Of a stretch of DNA of 64,000 nt, positions 1 through 64,000 are shown in pieces. The position numbers and the translations under genes were made by a program. Numbering within the stretch: position 1 is the first letter of the stretch; each line of letters begins with the position of its first letter. Source of the DNA: Minutocellus sp. GHC0000111 (taxonomy: Eukaryota); NCBI GenBank assembly GCA_977018835.1, contig OZ361261.1, positions 1,364,001-1,428,000 on the forward strand. The letters run 5' to 3'. The notes beneath the pieces were generated by a model. That model searched no databases. It saw nothing but the letters and a program-made list of their open reading frames with translations, and was not told where the DNA came from.

Positions 1-2207
1 CCCTCGATTCTCAGTCCGGGCATGCTGGCCGTCCCCAACCATTCCAACAACGTCGGCACCACCGTCTGCGATACCGATGCGTACAAGATGCTCCACGGCA
101 AGGAGGGTACCAAGTCCGATGCAGAGGGTGCAACTGGTGGTGGCAGTGGTAGTGGTGGTGGTGGTGGTGGTGATACCCACGAGGATCCCTACGAAAAGTA
201 CATCACGGCCGATTCGGTGTTTGCGCATTACATGGGGGTGCAGGGGTACACGCCGGAGTCGCGCACGACCAACCCCCATCGGGGCAGCAGCATCCAACGG
301 ACCGTGGGGGACATGTTCGACAACGACGTTGTGAGCAGCATCAACTTTCCCAACCTGCTGCCAGACTATCTCGGGCGCTAAAGAAGGGCAGTGGCAAGAA
401 CAGTCTTGCGCCTGGCAAAGAGAAAGTGACTGTGACCACTCCTGAAACGACGGCGCCGACAAAAGATGGTCAATCCTCAGCAGCAGGTGCAACCGGCGCC
501 ACTATAACCCCAAGTGATGTGTCCCCCACAAGCGAGACGCCTGCCAAGAGCGAGATGCCCAAGAAGAGTGAAGGATCACCTGCCAAGGTGAAGATGGATG
601 CCATGGATATGCTCAAGTCAACCCTAACCTCCGTCCTCGAGAAGCGCAAGGCGGCGTCAAAGGGTGTTCAGCAGGGAGCCGCAAAACGATTCCGTCCTCT
701 CCAATTCCAGGATATGGTGCCCGTCTCTCTGACATTCCCGTATCCGGAAGAGTACACCAAGGCACGAATCGAATATGCCCGCAAGGTGAAAGAGCGCGAG
801 GATGCCATCGCACAGGATCAGGTAGCCTCGCAATCAGCCGCGGATATCATGGAAAACTACAACCGCGAGAAGGTCAAGTGGGAGGAGAAATTGACGCAGT
901 GGGAGAAGGACAAGGCCGAGCACAAGGAAAAAGTGGCCGCATGGGAAAAGGACCAGATCGAACGCAAGGAGCGGTTGGCGCAGTGGGAGAAGGGTCGGGC
1001 CGAGGTGGAAGCCGCCGCTGCTGCATTGGCCAAAAAATGTACATCGCCCAAGAATAGCGAGTTGTCGCCAAGTAAGGAAACCGATACGCTGGGCAAAGAA
1101 AAGAAGGAAGATGAAGATGCACCAGCAAAATCCAGTGATGAACCACCCGCACCTAATACTCCTGCCACCGACTCAAAAGTCGCCCCATCTGGTGATGACG
1201 ATGATAAGAAGCAGGCCGAAGAAGAACCAGTGCTTGGTCCTCCAAGACCACAGACGCCTCCCCAGCCCACGGAGCCCATCCTACCACCCCTCCCGGCACC
1301 GGTTTCTATCCCTCCCATCCCTGTAAGCCCGAGTCCCCCCAGTTGGATCGACTCCAATGGTACCGAGGGTGAAAGTGCCAAAGCCAAGGGATTTCAACGC
1401 CCATCGCCGGAAACGCTGAAGCGCTACGCCACACATCTAGCTCACCTCGATCCGGCCACCTACTTGTCTACAGTTCCCACCCCAAGAGCCCGGTATGTTG
1501 GTCTGTCATCGAATTCCATCGCCGATGCCAATTTCGTTGGGCCTGCAGCTCACGGCATTGCTGGTATCGGTCTTGGACTTGGCTCTGGATTGAGCACGGC
1601 CTACACCGGAGCCTCAGGAGGCCAGGGCGGTGGCGGTCTCCACTCCAGCAGTTACTACGAGGGTCTCAAGCGCTTTGCGGACCATATGGGCTATTCGGAT
1701 GTCAGTAAAGTGTCTCCTGCAAAGAAGAAGAAGAGCAGTAGTAGCAGTGGCAGCAGTCCAAACGACGCGAATAAGGAGAAGGGCAAAGAAGGAAAGCCAA
1801 AATTGCCAAAGATCAAGCTCAAGATGCCCTCGCTGCCTCCCGGGCCAAAGGGGGAAGGCATTTCGAGTTCGGAACTCAAAAGTCTGTTCGAAACAGGCGG
1901 GCAAGCTGCAGAGGACATGCGAGTGACTATCATCAAGGCGACCATTTATGCCGCGCGCGTCGGAGAAGCTGCCGGCGACAAATTTGTTGGCAGCGATGGC
2001 AGGGTTTACGATGGCGTTGGGAAAGCCTTTAGCAATTTTGCCGGAATCAAGCCTTGCGAGCGTTGTAGGAAGAGTAAGCAAGGTGCCTTGATGTGCCGAG
2101 TTCGAAGAAAGCACAAGGATGAAGACTACGACGGAGGGAAATCTGCGGGCGAGCTCCAGCAATATTTCAAGGCAGACTTAAAGACTTTGATCCGAAAGGA
2201 GTCGTAA
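1..2207 (+). CDS. Hypothetical low-complexity/coiled-coil nuclear protein, probably 5'-truncated by the window; ORFs 22-381 and 426-2207 are joined by a 1-nt frameshift near 370
   Basis: Adding one C at tatctc[c]gggcgcta gives a continuous ...PDYLRALKKGSGK... into the 593-aa ORF. Lys-rich NLS-like runs and a C-terminal CxxC...C...H motif. Confidence 0.6.
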
Positions 2208-2287
2208 TTTAGTAAGCCGATAATAACATAGCAACTTCTTTGAACAAAATTGTACCTAATAGCAGGCATAGTCATTTATTCATTTGC

Positions 2288-3820
2288 TCATAACGCTAAT
2301 AAGTGTCGCCTGCCCTTTTCGCAAGGGTCGTGTCCCCAGTCATCCATAAGCTTTACAAACTCCTCCCGGCTTGATACAAATACATCTTCACTTTCAATAA
2401 AGTACTCTGTGATCCATTTGGCAGCTTCCTTTCCAATTTTCACCAGCTCTTTCCGTACATCATCGTGTTCCTCATCACAAATATGGATGAGATGCTTCAC
2501 TGCTTCCTTGTTGGAGAATTCGGCATACTTGTCCGCCGGTGGTACGTACGGTTGCAGATCCGTCAGAGGCTTATTCAACCCCAAAAAGTCATGAACATCC
2601 TTTGTAAAATTCTGAGCCGACGGATGGTTGTAAATGATTTGTCGCTGCTCCATGATGAACACCTTGTTGGGCATCGGATCGATGCTCATATCATGCTGTA
2701 GGAGGGCCTTCTCGTCCTTGGCTTTCATTGGTGTTTTGCCCAGACGAGACAATGCCCAATGAAAATGCGCCCGGACGGTGCACACATCCATCTTCCCCGA
2801 CGGACAGGACGTCATACACTTGGGTTTGTAAGGGTATCCCGGCTCGCATTCACCAATCAATTTGGTTGTCGGCCTTGCCACCATATGCGGGAAGTGATGA
2901 TACTGCCGAAAGTTGAAGAAGGATTCGAACCACTTGACGGGATGACGGAGCGAGATGATAAACTTGGTCTGAGGAAAGTATTGGGCATACCGACCCAGCG
3001 ACCCTTCAATTTCCATTTCGGCGGGATTCTTCACCCCGTACAACCGCTTGGTCCCCTCGGCCACGTCGGCCTCGTGCGTCTTGTACATCATCTTGACCAT
3101 CTTGGCCGGCCCGTCCGGCTTGCGCATAAAGTGCACTTCGCCCTGATTGACCCACAGTTCCCCGCTGGACCGACCATTCTTGCGCAGATAATTCATCATC
3201 CACGTCGTGCCGCATTTGGCAAATCCGGTAATGGCAAAGTGCAACATCCACGATACGTCGGTATGGACGTTGGTGCCGTCGGTAAGACTTGACAGGGAGG
3301 GGAATTTCGTCTCATGACGGCTGCTGGTCGGTCTCTGAGCAATCTCATCTGGTGCCTTGGCGCGGTTGCCATCGCGATCGTCCTGGCTGTTGCTGTTGCG
3401 GCTGGGCGTATCGTCTTGGTTGGGATTGGGCCGGTCGTCATCGTTGCCGAAATCGTCGTCATCGTCATTGTTGTCGAAGCTTTCCTTGTTGTCATCATTG
3501 TCATTATCATCTGCTCGACCGGACGCATCCTTCCAGTCTCAATCTTTCTTGCCATCTTTGGCCGGAGGTATTTTGTTCTTTAAATTCTTGGAACTTTTGC
3601 CCTTGGAACTCCCACGCTTGACACCGCTGGAATCCTTCTTTTTGCCTCCTCCTCTGGAACCGGCGACAGCAGAAGCATTGTCCGACGAGGAGGATGAATC
3701 CGAGGCAAATTTGATTCCCACAAAGGCTAGCGCAAGGAACACGGCCAATGCCTTGTAAAATTTTGACCGATTGGAAACACCGGCTGGTTGGAGCGGTTTG
3801 CTATTGTTGTAGTTGTACAT
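2288..3820 (-). CDS. Type II membrane sulfotransferase (P-loop, PAPS-binding); contains one in-frame TGA at 3541-3539
   Basis: 5'-PSB motif GFAKCGTT and 3'-PB motif LRHPVKWFES. N-terminal TM helix in ORF 3539-3820, which is in the same frame as ORF 2288-3247 with an open Asp-rich stem between them. Confidence 0.75.
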
Positions 3821-4229
3821 TTGTGTCTTGGCTGTTGTTTGATATGCGGTTCGTTGTGGTGCTTACTGTTCCAATAACAGCTCGAGAGGACCAATGCCAA
3901 TGCTTTGAGTTGAGAGAGATGAAAGCTGGCTGGCGGGACCCCAAATTTTAGAGGGCACAAGTGTAAGTTGTGACCGGTACAAATCTCTTGCAAGACGATG
4001 CCTTAGCTCTCCCTCTTCCACACGCTCCTGCACCCCTTTCGAGAGCACTGCCGTGGAAGAATTGCCTGCCTTGGGCGTGTGGAACTGCTTTGGTGTGATT
4101 TCACTTGGTGCGCGTTGTTTTTTGTTGTTGGCGGAATCGAATCGGAAAATTTGGGAGAAATTCGGTCTGTCCGTCGCTCTTCCAATTTGCTGCTCCGTAC
4201 CCTCATGCATCATTCTTTTGTTGCCCTCC

Positions 4230-5855
4230 ATGGCGGCCCGCTCCTGCTACCGGCAACACCATCGGCGACGGCGCTATGCCTTGGCCTCTCTCACCTCTCT
4301 AGTGCTCGCCGAGGGAAATCATTGTGCAGCCTCGGGTCAGCGGCGAACATTTCGCCCTGGCAGCAGCGCTGCATTCGCCTACAATCCATCTCCATTTGCG
4401 CAGTCGTCATCACGTGTTGCACCAGCAGTGCGGTTTTCCCGTTCTGCTAGCGCACTTTGCTCGACCTCTACCAGTATTCCAACCCCAGCAACTCATTCTA
4501 CTCGTGCAGTATCAGCATCAGCAGAAATAGATGCGCTCACCAAGCACAAGGCCCTGTGGGATGAGTCCGAACCACTGTCCAAGGCACGGCGGAAACTCCA
4601 GCGACGGCATCGGTCCCTGTTTCAGCCCACCGACGACGCTGACCTGGCCCTGTTCAATGAGTTTTGTACCGTCCTCTGCGATACTGGCGTGATGCCTCGA
4701 AAGGAGATATTCGAAACGTGGTCGGCGGCACTGTACATACATGAGACATTTGGCCATGAAGTGCGGAGGGTGTGCGATGTAGCCGCTGGGCATTCGTTGT
4801 TGGCGTGGGCTCTACTCGTGCTGGACGATCATTCCAGTAATGACAAAGATAAAAATTCACTCACAGTCCTTTGCGTCGATCGAAGGATGCCGCCATCTGC
4901 CGAGGCGATACGGGTGGCCATGCTTGAAAAATGGCCACATCTGGAGGAACGATTTGATTTCGTCGAGGGCAGCCTGGAGCAAATGCAGCCCCATCCAAGC
5001 TGTTTGCTCGCAAGTGTCCATGCATGTGGAGGTCTCTCCGATATTCTCATCGCATCGGCCGGATCATCCAAGTCTCCGATTGCATTGGTGCCGTGCTGCC
5101 ATACTCGCAAGAAGAAGGCTCTCTTGGGTGCGTCTGATTTTGCGAGGAAGGAGTACGATGCCATCATCCAGGCCGAGGAGGTGAAGGATTTGACAACGAT
5201 GCTCGACGAGGCCAGAGAAGCGGCGCTGAGAAATGCTGGGTTTGACATCTGCACGCAGTATCTCCCAAAGAGATTCACGTTGAAGAATAGAGTTATCATG
5301 GAAATGCCGAGAAATGGCAATCCACCTGATATCGCATCCACCAACGATGACACCGTGATGGCACCTGGACGAATGCCACCGATAGAAATCGACATGTCTC
5401 TGGCCAAGGCAAACTTTCTCAGCAGATTTACAATACCCTGCGAAGATAGTGACGACGCAAGGCTGGTGATCAAAAAATTATCTGGCAAGGCAAACGCTGA
5501 TCGGCGCAAGAAATCCCTCCATCGCAAGGGCAATGCAGAGACGCCGACTTATGATATTTCCTTTTGGTTGCCTGCTTCTGAAGGTGATGCAAAGACACAA
5601 CAGCAGTGGGAGGAATCGCTATCGAAGTTTGCAAGCTCGATCCGAACAAACATTGCTTGCGAAGCGAAGCAAATTGGGGACGAATTTGTCAACTCAGCAG
5701 GAAGACGGGCGAGGGCATTTCGAATGAGCTATCAGTATGAAAATGAAAATGAAAAGGAAGGCGACGACGAGCTGACAAACGAAAAAGCCAAGACAATTCA
5801 CAGGGAGGTCTATGCGACTTTGCCAAGCGAATTTCCAGGGGCTGAGTGTCGGTGA
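4230..5855 (+). CDS. Organelle-targeted SAM-dependent methyltransferase-like protein with a C-terminal FDX-ACB-like domain
   Basis: Motif I-like VCDVAAGHSLL, SVHACG and LVPCCH. C-terminus YDISFW...DEF...FRMSY...LTNE...ECR* resembles a ferredoxin-fold anticodon-binding domain. Ser/Ala-rich presequence with AAFAY. Confidence 0.6.
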   Translation: MAARSCYRQHHRRRRYALASLTSLVLAEGNHCAASGQRRTFRPGSSAAFAYNPSPFAQSSSRVAPAVRFSRSASALCSTSTSIPTPATHSTRAVSASAEIDALTKHKALWDESEPLSKARRKLQRRHRSLFQPTDDADLALFNEFCTVLCDTGVMPRKEIFETWSAALYIHETFGHEVRRVCDVAAGHSLLAWALLVLDDHSSNDKDKNSLTVLCVDRRMPPSAEAIRVAMLEKWPHLEERFDFVEGSLEQMQPHPSCLLASVHACGGLSDILIASAGSSKSPIALVPCCHTRKKKALLGASDFARKEYDAIIQAEEVKDLTTMLDEAREAALRNAGFDICTQYLPKRFTLKNRVIMEMPRNGNPPDIASTNDDTVMAPGRMPPIEIDMSLAKANFLSRFTIPCEDSDDARLVIKKLSGKANADRRKKSLHRKGNAETPTYDISFWLPASEGDAKTQQQWEESLSKFASSIRTNIACEAKQIGDEFVNSAGRRARAFRMSYQYENENEKEGDDELTNEKAKTIHREVYATLPSEFPGAECR

Positions 5856-6254
5856 TTTATCTACTAGTATACATTTAGTTGCATTGTAGGATACGATGAT
5901 GCACGATGCAATCAATAGATCTCTAGATCTAGATCTACCAGTAGATCTCTAGAGTCAATACTGTACACGTAACTTCCATTTTTCTGGGAGCCGGGCGGGT
6001 TCGCACACGTGGTTCGCATGAGTGGCGGGTTCGCACCTTTCTGCGCTGACTCAGCCAGCCAGGCTTCACTCCACACCACGTAATTTTTGAGTGCCGCGAC
6101 GGAACTCAAGCGATCGACCTGGAATCGCATCGAAGCGACGCAAGAGCACAGAGTGGTCTTGGATATATACTAGTATATACTCATTGCAGCTCCTTTCATT
6201 TCTCGAGTCGGCTACTACGTAGCTAGGCACAAACTGCCTACTTTACCAGCCATC

Positions 6255-8793
6255 ATGTACCTCGCCGCCGCTGCTTCTGCTCTGCTGCTGCTGCCCTTCG
6301 CAGGAGCCGCCGCTGCCGCCGCGAATGGCGATCCAAGTACTAGTAGTAGGCCTATTACCACCGGCGCAACTGCTTCTAGTAGATTCACTCTGCCCCCTCA
6401 CCACCCCCCGCTCCAGCACCAGGAGCTCGTCCGGCAGTTCGCCGGCACGCTCCAGTGCCCGTACGCGGCCGAGTGGCTCACCAAGGGCCCCGAGCGGGCG
6501 TCCCGCGATCTGGCCGAACGCCACGGCGCAAGTGGCAGCCGTCGCCGTCGCAGCTTGGCGACGGCCAACGAGGTCGATGTCGACGCCGGCACGTCGATGC
6601 CGCCGATGCCGACCGCCCTCTCCGGATCGTGCGCGTATCCCAACCAGTGGACCGGGGGCGAATCCTGCGTGGAGTACCGCGGCGCGGGTTGGGCGGAAGC
6701 GGACATGGTCGCATCGTGCGCTGCCCAGCCCGGAGGCGGCGGGACGCTGTCGGTCGGGTCCGAGGCCTCGCGCTACTGTCCCCTCCCCGCCGGGGGGCGA
6801 CTCGCCGGCTGGTGCGTCAAGCGCAAGGAGGGGACGGTGGGTGCTGACACGACGATGGTCGAGGCCACGTCCATGGCGCTCACCGGGGGTATGGGCTGCG
6901 AGGCGGTCGGAGGTGCCTGCACGTCGTTTGCCGGCGGCGATGCCTTCGTTCTCGACGGGGCATGCAAGAAGTCGAATACTGCCACGAAGGATGAGGAGGG
7001 TGCTGTAACGGGCATGGACGAAATGTTCCAACCGCCTCCGTCCGAATCGTGGGGCGGAGGTGGAGGCGCAGGCGTTGGCGAGAAAAACGGTGATGCAAAC
7101 ACCTGCCAGATCGCTCCAGGACCAGCAGGGGCGGCCCACCAGGCGCCCTTCTCCTCCGGATATCGCACCGACTGCGCGGGAACACCCTCCGAATCTTCCC
7201 CGTACCAGTGGCCCCTCCGCTGGACGGCCGAGGTCGAGATGAAGTCCCTGTCGTACGAGTCCGATACCATCACCTACCTCAGCCAGAGCCGGGTTTGGTA
7301 CCGTCTCGACAAAAACTGGAAGCGGATGGACAACTACCGCCAGAAGGGGGTGGTGCCGTTCTTTTCTCGAAGCACCGAGGACGAGGACTTTGTCGACCGG
7401 ACCGAGCGCAACACCATGATCCACCGTGGGGGCAAGATGTATTTCATCACCTACCACAACGACACAGACAGCAGTACCTGCAGTACCAGTATCGGCACTA
7501 CTGCAGCCAACCCAAACGACGACGTGGCCAACATCAAGACATGCAGCTGGCTCGACCTGGCCATCGTGGGCAACATCCGACCGGACTGGTTCCTCGATGC
7601 CCGGGGAGGTGCCACCGACGCGCAGTATCTCGGAAATCAGCACGTGTACTACCCCGGATCCGGCGGCAGCGCCGCCATCGACGGAAATGGGAACCTCGAA
7701 ATTCTCACCGAGGCATCGCCCCGTCTGGTCAAGCAGTGGCGCAAGACCGACTTTGCCAACCAATACTTTACGCAATCCACCAAGGTCCACGTCGGTGACG
7801 ACGGGGTTCACTGGCCACTCATCCTCAACGTCCCCGGAGAGGGATTAGGTGACGATCTCTTGCAGTACTATCAGAACCACGAGCTGCTCGACGAGGATTT
7901 TGTCGATCCCTTCCTTCTCGACGAGGCGTTCATCAAGGCCGGCGGAGAGTGTACCAACATGCGAGAAGGTCAGGAGGGAGGCGGTGGACCTCCGCAGATG
8001 GAGTACGTGCCGAGCAACTTGGAGAAGGACGAAAATGCCTGTGTGAGCAATGTCTGGACGGGAAGTCCGGTGTGGGAAGGACCTGCCAGGGACAATGAAA
8101 GCTTTGCCGCAGATGTCGCATCTGCCATTGTCGGCGAGCTGGCCACAACCGACGCCAGTCCGTCCACAAAAGTGACGTCGTGCTACAACGACGATACCAA
8201 AGCTGTTGAATTGTCCATCACATACTCCGACCTGTCCCCTTCTTCGGATGGGTCCCTGCCCTGGCTTGGCCTTTCCTTTCGCAAGGATGAAGAGTGTGTC
8301 ATGACGCCACGCGATGGTAGCGACGCTGAGGTAGCACTCGTTCTGACCGATGAATTCGGCGCCTTGGTTCCCACCCATTTCCTTATGTCTTCCACAACTA
8401 AGAGCGGTGGAATGAGCGTCAGCTCTGGGAGGAATGGCGCGCCTTCCTTTCTTCCCTTGGAAGAGGTCGAAGAATACAGTGATGTGAGTGTCTCGCATTC
8501 TGAGAACAAGGGCTCGGTGACTCTTGCATTCTCCAAAGCCGCCGAGTCCGCACCTGAGATTATGCACCTCACTTATGCAATTGGGTTGACTGGTACTTTT
8601 GGATATCACAACGTTCGTACATGCTTCGACGTCGAAAATTTCCCCTCGTGTCCAACGGAGACGAAATCAAGCGTGAGAGACACTTCAATTGGCAATGCTC
8701 CGTCGTTTGATAGCTCCAGTGGTTATTCCACCTCTTTCTGTTTTTGCAGTAACTACCGTTGCTGTGATTTCTGGCATTTTTGGACTCTTCTAG
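6255..8793 (+). CDS. Secreted, probably GPI-anchored Cys-rich protein (ependymin-related-like middle, DOMON-like C-terminal domain)
   Basis: Signal peptide MYLAAAASALLLLPFAG; RPDWF...YLG motifs; WLGLSF/YAIG...GYH DOMON-like motifs. A frameshift near 8735 leads to the hydrophobic tail SVFAVTTVAVISGIFGLF* (TAG 8791-8793). Confidence 0.6.
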
Positions 8794-9000
8794 CTAGCCA
8801 GAGAGATCGACATATTTTTTTCTTTTGCCTGCATTCTCTGCCGGGAGCGAAGATGAAGCCAACTAACTGCTGTTGGTTCATTATTGTACATAAAAGTTAC
8901 CGGTGAGGAGGATGGCCGATGAAAGACCTTTTTTTTATATAGATCTAGTCTAGATCTAGCAAGATCTAAGATCTACCGGTACCGGCACACACACGACGAA

Positions 9001-9060
9001 GATGCCAGGACAATTCATAGGCAGATATAGGCGACTTTGTAGGGGCTGAGTGTCGGTGAT
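9001..9060 (+). pseudogene. Degenerate copy of the 3' end of the 4230-5855 gene
   Basis: gccaggacaattcataggcagatataggcgactttg..aggggctgagtgtcggtgat matches 5788-5856 gccaagacaattcacagggaggtctatgcgactttg...aggggctgagtgtcggtgat. Confidence 0.75.
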
Positions 9061-9274
9061 GTACTGGAGTAGCATTAATTTTAACATCGATCAATACAGC
9101 TGTACATGTAGTTTGGTTGGTTGGGAGCTTCAACCCAAAGAAAGAAGACATGTGAATCTTCGTGAAGCACATAACGACAATACCGATGTCCTTATTCATA
9201 AGCGGGAATGATTGCTCTGAGTCCCGCCATAGCCAGTCCCAAACCGCGCCGCCGTTCATTTTTCACTTTCCACG

Positions 9275-10760
9275 ATGGCGTATCACCAGAACACTCCCTT
9301 AGCGACTGCGGTCCCAATTCCAGCCTCAGAGGCCGCTGGAGAGTATAGTCTCAGCCGAAAGTCTACCGATGTCGACGAATCAATGATCAGGGCTTTAAAG
9401 GGCCAAGGTTATACAAGAGGTAAGTCGACAAATCGGCGAATGACGTGGAACTGCTTCCATATCTTTCCTTCTTGTTCTCAATCCTACTTATGCCGCTTTC
9501 ATTCTCTACAATCCATCAGGCCTGGCAAAGTCGCTGGCGCAGAACAATGCAACATTTCCATTGAGAATATGGGTGGTAGATAATAGGTGAGATTTCTGAT
9601 ATGGTTGAGGCCCAAGATTCGGGATCTTTTGTTCGACATCCTGTACCAGTAGACATGTCTCCTGACTCCTGACCCAGATGTGGGCAGACTGAACGATGAA
9701 TGGCCACCAAATTCCTACCACGCATTATCCCCTCTCTGCCCATCGACGAATAGAGGTGTCTAAGCAATTTTCATGTGCTAACGCCATATTTCTCTCCTTC
9801 TTCCTATCGGAACTCTCTCGTAACAGTGGGTCAATGCAACAGACCGATGGACACAAGATCATATCCACTCTCAAGAAGGAGCATGTCAAGATTGTTCCAT
9901 GCAGTCGCTGGGAGGAGATTCGAGAGTGTGTAAACTATCACATTCAAATGGCAGCCCTTTTGCAGGCGCCCACTGCATTCCGATTGCTGAATCATCCTGG
10001 TGCCGGCGCCGGAAGTCAAATGTTTAGTATTGCCGAGGCCGATGCTGCATCGATCCCCTCGGAAGTAGAGAAAGCCATGAGTATCATGCAGAGGGCCCGT
10101 CCAGGTGGCGTCACTCCTCTCAACTCGCACATTCTTTCGATACATCAGTCGGTCAATGCCATTGTGCCTCAGTTGCGTGCGGAAGGGAAGAAGGTGGCCA
10201 TAATTCTAGCAACAGATGGGCTTCCAACCAATGAGCAGGGGTTGTACAATGATTATGTGAGGGAGCAATTCATATCATCTCTGAGACTTCTGGAGGGATT
10301 GCCAGTATGGGTGGTCATTCGGCTCTGCACAGATGAAAACGAAGTTGTTTCGTTCTACAATGACCTTGATGAGCAACTGGAGTTGTCGTTGGAAGTGTTG
10401 GACGATTTCTGTGGCGAAGCGGAAGAAGTCTATGAACACAATCCTTGGTTGAATTACAGTTTGCCGCTCCATAGAATTCGGGAGATGGGCTATCACGATC
10501 GGCTGTTCGACATGCTCGATGAGAGGCAGTTTACCAAATCGGAACTTCGAGAGTTTTGCTGCCTCATGTTTGGTTTCGATCAAATGGATTCGGTTCCCGA
10601 TGCGGATGCCGACTGGCCGGGGTTTCTGCAGGCGATGGATCGGCTTGTTAATGCAGAGGAGCTTCAGTATGATCCAATGAAGAAGAAGCCCAAGCCAGTC
10701 GTTTGCACCAAGACTCTCAACAAAATGTATGGAGACGGATCTGCCTGCACAATAATGTGA
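9275..10760 (+). CDS. von Willebrand factor A (VWA) domain protein with a C-terminal CaaX box; 3 exons (~9275-9419, 9520-9586, 9827-10760)
   Basis: Splicing at GT-AG sites rebuilds the MIDAS motif WVVDNSGSM. Also TPL and ILATDGLP motifs; ends CTIM*. Confidence 0.85.
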
Positions 10761-10831
10761 TTATATGTAATTTTTAATTATTTAGTATCAGCTTTTCATA
10801 GTGCGCTTTATATCTTATCAATAGCTTAGCA

Positions 10832-13800
10832 TCATCCCATCTCGACATCGGTTCCGCTGTCAAATGTGAAATTACTGGCGCTAGCCGACATTCTACTTTC
10901 TGAGTAATGCCCACTCAAGAAAGATGCAGAAGCCGCTGCACTGCTTGCTCGACCACGAGGTGATAGAGCAAAGCCGCTTGCACTGCCGTTGCCTGCCGCT
11001 GAAAGGAAGCTCTCGTCTTGAGAGGCATCGACCTCATCATCAAAGATTGGGTTGCTTTGCGGATAATGCAAGGATTCGTTGAGTGCTCTCATGAGCATCT
11101 CGGAGCAGAATGGATCATCTGGCTTGCGGCTTAGCGACTGATGATAGGCCTCGATGGCACCGTCGAGGTCGCCGTTGAGGTGTCGGGTGAAGCCAAGCGC
11201 TGAATAAGATGAAGCCTTGCCAGGGCAGATTGATAGAGACTTCTCGAAGCAAGCCGCGGCTTCATCAAACATGCAGATCTTGCGATAACTCTGACCCAAA
11301 TTGAAGATTGTAGGTTCCCAATAAGCATCGCGACAGAGCTGGATGCATTCGATATCGGATAGCTTACTTTTGCTCTTGGACCGAGGATGATGAGGTGCAT
11401 TGTGAGAACAAGGTGCATGATGAGGAAAGGTGGAAACATCCGCTGCTGCCGCATCCTTGGCGAATCGAACAGATGTCATCGGCGGGTTTCCAATCGATGG
11501 ACGACCTCGGCCATGTGGGGTGTTCTCGGCATCGTTGTCTACTTCCATCTCATTGGCGCCGGTGTTCATCAGAGTGCTGCTGCCCACACCGGTCTCGTCA
11601 CCTTCGCCTTCTCGATCAAGAGTCATCTCGGCAACGAGCCGAACTGCGTGGACAAAGCATGTCACAGCGTCGTCCCACTCGCCCTTGCGGTAGTGCAGGA
11701 CGCCCATTTCACTACGAACAAGAGGATCGGTGTTGCCGGATACCCTCCATGCACTCTTCAGGAAGTGACTTGCTAGGCTGAGATGATTGGTTCGCACATA
11801 TTCCATACCCATGTAGAGCAGAGGGTAGTGGTCTCCAGGATTTAGTCGGGAAGCTGCGCGGTAACTGGCCAGTGCCTGATCACTTTCGTCGCAGGCGGCA
11901 AAGGAACAGCCAAAGGCTATCCAGCACTCACTACTTCGAGGATCAAGCCTGGCCGCGCGGCAGAAGTGACGCTGGGCTAGGTCATACCTTCCGCATGCGT
12001 AGTAGTACGAACCGACCGCATACCAACTCTTGGCGGCCTTGGGGCTGGAATCGACGAGTCGATGGGCAAGCTGGAAGAGCGGGCGCTTGTATCCCAGAGA
12101 CGCCAGAGCCGAAATGTGAACGTAGGCGGCATTCTGACAGTACGGATCGGCCTTCTCCAAAAGCTGACAGTAGGACAATGTGAGAGGTAGATCGTACTTG
12201 GCATATGCATGGATGGCTGCCAGTGAAAGAATCTCCGATGACGACGATAGGTCCGGGTGGGACGTCAACCGAACCAAGGAGCGATTTATTTCATCGGAGG
12301 GAGTCAAAGGCACGCGCGCATCCGCTGCCGGGGTGTTGGCAGCCGCTGCAGGCTTCCGATCATCTTCTCCTTGCTCTTCTACCGCCTTGAGCTGAGCAGG
12401 CGACATCATTTGCGACTCCTCGAGTTGAATGGAGCTCTCATCCATGGCATGACCACCCATGAAGGTGAGGTTGGGAGTTTGCTGCTGCAAAATGACATTC
12501 GGCGACGACAAAGTGGTATCCTTGTTCCCATTCGTCGCTGGCTGCACCGTTTCATCTTGATCTTGATCCATCTTGTCATTTTGACCATCACAATCGCCAT
12601 TTGCGGCGACATGATTTTCGTTGGGCTCATACCCCACAATCGCCGCGTCGGCGGGGGCAAAGCCAAGCTTGGCCAGGTACACGTCCCGCAAGAATTCGCC
12701 TCCCGGCACCCCATCGAAGCTGAGATTGAGAATCATGGACCGTTCCTGATCCTTGTCCATAATGCGCCGATGGAGGCAGTGGTCCAGCGCTTGGACGTTG
12801 CGCGGGTCGATCCGTAGGGCCGCCCGGAGGAAGGTGGCACTGCGCGTCGGGTTGCCAAATTCGTCGTGGACGATGCCCAGCAACACCGCCAGGCGGGAGA
12901 TGGGATGGACGGCATTGATGAGCGCAGGTGGGACGTCGTCACCGACAGACCCGGCAGGTGGGCGGATGAGGTCGGCCAGCAGGTCCAACCGGGCATCATC
13001 TCCGTCCTCAATCTGATGAAAGACGAGGTGGGCGTCGAGGCCAAAGTAGTCCACCTCCTCGGCGTCCTTTCCTTGACCATTGCCGCCACCGGTACCGTTG
13101 CCGTCACCAGAAGTCGCCGACGACGACGATGATTGCTGCTGCTGCTGCTGCGATGCCTGCCGATGGCCCGGGGGCGGGTAGCAGCTGACCACCTCCATGA
13201 CGTTCAGGGCATCGTCCCACTCCCCGGCGGCGATCATGCACTCGGCCGCGAGGAGGGCCGCCTCGACCCGCAGGGCCGGAGATGATGATGCAGAAGCCTT
13301 GTGATCAATACCATTACCACCACCACTACCATTGTCACCATCGTCGGGAGTCACCGTCGGACGGGGATGGCCGAGCAATCCGGCCCCCTCGAGCATCCAA
13401 ACGGCCCTCTTGCCCTCCCCATTCAGAGCCAACGCCCGCGCGTAGAGGTAGGCATCGCCCACGTGTTTGGTGCGGGCATACAGCAGCGACCCAAAGAACA
13501 CGGCGTTGGTTACCGACGATGCGGTGGGACAGTTGAGCGGGGAGGGGGGAATGACGTGCTGGAGGGTGGAGAGGAGGAGGGTCCGCAGATGGTGGGTGGA
13601 GGTGGCATCCTGTCCGCTGGCGATGGCGACGGCCGAGAAGCCTCCGCCGTCGTGGGCGGTGGTACCATCGTGGGCGGTGGAGTAGGACGAGTACGACAGG
13701 TCGTGATGGTGGCTGCCATTGGGAACCGACGTGGATGTGCCGGCTCCTCCTACACCTCTGCCGATGCTGGCGTTGGCGTTGGGTATGGCCGTACCCAGTA

Positions 13801-14473
13801 CCCCACCGGCGGCGTTGCCGGTACTGCCAAGGGTATTGCCGGTGGCGGTGCTAAAGGCTGGCGAGGCGCCGGGGACCAGACCCCCGCCGTACGTCGGAGC
13901 GCCAGCGCCTCCACCGCCAGCGCCACCGTAAGACCGTCTGGCGGAGGCAGCGCCCCCAGTTGCGCCGGCAGCCATCATGGAGGAGGACGGTCCGTCCGAC
14001 AGGAAGGATGCTCCGACCCCACCTCCTCCCGCCCCGCCTCCAGCTGTGCCTGCACCTGCCATGGAAGACGCACCGCCGCCGCCCATACCAGCAGCGCCAG
14101 TCGCGGCACCCCCGGCCGACTCGTAGCTCAATCGACCGCCCCGCCCGGCGCCAGCGACGGTGCCCGGTGCGCCGATGGAGGCCGCCGCCGCGTCGGCGTA
14201 GGCACTGGGACTGGTCAGACCGGCACCGGCAGACGCACCATTTGCTCCTCCTGCGATGCTCGCGAGCGAGTCGGCGGCTCCAGCAGTACTAATACCAGCG
14301 GTGACCCCGTCGGGATCCGAGGCAAGCCCACCGCCGCCGGGTGTTGGGGCCGCGGCCGAGGGGAGACCGCCGCCGGCTGCTGCTGCGCTGTTGCCAGCAC
14401 CGGAGGCACCGCCCCCGCCTCGCGAGGAGCGGCGGGGAGCTGTCCGGCGGCGGTACGGCGATCGGCCGGCCAT
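10832..14473 (-). CDS. CDC16: Anaphase-promoting complex subunit 6 (Cdc16), TPR protein with a long Gly/Ala-rich N-terminus
   Basis: LFQLAHRLVD..P...SWYAVGSYY, LYMGMEY..TN, WEPTIFNLG and TPR arrays are characteristic of APC6. Confidence 0.9.
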   Translation of the reverse strand: MAGRSPYRRRTAPRRSSRGGGGASGAGNSAAAAGGGLPSAAAPTPGGGGLASDPDGVTAGISTAGAADSLASIAGGANGASAGAGLTSPSAYADAAAASIGAPGTVAGAGRGGRLSYESAGGAATGAAGMGGGGASSMAGAGTAGGGAGGGGVGASFLSDGPSSSMMAAGATGGAASARRSYGGAGGGGAGAPTYGGGLVPGASPAFSTATGNTLGSTGNAAGGVLGTAIPNANASIGRGVGGAGTSTSVPNGSHHHDLSYSSYSTAHDGTTAHDGGGFSAVAIASGQDATSTHHLRTLLLSTLQHVIPPSPLNCPTASSVTNAVFFGSLLYARTKHVGDAYLYARALALNGEGKRAVWMLEGAGLLGHPRPTVTPDDGDNGSGGGNGIDHKASASSSPALRVEAALLAAECMIAAGEWDDALNVMEVVSCYPPPGHRQASQQQQQQSSSSSATSGDGNGTGGGNGQGKDAEEVDYFGLDAHLVFHQIEDGDDARLDLLADLIRPPAGSVGDDVPPALINAVHPISRLAVLLGIVHDEFGNPTRSATFLRAALRIDPRNVQALDHCLHRRIMDKDQERSMILNLSFDGVPGGEFLRDVYLAKLGFAPADAAIVGYEPNENHVAANGDCDGQNDKMDQDQDETVQPATNGNKDTTLSSPNVILQQQTPNLTFMGGHAMDESSIQLEESQMMSPAQLKAVEEQGEDDRKPAAAANTPAADARVPLTPSDEINRSLVRLTSHPDLSSSSEILSLAAIHAYAKYDLPLTLSYCQLLEKADPYCQNAAYVHISALASLGYKRPLFQLAHRLVDSSPKAAKSWYAVGSYYYACGRYDLAQRHFCRAARLDPRSSECWIAFGCSFAACDESDQALASYRAASRLNPGDHYPLLYMGMEYVRTNHLSLASHFLKSAWRVSGNTDPLVRSEMGVLHYRKGEWDDAVTCFVHAVRLVAEMTLDREGEGDETGVGSSTLMNTGANEMEVDNDAENTPHGRGRPSIGNPPMTSVRFAKDAAAADVSTFPHHAPCSHNAPHHPRSKSKSKLSDIECIQLCRDAYWEPTIFNLGQSYRKICMFDEAAACFEKSLSICPGKASSYSALGFTRHLNGDLDGAIEAYHQSLSRKPDDPFCSEMLMRALNESLHYPQSNPIFDDEVDASQDESFLSAAGNGSASGFALSPRGRASSAAASASFLSGHYSESRMSASASNFTFDSGTDVEMG

Positions 14474-14911
14474 TGTTGGTGTCTCTTTCTCTCAGTAAGA
14501 TACCCCACCGAAACGAGCACCGAATAGAAGGACAAGGGGGGCGCGTTTGGGCTGTGTATCTTCCGGCCGGTGGCAAGCTCCCCCTTCGTATTCCCTCAAT
14601 CCGCACTTATTGGCCAAAAGTTTGGTTTTGGAATTGGTGCGTATCTTCCACGACGGTCTTTTGTACTGGCAAACAAAGCTTGGTGATTCCATTCAATTAA
14701 TCTGTTCGGCCTTGCGATATATTGCGTTAAACGAGGAGGGATGGGGTGTGGCGCTCCCGATGGCTTGGTCGAGGATGCCAACTGCGCAGCCAGGCAGATA
14801 AGATACAACGGCCCTCTCTCGCTCTCTCGTTTCGTCCGTCATTTTTGAGCACATCATGTGCTGCAATCTGGAACGGGCGAGGGACGGACGAAAAAACTGC
14901 TCTCCTACTCC

Positions 14912-17519
14912 CACAGCCAACCGGATGACTCGCATACTTTTGGTCGCACTTTCGGTGGCCGGCCGGCGCGCGAAGCAACCGACCGGCGCGCCCAACGCGA
15001 GCCACCATGGCGGCAAAAATTCAAATTGCCGCCGCTACGTGCAGAACGAAGGCGATATCTCGCGCTGGTGTGGGAGAATTACGGCACGAGACCAACCAGG
15101 TGCTCCCGACATCCTGGTGATATTCCCGTTGGTCTCGATCCACAACTCTCCATGAGCAAAAAAAATAACCGCCGCAATCCCGCGGTCAACACCGCAGACA
15201 GAGTTGCGGTGCAGGACGCCCTGGCTGAACTGCTCGTCCGTCTTCGCAGAAAGGAACTTCATTACTACAATTTCATCGGCAACAACAACGACTCCTTGAT
15301 GAATGTGTTGGGATGCAGTCCCATCATGTACGGCGCCGTCATGTGCACTGCGGGCATCTTGGGTTTGAAGAAGAAGAAACACGAAGACTGCGATGTGTTT
15401 TTTGTGAGGACAGACAACCAGAATGGATGGGATGAAATGGCATCAAGACACTGCCTTGCCGACGACGTTCAGCGAACCCCATACAAAAAGAGCATGTTTG
15501 TTCGCCTCGGTTCCATCAATCCTCGTGCAGCCGACGCTCTCCATGATGATGGATGGATGGCTTTCGACATGGTCACGGTCGAGCAACAATTTCGCCTCGA
15601 AGTGCCGCCGCCGCGGCTCAATTTGACGAAGGCATGCAATGCATTCCTCAAGTCGGTCGCACCACATGTGTCGGTGGGATGTGCGGCGATGGACTACGAA
15701 ATCAACAGGCAGATGTTGCTCGAGGCCCAGAAGTTCCCTGGTGGGTGTGATGGCCAGGAGGACGATGGGTGGGACAATGACGACGATGTTGGGACGGTGG
15801 GCACCCTGACCACGACGGAGGCCGGCGAGATCAGTGAGGACGATGACGACGAAGACGAGGACCATGTGCCCTGTTGTGAGGACGAAGCTGACATTGCAAG
15901 AGAGGACGCTGCACATGAAGCATGCATGCAGCAGCAGCAGCACTTTGAGAAGAGTCGTCAGAAGCACGGTGATGGCGAGGCAGAGATGGGAGCTGTCGAT
16001 GATGCCGAGGATGACGATGCCCCTCACTTCCATTTCCTGAAAAAGGCCGGCGTTGAGGCGGCCGACTCAGGTAAAATAAGGGCAGTGCTGGCAGAATGCT
16101 GGAGAGCTTTATCTATTAACATTTCTGATGTGGCAACAACAAGAAGAAACCAAGGACAACAGAGTTCATCCACCATAACACCTCCACCAAAGGAACTCTC
16201 CTAGAGCACAATCGCGAGGAAGATGGCATGACGGATGACGACATCAAAGAGCTCTGCAAAGCTTGCTCTAATTTGCTCCACACTCTTGACGCAATGTGTT
16301 CCAGGTTTCTGAAATGGTACATGAAATGGGATGATGAGGCAAAGAAGGCTGTGAGAGAGCTTGAAGCATTGATTGCAAGTGCCCTCAAGCAAGCACGGGC
16401 AATCGGCATTAGCACATGACGCCCAAGTGGCACTTACTCGAAGATCACATCTTGGACCAACACATTTGGCTAGTGAAGAGTGGATGGGGCGGCATCTATT
16501 GGCTCGACGAATCGTTTGTAGAGCGAGCCCACCAAGAGGGCGTTAAGGAAGATCGTCGGACTCAGGGCGTCAAGGGACATGAGGCCCAACAGACGGCGCA
16601 GTTCAAGGCTGAGGAGAGGGCATCCAATCCAAAGGTCGGGGAGAGGCGGGAGCGAAACTCTCGGGTGGCAAGAACAAGGAAAAGGACAAGGACCGAAGCT
16701 GTTAAAGCAGAAACTGATGACAAGCGCCAACAAGTGATCATGATGGCCACCGATGGAGATGAGGATGTAGAGATGGGAGCAGGGCATGTGTAAAATTAGA
16801 AAATGAAATTACACTGCTGCTACACAATGACAAATGAATTGCATGATCATCCAACTTTTACAAACAGTGTCGCGATTGAGCAAAAAAGTAAACAGCACAC
16901 CCAAACAAACACATCACGTCCTTCTTAACTCACCCATTTGTCTCCCAGACCAAAAAGTCCCTTTGTCGGGTTGATTGTTGCATAAACTTATCCCAACACT
17001 ATCTGTCTCTCCTCGGGCGCAAAATTGTTGTCGGAATTCCGGGAGGTCGAGTGGGGATGCGATCGGTCGGGATCAGCGAGAGTCGGTCATGCGGGGGGTG
17101 CGGCGCAATCCCGGCAGTTTATCATCAACAACAACGTGGGAAAGTACCAGAGGGTCTGGGGCATCACAACGGGAGCACGACGAGCACAAAGACGGAGCAA
17201 TGGCACCACCCCAGAGAAACGAACGAACGGCCGACAGATGGAGGAAAAGCAGGCCGATGGTTCGTGGCGTTGATGCGCAGCGGAGGCCAATCTGAGGATG
17301 CAGCAAGCTTCAACTATATCCAAACATGATAATGAATGCGTATTTGGTACGAAAATATAGTTATACGCCGGCGCAACGCCGACGGACCACCATGGTGTTG
17401 GACGGTCAAAGAATGGGTGACGAACGAGATTGGGTTTTGGTGGGTTTCTTCGTGAAGTGTTCGTCTTCTGCCGAAAAACGCTTCATCCGACCGGCGAAAC
17501 AAGACGAGATGGGGCTGTG
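14912..17519 (+). mobile_element. Non-autonomous Transib/RAG1-like DNA transposon, copy 1
   Basis: Termini CACAGCC...GGCTGTG; 5-bp TSD ACTCC (14907-14911 / 17520-17524); collinear with copy 2 at 51474-54833. Confidence 0.85.
15152..16793 (+). pseudogene. Frameshifted, internally deleted transposase of copy 1
   Basis: C-terminal TPKWHLLEDH...GGIYWLDESFVERAHQ fits the HxxxxH...G...ExxxE motif of Transib/RAG1/Chapaev transposases. No recognisable N-terminal DD region. Confidence 0.7.
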
Positions 17520-18130
17520 ACTCCTGACTACTCCCCTTTTTTGGAGGTGCGAAGAAAACGGGGAAAATCCAAAAGCGTACAGTATTCAGTTATTTCGTTA
17601 AAAATGCAACCTCCTTCCTCTTGCTTCCTCGAGATGAAAACCACTAGAGGGGGACTACCCGGTTTTATTAGACTTTTGACTTTTATTTATAGTGGGAAAT
17701 TAAATACCGATTTTGCAGGAAAACACTTTGATTTTTGGGGCGATTTCGCATATTATTCGGTAAACCGAACCAACGCAACCAGGACCGCGAGCACGAACAA
17801 AACTTGCTTGTTTGCCTTGAACTCGACGTTGCATTGAGCATCTCGTTGCCGCGACTGCTCAAAAGGCAACCCGTGCCAATCTCTTCCCTTTAAGAAAGGC
17901 AACTTCTCTCCTGGCGTGTCTCCATCTTTTAACACTTTTGGGCCGGTCTTTCACCTTGACCCAATCTCTCAGATTCGATTCTGTCGAGAGAATTTTCACG
18001 TGAAGTGCGTGCACCTTGCATCAGAATCTTTGGTGGTGGCATTCTGTCTCTCGGCCAGATCTGCATCTACCTCCACCTGGATTGAAGACCATTCTTTATA
18101 CTTAATATTGCCAAACGCTGACGACACACA

Positions 18131-20260
18131 ATGCCAGACTCTACTGGCTCGCCCCAGCAAGAGGAGAAAGATGGCACATCATCGGGCGACAAAGATACGA
18201 GTACGTCATCGCCGAACAATCAGGCACCAGAACTAGAGGCAAATGCAGAGCAGGGCAGTCCTTCCACGGTCGACATGAGCACCATTGCCAATGATGACGA
18301 TGACGACGATGCAATCAATGGCAACTCAGATAACAGCAATGCCTGCCCATCACCGGAGCGCATCATCCCCGCCCAGCCCACGCAGCCACCCGACAGTCCC
18401 AACCTGGGCGCCAATCCGGACGAGACAGACACGCTCCATTCCATCATGTTCAATCAAGACGGCGGATGTTTGTCGGTGGGTACCGGGCGGGGATTTCGAG
18501 TTTGCAACGTGTGGCCGTTCAATGAGACCTTTCGAAGAGAATTCGGTGCCAACATCCAGCTTGGAGGTGGAGGTGGTGAGGATGGCACCGATGGGTCGGA
18601 CGATGCTAATGGCGCCGGGGGCAATGATGGAGGTGGTCAAAATGGAAACGGATCAGGTTTGGACGGGTCAGGCAGTGGAGGAGGGGGCGGCGGAGTTGGA
18701 CTGTGCTCAATGCTCTACCGGACCAATCTGCTGGCGCTGACCAGCACGACGCCCCCTCCCATCAATGCGCACAGCCGCGTCACTCATTCGATGCATACGG
18801 CCCATCACACCGCGCACAATGCCGCGACGGCCGGTCAGTTGGCGCAGGTGACGTCTCTGAGCTTCCCGTCCAACAAGGTGTTGATTTATGATGATGCCCT
18901 GTCTCGACCGATCGGTGAATTGTCTTTCCGCCATCGAGTTTTATCAGTGAAGCTGCGACGGGATAGGATTGTGGTCATATTGAGGGATCGCATCTATGTC
19001 TATCGGTTCAGCGATTTGAGTCCGGTAGATTGCGTTGGCACTGGGCGGAATGAGGTAGGACTATGTGCAATTAGCCTGGAGGGTGCCACTGGAACAACCG
19101 GAGGCGGTACCATGAATGCCGGTGCTGGCGGTGGAAGTGGTGATGGGGATAATGCAGTCATGGTGTTGGCCTGCCCAGGAGTCGTTACCGGCCAAGTGCG
19201 GTTAGAGTTGTATGGTTTGAGAAAGACCTCGGTACGTTCGCGCTATGTGGTCGATGGTATGGTTATATCATTTCTTTATCTTTCCTAATATTCCATCAGC
19301 TCACCTTCTAACCACGTTTCCTCTTCCCCAATCTATCTTCCAGCTCATCAATGCTCATGAATCACCATTGGCGGCTCTTCAAGTTACAAATGATGGTACT
19401 CTGCTCGTCACAGCAAGCGAACGGGGTACCGTTCTGCGTCTCTTCGAGACTGGCCTCGTAAAGCGCGGCCACGGAGTTGGCGGGTCAAGAGATGCTACCG
19501 AGGACACAACCGGTAAACCGATCCGAGAATTCCGACGCGGAGTGGAGCGTGCGACTGTGACTGTCTCTCCTTCAGCCTTGACAATTCCTGGGTGGCTTGT
19601 GCCAGCGACCATGGAACCGTCCATGTTTTCCGGTGCTGGGAGAACGAAAACGCGGAAAGCACTCCTGCTTCCTTTGCGTCCTCAAAAAAGAAGAATTCTA
19701 CAAATCCAGTAAAGCTTTTGTCCAAGGTGCGTTCAACGACGAAGAAGTATTTCATGTCAGAAGAAGGATCGGTAGCGCATGTTCGCGGAATACCGCACCC
19801 TCATGCATGCGCCTTTGTTCCAGACCGAGAGCGAACGGTTGCAGTCGCAGGAACGGATGAGCTTGGAAATGGATGCCTTCTGGTCGCCGAATTCGCTACG
19901 AAAGGCAGTCTCGACTCGGAGGAGATGATTAGGCAGCAGCTTTTGGACGGTCAGAGTGGAACGGAAGTCAATAAGAGCGGCAAAGTGAGGAGGTTGGGAT
20001 ATCACCGCTTCTTTCGGAAAACGTCAATTGCCCATCATATTCCAAGCAGCCAAAGAAGACAGCAAATGCAACAAAATGGCCAGAATGGTGCTTACTATGA
20101 CGAATTACGTGTGGGGGATGCCCCGCCCAAAGGCGAGAGCAACATTGATTCGGTTGCCCGGAAACTTGACGACGTCATCTTCAGCGACGAAGGTGGCGGC
20201 GACGATGGTTTTGATCTTGTAGATGTAGCGCGACAAATTAAGCTCCGTGAAAAATTATAG
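18131..20260 (+). CDS. ATG18: PROPPIN / ATG18-WIPI family WD40 autophagy protein (intron ~19232-19343; frameshift ~19560)
   Basis: FNQDGGC, MLYRTNLLAL, INAHES, TASERGTVLRLF, EFRRG lipid-binding motif and ASDHGTVHVF. Confidence 0.9.
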
Positions 20261-20406
20261 CATCGACTTGACTTACTTTAGCTACTAGTACCTAGCTAGT
20301 CAACATCAATTGACGAATTCATCCAAAAACTCACAGCTTCTCTGGATTATCTCTTGCAGTAGTCACATAGCCAACCATTAACCTATCGTTTCATCTTTAC
20401 CTGAAA

Positions 20407-23400
20407 CTACGCCTGCTTTACTTTCCTCGGACTCAATCTACTGCTAGAAATGAGTGATGGATTCTTTCGAACAAGCTCCTCGATGAGAGGCCTCGCATAA
20501 TCATACCCTCTTTGGACAATTTCGTCGAATTTGTCATATTCGAGTGTGCCGAAGTCTTGAAGGTGGGCGCAAGTGAAGGTCGGCGACGGTTTCCATTCGT
20601 CGTCTATGCTGATCCGACGAGACCCATCGCAAGGCATCTTGAATGTCACCCATCGAAGGCACATTAACGGTCTTTGAGGAAGGGTTCAATGAGTTCCAGA
20701 GCAACCACCAGCCAGACAAGTAGGTGCCATACTCGTAGTAATCCTTTTGACTCTCGGCTGAGACGTCCACCGAGATCACTGTTCTGGCCCCGGCCTGCTC
20801 TTTCATGACATCGCTGGGTATGACGGACATGTAGCCGCCGTCTGCAAGTAGGGATCCGTTTTCACTAATGGGAGGAAGATATCCGGTTAGTGACATGGAA
20901 GCCCTCACGTACTTCCACAGAATGCCCTTGGTATGGATCATTAATTCACATCGTTGAATGTCGGTAGAGACACAAAAGAACTTGAGAACGAGATCTTGTA
21001 TTCTCGTTGAGCTTCCGAGGCTTTTCATGATTTGTCGGTTGAATCGATAGCCTGAAAACATGGAAGTTAGAGGCAGAGTTAAGTCCAGTATCTTCTCAAT
21101 GGGTGAAGCCATTTGAACAGCCATCTCTCGCGACCGTTTCATGAGAAGATCAAAATTATCGGGCCATCTTGCGAAGAGAGCACCAATAAAAGCCCCCTGA
21201 GATGTACCGCCGACCATGTCAATAGTTACACCGGCCTCGAGTAAAGCTTTGATCACGCCGAGATGGGCTAGGCCTCTTGCACCCCCACCTCCAAGAACTA
21301 AACCCACAGATAGTCCAGTCATTCGGCGACAAAGGGGCAAAATATCCTTTTCGTGCGTTGAGAATGGTACTCGAACAAGATGATGACCGACAATCCAGCT
21401 ACGCTCCTCCGACCAGTTGTCAAGAGCATCAGACACGGCGATCTCTGGGCTATTTGCGCTTGCAGAGTCCTCTTGCAACATATTTGTGACCGAGTCCTCA
21501 ACTACAACCACCTCAATTCGAACATGCATTGACTCATATGCCCATTCAAGACATCGCTCGATTTTGTTTGATGCGGGGGCTTCATCGGCCTTCACTAGCA
21601 GTAGAATTGCATCGGCCTGCCCGATGCAAGTTCTTGTCCACCACGTGTAATTTGCATCGGTCTGAAAGACAACAAGTCTATTCTGCTCTTCAACTTCCGC
21701 TAGAAATCGAGTCATTTTCAGTTCATGGACTGCGTTCTGGTGATGGTAAACCTTCTCTCCCAGGTGTTTCCGAGCGAGATGCTTTGTTAGAAGTTTCGTT
21801 GGAGCGATTCGTTGAAGAGAGGACGCCATTGCTGTGCAGAATGCAGATGCATCGATATCAGCGGCCATCGGAACAACTGCAATTGTCGCCAAACTCAACC
21901 CATAGGTAGGCATGATGGACGGCGAAGGCGCCTTGGCACTACTGCCACCCATTCTCAGAGGAGTAACTTTCCTTGGGATGTTTCTGCCACCTCCAAGGAT
22001 GGGGTCATGTCCAGCACCAAAGCGGGATACTTGAGCAGCTATTACACGTGAAAAGTGAAGCCCGGCGCTGGGGTGGGTCCGTATGAGTGCCTCAAGGACC
22101 TTGATTGGTATACTTGCTGTCTCGCTGTTTCGGATGGCGTAAAGCTTGCAGGGCCAGGCCTTTTTTGTAATGCCGGCAATGTCACCCACGCACTTTCCAC
22201 GGCCGAACTCCTCAACTGCATTGCCACTGTGGGAATGATAGCTTGCTCGAAGGCGGCCATTCAAAATCATTATCATTGAGTCACATGCGTCGCCCTTCCT
22301 TGCAATCACCTCACTGGCTTGAACAAATTCCCACTGGCTCGCCCAATTCACCAAATGCACTGACGGGCTCAGGAGACTGAGAATATGTTCAAAGCACGAA
22401 ACCATGGCATTTGAATTTGCAATGATGAGCTCATCAAATACCATCTTTGGGATTCGAAGTAATTTTACCTCCTTGCCGATGGCTTTCGCAGAAAATATAC
22501 TCACATCGCCACTAAAACACGCAAGCCTGCCGATGATTGCCCCCGGGCCTACCTTGGTGAATCTTTGGAACGAGGAGGAAGATTCTCTAGGGATCTCAGA
22601 GCCGATGTCCATCTCGCCATCGAGAATAAAATATAAGGAATGGTGTGGCTCGCCCGTTTTGATGAGAATTTCATCTTTCCCAAGAGTCACAAGTGTTGCA
22701 TGTTGTTGCAAAATTGGGACGCACTCCTTTGGCATCTCCAGCTCTTCGGCGGCAACAGCAGTAGCGTCGCGTATGATCGCAGACATGTCAGGGGTTTTTG
22801 TTCCGCCACCCCCCGTTAAACTGGAAGACAATCGGTACCATTCCTTGGATGACATTCGATTGGCCCATGCGGTTGGTGTTTCAAAATCGGCTCCGCGTCG
22901 AAGTAGTTCTTGCGAAATGCCGAGCGTTTTCACAAGAACTTGTAGTGTCACGCGTTGTACGCGTTGCACAATTGTCACTGCAACTCGGTGCACGTCGGCC
23001 GGAAATGAATCCATTACAACAGAATAACATCTCGCAGGAACTTTGATCAATCGACTGTTTTTGGTTGCAACGGCACTCACACCGCCCGCCATTGATAAGA
23101 CCTGCGGTGCTGCCGGTGCATCGGTATCATCAGCTCTTGCCTGAACTCTTTGGTGCTGAACAAGAGCCTCGAGCATTGCCAATAGCGGTGTAACTACAGT
23201 ACCTGGTCCCGAGGTGAAGCTCAACACTTTTTCTTCATCTGTAGCATCAGCTGCAATGTCTTTTTCGGCTAACGGATAGTCGTGAAAGAAACACTGGATG
23301 CTTCCCGCTAGAACAACGAATAGTGAGCCGTCGAATGAACCTCTCTCAAACAACTCTTGGCCGGGCTCCAGATCAATATACTCCGCTTCGCTCAAACACA

Positions 23401-24064
23401 ATTTTAGCGCATCTTGCCCCAAATAGCTGAATACCTTGATTTTGGACGCAATCTCTGCGAGGCTGCCATAAGTCGGGCGATCCACTCGAACAGCTCCAAA
23501 CTCTTTCCGGCGGTCTTTCACCTGTCTCTCCCTCTCTTCTCTTAATTCCTCCTCCGGCACGTCATCGTCCGGATCAACCTCAAAGTTCAAGATACTCTCA
23601 TAGGCTTTCGATCGCTTGACATCGCTCATTAGACGCCGCCATTTCTGTGACCGACGGATACCTTCGGCTGATTTCTTTCCCGGCGATATCTCATCGGCCC
23701 CTTCAGCATCGTCCTCGTCCAATTCGATCTGATCAATCACTTCTTGACCACCATCGTCTTCATCGTCCGACGAATCGCTTTCGTCATCACCGGCGGTTTC
23801 ATCCTGCACCTTGAAACCAACATGCGATCCCTTGGTCTTTTTAACGTGCGCCTGTCGATTGATGATCCAGAGATATAAAATCAACAGCAGAGCCATGCCA
23901 TTGAAGAACGATGCGGTCCCGAAGAAGGCAAGACTGAGCCTCCATCCCACCACGTGTTCCTTTGTGATGTTGGGCGTGGCGGATGATTCGTCGGGATTTT
24001 CCACGTCGTAAAATAAAAGACTTTTGATGTACTGAATAACGAGGTCGGAGTTGAAATCGACCAT
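20407..24064 (-). CDS. Neuropathy target esterase-like lysophospholipase (cNMP-binding domains plus patatin); frameshift near 20565
   Basis: N-terminal TM helix, three cNMP-like domains, GGGGARG, GTSQG and DGG motifs. The C-terminus continues as DFGTLEYDKFDEIVQRGYDY in another frame. Confidence 0.9.
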
Positions 24065-24250
24065 TGTTGTTCTGAATTCGCTTCTTGTGGGGTAAGGCGT
24101 ATCCGGTCAGCAGCGTCTGGAACACAAGATGTGCTGCGTACAGAATGGCGAGCCGCGTATCTTACGGCGCGCGTATTTCTACGTACGGCAATAGTCGGCG
24201 ACGTTTTGCCGCACTTCGCCGCGCGCCGCCGCTTGACCGTCACAAAGCAC

Positions 24251-24420
<170 letters not shown>

Positions 24421-24555
24421 TGAGCGGGCGGCTCTTCGCTTCCGCGCACCCGCGACATGTGAGTATGGCAAACAAGGAAGCTACGATAATTGCCACCCTC
24501 CAAGATCAGACCACCCTAGCTACTAGTAGCTAGTTATTCCGCATTCAGTGTCAAG

Positions 24556-25866
24556 ATGAGCTCTCTATCGGCGTCGCTTGTTGGACCGGCAGCAGCCCCG
24601 CCTCATTACTGTGAAAATGATCACGATGACGAGGCTTCGCCAATGATGGTGTTGTCATCGGCATCTTCCGAAGAATATCCGACCGACTATGAATGTCAAA
24701 GGCATGCCAGCGCCAATACTCTCAATTCCATACCCACTGCGCGTAGGGCGTCGTCTTCGGTAATATTGGCATGTCTCGCTGTATCTTTTGTGGCGGGGGT
24801 CCTCGCCACCGTCTTGATATCTGGCAGCACCAGCACAAGTAGCAACGAGAGCCAAGGCTACTTATCGACGATGCTTGACAGCACCGACAACAACCACGAA
24901 CACACCTCTTTACGCAGATCCTTCGTCTGCATCACGGGTCAATTGGAGCGTCTTGAGCTTGATAATAAGATCAACTCGGTCCTGTTCCCTCTCCGCGCAG
25001 CCGGCTATGAACCAGATGTAGCTCTGGTCTTGGACGACTCGTCTCTTCGTGTGACCAATGATGTTGGTCCAAAGGGAGTCGATTTTGACTATGCTCCTGT
25101 CTACACAGCCTTTGACGATGCCGCGCGAGATCTTCGAGATTTGGACTTCCATGTAGTTACCGGCTCACCGTATATCCAAGCGGCCGACCCAATCGTCAAC
25201 GAGGAGTACGTTCAGCATCTACAACAAAAGGCTGGAATGACTTACGAGCAGCACAGGGAACGCAGCAAGAACAACATCCGGATGATGGAGAGCTGGCAGC
25301 AGTGCTATGCCGAGATGATGGGCGACGTCGAGCGATCTTCAACTTATGATCTCGTAATTCGCGTCCGTGAGGATGCTGGATTTCTCGAAGCACTGGACAT
25401 TGACTTTCTAAAGCAGGAGCTTGCCAAGTCATCCAGAACTGTCATTTCGAACGGTTGCCGAACAAGTCACGGGATGAACGACAAGGCCGCCGTCGTTTCG
25501 AGAGATGCCGCACGGTCGTACTTTTTGTCCCCACTTCAGTACTACTACACTCGACCAATCCACGACAATGTCTTCTCGTCGGAAAGTTTCATCTACTACG
25601 TGTATCAGGCAGAGGGCCTTTTGCTGCTAAAACCACCAGAGATCCGTTCGGTGGTCAAGCTCGTTACCGACAGGGATGGCAACACCAAGCTATTTCCCGG
25701 GGAAAAGAAAACTCTCATTCACATGTGCAGGGTACGAATTGATAATGATGGGGCACCGAGTAACTGTACTATGGTGTGGGACGCCGAGAATCGCGATCTG
25801 CAGGACGTATCTTCGATTTGCTGGCCGCATACTATGAAGGATCCAGAATGTGCGACATGCAAGTAA
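24556..25866 (+). CDS. Type II membrane protein, putative glycan-modifying enzyme
   Basis: 436-aa ORF with a single TM helix; CITGQ, YDLVIRVRED and GMND motifs. Confidence 0.6.
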   Translation: MSSLSASLVGPAAAPPHYCENDHDDEASPMMVLSSASSEEYPTDYECQRHASANTLNSIPTARRASSSVILACLAVSFVAGVLATVLISGSTSTSSNESQGYLSTMLDSTDNNHEHTSLRRSFVCITGQLERLELDNKINSVLFPLRAAGYEPDVALVLDDSSLRVTNDVGPKGVDFDYAPVYTAFDDAARDLRDLDFHVVTGSPYIQAADPIVNEEYVQHLQQKAGMTYEQHRERSKNNIRMMESWQQCYAEMMGDVERSSTYDLVIRVREDAGFLEALDIDFLKQELAKSSRTVISNGCRTSHGMNDKAAVVSRDAARSYFLSPLQYYYTRPIHDNVFSSESFIYYVYQAEGLLLLKPPEIRSVVKLVTDRDGNTKLFPGEKKTLIHMCRVRIDNDGAPSNCTMVWDAENRDLQDVSSICWPHTMKDPECATCK

Positions 25867-26068
25867 TAGGTTCGACGAAACGACATGTACATATCAAGAG
25901 GACATATCCGGACAAATTCATTATATTCATGTAATTGTAGAGTAAAAAGGTGTACTTTATAAATTTTCGATCGCTTACATACTACGCCGCAAATTCATCC
26001 ACTAATTTCTTCGTCGCTCTGCTCTGAGCTTTCGCGAAGTCCACTATGAAAGACAACCGAATCATTGT

Positions 26069-27467
26069 CTACATTTTCTCTTGCAAAAATTCCCAAGACC
26101 CCCCTTCTTTGCCAAATATGTATTCTTCCATGGTCGATATCGCTGCTTTCAGTACGCTGATTTTGGTGGGAATATCTTTTGGACTGATGAGGCTACTTGT
26201 CTCTCCTTCTTCCATAGAACGCAGTCTTTCGATCCAACTTTGTGCAATGTCGATGCACCCTTGTTGCACAGGATCAGCTCCGGACTCAAGTAGTTGTTTC
26301 ATCTTTGCTAATTTCACCCTTGAGGACCTGCCAACACCAGCATATGCATATAAATTCATTAAAGAATCAATAAGGGGAGTGATTTCATCATTTTCCTCTT
26401 GTGCATACAATGAATTAATATCTTCACAATCCGGCTGGTCCAAGAGAGCCTTTAAATATCGGGGACGAATGCAGTCTTTTTCCAGTGCGTATTGAACAAG
26501 GTTCACATCGCGTGATTCCTCGCCATCCTCGAAACTGGCATCATCAATTATTGACGCTTGGCTATTTGGATCGATCTTGGGAAGTCCCATGAGGTATTTG
26601 AAACAACCCCATTGATCTTCAACCATTGCTTCCGAGAGCAGGTGAACTCGGCGGTAGCTACTAAGACTGCTCCACATCATTGAATTGATGTCAACCCCAA
26701 CATCCTCGACCAAGCATTTGAGCACGTCCAGGAGGCCACATTCGATGGCCACGGCTGGATTGTTGAAGAAGACGAAGGGATTGACTCGGAACGCTAGATC
26801 GCCTTCCTCATCAATTCTCGAGGCAAGCGCAAACTCTTCTACACCCTCGGAACAGCAAAGATTCCTCCAATTCGGATTGACCCTCATCCATGCGCGAATA
26901 TTTTTGGACAACTTTCTCTTTTTCTTACGAGCGGCGACATCACCAGCACGTCCGATGTACGCGATTTCTCGGCAAGTTTCGAGTACATACTCAAAACCGG
27001 CATCGTTATCTTTTAGGTATGCTACTCGGCAGGCATTGGCATCCGTTGGGCCGACTGCCAGGAGGATATTCATAAGAGTATTCTGAGCAACGTTGCCATT
27101 AGAGCTGCTTCCCCAAGGAATGAAAGTAAAAATCGAAGCAATGATTTCAGACGGGAAAAGAAGATGCTCGCCGTCGTCAGAGATATGATCTGGCATGGGT
27201 GCGACGTTCGGGTATTCAACAAGTGGTACTAGGACCGCGAGAGCGTTCAATGAGATTCTCTGGTCGACTATCGCCTTTGACTGGCCCAAACAATGAGAAT
27301 GGAACTCACCGCGCGGCAAGACGAACGAGTGCATGTAGCATGCGCGGCCCATATCTCAAAACGGTACTGGCGGCATATCTTGTCGGCCTTCGAGAAGATT
27401 TTGGGTTGGGCCTTCGAGAAGATTTTGGGTTGGGGTTGATCCCCGAAGATCTCATAGGGGTCTTCAT
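26069..27467 (-). CDS. Ankyrin-repeat-like protein (probable intron starting ~27310)
   Basis: AIECGLLDVLKCLVEDVGVDIN, TPL and LLESGADP ankyrin-like motifs; GTGAGT donor after a short first exon. Confidence 0.65.
27385..27435. repeat. 24-bp tandem duplication (ggccttcgagaagattttgggttg x2), encoding PNPKSSRR x2 on the minus strand
   Basis: Directly visible. Confidence 0.9.
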
Positions 27468-27583
27468 GACGCCTCCATAAAAAAGTTGCAAAAAAAATCT
27501 CGTGCCAGTTGATCTTTCGTCATCAACAAAGCAATAACAAGATCTACTCGAAAGCTGCAACAGGTTCTATCTTCTCTAACCTT

Positions 27584-28925
27584 TTAAACTATGTGCCGAT
27601 CCTGATTCCCTTGATCCTGAACAGTCCATTTCTGCTCCGCAATCAGTGCAAGATCATCTCGATCGAGAGTACCGGATTCATCTCTGTCAAGCTTGGCAAA
27701 CAATTTGCGGATTTCCAAGATGCTTCTCTTGTCTGCTTTCCCCATTGCAAGTAGCATAAAAGATATAAAATCGGCCTCGGACACCTGCCCGTCGCCGTCG
27801 TCATCCATCTCTTCAAGGTCGCTGAGCGCTAGTTCTCTCTCTAGAAACTTCTTTTCTGCCATGCGCGCCTCTCTCTTCAACCGACTTCCTGCAATCTGCC
27901 CCAATATCTGACCAACAACTGCCACCGATGCCGGGATAAATAGCAAAGATAGGAGCCTCATCGACGGCAAAACTGGTGCAACATCACCTATACCAATAGT
28001 GGTGGTTGTGATTACCGCATAGTAAATCGACTTGCCAATTGTCCACCCTTCAAAGTGTCCAATGGTGCATGCAACTATGAAAACAATCAGCAGCAACGGC
28101 ATAACCTTCTTCACAATATTCAATGCATCTTTGAATGTGGCCAAACAACTCGAGTCAGCATTGTCATTCCTCGGTGCCATGCTCAAAGCTCTGTCCACAC
28201 CGGAGTTTGATTCTTCATCCTCGTCATCTTCAACGCCCGAGGCAAAGATGTGAACAAGCCGTCTTTTTGCTTTCTCTCTTCGCGACTCATACGCCCGTTG
28301 CTGCTGCTCCAATATCCGTTGGCCCAGTATACCCAAACCGATTGCAATGATGCAAACCCCGTAAATGGCAAAGAACCCAGTAAATATTTGGCTTGGGGCA
28401 TTTGTAGGAGCAGGGGAACCATATCCAACGGTGGCTATAATATTTGGTACAGTGTGACAGATTCGAATCAATGAAACGAAAGAGTGTGAGATGTGCCAAA
28501 GAAAAGTTGCCAAACATATGGCTGCGGTCAGTATTGTCTACTTAGGATCGAAGCGACCCAAGAATACATGGCATGTACTCACTGAATGTAGTGACGGAGA
28601 AGTAGAGGCTATCAATTATTGACCATTCCTCGAACACGAACGAGTAGGCACAGACTCCAACGTCAAGGTACAGAACAAAGTAGACGAAGCACTCCCTGAA
28701 CGCCAGCGTGGCCGGTTGGAATCCATCCGCAAAGCTTGGCTGCCGCCGGTCATTTGGTGGTGGGTTGGACATTAGTAATGCGGATGGTTGTAGGGATGCG
28801 GACTCTTCGTCGTCGAGGAGTGGCGAAGCGAGGGACATGTGATCATGATCAGTGGCTGCCTCGCCATTCTGCGAGGCGGTGGGGCTCATCATCGCCGACT
28901 CTGGGGACTGCCGCTTCCGTATCAT
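27584..28925 (-). CDS. Two-pore (TPK/KCO-type) potassium channel with C-terminal EF-hands; intron 28582-28435
   Basis: Spliced pore 1 SLYFSVTTFTTVGYG, pore 2 TTIGIGD, EF-hands DDDGDGQVSEADF and DRDESGTLD. Confidence 0.9.
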
Positions 28926-29168
28926 GATTGACTGCGAATGAGGCTGCAGCACGGTGGTTGCTTCCGATGCTCGCAGTGGTTCTTTGTTCTTGACTGAACT
29001 GGCGTGATGTGCTTGTTTACTTAAAATTTCGCCGACGATCACTTCGCCGAGCTGCAGAGAGCGACTGATCCGGGGCCCCTGATCCGATGCGGACCTGCTC
29101 TGCAGACCATGACAGATGCAGGCCAACGACGCTTCTTCTTGCTGCCATTTTATTAGATACCGACCAAC

Positions 29169-30911
29169 ATGTCGCAACAACCCAAAGCCACCCCAGTGGC
29201 CAGCACGTACGTCGCCGGCGATGACCCCTCCCGCCTCAAGGATGCCGCCGCCTACCTGGGCCTGGACCGGGCACGCCGGCCCACAGGCCGAGTTCGGGAG
29301 GCCGTCGGGTCGCTCCTGCTGGACACGACGCTGGAGTCGGCCAGGATGCACTCCGTCGGAACGCTGGCCAGCGACGAGCGGGTCGACGAGGGCGGGACCA
29401 TCCATCTGATGACGCTGACCCGACGGCGACGGGCGGCCCGGGCGGCCTACGAAGGCGGGGGGGATTTGATGAGCATCTTCGAGAAGCCAATGGAGATTGC
29501 CGAAGGGGGAGAGGGAGGGGAAGAAGGCGAAGAAGAATATGAGGTGGTCGATACCGTGGAGGGTGGATCCCTTGGCGCCGCCACTTTTGGCATCATCAAG
29601 GGTACCATTGGCCCATCCATCCTTTTCTTACCCCGTGGATTCAAGATGGCTGGTTGGGGCGTGGCCATTCCTGCGCTGCTGTTCTCCACGGCAACCTACC
29701 TGTACAGTGCCGGCAGACTGTTGGATTGCTGGCGCATCGAGAAGCGCAAGATCGAACGATTAGAGGAGATCAAGGCTCTATTAGGAGATACCGAGGGAAA
29801 CTACGGCGCTACCGATGATGCAGGTGATGCGCCACCTGAAGCGCCCAAGGGTCCTGTTGATCCGCACCTTGCTTCGTCGGATGGGACCATGTTGACTTAT
29901 CCGGAACTTGCAAAGAGAGCCTTTGGGGAATATTCCGTATTTGTTTCCGCTGGAATTGCCGTGCTGCAGTTTGGGGTTTGCCTCACCTATTTCATTTTTG
30001 TACCAGAAAATTTAGTTGCCGTCACGCATTCCTTGACCGGAAAGGCCGTGCCACAAGAGGCGTTCCTTATTGCCATGATATTCGCAGAAATCCCATTTAC
30101 TTGGATCCGTGATATTCGACGTCTCACTCCAACCAACATTCTGGCATCGTTGCTCATCTTCTTTGGGTTGGCATCGTGTCTTGGCATTGCACTTTTTAAA
30201 GATTACGGCGATAGCTCCCTCATCAAAGAGATATCGCAGCTTCCACCAGTCAACCATGAGACTTGGTTCATGTTCATTGGCACTGCCTTTTATATGTTTG
30301 AGGGTGCGATGACGCTCGTGGTTCCCCTGCAAGAAGCGGTGTTTACCCCGGAAGACAAGGCCAAATTCCCAGCACTCAACAAGCGCGTCATGTGGTGCAT
30401 CGTCACGTTTTACTGTTTCTTCGCCACCACCTGCTGGGCGGCGTTTGGCGAAGGCCTCAAGACGGCGATGACGGCATCGCTTCCACCGGGAGCCTTGGCA
30501 ACGGCAGTGCAAATAGCTTATTCCATTGCCGTCTTCTTTACTTTTCCTCTTCAGGTCTTTCCAGCGTTGGAGGTCACTCTCAAAACGGGTGCCAAGGCCG
30601 GAACGTCAGACCATGGGTATGATGCGGCCATATTTCAAAGGAATATCAAGGCATCGTTCTTGGTCTGCCTGCTTGGCTTCATTGCCTACTTTGCGCAAGA
30701 TTATCTTGGCAACGTAGCCAGTATTTTGGGCTCGGCTATTGGTGTGCCAGTGGCGTTGATATGCCCCAACCTGATGCACAATATCCTGGCCAAAGATATC
30801 TCGTTCTGTACTCGAATGATGAACTACTGCGTCGTCTGCATCGGAGTGTTTGCCTTCGTCGTGGCATCAACTACCACAATTTTGAATTGGAGCTCCGGCG
30901 CTGAAGGCTAA
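29169..30911 (+). CDS. Amino acid/auxin permease (AAAP; SLC36/AVT3-like) transporter
   Basis: IKGTIGPSILFLPRGF, QFGVCLTYFIF, YMFEG and TFPLQ motifs; about 11 TM helices. Confidence 0.9.
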   Translation: MSQQPKATPVASTYVAGDDPSRLKDAAAYLGLDRARRPTGRVREAVGSLLLDTTLESARMHSVGTLASDERVDEGGTIHLMTLTRRRRAARAAYEGGGDLMSIFEKPMEIAEGGEGGEEGEEEYEVVDTVEGGSLGAATFGIIKGTIGPSILFLPRGFKMAGWGVAIPALLFSTATYLYSAGRLLDCWRIEKRKIERLEEIKALLGDTEGNYGATDDAGDAPPEAPKGPVDPHLASSDGTMLTYPELAKRAFGEYSVFVSAGIAVLQFGVCLTYFIFVPENLVAVTHSLTGKAVPQEAFLIAMIFAEIPFTWIRDIRRLTPTNILASLLIFFGLASCLGIALFKDYGDSSLIKEISQLPPVNHETWFMFIGTAFYMFEGAMTLVVPLQEAVFTPEDKAKFPALNKRVMWCIVTFYCFFATTCWAAFGEGLKTAMTASLPPGALATAVQIAYSIAVFFTFPLQVFPALEVTLKTGAKAGTSDHGYDAAIFQRNIKASFLVCLLGFIAYFAQDYLGNVASILGSAIGVPVALICPNLMHNILAKDISFCTRMMNYCVVCIGVFAFVVASTTTILNWSSGAEG

Positions 30912-31002
30912 GGATGATGTAGAGGGAATAACAGCAAGTAAAATCAAAATGTATCGCGATTATTTGACAATATATGTGTATAGTCTGCAAAGAAAGTCTT
31001 CA

Positions 31003-31613
31003 TCAGCGCAGCAAAACCTCGCCATCTTCGGCCAACGTCTTGGAGAACTCGGTTTTTGATACATCGACCTCGCCGTTCACCAATTCATACACATAACACA
31101 CCACCTTGGATCCTTGTACCGCCAATAACACAAAGCTAGGAGTGACGCCGGGATTGGTTGCCGAGTATGCCCCGGTGATGCTGCCCGGGTTGATGTGAAA
31201 GAATCCCTCCTGCTCCACAACCTCATTCTTATGCGTGTGGCCACTGATGAGGATGTCACAACCCAGCTTCCGCCGCATCATCCCCAAAGCCATGTGGTCG
31301 CCCCAGGGAGTTAACTGATGACCATGGATGACCCCAATGCGAAATTCTCCGACGGTCACCACGGTCGTTTCCGGAAACGCCGCCGATTGCGGACCGGTGA
31401 ATTCCATATCGCCCGCCACGACGTGAACGTTGGGGGCCAATCTCGCAGTCCCTCAAAGTTTTCCTTGGAACCCAGATTGCCGGTGCAGATGACATGCTGC
31501 ATTTTGTTGGGCACCAACATCCGCTTGAACTTCTCGGGGATGGCCGATGCACGGTAAGGGATGTGCAAATCACCCAGGACCAGTACAAGCTCTCCGATAC
31601 CTTGATTGACCAA
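31003..31613 (-). CDS. VPS29: Retromer subunit VPS29 (frameshift near 31440; exact start uncertain)
   Basis: [40 protein letters not shown] and INPGS.TGA motifs. Confidence 0.93.
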
Positions 31614-31928
31614 CTTGCTTGCAAAATCTTTCTATTTTCATCACGATGACGTCAATGGCAGAAAGCCCCCTGCCTGCCTACGCCTGCCGTGTGGGCCGTG
31701 GGGCGCCGCATCGCCGCAAGCAAGCAAGAGAAGCAAACCAAACCAAACACATGACGTGTTGGCCGCTGCATAATTGGTCCAATTGACTTGACTATCGCTT
31801 GTTGGTCTAGAGAGCCTCTGCTCCCTGGCGCTTCTCTGACGGCATTGAGCTGAGAGGGTGGGGTTTTACCAATCGCAAATCGAAGCACATTTATTTCATT
31901 ATTTCCGGGCCGGGAGCGAAAAATAAAA

Positions 31929-33548
31929 ATGACGAGGTCGTGCCGGTCTGTTCTCTCCTCGGCGGTAGCTGCGGTCCTCCTTGTTCTACTGCAACAAATG
32001 CCGACCGCTGGTGCTACCAAGCACAATTTCGTCACCAAGGAGGACGCGCGCTTCTTCATCGGTCCGATCGGTATCCCGTACGGCTTCACGGCCGGCGGAC
32101 ATTTCAATCTGACCGTTTTTTATTTTCAGCTGACTGTCGGTCATCGGCATCACGGACACACCCGCGGGGAGGACGATGCCATGGCGGAGTCCATCCTGAA
32201 CAGCGTCGAGGCTGGCTTTCTCTTGAAGCGATTCGACACCGAGAGCGACTTTGCCACCTACTACGAAACCATTCTGGACGATCACACCCTGTGCAGCTTT
32301 GAGAAGTTCCGGACCAAGCGCAGTGCGGTGGGTGATGAGGTCGACGATCCGTTGGAGCAGAATGACGATGAGTTTGGTCCGATTGATGATACCGACGATG
32401 CCACTGGTGCCGGCGTGTTCCTATCGATGAAGAGCTCCGATCGGACGTGGAAGCCCAACACCCCGTCAGTAGAGTACACCTTCGAAACTCCCGACGAGGA
32501 GGGCATGTACTTCCTCATGTATCAGGTATGTCAGTTGGATCGGGCCGACCCCAATGACAAGCACTTCAAGGAGATCCGGTCGACGTTCGAGCTGGACATA
32601 TCGATGAAGAACTACGACGACTTTGGCAATGTGTCGTATCTGACGGCGGGTGAGATGCTACTGCCGCGGGTGTTTTTGTACTTCAGTATCTCGTTTCTGA
32701 TGTGCACCGTCATTTGGATTCAGATGCTCCGATCTCCCGTCGGTGGTCCCGGCGGAGCTCGGCCCAAGGTGCTGCCCATTCATCACATGATGACAGCCCT
32801 TCTTGTCCTCAAAACGTTGAGCATCTTCTTCGAGTCGGTGCGATACCATTACATCCGCGTCACTGGCCATGCCGAGTTCTGGAGCTTTGTTTATTATACA
32901 TTTGCATTCTTGAAGGGAACGTTTCTCTTCACGGTCATCCTTCTCATTGGCTCGGGTTGGAGTTTCGTCAAGCCGTTTCTAAACGAGCGAGAGAAAAAAG
33001 TGGTCGCGGTGGTTTTGCTTTTACAGGTGATTGATAATTTGGCTCTTGTTGTTCTGAATGCGGAAACTGAGGGAGAGCAAAGATTTGACGACTGGAGCGC
33101 AATCTTACATCTTGTGGATATAATATGCTGCTGCGCCGTTCTTGTTCCGATCGTTTGGTCGGTCAACGCATTGGAAAAGTCCATCGAACAAAACGCGGAA
33201 TCCAAAGCAGCAGAGGCAGGAGGTGGCAAGGCAGCACCGCCTCCAGGTAGTGAGGATGCAAAGACCTTGGAGAAACTCAAGCTGTTCCGATCGTTTTACC
33301 TTCTGGTTGTGGCATATGTGTACTTCACTCGGATTATTGTTTATCTCTTTGCAACAATGCTGGACTACCGCCACACATGGCTGCGATATGCCGTCACTGA
33401 GCTTGGAACGCTCGCCTTTTACGTCGTCGTTGGCATCAAGTTCCGACCGGTGGCCGACAACCAGTACGCTCCAGTTCGACGGGATGAGGACGATGCCTCG
33501 AACCAAGTGGAGATGGGAAAGGTGCGAAGTGGAAAGGCCAAGGACTAG
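31929..33548 (+). CDS. GPR107/GPR108-like (lung seven-transmembrane, GOST family) protein
   Basis: YLTAGE..LP, IHHMM, LIGSGWSFVKPFL..REKK, LVDIICCCAVL.PIVWS and FRP motifs. Confidence 0.9.
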   Translation: MTRSCRSVLSSAVAAVLLVLLQQMPTAGATKHNFVTKEDARFFIGPIGIPYGFTAGGHFNLTVFYFQLTVGHRHHGHTRGEDDAMAESILNSVEAGFLLKRFDTESDFATYYETILDDHTLCSFEKFRTKRSAVGDEVDDPLEQNDDEFGPIDDTDDATGAGVFLSMKSSDRTWKPNTPSVEYTFETPDEEGMYFLMYQVCQLDRADPNDKHFKEIRSTFELDISMKNYDDFGNVSYLTAGEMLLPRVFLYFSISFLMCTVIWIQMLRSPVGGPGGARPKVLPIHHMMTALLVLKTLSIFFESVRYHYIRVTGHAEFWSFVYYTFAFLKGTFLFTVILLIGSGWSFVKPFLNEREKKVVAVVLLLQVIDNLALVVLNAETEGEQRFDDWSAILHLVDIICCCAVLVPIVWSVNALEKSIEQNAESKAAEAGGGKAAPPPGSEDAKTLEKLKLFRSFYLLVVAYVYFTRIIVYLFATMLDYRHTWLRYAVTELGTLAFYVVVGIKFRPVADNQYAPVRRDEDDASNQVEMGKVRSGKAKD

Positions 33549-33708
33549 TTGCATAGTCAGGCAAATAAATTCAATCATTAGCTAGCAATCGTGCACATAT
33601 ATACTAGTATGTCGTAACAGGCAAAGGACTATTTAAGAAGAGACACGTTGTGCAAATAAATTTGAATCATCATTAGCTAGCTGGTACACTGTCGCTCGTG
33701 CAGACTTT

Positions 33709-34914
33709 CTATCTCTTGCTCTCGCTCTTGGACCCCTTTACATCATGTGCACCCTCCACACGAAGCAGACGACGAAAGAATTCGAAGAAGACGAAGAATG
33801 CACCGTTGGCTGGAATTTTGTGCATCATTCTCGGAACAATACCTCTCATGAATACCGCCGGTCCAGCCTCCTCCAAAGCCATTTTGGTGCAAAGTATAAC
33901 ACTACCACCATATAGTTCCGGCTCAACTTGCAAACGAGTTTTGAGCACGTCCAACGGATTCGTCATGAAGCTTCCAAAGCCACCGGCAGTTGCACCGGCA
34001 ACTGCATCTCGAAACGGCGACGTCGTTTCGGCCTGAGTCACGTAGTTATCTCGCAAAATTTCGTAAGCCATGAGAGTAAAGATGGCATAGGGTATATCCC
34101 TCAACATTTGGATGGCCACACCTCCACTGGGGAAGAATGCCTTCATGCCATCGGCCTTGAACATGGCCGACAGGCACGTCATGGTGCCAGTATACTGACC
34201 CGTTTGTAGCTTCTGCTTGACCACCTCGTATGGTACCCGAAAGGCCGATGCCGCTGCATTGCCCAAAGCCGCCGAAATTCCCACGGCAACCAACTTGAGT
34301 GCATTGTCCGACATGATCGGCGCCTTGCCTTCACCATCGTCACTTCTCTGGGACCCATACGTCTCCTGAAGGTACGGTATGAGCACCCTCTTGCCATAGC
34401 TATATACGCCATAATAAATGCCAATCGACGGCATACTTCCAATGGCACTGGCAGCCAGTCCGGCATAAAGCTCCCAGAACCCAGCCCCGCCTTTTCGTGT
34501 GGTGATCATCTTGGCCGCCGACAGGAGGGACAGGTCGCCCTCGTGATGCTGCTGGACGGACTTGATGGTGTCAAAGGGTTGGAGGAGCGATTTGGCACAG
34601 AGCGATGCCAGGGCGCTAGCAAGGCTGTTCTTGAGTCCCTCGACAGCGTCTGACGAGGATGATGACGATGATTCGCCACCGCCACGTTTGATGGCAGTAG
34701 TCAACGCAGCGGATGAACGACGACGGCGATGCCTTCTCTCTTTTTGCTTGCGGTCGTTTTCACCTCCACCTACATTTGGCACGTCTCCTGCAGACGCATG
34801 CGGTGTTGATGCTTGCACGATGCGTCTGCTCGGTGCTGCAGAAGCGCTGCCGGCTAGACACAACGCGAGGCAGATAAGGATACTGCGCCTCAATGGAGTC
34901 ATCATCGTGGCCAA
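33709..34914 (-). CDS. Mitochondrial carrier family protein (SAM-carrier-like) with an N-terminal signal peptide
   Basis: Three PxD/ExxK signature repeats (PFDTIK, PYEVVKQKLQ, PLDVLKTRLQ). Confidence 0.85.
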   Translation of the reverse strand: MATMMTPLRRSILICLALCLAGSASAAPSRRIVQASTPHASAGDVPNVGGGENDRKQKERRHRRRRSSAALTTAIKRGGGESSSSSSSDAVEGLKNSLASALASLCAKSLLQPFDTIKSVQQHHEGDLSLLSAAKMITTRKGGAGFWELYAGLAASAIGSMPSIGIYYGVYSYGKRVLIPYLQETYGSQRSDDGEGKAPIMSDNALKLVAVGISAALGNAAASAFRVPYEVVKQKLQTGQYTGTMTCLSAMFKADGMKAFFPSGGVAIQMLRDIPYAIFTLMAYEILRDNYVTQAETTSPFRDAVAGATAGGFGSFMTNPLDVLKTRLQVEPELYGGSVILCTKMALEEAGPAVFMRGIVPRMMHKIPANGAFFVFFEFFRRLLRVEGAHDVKGSKSESKR

Positions 34915-35141
34915 TCAAGTCGACGTGAGGGGTGCAATGCAATGGTCTCACAAGGGCCGGCCATGCAACAGTATGTACGGCAAAAATGAGCGGACGACCG
35001 ACAATGATGAACACCGAATTTGTAATTGGAGTCTTCTCATCCGCCTACGACTGCCTCATTTTTTCTCAACGACGAGCAAGTTGAGGCGGTATCCTTTCGC
35101 TTCGCCGCTACCGCATCCCGAGCGTACTATAACAGGCAGTC

Positions 35142-36275
35142 ATGAAGACAATCATTTCTTCAGTTTTGGCACTATCTCTGGCCTTGCCGGCATTGGGATT
35201 TGTTGGAAAGTCAGGACGTAAATTTTCGGCGCAGAACCATGCAACCCATCACAACATGCGCATGCCGAAAAATGACGCATGCGATGGAATTGATGGTAGT
35301 AATGGCGCCATGAGTAATGTCGAAGTACCCGCAAGCCGACGTTACTTTCTCGGAAAAGCGGCAACGGCTACCGCCGCTGCCCTAATCACCACCACGCCAG
35401 CAGCCAATGCGGTAGAACGGGCCGTCGGTGCCGCCGAGTCCAAGTGCCGCCAGGAAGGCAATTGCTTGGAGCAAGGCGATTGGGACGGTGCCGTCGGTTG
35501 GAACTGGGGCGGACGGGATCGATGCGACGCCACCGATCCTCTCTGCGGGCCCGACGGCAAGCTGCGCGATGCACCGCTCGCAGGGGCGCCCGTTCCAGAT
35601 GTGCAGGGCCAGGACATTACCGACGTTGTCGAGCTCAAGCTCAAGATTGGCAGAGGGGACGAGGTTGTGATGAGGATTGGTCTGTATGGAAAGGCCTGCC
35701 CTGCGTCGATTGCTCAGATCTTGGCGTTGTGCACCTCGGATCGAATTGGTGGACTGGCAACTACCTCGAAGCTGCTGTTTGAGGAGGGATACGGAGCCTA
35801 TTCGGCACCTGTATCTATTTGTCGTGGAGGACTGCTGACCACGTTGTACCCCAACCAACGATTGGACTTTGGCATACCCTCCCAAGCGGCGTCGTATGCC
35901 AAGAGTCGCAACCAGGCCAAGGCGGGTGATGGATTTTTACCCCAACCTCGGCCGACGACGCAGGATGCTGATGTCATTGCGAAGGAACCCTTTGCGAGGA
36001 AGCATGATGTTGCTGGTCTCGTCTCTCTTCCTACCAAGGGCATTGGATATGGTGGTACCGGATTCGAATCTGAGGATGAGGCCTATGCCAGCTCGTTCCA
36101 AATTACAGCCACGGCCATGCCATCCATGGATAAGGAAGGACGACGAGTGGTCGGGCAGCTCATGGATGCCGAGAGTATGGCTGCATTGGCTCGCATTTCC
36201 AGCTTGCCAACCAACAAGGGTCTCAAAGGGATTGTGCCAGGGCAGAATTATGGCCCTCCTCTGACGGCTGTCTAG
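35142..36275 (+). CDS. Plastid (thylakoid lumen) cyclophilin-type PPIase-like protein
   Basis: Signal peptide plus transit peptide, twin-Arg SRRYFL..AxA, IGLYGK.CP, H...GLVSL, FQIT, VVGQ and GPP motifs. Confidence 0.8.
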   Translation: MKTIISSVLALSLALPALGFVGKSGRKFSAQNHATHHNMRMPKNDACDGIDGSNGAMSNVEVPASRRYFLGKAATATAAALITTTPAANAVERAVGAAESKCRQEGNCLEQGDWDGAVGWNWGGRDRCDATDPLCGPDGKLRDAPLAGAPVPDVQGQDITDVVELKLKIGRGDEVVMRIGLYGKACPASIAQILALCTSDRIGGLATTSKLLFEEGYGAYSAPVSICRGGLLTTLYPNQRLDFGIPSQAASYAKSRNQAKAGDGFLPQPRPTTQDADVIAKEPFARKHDVAGLVSLPTKGIGYGGTGFESEDEAYASSFQITATAMPSMDKEGRRVVGQLMDAESMAALARISSLPTNKGLKGIVPGQNYGPPLTAV

Positions 36276-36476
36276 GTGTTGGAGTGCGCAACGGCATCTA
36301 CCAGCAGTGCTAGTGGAGATACCGTGGGCAGTGAAGCTTCCACATAAGTAGAATACGTTCAATTAAGTGATGCAAAAACCACGTGTTTTAGAGTAACAAA
36401 CACATTCGTAAACTTAGCTAATTAAACCTATAGATTCGCCGAAATGCGATTGTGTTGGAAGAAATATGTATGTGCC

Positions 36477-38312
36477 TTAGTCCATCTGAGCGGATGTTCC
36501 CATAGTCCCGCCCCAATTTGCAAGGCTTGAACTGGCCGTACTCTTGGACTCCAGATCGTCATTGGATATCAAGCGGGTCAATTTAGCTCTCGAATCAGAA
36601 TCAGACTCGGATTGGGGAATCATCAAGTCATCCTCATCCTCCTCGATGTCATCACCAGAGCTTTCTGCATCACTCTCGTCGTCAACCATGGACCCCACGT
36701 TGACATTGCGCTTGTTTCGTTGCCTCCATAGCTGTTTGGCGGCAGCATTGTTACCGCCCTTGGCTTTACTACTTCTTCGACTTTGTCTCGGCGGCGGAAA
36801 AGTCCGCTGCTTGGAGAAAGGCGAAGGAGGTGGCAACGCCCTGCTTGTTTTCTTGCTACTCGGGGCAAATTCAACGGTAGAGCCACCTCCTTTGCTACTT
36901 TTTCTTTTGCCTTGATCTCCATCATCTACCGGTACCTTCTGATCGCTTTCAGGAGCCGCATCCGTTTCGGTCCGTACATAATTAACAAAACCACTCATCG
37001 ATACCTCTACAGAACTCATCGCCATGCCCCCAGCCTCACTTGGCACAATCATCTCGCTCCCCGTATCGTCATCTGGATCAGCATTGCTAGCATGATTTTT
37101 CCCGGCAACTTTCAGGCCATCGGATGATGAAGAAGAGCCAACGCCAACATCGACGTCAACTTCGAGAGGGGCCATTGCCTTTGTTAGCCACACTTCTTTC
37201 CGAACGGGAGTGCCAGATGGATATAGAGGTCTGGCCAGTTGTCTCTCTTCGTCGGAGACGGGCTGGCCGTTGATACTCGATAAATCAGGCAACCGATAAA
37301 TGATATACAATCGATGCATCCGCATCTGCTCTCTGTTGGCCGCATCGATCGCCGCATCCAGCTTGGACTTGAGCTTCGGGTCGATATTTGTCGGCAGCTT
37401 TGCATCCCGTAGAGGACTTGCACCACCCCTTTTATTCCCGGGAGAGCACGGATTATTCCTCAAACTCAAATGTTGTAGCCTGGGAAACAACTGCACGACA
37501 ATGTCCAAGAAGGCAGGAAGATCGTTGTTGCCATCGTCCCCGTCTCCTACCAGATTCCCATCGTATCTCAAATCTCTCACGGATTGTGCCGTCTTGCGGG
37601 GGACGCCAAATTTCAATGCCTGCGCAGACAGGGATCGATTGGACAGGTCCAACACCTCGAGAGATTGCTTGTGCGAACCGGCCAGCTCCGACATGGCCTT
37701 CCACCGATCTCGGGGATTACGGTTGACAAGTCTGGCATCCTGGGCGCTGGGGTTGTGCGTCGGCGGCGCATCGATCAGGGGTGAGTGGACGATTCGGGGA
37801 TTGCCACCGCCTCGTTTCGGAGTGGAATATTGCGGTCTCCGTCTGTTATCAGTGCTGGGACCGGTTATTCTACCATTCGTACTCGTGCTGCCGCCATGCT
37901 TGGAAGCTTTGGGCGTGGAAGGCGCCATCGTTGGGTCTCGATTCGTTGCCTTTTGCGTCGGATATGTGTGCTGCTGTCTCTGACGAAGTGACTCCGCCGC
38001 CAACGTCGTATTTTTGCTATTGTGGTTGCTGTTGCCGCCGATCATATCTTGGTCCTTGGTGCCAATTGTGTCATTCGAACCTGCCTCTGTTCCTATTTGT
38101 GCTGGTGGCGTGGAAGGGCTCGATGGTTTGTGATGGGGTCCTTGGGATGTTGCTGGTCGATCAGCTCCCTCACTTGACGATTCTCCGGGGGCAGTTGCAA
38201 TGCCGGCCGTGGGAGCATTGGTGCCACCTATTACCGATAAGGCCGCCGACGACGTGGAGTTGGACCGTTTCCGGCCTGCACCAGCACCGCTTGGGTGCGT
38301 TTTGGCAAACAT
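36477..38312 (-). CDS. Leucine-rich-repeat protein with an LRR cap (start uncertain)
   Basis: LEVLDLSN, LQHLSLRNNP and RLYIIYRLPDLSSINGQPVSDEER. Confidence 0.75.
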   Translation of the reverse strand: MFAKTHPSGAGAGRKRSNSTSSAALSVIGGTNAPTAGIATAPGESSSEGADRPATSQGPHHKPSSPSTPPAQIGTEAGSNDTIGTKDQDMIGGNSNHNSKNTTLAAESLRQRQQHTYPTQKATNRDPTMAPSTPKASKHGGSTSTNGRITGPSTDNRRRPQYSTPKRGGGNPRIVHSPLIDAPPTHNPSAQDARLVNRNPRDRWKAMSELAGSHKQSLEVLDLSNRSLSAQALKFGVPRKTAQSVRDLRYDGNLVGDGDDGNNDLPAFLDIVVQLFPRLQHLSLRNNPCSPGNKRGGASPLRDAKLPTNIDPKLKSKLDAAIDAANREQMRMHRLYIIYRLPDLSSINGQPVSDEERQLARPLYPSGTPVRKEVWLTKAMAPLEVDVDVGVGSSSSSDGLKVAGKNHASNADPDDDTGSEMIVPSEAGGMAMSSVEVSMSGFVNYVRTETDAAPESDQKVPVDDGDQGKRKSSKGGGSTVEFAPSSKKTSRALPPPSPFSKQRTFPPPRQSRRSSKAKGGNNAAAKQLWRQRNKRNVNVGSMVDDESDAESSGDDIEEDEDDLMIPQSESDSDSRAKLTRLISNDDLESKSTASSSLANWGGTMGTSAQMD

Positions 38313-38770
38313 TAATTCTCAGCAAACAGGACTGGCTTCTGACTCGATGATACGACTCCGATGCTTCAACTTTTTTGGCACAAAATTTCTTCTGTTCGAG
38401 ATCCCTGTAGTTCACAGACAAGATATGCACATTGTGTAATAATTAACGATTGGGTGACTCTCTTGTTAGATATCAAGGCCCGGGGTAAGCACCATCTTCG
38501 CCCGGCTTCGACCTCTCGATCTCATTGGGCCATGGAAAATGGGCTAGCGAGCAAGGAGGCAAGCGGCGCCGTCGCGTCGGCGTCGGGCGTTGGGTCGACG
38601 TCATGATTACGAAATGGAAACGATGGACAGATGAGACTCCCGGAGACGAAATCGAGAAGCGACGAGAAGCGGCCCAAGAAATATGCCCAAGCATTGTGGA
38701 TGGTTGATACGGCGGAGCAACCGAGGAAGAGATGTTATGAGACGAGATCAAGTGACTTGATTGTAGAAGA

Positions 38771-40671
38771 ATGAGGCATTCTCTCCTCTTCGCCTTGCCG
38801 TTCGTCGGTGCATCCATCAGCATAATTCTGATTTGGCACTCCACAACCATACTTCGATGGGAACAAATCAAGGTGGAGCTCATCCTCCCCATTCCTCAGC
38901 TTGGTGGCGATGGCTCGTCCCGTGCACTTTGGAGGCGTTCGCGGCCGCCGTTTGATTTGTCCATTTCGGTGGGACCGGATGTTCACGCGGAGCTACCGCG
39001 GGGGGGCGTGCTGTATCGGCTCGGGGACTTGGCCAAAGCCAGCACGAAGAACATGCCATCCACCCCAGCAAGGCGAGCGATCGAGGTTCGCCTTTTGCCC
39101 AGCACAAACTCTTCAGCTGTACGTTTCGACATTCTGTTCAGCGACTACAGTGGAGCATTTATCGAAATATCCCAAGGCGGCAAGGTATGCAGAGTTTCTA
39201 CGTCCCGTGGGAAGATTCCCAGGCATGGCCACTCTTTCTGGTTCTCTACAATTGTGGAAGTGGTGCAGAAGTTCGATATGTTGAAATGGGCGCATCCGGC
39301 GACATGGGAAAAATGTGGAAGGAAGGTGCTGTTGTAAACATACAAGAGGAGAGAAAATATCCACGGAGAGATTTGTACTTTCGCAGACGTACCGGCAGTG
39401 GAGGCAAGGTCACATTATGTACGCAACTGACTCCGGAGCGGTTACATCATCTTCAGCACATTGCGAAACACTGGGGAGGCCCGGTATCGGCTGCCATCTA
39501 TGTCGGCCATCGCAACTCGTCACAAGGAGATGAAACTACAGCTATCTCGAACTTTTGGGATACTGCTGCAGACGACATAAAATCATTTCTCGATATCCAC
39601 CTTGTATACGATGACAAACGACCTTGGTTCTCCACCAGTGCCGGGGGGCAGCAGAATCCATATCCAATCAATCTACTTCGTCAGATCGCCCTTGATGCTG
39701 CTCAGACGAAATGGGTGATGGTGCTCGAGGCGGACATGGTGCCCGTCCCAAATGCACAGAAATTGGTCGAAAGGTCTTGGGGGGAGATGATGGAGACTTA
39801 CAATAGGGAACCGAATGGAGCAGCCTTTGTGGTTCCCTTTTATATTTCCAGGGTTCAATTAGATAATGGGAGGGCGATAGAACGATTTCCCAGCAACAAG
39901 AAGGCGCTTAAAGAAAATTTAGCGAGCGTAGAAGAAACTCTTGGCGGAAAAAGAGAATCGAAACCAGGTGGTGGTGGTGCCAAAGGAAGCCTGAAACAAA
40001 AAATAAGAGAGATCTCTCAAGCTAGGAGAGGCAAGTATTTTCGTGCGGGTGACATGTACACAAACCATAGACTCGTTGACTATGAAACTTGGGAGTCTCT
40101 CCCTGATGATGGCGCCGACTTCATAAAAATGCATTCATTTGGCGAAAGAGAAGACCTTTGTGACCCACCATCAAGAATGAGTGAACAAGAACCTTACGTT
40201 CTAATTGACAAGGCAGACCTGCCCCCTCAACATGTTTTATTCTCGGGGATGCAATGGGATAAGGTGGCTTCTGTTACCGACATGTGCAATTGCGGCCTAT
40301 CGTTCTTTCTGCATCCGTTTCTCTTTGCCATGATGTTTAACGAACCGAGGACAAGCATCGGACAGGGCCAGTGGGCTTCTGAATCATTGCCAAATTGGCG
40401 GCAGCTTTTCGTCTTTGCTCTGATGCCAATCTATGCCCAGGAGGTACAGAAGGTACGCTTGCAGCACATGGCAGTATCACATTCCGAGGTAGCTGGCAGT
40501 GGCAAAGCTACTTGTGGTAGGCTGGCAGAAATCAAAGACGGTGAGCCGATGCATTACCCTCCCTGGGCTCCGCGATGGGTTGCAAATAATCGCGGTGGAA
40601 CCTTACGCCTGAAGAAAACGACTTATGGTTCACCCCCAGGGATAAATTTGACTGACATGATGGATGGGTGA
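38771..40671 (+). CDS. LARGE/GT49-like glycosyltransferase (frameshift ~39150-39300)
   Basis: VTLCTQL..ERL, WGGPVSAAIY, YPINLLRQIAL, EADMVP, EPY and DK motifs; N-terminal signal anchor. Confidence 0.8.
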
Positions 40672-40912
40672 ACGTTACGTGGGTGGTGTTTGGGACGGAT
40701 GTATTTTTGATAATTCTATTTCTCGTCTATGCAGACCACTAAACTAGCCGGTAGTAGGTCTGCCAATGATGATGAGAGCGTACCTAGACATTAATATGTA
40801 TATATGCATGACAATGTGAAAAACGTTTATGTAGATTCTACTTACATGTAGATTACGAGCCATAAAACAGCCAGCCTGAAATTCATGCAGCCACTTTATT
40901 AATTGTGTTTCA

Positions 40913-42166
40913 CTAGCCAGTACTCGACGTTTGTCCATTCGCATTCTTCTTGGCCTCTTCTGCCGCCCTGGCCTCCTCCTCTTCCTGCTGCCGCACGTCC
41001 TCATCGGCCTGGTCGAAATCATCCCAATGACCATCCACTCTCTCGTTGGGATCATACAGATAATCGAACGTCTCTGGTTCCCGGTACTGATCCTCGGCAG
41101 CCCCGCTCTTCCACCCCCCGTCATCGATCTCGGCCGCCCGCGCCGCCGCCTCGATGACCTCGTTGGAATCGGCCATGGACATGGCAGCCTTGAGCTCCTC
41201 GATGGTCGGTGGAGCCTCCTCGTCGTCCTTGAGCTCGTACAGAAATATCGGCAACCCCAGCACCACCTCGGACCACTTGGCGTGCCACCCCTTCATCTCG
41301 TATCCGCATGTCACGACTCGTATGCCCTTGGATCCGCAGTGCTCCTCCAGCAACGGTTGGATCTTCTGCAGCGCCTCCTCGACGAAGTAGCAGGTAATTA
41401 CAGTGTCGGCATCAGACCCCATCTGCTTCCAAAGTTCCGGCGCCTCCAACAGATCGGCCGTCACAAAGTCCACGTTGGCAGGCCGAGGATGGCGCCTGCT
41501 CAACCGTTCCTCCGCCCGTCGGATGAGGTTGGGATCAATGTCAATGCCGGTGGTATGCCGGACGGCGTACGTGTCGAGCGCGTGGAAGTTCAGTCGACCG
41601 TCGCCGCAGCCCAGATCGTAGTGGCGGGTGGTGGAGCCGGCCTTGGCCACGTCGAGCATGCGGCGGGCCACGACGTCGGGACAGGGCACCCACGGGCTGA
41701 GGCTGGCCATGCGGAGGTATTCGTCCATGGGCATGCCCGGATCGAACGGTTCGTTTGGCTCGGGCGCGCTAGTGCTGACGCTGTGGGTGGTCTGGGTGTT
41801 GGGTCTGATGGAGGCATTTTGGAGCAGATCGGACGATTGGACGCGGATTCGCTCTTCGTCGGTTAGGTTGGAGGGTGCCGAGGGTTGTTGGGGTGATCCG
41901 CGAGCCTGCTCGTGGTCGGATGATGGTTGCTGCTGCTGTTCGGAGGCAAGGGGTGACGATGGATTGAAGCGAGAGGATGCGCGGTTGGAGCCGCGCTGCC
42001 TTCGGCGGGTGGCGAAGGAGCGATATTGCTGCTGCCGATTTGAATTATTTTGGGCAGCAGAAGGTTCGTCTGATGAAGTACGCGATATGCTGGTGGTGAT
42101 TGTTCGGCGGTGGGAGCGTATCCCACGGCTTACAGCGGCGGCGGCTGGTACGAAACGCAGCATCAT
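40913..42166 (-). CDS. Mitochondrion-targeted class I SAM methyltransferase (FAM173-like)
   Basis: SPWVP.P..VARRML, YDLGCGDGR and GIDID motifs; Arg/Ser-rich presequence. Confidence 0.8.
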   Translation of the reverse strand: MMLRFVPAAAAVSRGIRSHRRTITTSISRTSSDEPSAAQNNSNRQQQYRSFATRRRQRGSNRASSRFNPSSPLASEQQQQPSSDHEQARGSPQQPSAPSNLTDEERIRVQSSDLLQNASIRPNTQTTHSVSTSAPEPNEPFDPGMPMDEYLRMASLSPWVPCPDVVARRMLDVAKAGSTTRHYDLGCGDGRLNFHALDTYAVRHTTGIDIDPNLIRRAEERLSRRHPRPANVDFVTADLLEAPELWKQMGSDADTVITCYFVEEALQKIQPLLEEHCGSKGIRVVTCGYEMKGWHAKWSEVVLGLPIFLYELKDDEEAPPTIEELKAAMSMADSNEVIEAAARAAEIDDGGWKSGAAEDQYREPETFDYLYDPNERVDGHWDDFDQADEDVRQQEEEEARAAEEAKKNANGQTSSTG

Positions 42167-42499
42167 CGTCGCCGTCGTAAAAAAAATGAGCACATCTTGC
42201 ATGCAATCGAAGGGGCGGACGAGGGACAGACATTCAATTAATTAACGGACAATCAATGTCCTCAATTCATTCAAAGTACATGAAACCTCACTTTGTGGAT
42301 TCGCAAAACCGTCCATTTGCTTCGAGGCGAGCGAGCCGCAACCCGCATCCTTTTTGCTCCACCGCACCAGCACGCACATGCACAACGAACCGTCTGCATC
42401 AATCATTCTCTGCTGGTCGTCATTTTCCGTCCATCCATCCATCGCATCGCATCGCATAATCTGAAGCCAAAGCTCTTTTCGAAAGCTCTTCGGTCTTCC

Positions 42500-42505
42500 A
42501 TGTAG
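42500..42505 (+). promoter_or_regulatory. Minimal AUG-UAG uORF in the putative AdoMetDC 5' leader
   Basis: ATGTAG located 45 nt upstream of the spliced uORF start; inclusion in the transcript is inferred. Confidence 0.45.
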
Positions 42506-42549
42506 TCAGTTGTCGATCGCATCATCAGGTGAAGGCCAACCCAGCTTGC

Positions 42550-43130
42550 ATGCCGGTAAGTCATCATCGGTCTACTCCGAGCTGGGCCTATTTCGCGGAC
42601 GGACAGGGCCTGAATGTTCGTCACTGGTGCATGCGTTGAATTGTTCGGGTGAAGAGTCAAGTCATGTTGGCTTGATAGACGGAGGAGCATGTCGGTCTGC
42701 GTCATGAATCTCCGAGAGGCGCGCGGGACGCATGCATGACATCTCTGCAATGCAATCGGCAATACTGGCACAAGAGCGATTGGCTACCGTCAATTAATGC
42801 TTTCAAGGTTGTTGAATTGGAACCGTTCAATCGGTGGCTTGGAATGTATTGGTCGTATTGACGGCACATGTCAACCTCCTTGCCTCGCTTCTGTGGCCGC
42901 ATGAGTGTCGTGTCTACTTCTTTCTCTTCTTTTGACCCGATGCAATCAAATTCAATGCAATTGATGCATCAATATTGACCCATCTATCTCCAACCCCATC
43001 ACAACAATCATTTCCCATAACAAATTGCACCAATGGAAAACACACAATAATAATACAGGCCGCTTCAAAGATCGTATTCACCATCCCCATCCTCCTGGCG
43101 GCCCCACCTGCCAACACTTACCCCTCCTGA
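42550..43130 (+). promoter_or_regulatory. Spliced uORF MPAASKIVFTIPILLAAPPANTYPS* (intron 42556-43058) upstream of AdoMetDC
   Basis: ATG CCG|GTAAGT donor and TACAG|GCC acceptor join in phase 0; ends CCC TCC TGA (43122-43130), 95 nt before the main AUG. Confidence 0.7.
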
Positions 43131-43225
43131 CAGCGGCTAATACCCCCACAGCCAACAATAGTACAATAATTCAACCATCACTTCAAATCTCATCGCATCA
43201 CATTGCCAATCACCACACAATCAAA

Positions 43226-44827
43226 ATGAGCGCCAACAACAAAGACGATGGAAGAGAGGAGGAGCTCCTTCGCTGCAGCGTCAATTCCGACTACATCTAC
43301 GAGCCCACCGGCCCGACCGATGGGGGTGAGAATCCCGAACTCAGCATCATTGACGCGGTCATCCCCGAGCATGCCCCGGCCGTCGAGGAGCCCCATCCCG
43401 AGTTGGACGGTGGACTGAGCAACCCCCCTACCGACTACAACGCCGACTACCAGCCTCAGCAGGCACCGGTCGATTCCGATGCGTCCGGTGGATCATCCGA
43501 CTCGGTATCGCACGATCCCAGCAGCAGTGGAGCCTTGGATGACGATGAACATTCGGGGGAGATTCGAGAGTACACCGGCGTGTTCGAGGGTCCCGAGAAG
43601 ACTTTGGAGGTGGTCTTCCGACGCGTCACGGATACCGAGGAAGAGCAGCCCCAGCTGGCGCAGCAGGCCATCGCTCAGGCGGCCGGTCCGGGCCAGGAGA
43701 TCCAGCGCATCGGCCTCCGTCGTCTCGCCAGAGCCGATCTGGACCGCATCTGCGCCCGGGCTCGGTGCACCATTCTGTCGTGCGTGAGCAACCAGTATCT
43801 CGATGCCTACGTCCTGTCGGAGAGCTCGCTGTTCGTCTATCCCTACATGCTGGTCCTCAAGACGTGCGGTACGACCACCCTCCTCCGTTGTCTGGCCGTC
43901 CTCATTGAGCTTGGCCGTCGACTTCGTCTGGAGTTGGATTGGGTGGGATACAGCCGCAAGAATTTCAACTTCCCTGGCGATCAGGCCTTTCCCCACCAGT
44001 CCTTCCATCAGGAACTGGATTACCTGTACAGCCACCGCAATCTCTGTGAGCGTCTGGATGGCAATGGATACCCTCTCGGACCCGTCACCGATGACCACTG
44101 GTTCGTCTTCGTGGCCGATCAGACCATCCGCAGCCGAAACAATGACACTCTCGATACTGACCGCGTTCTCAACATTATGATGTTTGACATTGATGAGTCT
44201 GTGGCCGAGATCTTCTACTACGATGCCTACGAGAAGAAGGCCCGGCCAGATGAAACCGAGGACGAGGCCGTGAAGCGCATTTCCGTGGCCCAGACCAAGG
44301 CGGCGGGCATCGACGCCTTGTGCCCCGGCAGCATCATCGACCCCCGTGCCTTTGAACCCTGCGGATACAGTATGAATGCCATCCTGTTCCGGTCCTACTG
44401 CACCATGCACATCACTCCCGAGAGCGGATCGTCCTACGCCAGTTTCGAGACCAACCAAAAGGTTAGCTCGTACACCTCCCTCATAAACAACGTCGTTCGA
44501 GCCTTTAAGCCCCGCCGTTTTGTCCTTACTCTTATGGCAGACGAGGCTGGCTTGGCCCAGATGCGGGACAATCCGCTTGCTGGATCTGCCGCGGCTGCCA
44601 AGATTGCCGTCCAAACCGCCCCCGTCCCATCGGGTGGGAAGGACAGGCCACCAATGTCGCCGGATGCGGATGCCTCGCCGGCCAAGAAGATGGTGTACAA
44701 GCGCACCAACCTGGCTTCTATTCATGTGGAAGATGACCAGGCCTGCATGATGGGCAACTGGGTACTTCATGAGGAGGAAGAATCGGGCGTCCCTGAGCCC
44801 CGACTCCGTGGCATGTCCGTGAGCTGA
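43226..44827 (+). CDS. SAMDC: S-adenosylmethionine decarboxylase proenzyme (AdoMetDC/SAMDC)
   Basis: FEGPEKTLE, YVLSE/SSLFV autocleavage site, KTCGTT, FEPCGYSMN and HITPE..SYASFET. Confidence 0.97.
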   Translation: MSANNKDDGREEELLRCSVNSDYIYEPTGPTDGGENPELSIIDAVIPEHAPAVEEPHPELDGGLSNPPTDYNADYQPQQAPVDSDASGGSSDSVSHDPSSSGALDDDEHSGEIREYTGVFEGPEKTLEVVFRRVTDTEEEQPQLAQQAIAQAAGPGQEIQRIGLRRLARADLDRICARARCTILSCVSNQYLDAYVLSESSLFVYPYMLVLKTCGTTTLLRCLAVLIELGRRLRLELDWVGYSRKNFNFPGDQAFPHQSFHQELDYLYSHRNLCERLDGNGYPLGPVTDDHWFVFVADQTIRSRNNDTLDTDRVLNIMMFDIDESVAEIFYYDAYEKKARPDETEDEAVKRISVAQTKAAGIDALCPGSIIDPRAFEPCGYSMNAILFRSYCTMHITPESGSSYASFETNQKVSSYTSLINNVVRAFKPRRFVLTLMADEAGLAQMRDNPLAGSAAAAKIAVQTAPVPSGGKDRPPMSPDADASPAKKMVYKRTNLASIHVEDDQACMMGNWVLHEEEESGVPEPRLRGMSVS

Positions 44828-45127
44828 GAGCCTGAGGAGCCCAATGGTGCGGTCGGTAGTTGTCATACTGTCTAGAACTGCTGTAGGATTCCTACCGGTA
44901 CATGTATGCAGAGTCTCTAGATCGGCAAGGGAGCCTATGTAGGAATCCTACCTATTACATATTGTAGAGAAAGCATTATACATATCAAAAGCATCTATCT
45001 ATGAAAAGCACAATCGCAAATAGACTGTTTCGTAAAAAGGCATTTTCGACCATACAGCGCCTGTTTCATTTTTTTTTAACATATTTTGTGATTTATTTAT
45101 TCATTAGGGCACTGATTCCGATGCGAT

Positions 45128-46306
45128 CTATACTATGTCTCCTGGCCCGTTGGGTTCGTTGGATAATTCCTCCATCGCCGTTGTAAAGAGAGTTTTGCTT
45201 GTGTTGTGCTTTCCGTCAATGAGCTTTTCTTCCAACACATGGCATTGAGCTCGGTGCACCTTGAACGAAACCAAAAGACAAAAAGTGGCCACAAATAATG
45301 GTACAAAGACGATGACCGCATCGCCAGGATAACTAAATGCCCAGGCACAGAAACCAACCCCAAGCAGTATAAGGAACAACAACAGCACCATGTCTTCCAG
45401 CGCCACCGAGGAGGAATATTGTACTTCTTCAAAGATCATACCAGATCTTGGCTTCCCCTCCAAGCACACGAGCTTTACCAAGTCGCCGGGCGTCGTATTC
45501 ATAAATCTCTTCTTGCTGACATTTTCCAGCTTTTTAATGGTGAATTCGGTGCCGTGCCCTGCTGGTGAAATATCGGCCGCCGCCGCCGTGGCGCCCATTG
45601 GTGCCTCGTAGCACACAAACAAATTGAAAGGTGCGACCGGCCAGGATTGGTATACCTCCGCGACCGGCATAACCCCCGAATGGAACGCAAGAAAATCCGC
45701 ATCTGAAGCGCGAAACTCCCAGATACTTTTAGATTCCTTCTTAATCACAGTGCCAGTGCATGTGCATGCGGGCCTAGCTTCCGACGCAGCGTTAAGGGTG
45801 CATTTCAATAATTTCCGCGATAAGCGTGAGAACAGACGCCTTCGCAGAGCAGCGCGGGTGAAGTAGTATGTCCCTGCCGATATGATGAGGCAGCCTAATA
45901 TCAGGATAGGAACGGGGGTGCCGTCTGTGTACGGATTCGGGGCATTTTTGCTATTTGCATTACCGTTGGATGTTCCGAAGAAATCTTTGCCCGGTGCATT
46001 GTTATTGGAGATGTTTGTGCTTTTGTCCTTGTGTTTGTGGTGGTGAGGTGTCGTTGTGCTTGTGTCGAGCCACTCGGTGACGTTGGTGGAATTTGCATTG
46101 ACATCTTGGCTAGTGCCGTATTTGCAAAAGAAACCGATGCACTTGCTATCAGGCTCCGAAACTTCCATTCGTCGCCAACGAAGCTTTTGTTCATGCGCAT
46201 ATGTGTCATCTTTCTCATCTTTCTCGCTTTCCAAGTGCGACCCGGCCGCATTCACTAAAGTGTATCTTGTATGTAATGCAATAATACCATTGTTTGACAA
46301 TGCCAT
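45128..46306 (-). CDS. Hypothetical membrane protein (3 TM)
   Basis: 392-aa ORF with hydrophobic helices; no family recognised. Confidence 0.5.
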   Translation of the reverse strand: MALSNNGIIALHTRYTLVNAAGSHLESEKDEKDDTYAHEQKLRWRRMEVSEPDSKCIGFFCKYGTSQDVNANSTNVTEWLDTSTTTPHHHKHKDKSTNISNNNAPGKDFFGTSNGNANSKNAPNPYTDGTPVPILILGCLIISAGTYYFTRAALRRRLFSRLSRKLLKCTLNAASEARPACTCTGTVIKKESKSIWEFRASDADFLAFHSGVMPVAEVYQSWPVAPFNLFVCYEAPMGATAAAADISPAGHGTEFTIKKLENVSKKRFMNTTPGDLVKLVCLEGKPRSGMIFEEVQYSSSVALEDMVLLLFLILLGVGFCAWAFSYPGDAVIVFVPLFVATFCLLVSFKVHRAQCHVLEEKLIDGKHNTSKTLFTTAMEELSNEPNGPGDIV

Positions 46307-46742
46307 ATCGTCGTGGGGGGTGGATTATTACTAAGCGCTATCTTTTGTTGGTAATTCTATCAACTAACTGGTCGTGCAAGGGTTCTCCCAGGTGATGAAG
46401 TTGTTTGATGATTGCTCATTCGATGATTCATTCTGGCGGGTCTGCCGCCTACGCACGCGCGCAAGGATCGGGCGGGAACAGTGTGTGTTGTTTCTTTCGT
46501 TATGATGCGTCGCTGACGCAATGCCGCGTCATTGCCACTTGAAGTTGAGAATTGCCCGCACAGGCATCTTATTTGTTTTGTGGCGAGTCATTTTCACCAG
46601 CCACACATATCCCGCTTTTTGCCTCGCGGTCGCCTGAGAAACTGCAATGAGAGCAATCCATTGCCACTCTGCCTTCCGGTCAGCTCTCAAACCCCTCACC
46701 ATCTCGCAGACAAGCCCTTCCGCCGTTGACACCTTGGCCATC

Positions 46743-48167
46743 ATGCAATCCGGCGCTCGAGACAACGCCGTGTCTTCCATTAGTATGCGTTCGCTGCCCC
46801 CCACGACCGCCGCTGCCGCTGCCGCCGCCACCACGGCTTCGTCGAAACCAGCCGTCTATGCCAAAATGACCCACTCCTCCTCACAAACTTTGTGCGGCGT
46901 GCCCACCACCTTCTCTGCTCCGGTCAAGAAAGGAACGGTTCGGTTCAACTCCTCTATACGCATCCGTCCCATCCCGAGTCTTTCGTTCGTGTCCGACGAA
47001 GAGAAGAGGGAGATTTGGTATTATGTAAGTACGCCACAGTTGGCTCGGTGGTTAGGCCGGCCGAAACCGTGTAGGCTTTAAATGTCTTGTGTACTTTGCA
47101 ATGAAAATAATACAGCACAACTAACAAACTCCATATCTTCAAACTTTCCCTTTCGTCCACTTGGCTCATTCCCCATCGAGCAGGAGGACGAAATATCTGG
47201 CTTCAAGGAGACCATCCGCCTAGATGTGCGGCACATGCGTCAGCAGATACGCCAGACCGAGCTGGCTCCGGAGCACATAAATGACACCAACGACCGGTGC
47301 TGCCGGGGCATCGAGCACTTTGCGACGCGAGATTCGCTTATGCGTCAGGAGACGGCCAAGACGGCACTGATCGAGTCCGTCCTTCGAGAGCAGGCGCATC
47401 TGTCAGCCACGATGCCGTCCGTTGATACATGTGATGGAGATTCTTCAAAACCATCTACCGTCAGGACCGACGCCATCGCTCAGGCCGTATGTGACGTTTC
47501 GACGAGGATGTCCCTTGAGGCTCGGTCCAGAGCCGCGACGTTTGGTGCATCCGACCGAGCATTTATCGCCGCGGAGGAGGCGGGCCTTCGTGCACTGCTG
47601 GCCTCGCACAATTTGGCCAGCCCCACTGCCCAAACGGTCATGTACCATGCACCGACAAGAGGGTATGCCCGTTCCGCCTCTTCGATTCAGCCAACGATTA
47701 CTGCCGGCACAGTGGAGCGTTCATTGCCATCGTCCTGTCTAAAGCGCTCGGCGTGCTCGGTCCCGAACATAATGAATTATGCCAGTCCTGGCCCGTCGAC
47801 ATCCTCCGCCATGTTCCAAGCCTACGAGCAGGTTGCCACACACCGCCGGAGAAGGCTGAGCCTTTTGCGAGAGAGTCTATTGGCGAGCATGAACATTTCA
47901 GATAGCAACATAACGCAGGATTTGCAGAATCATCATCATCAACAACAAAAAAACATCGACCATGAGTGGGCGCCGGTATCTTGCATTTTGTACATAACAC
48001 TTTTTGTATTCAACCTCTCGAATGAGGCACACATAACGCATAACAATATGATTTTTTATCACATGTTAGTTCTCCTTCTACTAAGTTACACCGGTCTATC
48101 GCTGTGCATCCAAATACACTTTTGGAAGACAGCACTGCTCACGTGCACGGTTCCTTGGCCGAATTGA
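46743..48167 (+). CDS. Hypothetical protein of the VRF...WY...RG(L/I)E type (intron ~47025-47181; 3' end uncertain)
   Basis: VRFNSSIRIRPI..SDEEKREIWYY|GTAAGT, then CCRGIEH...VLREQ. Confidence 0.55.
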
Positions 48168-51103
48168 GGGATGGTACTGTATAGGGGTGGATCATAGTCT
48201 TCTCGTAGGATTTGCCGGACGTATTCTCGAAGTGCGGTATTTCCTCGGCCTCTTTGACCAAAGGACGTTTGCGGATACTCGCCCTGATCAGAATTGTCGT
48301 CATTTTGCTCTTGGGTCTGGTCGGGAGAAGACTGCTGGGCCACACCGACGCCCGTGATTAATTGAAGATCTTCGCAAAGACTCTCGCCGCTTTCGACTGC
48401 TTTCCGGGCACGTTGGACGATATGACGGCATGCTGCATGAGCGACGGGGATGGACATTCCACTGAGATCAACCTCCCATAGCGAATCGAGAGAGTCGCCG
48501 GGTAGGATGATACCGAGCTCGATGGCCTCGTCGAAGACTTCGTCCATTCGTTCTCGATTTTCAGCGCCCTCGGATCGATCGAGGGTAGCTATCACATCGG
48601 TGAGGGTGATGATATCCGGGGAAAGCTTTGGGTCGGAAGTTGCCGTTGCATAGGGCTTTGACTTGGATTTAGACGCCGGTCTGGCCTTGCCGCCACCGCC
48701 TTGCTTCTTTGTGCTGCGCCCGCACATTTCTCCCCAGATTTCATATGCCTTGTCCGGCTGCATACAATCCGCAGCGCAGAAACAACAGCATTATACGAAA
48801 TACGGTCCGCTTGCAATCCGTCGTTCCTCATTTCGTCAAACAGCCGAAGAGCGTGCTCCCATTCGCCGGCTCGGCCGCATGCGGAAACCGCAGCGGTGTA
48901 GGTGATTCGATTTGGACGCGTCTTGGGCCCACCCTTCTTCATTTGGGACATGAGATCTAGAGCTTCCTTCCAACGACCGGCCGATGCGCACGCACTGATG
49001 GCTCCACTGTAGCTATAGGCATCGGGCTCAACACCTTCCTTCTTCATTTGTTCGAGAAGATCGAGCGCCTTGGTCGAGAGCTCGTCTGCGATGCCTTCCC
49101 CACCGACCGTCCCCTTCAAATTTCGCCTTGCGGCTTTTGCCAGGGCACTGATGGTTGAAGAATACGTGATCACATTGATTGGCATTCCCTTCATCCTCAT
49201 TTGGTTTAGAAGCTCCATCGCCCGCTGCCATTGACCGCCATTGCCACAAGCCGTGATTGCGACGCTGTACGTCACCTCAGACGGCTGCACTCCACGAGTT
49301 CGCATCTCGTCCAATATGTCCAGAGCCTTTCTCCACATCTTGCCCTTGGCACAAGCATCGATGGCCGCCGTATATGCATATACATCAGGTTTGAGGCCCA
49401 AATCTTGCAGCACCTCTAGAAGCTCGATCGCATCTTTGTACTTTCTAGCGCGGGCACAGGCTCGCATGGCATTCGTGTACGTAATGATATCGGGATCAAC
49501 CCCGGGCTCGCGTTGACATTGCTGAAGTAAGCTCATTGAGTCCTTCCACCGACCCGCGCTGGCACAAGCTGAAATCAGTGCATTGAAGGTAACGACGTCG
49601 GGCTTGATACTCAGGGACCGCATCTTCTTAAGAAGTGCCATCGCTTGGCCAACTTCTCTCGCCTTGGCACAGGCAGAAATGATGATGTTGTAGATCCTGG
49701 TTGACTGCGGCACCTCCCACTCCTCCATGAGGTCGAGGAGCTGGAGTGCCCGACGCCATTGTGACCGTTTTAGCAGCCCTCGAACCACAAGCTCAAAAGT
49801 ATGCGACGTCGGATCTGCGCCCTTATCCCGCATCGACATGAGGAGGGTGACGGCCTGCTCCGACTCGGCGGCCGACACGCATGCCTCCAACGCATGATGA
49901 TAAGTCACCAACGTCGGCCGGGGATGCACCCGCTTTGAAGCTTCGGCTGTTTTGACATTGGCGCCACCGGCAGCGCCTCCTTTGTTACTACTTCCCTGGC
50001 CCTTTTCCATCAGGGCTAGAAACTGCACCGCTTCCTTCCAATTCTTCTCCTCCTTCATTGCACTCATGACTGCATTGTATGCATCGACGCTCATAATATT
50101 TGAGGTGTCGATATCGGCGGTTTCTTCAACCTTGTCATGTTTCGTATTGTCCACCGGAAGCTGGAGCAGCTGCTCGGCACTGCGCAGCACCAAGGCCTTG
50201 GCATTCCTCCACCGTCCACCGCGGCACATTGTCTTGACCGCCAACGTCACATCGTCGGCATAGGGCTCCACCCCAGCCTGTCGCATGGCCTTGAGTATCT
50301 CTTGTGCAGATACACCGTTGTTCACCTTGGAGCACTGCTCCAAGCATGCTCGATAGGACGATCGGGTCTGAGAGAGTCCCTGATCCTTCATTACCGCCAA
50401 TACTTCCAATACCGAATCCCATTCGTCCGTGGCAACGCACAACCCCAGCAACTCGTCGCAGTAGGATTCTGATGAGATTGGACAATGAAAGGCGCATGCA
50501 ACGATTAGTAAACGTAGGAGGAGATATGAATACACAATATGCACATACATTTTCCGAACGCAAGTGCCATCCAAGCTACTGTCTAACTCACGCGATAGCT
50601 CCTCCCCCTGCCCATTCCTTTGCTGCGTCTCCTCCAACTTGGACCGGAGCTCCAGGTGCTGCTCCCTGCTCTTGGCCGTTTCCGCCGCACTTCTTGCGAC
50701 GGGCCTGGCCGATGATTGTCGGTTCGGACTGCTGCTGCTTCGTCTTGCATTTTGATTCTTGTTATTTCTTCTTTTGCCTTTGCTTTGCGACGATGATGAT
50801 GTGCCGGCAGCAGAGCGACGCTTGTTGTTACTGTTTCTGCCGGACCTCCGACGCTTGTTACCGCCGCCATTATTGTTGTTCGCACCGCTCCCGCCGCCGC
50901 CGTACACGTTGACTATGCTATCCGCTGACGGCTGGTTGGACAGGTGCAATGCCGTTGCTGCGGCGTTTGACACATGCTGCGCTACCGATGACGTACTACC
51001 ACTCGCCGAGCCGATGGGCGAGAAGGCGTCCACTCCCAGATGAGACGATGGGCCGATCAGGGAAGACGACAGGACTAGCGCCGCAATTAGAGACGACGAC
51101 ATG
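48086..51103 (-). CDS. Plastid-targeted PPR protein with a C-terminal SMR domain (intron ~50591-50470; frameshift ~48765)
   Basis: Signal peptide plus DAFSP; many 35-aa PPR repeats (PDVVTFNALISAC...); VDLSGMS...ITGVG SMR motif. Confidence 0.9.
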
Positions 51104-51473
51104 GTGAGGGATGGGGCGGAATTGTTCGAGATGGGTGCGTCCAAAGGGTGCAGAACGGCGAGGGGTATGACTCACTCCAAGTCGCCGTTTACGGCGCAGC
51201 GCGGGTGAAATCGAACGGCCGAATGCGAAACGAACAAATCAACATGGTCTGTCTGCACCCCGTCAAATCAGCTGCTCGCGCCATGCATGGAAAAAGCTCT
51301 CGGCCCCCGCGCGGCCTCGGGCAATTGTTGGCGTGACCCTTGTGTCACAATCGCGTCGAAAGCAAGAGTCAATGCGATTACAGAAGGGAGCCCATTGTTC
51401 GGATCGATTCGATTGGATTCGATTCCGCACAAGGACATCACACACAAGTGAGGCCAAATAAAGGATGCAGAGA

Positions 51474-54400
51474 CACAGCACCATCTGCCAGCCGGATGAC
51501 TCGCATGCTTTTGGTCGCACTTTCGGTGGCCGGCCGGCGCGCGAAGCAACCGACCGGCGCGCCCAACGCGAGCCACCATGGCGGCGGCAAAAAATCAAAT
51601 TGCCGCCGCTACGTGCAGAACGAAGGCGATGTCTCGCGCTGGTGTGGGAGAATTACGGCACGAGAACAACCAGGCACTCCCGACATCCTGGTGACACTCC
51701 CGTTGGCCTCGATCCACAGCTCTCCATGAGCAAAAAAAATGACGGCCGCAATCCCGCGGTCAACACCGCAGACAGAATTGCGGTGCAGGACGCCCTGGCT
51801 GAACTGCTCGTCTGTCTTCGCAGAAAGGAACTTCATCACTGCAACTTCATCGGCAACAACAACGACTCCTTGATGAGTGTGTTGGGATGCAGTCCCATCA
51901 TGTGCGGCGCCGTCATGTGCACTGCGGGCATCTTGGGTTTGAAGAAGAAGAAACACGAAGACTGCGATGTGTTTTTTGTGAGGACAGACAACCAGAATGG
52001 ATGGGATGAAATGGCATCAAGACGCTGCCTTGCCGACGACGTTCAGCGAACCCCATGCAAAAAGAGCATGTTTGTTCGCCTCGGTTCTATCAATCCTCGT
52101 GCAGCCGACGCTCTCCATGATGATGGATGGATGGCTTTCGACATGGTCACGGTCGAGCAAAACAATTTCGCCTCGAAGTGCCGCCGCCGCGGCTCAATTT
52201 GACGAAGGCATGCGATGCACTCCTCAAGTCAGTCGGTCGCACCACATGTGTCGGTGGGACATGCGGCGATGGACTACGAAATCAACAGGCAGATGTTGCT
52301 CGAGGCCCAGAAGTTCCCTGGTGGGCATAATGGCCAGGACGATGGGTGGGACAATGACGACGATGTTGGGACGGTGGGCACCGAGTTGGTCCCATTTTAG
52401 GTGAGGCACTTCAGGACATTGGAGATTTTGCTAACTTCGCTCGCGTTGTCGGACGACGGAAAGACCGACGTCCGTCCATTTTTTTCGAAGCTCATCATGG
52501 TGACCCCCGCTCCTGGCCGCTACACATTTGCAAGGTAAGATATGGGCATTCCCGAGGCTGGCCGATACCATTGTGCTACGCATGCGAAAGTTTCAGCTTG
52601 ATTGGCATGCTATTGTATGAGAAAATATAAATCAAAACAATCAACCTGTGTTCGAGTACGCGAAAAAGGGCCGCGGATGAGAAGTGATACCGTGAGAGCC
52701 ACAGCCGCCCAATCCACCCAGAAATGCAGAGACACACGCCCAAGATATGTATGAAAATGTTTGTATGGTTGATTGTTGTGGTTTTTGTTCGTATCCGCCC
52801 CCGAATCGGCCGCCAATGAGAGCAAATTTTCGTGCGTCGTCATCGTTTTTTGTGCGTGATTTTTCCCCCTCGATAGCTCAGCCTGTGTGCGGAATTTTCG
52901 AGCCGGACCTTCGATGTCCCCAACCTTGAATGTGTCTAGAGTGGGGACGTAAGCGAGGCAGGCCGGCTCGATCAAGTCTTTTTGCCATATTTCAGGGGGA
53001 AAAGTTGGTCCGGCAGGAAATTGCGACTTTTCCCGTACTTCGCCGCGTTGGAAACACGGACGACGGAAAGACGAATGTCCAGTTTTTGGGTCGAGCGGCT
53101 CACCTAAAGCTGCTGGACCAACTCCACCCTGACCACGACGGAGGCCGGCGAGATCAGTGAGGACGATGACGACGAAGACGAGGACTATGTGCCCTGTTAT
53201 GAGGACGAAGCTGATATTGCAAGAGAGGACGCTACACATGAAGCATACATGCAGCAGTGCTTTGAGAAGAGTCGTCAGAAGCACGGTGATGGCGAGCCAG
53301 AGATGGGAGCTGTCGATGATGCCGAGGATGACGATGCCCCTCACTTCCATTTCCTGAAAAAGGCCGGCATTGAGGCGGCCGACTCAGGTAAAATAAGGGC
53401 AGTGCTGGCAGAATGCTGGAGAGCTTTATCTATTAATATTTCTGATGATGGCAACAACAAGAAGAAACCAAGGACAACAGAGGCTCTCATCCACCATGAC
53501 ACCTCCACCAAAGGAACTCTCCTAGAGCACAATCGCGAGGAAGATGGCATGACGGATGACGACATCAAAGAGCTCTGCAAAGCTTGCTCTAATTTGCTCC
53601 ACACTCTTGACGCAACATATTCCAGGTTTCTGAAATGGTGCATGAAATGGGATGATGAGGCAAAGAAGGCTGTGAGAGAGCTTGAAGCATTGATTGCAAG
53701 TGCCCTCAAGCAAGCCCGGGCAATCGGTGTTAGCATAACGCCCAAGTGGCACTTACTCGAAGATCACATCTTGGACCAACACATTTGGCTAGTGAAGAAT
53801 GGATGGGGCGGCATCTATTGGCTCGACGAATCATTTGTAGAGCGAGCCCACCAAGAGGGCGTTAAGGAAGATCGTCGGACTCAGGGCGTCAAGGGACATG
53901 AGGCCCAACAGACGGCGCAGTTCAAGGCTGAGGAGAGGGCATCCAATCCAAAGGTCGAGGAGAGGCGGGAGCGAAACTCTCGGGTGGCAAGAACAAGGAA
54001 AAGGACAAGGACCGAAGCTGTTAAAGCAGAAACTGATGACAAGCGCCAACAAATGATCATGATGGCCACCGATGGAGATGAGGATGTAGAGATGGGAGCA
54101 GGGCACGCACAAAATTAGAAAATGAAATTGCACCACTGCTACACAATAACAAATGAATTGCATAATCCAACTTTTACAAACAGCATCGCGATTGAGCAAA
54201 AAAGTAAACAGTGCACCCAAACAAACACATCACGTCCTTCTTAACTCACCCATTTGTCTCCCAGACCAAAAAGTCCCTTTGGCGGGTTGATTGTTGCATA
54301 AACTTATCCCAATGCTATCTGTCTCTCCTCGGGCGCAAAGTTGTTGTCGGAATTCCGGGAGAGGTCGAGTGGGGATGCGATCGGTCGGGATCAGCGAGAG

Positions 54401-54833
54401 TCGGTCATGCGGGGGGTGCGGCGCAATCCCGGCAGTTTGTCATCAACAACAACGTGGGAAAGCACCAGAGGGTCTGGGGCATCACAACGGGAGCACGACG
54501 AGCACAAAGACGGAGCAATGGTGCCACCCCAGAGAAACGAACGGCCGACAGATGGAGGAAAAGTGGGCCGATGGTTCGTGGCGTTGACACGCAGCGGAGG
54601 CCAATCTGAGGATGCAGCAAGCTTCAACTGTGTCCAAACATGATGATGAATGCGTGTTTGGTGCGAAAACATAGTTGTGCGCCGGCGCAACGCCGACGGA
54701 ACACCATGGTGTTGGACGGTCAAAGAATGGGTGACGAACGAGATTGGGTTTTGGTGGGTTTCTTCGTGACGTGTTCGTCTTCTGCCGAAAAACGCTTCAT
54801 CCGACCGGCGAAACAAGACGAGATGGGGCTGTG
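51474..54833 (+). mobile_element. Non-autonomous Transib/RAG1-like DNA transposon, copy 2 (carries a nested element)
   Basis: TIR CACAGCACCATCT / AGATGGGGCTGTG (12 of 13 match); flanks GAGA (51470-51473) and GAGAA (54834-54838); collinear with copy 1; ORF 53189-54118 carries the ITPKWH...ESFVE motif. Confidence 0.85.
52383..53124. mobile_element. 742-bp non-autonomous TIR element (Sola-like: GAG...CTC termini, 4-bp TSD) nested in copy 2
   Basis: Absent from copy 1, where the empty site reads gggCACCctg; TSD CACC at 52379-52382 and 53125-53128; TIR GAGTTGGTCC..TTTAGGTGAG. Confidence 0.85.
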
Positions 54834-54968
54834 GAGAATGACACACTGCGCAAGCAATCCGACCTCATTTACTTTTGGCCCATTCGTTCACGCACTCTTT
54901 CTGGTGGCCGCATCGCCAGCAACAGTGCTTTGTCCTGCTCACAGATCCCGCAAACAGCTCCAACGATC

Positions 54969-55418
54969 ATGTCCGTTCTCACTCGAGAGGACATTGAAGC
55001 GACGACGAGCATTTTGGCCGACATTGAACATGTCGATAGGGAGATCGAGGCGACGATTCGAAGAACACGAGAACTCAAGAAGAATCGTCGGTCGCTGACG
55101 GAGGAGTTGGAAGAGTTGCACACACAACAACAACAACAGGAGGAGGAGGGAGAAGTCGAAACATCATCGCCGCCGACCCCAACCTCACAAAATAAATGTG
55201 GCGGTGCTACCAGAAGTGCGCGACAAGTCTCCGAAGAGCCAAAATTGTCGAAAGAGACCGCATCGTTGAGTGCATGTGCCGGTAAGAAGGAGGAGGAAAC
55301 ATCGCCTCGAATCAGCCTGCTCGCCCTGCGCTCACAAGACGACACGGAAGGCGATGGACTAGTGCAAAATCAAGTTCGCTCTCGCGTTGCACAGGACTCG
55401 AAAATCTCCTCCCGATGA
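54969..55418 (+). pseudogene. Paralog/fragment of the C-terminal part of the 56844-58267 gene, with the stop codon lost
   Basis: DREIEATIRRTRELKKNR...EGDGLVQNQVRSRVAQ vs DKEIEATMRKLRELQENR...EGDGLVQNQVQPRVA*. Confidence 0.7.
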
Positions 55419-55800
55419 CGCTGTGCCGCCTTCTCCCGCTCGGCCTCCTCGAACTCCTCCCGCATTTTCAGCAGCTGCTCCCCGGTCGGTTCTCCGGGAC
55501 AAGCCTCGATGGCGTCGGTGCAGGAGTCGTGGGCGTCGAGACAGTCCCCCGCCTTGAAGGAGGCGTTGCCCTCCGCCTTGGACGCCTCCGACTTGGCAAG
55601 GGGGTCGGGAGGTCCGTCGGCATCGGCGGCTTCGACGGCTGCGGCATCGGCTTCGGTCGTGGAGGAATCGGCAGCAGCGGTCGTCGCGTGCGGCTCGTCT
55701 CGTGCCGCAACGGTAGCCCCACCTCCGAGCTCGCAAATTGCGTCGGCGTTGCTGTCGCCGCTGCTTTTCACACCGTCATCGCCGAGTGCGTCGAGGTCAA
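55400..55800 (-). pseudogene. Captured fragment of a TPR (TTC1-like) gene, hypermutated
   Basis: KAEGNASFKAGDCLDAHDSCTDAIEACP is a TPR helix pair with C/H at positions where Tyr is typical; truncated after the first repeat. Confidence 0.7.
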
Positions 55801-55940
55801 ACCCCTCCGAGGAGAAGTTGGTGGCTTGCCGGGCGGTCAGGGGGGGGGGCAGTGATGCAGCGAAATAATGAGCACATTCATGCAAGCCGTAGCAGGAACC
55901 TAGGCCTAGCCGGCATGGCATCGGCGCAGGCGCTGACCTG

Positions 55941-56630
55941 CCGGCAGCCTCCACGCGGAACAGGCTATTCCGGGTGTTTTCTTCGGAAATCATATCAGGC
56001 CTCAGAAATTGCAAAATCGCGAAATGTCACAAACTCGGATGGGCTGGGGTAATCCCGTGTCTCGTCGTTGTTGCAATTGTCGCCGGTGAAGTCACCGAGA
56101 GTGGAAAACGCGAAACTGCACACAGTCAAGCACACAAGCAAAAATCTCCAACGCAACATGAGCACATGCATGAGGACACATGTGCGAGGTGCGGCGCACG
56201 CAAAACTGACGGGCGGTTTTTTCGCTTTTGTTTTTCAGGCCGCCTAGGACACACAAAAGCTCGATCGTCGGACGCGACGAGAAAAAGGCAGGTGAGTGAT
56301 GAGAAGAAAGACGAGAATGACCCATCTTTCGACGGACTGAAAGATGTCGATAGTTTTGCGTCCTCTGAAGCTAAGCTGACGGAAGGCGTGATTTTTTGGT
56401 CCCGACCGTCCGTCAGTTTTGCGTGCGACGGACCCTCGCAGGACTTGCTGACTTTGTTGAGCAAGCCGGCTCCTCCACGCGGAACGTGATGTTCACGGGT
56501 GTTTTCTTCAGAAATCAGAAATCGCAAAATGTCACAAAACTCGGGTGGGCTGGGGTAATCCCGTGTCTCGTTTCGTCGCGATTATCGCCGGTGAAGTGAG
56601 AGAGTGGAAAACGCGAACCTGCACAGAGGC
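55941..56630 (+). repeat. Imperfect ~170-190-bp direct repeat (55941-56125 and 56466-56628), probable transposon subterminal remnants
   Basis: Shared cctccacgcggaac...gggtgttttcttc...aatgtcacaaa...gggctggggtaatcccgtgtctcgt...cgccggtgaagt..gagagtggaaaacgcgaa. Confidence 0.85.
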
Positions 56631-56843
56631 CAAAAATCGAGAAATGGCATTGGGGAATTACGATTTCGTGGGAGCACATTTGCGCACCCTCAAACTTCAA
56701 GGCCTCATGTACGGCCGTAGTAGGTAACTGCGGCATAGCACAATCAAAAGGCAAGGACTTGGGGTAGGTCCGGTCCATTAATCAACACAATAAGCCCATT
56801 GCTTATCGTTACGCGCAGCTCGTGACTACGTACGAACACAGAG

Positions 56844-58267
56844 ATGATGAAGAGTACATTGAGGCCCGAAACGGCGAGCAGTCTCAGTCGATCCCTGCCA
56901 GTCCGCGAGAAGAAGGAATCGAAAGAGCTCGTCCTTCAACAATCGTCAAAGCATGCCAATGGGACTCGTGCTAATAGTACTACCGTCAGAGGAACGGCAC
57001 AAAGAACCAGACCACACACAGCAAGTGGACGAAATAATACGACCGGCGATGCGTCCATCGCCGATCCTGTCGGTGCAGCAGGCGTCAGCTCCAAACAATA
57101 TTTTGGGAGTACTGTGAGTGCAGGAGTTCAGAATAAAAAACACGATCTCGCCGAGGTTGCTGCTAGAAGCTGTGCCGGCACTAGCAGAAGGAGGCAAGGT
57201 GGTGGCAATGCAAGAAGTAGCAGCCGCAAGCAAAAACAGTCAAACAAACATGCAGCAAGTAGGGATAACATTAGGCCGACCGGCGCCCATGAAGCCTCTT
57301 CTGGCGCGGAAGGTGACACTGCTGCCTCGCATCGTCGAAGGAAGGCGCCGTCTACCAACAACCCCCCGCCACCGTCTGCGACGTCCTCGTCGTCGTCCTT
57401 GCTTAGCGCCACATCCCGTCGTTCTTCGTCTCAGATTCTTGCAGATTCGTTGAAAGCGAGCAAAACAGCACCCTCTCGACTTTATTCGTCGCTGCCTCTC
57501 CTGCGCGAGGACGACTTCGTCCAGCACCGACGAGGACAACGAAGTCTCTCCGAAGGCGCCGGCATTGAACAACCATCCACCGATGCCGATGAAGATGTCA
57601 ATACTTCCTTTTCGTCTCGGAGATCGACCAGCCACAGCGCCGTCTTGGCCCTTGCAAGAGAGTACGAACTCGTCGAGCAGAGAGAAGAGGAGGCCCACAA
57701 CGAACAGGTCGAAGTCAACCAAGCCTCTGACTCCGACCGAGCTTTGGACGGTGGAGACGACGAAACAGTTCAGGCGTCTGGAAATAGCAACAACCGGACT
57801 TTGGCTCCGCGTGGTAAGGAACAGTCCCGTCCTAAACTACATGTGCTGCACATGAACCTAGCAGTACTCGGAAGGCGATTCGAGTCGCAGAGATCGAGGA
57901 CAATATCGAAATCATGGACAAGGAAATTGAAGCGACGATGCGAAAGCTACGCGAGCTCCAAGAGAACCGCAAGGTGCTAGTGGCTGACCTAATGGCCGCG
58001 TCTCATGAGAATGGCGCTGGCGTTCCGATCATACCGGAAGAAGTTTCATTCAACCAAAGTACCGGTAGCTCTAGTCGGCGAAAGAACAACACGCCAAGTA
58101 AAGGACAAGATTCGTCGTCGTCTCGGTCGACGAGACCAACAAAGAAGGATGTATCCTCGTGGAGGGAGAAGGAAGCGGCACATTCCAACAGAACTCTAGC
58201 GTTACTTACCGAAGATGGCGAGGGCGATGGTCTTGTCCAGAATCAAGTTCAGCCTCGAGTTGCCTAG
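56844..58267 (+). CDS. Hypothetical Ser/Arg-rich protein with a C-terminal coiled coil (frameshift or intron ~57830-57900)
   Basis: ORFs 56844-57980 and 57914-58267 overlap; the C-terminus has a paralog at 54969-55418. Confidence 0.45.
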
Positions 58268-58574
58268 ATCTACATATGTAGATCTGAGAGAGGTGATAGA
58301 CATAGAGATCTAGTCTAGTGGCAGCGCCTGCCGACCAGAATTTTGATCGCAGTAACAATACTGTAAAATGTACATAGACATCAGGTTTTGATTGAACCAA
58401 ATTAATTAAATTCCAAGTATCGCCGGCAATCCCAAATCTCAACTTTCTCTTGAACATTCGCCATTCTCAGCTCAGAAGAAGACACGGTGGTAGACTCTAG
58501 ATCTAGGAATTTCCTAGATCTACTACATGTGTACCGGTACTTTTACTTACAGTCCGTTCTCACCTACAGCTCTG

Positions 58575-58950
58575 TAAGCAATTGGTAGATCTAATTGCTT
58601 GCAGTATAGGTGAGGGCTGAGATTCTGAGCATATTGCTTATCTATAAGAGCTAATTGGTACATGTACCTCATTCGCATGTTATTCCTTAATCCAAAATAA
58701 GCAATTTGAGGCCTCGGGCCCGAGTCTCAATTGCTTACATGTATTATACTCTACACTAGCGTCGCTTCGCGTCGCTCGTCAGCGACGGCTGGGCTCCGCT
58801 TCGCTCCGTCCGCCTTTTTAAAGTCTCTCGCGAGCTCGCGTTCGCTTTAGCACTTCCGCGAGCTCGCTTCGCTCCGCCTCGTGTCGCACCTGCGAAGTTT
58901 GCTGCTCGCGAGCTCCCAAAAATGAAATTATTCCTTTCATTATAACTAGA
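58575..58950. other. Non-coding palindrome-rich segment, possibly a non-autonomous element
   Basis: Hairpin taagcaatttgaggcctcggg|cccgagtctcaattgctta (58698-58738); repeated aattgctt, cgcgagctc and cgcttcgc motifs. Confidence 0.5.
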
Positions 58951-59608
58951 AAGTCAGACGACGGTACTTACTTATTCATCTACGTGTGGATGTGCCATTC
59001 TCTGCACATGTAGATCTACTAGAGAGTCTACCGTGCGTTGGCCGGGCCGGACTTCACTCTCGGGGCCCCACAGATCGTCTATCCGTCTATCCACCGCCGG
59101 CCGGCACAAATGCGATGTTTTTAGTATGCGTTGAAGAGGCGGTGCGCGCCGGCAGGTGCACCAAGAGGGGCGGGGGGATCCCCCAATTCACTTACTGGAC
59201 CGCCAAGCCGCCCCGCGCGCCCTGTGGGGACATCTCTTGCCTCCTTCGCGCGGTCACACGATCGATGGCGGCACAGCGATACTCACATCGAAGGGCGACG
59301 AACGAAAAGAAACTGCCCGACTGCCCGAGGGTCCGTCGAAAGACTGCATCGACCAATCATTCAATTGATATTGTAGCACGTCTCCCAACATAAACGCTTA
59401 GAGACGTGAAAATATAGCAGATCAATCAACTTGACTTGCAAAGAACAACCGAAGAAAAGACATTTTTCATTTATTGCGCCAAAAGCGGCCGTGGAAAGAA
59501 AGAACGAAGACATTTATCACCATTGGAGTGCTGCCCCTTACCCCCATTTCTCAATAGCTGCACCAGTCATTGTCGTCGCCCACGCACAAAGTCAGTACAA
59601 AAGACACC

Positions 59609-62600
59609 ATGCCCAGCGAGACTGCCGCAAGCAGAGACAGGCGGCGGCGGCGCAGACGGCGGCGCCCTACCAGCACGATGACCCTATCGGCGGCTCATTC
59701 TGCGTCACCGTCGTCACCAATCGGCATGACGATAAGCCTGGCCCTTCTTCTCCTCGTCTCGGACTTGACGGGGAAACTACCCCCGAGCGTCATGGCCGAA
59801 CGGAGGAGGTATTATTCGGGACAGAATTATCGGCAGAGGTCGAGGTCGGCGCGCGCGCGGAGAGACAAGCAGGGTCGACAGAAGCGAGCTGATGGAGCGC
59901 CGAGTAGCGACCAGCAGACGGCAGGACCGATTCGACGCATGCAGAACGACGAAATGGGCGACAAACTCCTCGATGAGCTGTTCGGTGGGGACTTCCAGCT
60001 CACGGTCAAGAATACGCCCGAATGTGAAGAATGCTCGGCCTGTGGTAAGTCAACTTACTTGTGATAGTTCTGAGCGCTGTGGGAGGCTGCTTTTCTTTGG
60101 TGAAATTCCTCTCTTTCGCCGATTCGATTCGATTATCTAATTAGTCCGTCTTTCCACTTCCTTTCGAATGCGCAGCCGATTTCTTTGGAGATGACGATGA
60201 ATGTCCATCGTCCTGTATTGACTGTGTTGAGCTGCCCCCGCCGTACAATGAGGAGTTCTCTCCCCAAGCCCTTCTGGACCTCGTCGGTGATATGTTTAAT
60301 GATATTGGCGAGAGCTTGGCGGAAGGCTTTGGGGATGGTTTTGTTGGGGAGATGAATCTAGTTTCGTATACTGAAGAATGCACTTCTGACGAAGAAGATC
60401 AAGGATGTGGGCCATGCGAGCCGTGTGAGGATGATGAGGACTGTGCCAATGGGTTATCGTGCTACGAACGGCCAGAACGCGGTGTCGCCGAGGAGGAGGG
60501 TGACATGGCGTTTTTGACGGTGATTGAAAGTGTCCCTGGCTGTACTGGTGAGGCTCGGGATGAGAAACTCAGGTACTGCTACGACCCAGTACCGGTCATG
60601 TTACCTACTCTTGCTGTGCCTGGAAGTATGCCTCCAAGGCCTGGCAACATGCAGCCCGATGACTTCGATGCAGATGGCGAAAACGCCAATGGACTTTTTC
60701 TTTTGACCCCCAGCACAGTGGGCGATGGAGACTTCCTAACGCAACTATTTGGTGAGAATTTTGAACTCACCAAGAGAGATCCTGGCGAATGCGAGACTTG
60801 CGAGGCCGAGGACTGTCGCCAGTGCGTCGACTGTGGTAAGTATGACGGGTTTTTGAGTCATTTTGAACCTAGCAAGATGTATCTTTTGCCTACGATCGCA
60901 TCTTACGCCCTACCGTTCCTCTTTTTGTTTCAACCTGTTGCAGTTGACAGAAATCCTGACGATGTGAAGTGCATTGACTGCGACCGATGTTCCTCTTGTC
61001 TCGGCTGTGTCGCTCTTCCAGCGCCATACAATGAGGGCCTTAGTCCTGAAGGTATCCTAGATCTTGTCGGTATTGGGAACGATAAAATGGCCGACAGCTC
61101 ATTGAAAGGCGAGGAACTATTGAAGATACTCTTCGGCGAAGAATTTGAGCTCTCTATACGAAGCTCTCCCGAATGCGAGGAGTGTTCCGATTGCTCTTCA
61201 TGCATTGGCTGTCGTAAGTACATTACTTTCTTTTGCATCTCTTTCGGTTGAACTTGCGATTTTTTGTTTCTGCCATACCCCCAGTCTTTCTCACGTTATT
61301 CTCTCTTGTCTGATGCGTGCTGTGTCCCGTACGATCGTACTTACTTCTCTACAGTTGGCAGCAAGGATGAAAAATGTGCCGAGTGTGAAGAGCAATGTAG
61401 TCCTTGCCTTGGTAATGGTTGCATTGCCCTTCCGGAGCCTTATAATAGTGAAGGGCTCGGTCCTGGGGAATGCTGCAGCTCGTCAGTGGTATGATGACTC
61501 CAGATCGAAGCGTCTCCGACTCCCCCGTCGTCCTGGAATCAACCACTACTGTTGCGACAATGAATTCAGTAGGCGATACTATTACAACCACGGAGAGTGT
61601 TTCTCTATTTCTTGATACTACAAGTCTCAATGAATTTGTCAATGTGGGAACCTGCAATAGTGGTAGCAACAAGAAGTGCAAAGAATGCGAAGGTTCTTGC
61701 GAGCGGAATCGAGACTGCAAAGGGGATCTGAAGTGTCTCAAGCGTGACGGTGATGAGTCTGTTCCAGGCTGCTTTGGAGAGCCAATAAGAGGCGAAAACT
61801 ATTGCTACGATCCCGCCGCAGAAATTGGTGCCTTGGGTGTTGCTAGCGTTGTTGAAATTACAGAGGATATCACGTACAGCCAATTCCGTTCGTATCAGGA
61901 GTTGGGCACTGTGAACTGCATGGCTGCCGACGGCGTCACCCAAATTCGTGGTTATAATCGACTCAGCAATCTTCGGCGTCAGCTGGAGGCTGGACGGTAC
62001 GTCGTTTCCATCCCAGGAGATCAAATTCCTGAAGAGGGCTTGATCTACAGCATCTGTCCGGGGTCCACCTTCACCTTTTTGGAGGTCGGCGGTGACGCCG
62101 CTGTGCTGCCTCCTTTGAGAATCACGAGTAACCACACAACCCTTCGCTGTGGCCAAGAGCTTGAGGACGACGTGGCTTTCGTGGATGAAGAGGCCAGTAG
62201 ATGCACTCTTGCTGATGGTCTCAACCATCTCCTCGTAGAGCCGGGCCTGGAGAAGGTCAATGTGGAGCGACTGTACTTTGTCGACACCAGGGAGCTGGGA
62301 AATTCCGTCATTGTTCAAAAGCGTCCTCGCACAGTTGAATCGCAAGATGAATTCATCATTGTCGGTCGCGCAATGCCTGTCAATTTTGTTGATTGTACGT
62401 GGGAGGGAAACAGGGGCAGTAGTGCTTTGGGGGTTCAACGATTATCGTCTACCGATATGCCTTCGGCGTCACCATCGATGGCCACTGATGAACCAACGGT
62501 TGAGACGGATGAGCCAACGGTTGAGACGGATGAGCCGACAATCGATACTGATGAACCCACCAGGAAGCCAACAAGAAGACCGACTAGATTTAGACGCCCA

Positions 62601-63803
62601 ACTCCCACCCCAACGATGGAGCCAACCTTTACGCCTCTTCCCACTGTGGATGATTGGTGTTTTACGGATTGGGAGCTCTTGGCCGAGGCCGTGGCAACAC
62701 AGCCACGAGGTTCGACTTTTCACATTTGCCCCAATACTGTGATGGACCTACGAACAAACTTTACCCAAGGATCGCATCCTGTATTTTATATCAGAAAGAG
62801 TAATACCGTGATCAAATGCGGCTTGACGGGGAGAAGGTCAAACACATGCCTCATTTTCGGGAATACCGAGCACTTTGTGTTTGTAGACCGGCCCCGGAAT
62901 GTCATCATCGAGGGTCTTACAATGATGGAGACAAACGGAGTTGCCAGCATCATTGTGGCAGGAGACGAACGGGCGAGCGCTACATTCATCGACTGTGCGT
63001 GGTGGAGAAATGAAGGCCGGGCTGTCGTTTTGGTTGCCAACGGCTTATACGCCAGTGACACTGAGGGTGATGACGTTTCTTTGGAAGCCGGGAGACAACG
63101 GGGTGCTTACCTCGCACGCTACGGTTCCGCCTTTGCGCCGCACGATGGTAGACAATTGCAAGGCTCGACGCCAATGCGAGCCGACTTTCAAGACATCCCA
63201 CCGCCGCCAGAAGGTGGGAGCATGACAGTGAAGTTCGAGAACTGTGTGTTCCGCAGCAACATCGTTGAATACTCTGTCATTACCAACTGGGGAGGAAGAA
63301 CCATGTTCAATCGGTCTTATTTCCGCGGCAATCAGGCTGGCGTAAGTGTTTTTGCGTGGTATACTTACTTCTATTTTTCTCGCTCTCAGACCTCCTCTTC
63401 AATACTCACCCATGTGCACCAATACATCTCGTCCTCTTTTTTGCCTTTCTCCAAACCTCAGAGCACCGTTATCGGGGGTTATTACGATGCCGAAGTCTCT
63501 GCTTCAACCTCTTGCTTCATCGAGAACGACGCGAGCTATCCTGGCACTATCTTTATCCGCGGTGCTACCTTGGATCTCAATATTGAGAACTACGCCGATG
63601 GTAACGAAGTTGGTGATTGCCAAGACATTTGGCTGGCTGATGATTGTCCGAACCCCGACGATGTAGACGAATGTCAGGGCATTTTTGAACCTTACACCGA
63701 GATCACCTGTCCGTTGAATCCATTGAATCTGATTGGTATGAATCAAGCCTATGGAGCCATCAACAGCGACGACATCGATAAGGACTGCCAATGCTTACGA
63801 TGA
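59609..63803 (+). CDS. Large multi-exon secreted Cys-rich cell-surface protein with frustulin-type acidic Cys-rich domains and beta-helix-like domains (introns ~60045-60175, 60836-60943, 61215-61354, 63342-63461; frameshift ~61470)
   Basis: C.GSC....DC.GDLKC..R....VPGC.G.....NYCYDP occurs twice; LL..LFG..F.L...PEC..C units occur three times; ICP.T/S domains occur twice; TDEPT repeats; hydrophobic N-terminal segment. Confidence 0.7.
62484..62560 (+). repeat. 21-bp coding tandem repeat (TDEPTVE units)
   Basis: gatgaaccaacggttgagacg / gatgagccaacggttgagacg / gatgagccgacaatcgatact. Confidence 0.85.
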
Positions 63804-64000
63804 TGGTACCGCGGTGGCCCTCGGTCTCGCCATGGCCGAGCAAATGGTAAGGAATCCCCCAGCTCGAAGTGTCGTCTTTCTTTTTGATGATGGCAAGGAG
63901 GGTTGGCGAAATGTCGGCATCCCTCCTCTCGGAGAGACGCTGGTTTGCTCCGAGTTCGCCGAAAGTTCCTTCTATCAGGAAATGCCCGTTAATCTTGCCA

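Follow-up and report, generated by a model that had tools for sequence, protein, structure and literature searches.

Evidence for repeat-restricted TpA to TpG/CpA hypermutation in a RAG1/Transib-like transposon and a duplicated host-gene fragment of the diatom Minutocellus sp.

We analyse a 64,000-nucleotide stretch of contig OZ361261.1 of Minutocellus sp. GHC0000111 (hereafter the window), which holds two copies of a RAG1/Transib-like DNA transposon, both on the plus strand. Copy 1 (14912..17519), delimited by self-BLAST and alignment, is internally deleted; it runs from CACAG to CTGTG with a left TIR 9 nt short of the family form, is flanked by a 5-bp TSD (ACTCC, at 14907-14911 and 17520-17524), and its empty site is present in contigs of sequencing runs X2 and X5. 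Its transposase remnant (14849..16790, plus strand) consists of an N-terminal ORF (14849-16204) followed by a frameshifted C-terminal part, with about 570 central residues of the full-length protein P0008 missing. Alignment and end inspection resolve copy 2 into a 5' part (51474..52382, plus strand), with only 5 TA in 909 bp and the full left TIR (CACAGCACCATCT) that recurs in loose contig ends of other sequencing runs, a nested 742-bp MITE (52383..53124; TIR GAGTTGGTCC; 4-bp TSD CACC), and a 3' part (53125..54833, plus strand) identified by alignment and by ORF 53108-54118, which encodes the motifs PKWHLLEDH and ESFVERAH and has lost its TAA stop through TA>CA. The flanks of copy 2 (AGAGA/GAGAA) show a 4-bp match only, compared with the 5-bp TSD at copy 1, and CACAG is found at both ends of both copies. 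The first-pass annotation gave a single span, 14912..56630; within it, the start and end of copy 2 are corrected here to 51474 and 54833, and 54839-56630 is a separate segment.

In its predicted structure (family member P0001, pLDDT 86), the transposase of this family is RAG1-core-like, and Foldseek matches the model to RAG1 (E 1.4e-12), to HzTransib (E 1.5e-4) and to RAG1 clusters of the atlas (0.93). TIRs of Transib/RAG1-like transposons start with CAC, a heptamer-like end. The family shares with them the RAG1-like fold, the DDE-type motifs, the CAC ends and, at copy 1, the 5-bp TSD, as far as these are described in the part of PMC1131882 drawn on here, but its protein is longer, carries a long helical insertion and has no match at sequence level: P0008 gave no PDB sequence match and no meaningful Pfam match. 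The full-length ORFs of the family (1089 and 1097 aa) are without the stops expected from RIP. A search for DNA of further copies returned 12 pattern matches in metagenome contigs, none of them a relative with P0008, and 0 matches for a 29-nt pattern; no further copies of the family were found in viral contigs.

Alignment of copy 1 with copy 2 gives 2586 columns, 89 of which are mismatched, and these resolve into 75 events: 33 with TA in one copy and TG or CA in the other, 14 doublets with TG in one copy and CA in the other, 6 with CG against TG or CA, 13 other transitions and 9 transversions. TA-type differences (TA against TG/CA, and TG against CA) account for 47 of the 75 events and 47 of the 66 transitions, while 27 TA and 169 CG are common to both copies. 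In this pairwise count, which is blind to sites with the same derived state in both copies, we find 61 hits on 148 TA copy-sites (0.41) and a rate of 0.017 for AA|AG, so that TA is hit about 25 times as often as AA; an A to G rate at TpA above that of other contexts had been proposed, and it is found. The stretches on which that proposal was built read as described: between 17311-17370 and 54625-54684, 52 of 60 columns are identical and the 8 differences are 7 TA>TG and 1 TA>CA, at 8 of the 9 TA of copy 1 (a tract at 17316..17365 in which all 9 TA are retained in copy 1 and 8 are lost in copy 2, at 54630-54679). Polarity flips between 15857-15945 and 53180-53262, where 5 TA of copy 2 are CA/TG in copy 1 (15863, 15876, 15892, 15911 and 15924) beside one TG|CA doublet; this lies within a tract (15749..16418) with the derived TG/CA mostly in copy 1 and TA retained in copy 2. 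The two TG-versus-CA doublets quoted earlier are located at 15680 and 15941.

Next to this excess in the element, single-copy DNA is quiet. Comparisons between samples list 40 of 67 differences and, for the single-copy gene region used as control (28000..47900), 40 of 175; among the control differences listed, 2/40 are TA-type against 47/75 in the element (Fisher p 5e-10), in agreement with the proposed restriction to mobile or duplicated DNA. In run X1, the ratio of transitions to transversions is 52:4 on a stretch of the element and 51:44 in single-copy DNA. TpA observed/expected is 0.35 in copy 1 and 0.12 and 0.36 in copy 2; in the rest of the window it is 0.59, so the description of single-copy and intergenic DNA as TA-rich is right relative to the element but not in absolute terms. 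RTAY occurs at 7.9-16.8 per kb in 18 ORFs, and it is present within 250 bp on each side of copy 1 and to the right of 56630; to the left of copy 2 a single RTAY lies in 324 bp, a number that allows no judgement. CpG observed/expected is 0.86-1.06. With CG intact, roughly every second TA site is gone, which is a half-saturated stage, and because CG is intact at this half-way stage the TA process is separable from methyl-CpG decay.

Which sites are hit depends on the neighbouring bases. Per duplex site, the hits fall on 39 of 54 RTAY, 21 of 74 mixed and 0 of 18 YTAR sites, and by mutated strand RTAR (11/74) equals YTAY (10/74); the preference, RTAY over YTAR, is palindromic. The same rule appears in the base composition, with RTAY at 4.6, 1.5 and 0.6 per kb in the repeats against 11.5, and YTAR, at 3.5, 3.4 and 2.8 against 4.5, not depleted. 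The order of 5' bases at the hit A is T > A > C > G, resembling the ADAR order; TAG is least hit (4/46), and TA is retained at three YTACG sites. Two bases out there is a small effect, by counts only (purine 5' 38/164 versus 22/128), and three bases out none. Distance to CG has no effect (median 8 nt for hit and 12 nt for kept sites, p 0.29), nor has local GC on which sites are hit (p 0.94). No strand-coordinated clusters are seen in the element, where the two strands are interleaved (p 0.58 and 0.75), and editing of one RNA strand is therefore excluded. Outside TA, AA|AG ranks second with 11 events, and transitions are rarest as GA|GG, with 2 events for 366 sites shared by the copies. A faint A>G excess in contexts other than TA, small at AA and CA beside the roughly 25-fold preference for TA over AA, agrees with an A>G activity of imperfect specificity.

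The variants themselves are real, as had been supposed, and not errors of one assembly: both alleles occur at the same sites in contigs of four runs, an Illumina RNA library among them, from three studies, and the Tyr/Cys/His columns recur in database proteins encoded on other contigs. For these comparisons contig depths are biased weights rather than copy counts, and runs X15-X20 (share <0.2) were left out. Contigs of run X7, an RNA run, cover parts of the element; they may be DNA, and transcription of the element is therefore not claimed. The contigs of other runs also show the family to be very abundant and insertion-polymorphic. In a tract test, neighbouring events belong to the same copy 24 times where 17.3 are expected (p 0.007), which upholds the tract-wise polarity in the earlier idea of independent hits; that each copy was hit after its insertion is not upheld, the derived alleles of copy 1 being common to other copies.

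An independent view of direction comes from the segment at 54839..56630, which is TA-depleted: its 1792 bp contain 1 RTAY, whereas the rest, 56237 bp, contains 648. A 247-bp MITE (56188-56434) and two direct repeats of 165-190 bp that have diverged lie in it, and from this content, gene fragments included, it is likely a mobile element of the pack type. Within it, on the minus strand, lies a truncated duplicate (55403..55840) of P0165, a conserved host TPR gene of 363 aa; the duplicate covers residues 1-146 at 94% identity. At three codons (55735, 55543 and 55522) the duplicate has changed Tyr to Cys, 3 of 3, where all 8 intact homologues (the parent P0165 and 7 others) have Tyr; the parent, which is known as a protein only and is under selection, retains all three. 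The intact Tyr of the parent, together with a nested MITE that retains RTAY (12 in its 742 bp, where the surrounding 2614 bp of copy 2 have 4) and a single-copy target in Bigelowiella natans (see below), leaves duplication as such, which had been part of the original proposal, without support as the trigger.

Could TA instead be the end product, with CG or CA/TG ancestral and cytosine deamination (CpG decay plus RIP-like CA>TA) as the cause? CpG decay does occur, in 6 CG|TG/CA events and at the CpG of 6 among 10 rare C>T variants, and according to PMC9998398 diatom transposons are methylated and a RID-like DNMT4 is present. As an account of the TA differences, however, this explanation is refuted in substance and we regard it as scarcely credible: the shared CG and the CpG ratio near 1 leave decay as background only, a CG ancestor would predict 0.03 TG|CA doublets where 14 are observed, and 13 columns of the family proteins have both Cys and His with Arg in 0/13. 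TpA is depleted rather than enriched, the long family ORFs lack RIP-type stops, and the TPR duplicate carries Tyr>Cys beside an intact parent. Intact relatives with Tyr or Ile at these codons are seen, with outgroup transposases having Tyr at columns 19 (7/9), 41 (8/10) and 46 (5/10) and Ile at 154 (6/10); columns 20 (Tyr 4, His 4) and 941 (His 17, Tyr 12) are ambiguous, and many are too diverged. Moreover, C-share plus G-share is <=1.00 at 6 paired sites in each of 3 runs (18/18), and polarised amino-acid variants include 14 rare A>G, 7 of them at AA, versus 4 non-CpG C>T. The proposed direction, from an ancestral TA on both strands, is thus confirmed. It is very unlikely that an ordinary mutation spectrum was shaped by exchange between hundreds of copies (GC-biased gene conversion or recombination) or by selection against TpA in the element: shared-state tracts and shared derived alleles indicate that exchange or inheritance contributes, and CG at two likely former TA sites (15638 and 16787) could be recombinant, but such a bias is not dinucleotide-specific and yields neither the disparity between TA and AA nor that between RTAY and YTAR, and selection would not explain hits in the TPR duplicate, which has no transposon function to select on. 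That modified bases misled sequencing or assembly has a negligible probability; the window was checked against contigs of other runs, and those contigs and the database proteins largely refute it. That a polarised, repeat-restricted TA>TG/CA process exists we hold with great confidence.

Fungal RIP acts by C>T at CpA to give TpA, leaves a TA-rich product with many stops, hits both partners of a duplication and spares single-copy genes. Like RIP, the process described here changes both strands of repeats densely, by transitions in a specific context, and spares single-copy genes; its direction is reversed, TpA is depleted and no stops arise, and the TPR parent keeps its Tyr, though selection could hide hits there. 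A much closer parallel comes from Bigelowiella natans, where integrated NCLDV and virophage DNA undergoes TpA>TpG/CpA hypermutation (Mettrop et al., 2026 preprint, bioRxiv 10.64898/2026.01.13.699255), so that the signature, first thought to be undescribed, is already known. According to the preprint, de novo TpA>TpG/CpA mutations arise in mutation-accumulation lines at a rate raised about 1000-fold, in some lines only; TpA alone is affected, with no shadow in other contexts; an adenosine deaminase is proposed, with ADAT2 a candidate untested there; and transposons are predicted as further targets. Common to both systems are TpA>TpG/CpA on both strands, TpA depletion with gain of CpA/TpG, and confinement to silent non-host DNA there and to mobile or duplicated DNA here, and the editing activity in Minutocellus would likely be similar. 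The differences are that our host is a diatom (a stramenopile) rather than a rhizarian, that the process here strikes a DNA transposon present in many copies and a duplicated piece of a host gene rather than single-copy viral inserts, and that here about half of the TA sites have been lost, RTAY is preferred over YTAR and AA and CA show a faint A>G shadow; the words 'context' and 'flanking' are absent from the preprint's main text. Our literature search, for which subscription journals were mostly outside scope, retrieved no account of TpA hypermutation from any diatom, and the portion of PMC11884799 covered does not mention TpA. New here are the half-saturated stage with CG intact, the host-gene polarity control and signs of leaky defence.

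We know of no natural enzyme established as a routine editor of adenine in genomic DNA. Chromatin-targeted adenine deamination in duplex DNA by a candidate host enzyme is the likeliest mechanism, with about an even chance of being right. The element and its neighbours would lie in chromatin that is silenced, probably with CG methylation, and that draws the activity to them (the CpG share of the rare C>T variants is in line with the methylated diatom transposons reported in the part of PMC9998398 used here); A would become inosine and be replicated as G, giving TG, or CA when the opposite strand is hit; and hits at low dose over many generations would be inherited and reshuffled while mutated copies transpose. 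The known deaminases share the A>G outcome and a preference for 5' U/T, but act on RNA (when engineered, on single-stranded DNA) in a strand-oriented manner, ADAR preferring UAG and TadA/ADAT2 ACG (PMC10661471). The RTAY context, with TAG little hit and YTACG kept, fits them poorly, and the one-strand hits and UAG/ACG hot spots of ADAR/ADAT editing at an RNA stage are absent from this DNA transposon. TpA being self-complementary, A>G on one strand is indistinguishable from T>C on the other, and the T of TpA might be the marked base: a repeat-targeted thymine modification (oxidation of TET/JBP type, or alkylation by a methyltransferase-like protein such as a RID-related diatom DNMT4) would mispair with G and fix T>C. 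This is formally the same outcome, and the symmetric RTAY suits an enzyme reading duplex DNA; dinoflagellate 5hmU is enriched in repeats, preferentially for T in TA and TC (PMC11572971, in part), and RID and the diatom DNMT4 proteins, of unassigned function, are related (PMC9998398, in part). We nonetheless consider it unlikely, for TC>CC (that is, GA|GG) is the rarest transition here, against a TA/TC rule, the 5hmU passages of PMC11572971 give no T>C mutagenesis, P. tricornutum is without DNMT4 and no tie of DNMT4 to thymine is given in the corresponding part of PMC9998398, and in this organism the modified base is putative. The WA motif of Pol eta favours TA over AA roughly two-fold, and AA|AG is indeed the second class here, as that motif predicts. 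Error-prone synthesis of this kind, in which dGTP is placed opposite a template T as repeat heterochromatin is replicated or repaired, and which mismatch repair at deaminated 5mC possibly starts, would require no new enzyme, and Pol eta is used more in late-replicating heterochromatin (PMC13716900, in part). Its TA specificity is far lower than the 25-fold found here, however, and its transversions more numerous, when only 1 is seen among TA-site events (16848, adjoining an indel); strand-coordinated clusters are absent and hit sites lie no nearer to CG, and we judge this origin unlikely as well.

Returning to adenine deamination, the damage would be missense only (Tyr>Cys/His, Ile>Thr/Met/Val and stop loss), and any defence would therefore be slow and leaky. 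A role in genome defence, as first proposed, is not borne out: TA>TG/CA can never create a stop, and in a family so abundant and mobile 'defence' would be an assumption. On a wider reading, which we offer tentatively and think rather doubtful, diatoms carry a natural duplex-DNA base editor that turns A:T into G:C at palindromic RTAY in silenced chromatin, in transposons and host-gene copies alike, and that is shared with Rhizaria as an old SAR-wide counterpart of RIP with opposite chemistry, its enzyme lying outside known ADAR/TadA specificities. A duplex-DNA A>G editor, if true, would be a new tool, and a strong context-specific footprint in a culturable group makes an enzyme hunt practical, with the RTAY rule as a fingerprint for candidates. 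For diatom genome evolution, repeats would drift to higher GC, lose Tyr and gain no stops; dead transposases would therefore look open and annotators may mistake them for genes, and transposon ages estimated from divergence would be inflated.

We find that the hypermutation at TpA in this likely diatom is real, polarised and restricted to repeats, and its marks are carried by two copies of one DNA transposon, copy 1 (14912-17519) and copy 2 (51474-54833). Both copies have CACAG...CTGTG termini; copy 1 is flanked by a 5-bp duplication (ACTCC), copy 2 by a match of 4 bp. They are 96.6% identical over 2586 columns when a nested 742-bp MITE is excluded. A pairwise count, which misses sites where both copies carry the identical derived state, gives 75 events: 33 with TA in one copy and TG or CA in the other, 14 doublets with TG in one copy and CA in the other, 6 pairing CG with TG or CA and, for the remainder, 13 transitions and 9 transversions; 27 TA and 169 CG are common to the copies. 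The differences counted in the first-pass annotation were all recovered on recount, and further sequence data support the variants: in contigs of four sequencing runs of other samples, 28 of 38 in-element rows (among the 40 rows listed of 67) lie in TA, TG or CA dinucleotides. Since these contigs carry variants of the same type, those in the element cannot be put down to errors in this assembly. The single-copy genes are spared, as had been proposed, with 2 of 40 listed differences (of 175) being of the TA/TG/CA type in the control region 28000-47900 (p 5e-10 against the element), and transitions and transversions in run X1 stand at 52:4 on the element stretch versus 51:44 in that region.

Five lines of evidence agree that TA, the state that the first-pass annotation had preferred, is ancestral rather than CG. 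A CG origin predicts 0.03 doublets (from 6 single CG changes at 175 CG sites), and 14 are observed. When 3 runs were compared at 6 paired sites, the shares of first-base C and second-base G summed to at most 1.00 in 18 of 18 cases, as expected if CG is absent there (34 of 40 rows entered this test; 4 mainly from an RNA run and 2 in a flank were left out). The 36 close protein sequences include 4 window frames and 3 database fragments that match a window copy exactly wherever the two overlap; Cys and His occur together in 13 columns, and Arg appears in 0 of these 13. In outgroup transposases the residue is Tyr at columns 19, 41 and 46 and Ile at column 154, with columns 20 and 941 ambiguous and many columns uninformative. 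Repeats are depleted in RTAY sites (TA flanked by a 5' purine and a 3' pyrimidine) and not in YTAR. Finally, a conserved host TPR gene, P0165, has a truncated duplicate at 55403-55840 (minus strand), in which 3 of 3 Tyr codons read Cys; the parent and seven homologues have Tyr there. In this case the ancestor is an intact gene of the host, independent of the transposon.

The context rule is palindromic. Per duplex site, hits fall on 39 of 54 RTAY, 21 of 74 mixed and 0 of 18 YTAR sites, and, counted by mutated strand, RTAR (11/74) and YTAY (10/74) are hit equally often, so the rule is not 'TAY' and the 5' purine weighs the same as the 3' pyrimidine. The hit rate per copy-site is 0.41 at TA versus 0.017 at AA. 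Rare polarised amino-acid variants include 14 A>G changes outside TA (AA 7, CA 5, GA 2) and 10 C>T changes, 6 of them at CpG; the background is thus a faint A>G shadow with ordinary CpG decay. Each copy had been thought to be hit independently in tracts, and hits do cluster by copy (p 0.007) and not by strand (p 0.58, 0.75); however, derived alleles of copy 1 are common to a large part of the family depth, so the hits need not postdate insertion, and tracts may partly be exchange among copies.

The element is a cut-and-paste transposon of RAG1/Transib-like type, since the predicted model of one family protein, P0001 (pLDDT 86), matches RAG1 (E 1.4e-12) and HzTransib and the transposase core is placed near RAG1 clusters in a protein atlas. 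P0001, P0005 and P0008 (920-1097 aa, 95-97% identity) contain about 570 central residues absent from both window copies. The transposase family (14912-17519; P0001-P0161) has 623 representatives at E<=0.001 and the motif TPKxHxxxxH...ExxxExxHQ; no Pfam match was found for it, and a literature search on Transib in diatoms found no paper on the family. The family is very abundant, because X1 gives 4924 contigs on the 3-kb copy 1 stretch versus 84 on 19.9 kb of genes and a summed depth, not equal to copy count, of about 10,000-21,000 versus about 15 in the flanks. The copy 1 insertion is polymorphic, and likely recent, since one contig skips it (an empty site) in X2 and X5. These empty-site contigs skip 2617 nt at 14910/17528, that is, the element, one target-site duplication and 4 nt, which suggests either a local allele or an excision footprint. 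An exhaustive codon test finds that TA>TG/CA creates no stop and often removes one, copy 2 has lost its stop in this way, and full-length members keep their catalytic motifs but show His, Thr or Cys at positions that are Tyr or Ile in relatives. A role in defence is plausible, and would be a leaky one because the family is abundant and mobile.

How are sequences selected as targets? The nested MITE (52383-53124; unclassified; TIR GAGTTGGTCC; 4-bp TSD CACC) is not TA-depleted, with 12 RTAY in its 742 bp versus 4 in the surrounding 2614 bp (p 1e-5), consistent with its having arrived later. In the segment 54839-56630, likely a pack-type element, 1792 bp contain 1 RTAY; it holds a coiled-coil ORF (54969-55415), two direct repeats of 77% identity (55940-56125 and 56465-56628), a 247-bp MITE with 30-nt TIRs (56188-56434) and the TPR duplicate, which the gene caller annotates as a 207-aa protein, P0164. 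Host-derived sequence is therefore hit once located in such a segment, whereas the parent keeps its Tyr codons, where selection may hide hits. RTAY depletion was not found in the flanks of copy 1. Together these observations make targeting through chromatin or genomic location more probable than pairing of the RIP type.

Near-pure transitions and sharp context point to base chemistry. We favour an activity that would be directed by chromatin and would deaminate adenine at TpA within duplex DNA, and give this reading about half of our belief. The motif of Pol eta is WA. Pol eta-like synthesis (PMC13716900) would account for the AA shadow, but it leaves the 25-fold TA excess unexplained and we hold it improbable. 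PMC10661471 gives UAG as the preferred context of ADAR and ACG as that of TadA/ADAT2, and the window sites fit neither. A lesion on T of TpA, itself unlikely though ranked ahead of Pol eta, would have the same outcome as one on A since TpA is palindromic, and dinoflagellate 5hmU marks repeats with a preference for TA and TC (PMC11572971); TC is, however, the rarest class in the element. CpG decay or RIP, conversion bias and artefact jointly take the small remainder, with the excess of doublets speaking against CG ancestry and the recurrence of variants across four runs against artefact.

The signature had been called undescribed, which is wrong: a preprint on Bigelowiella natans reports that TpA>TpG/CpA hypermutation, measured de novo, strikes integrated viruses, and it names transposons as expected targets (Mettrop et al., bioRxiv 10.64898/2026.01.13.699255). 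Here, transposon copies are hit in a likely diatom; the targets are a RAG1/Transib-like transposon and a TPR duplicate, in contrast to the integrated viruses of that preprint, and the process works like the one in B. natans, with which it may share its enzyme. A literature search found no report of TpA hypermutation in diatoms.

The window is eukaryotic and gene-dense (53% GC), and its host is likely a diatom because one gene, S-adenosylmethionine decarboxylase, has a mostly Bacillariophyta nearest cluster (score 0.97); runs containing the stretch are labelled sponge metagenome, marine metagenome or a coded organism. Upstream of the decarboxylase frame, 503 nt bounded by GT..AG are missing from an RNA contig of run X6 (42554-43058), likely a 5' leader intron; relatives have an AdoMetDC leader peptide family. 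Long loose ends in other runs at 31597, 34652, 39940 and 40808-40844, within the control region, suggest more polymorphic insertions or a short repeat. Two direct repeats of 66 nt each, 97% identical, lie at 24253-24420 between a patatin-like gene and the next ORF. An ORF at 60145-61251 (plus strand) has a weak match (E 0.0012) to the CXXC zinc finger, a domain that binds unmethylated CpG.
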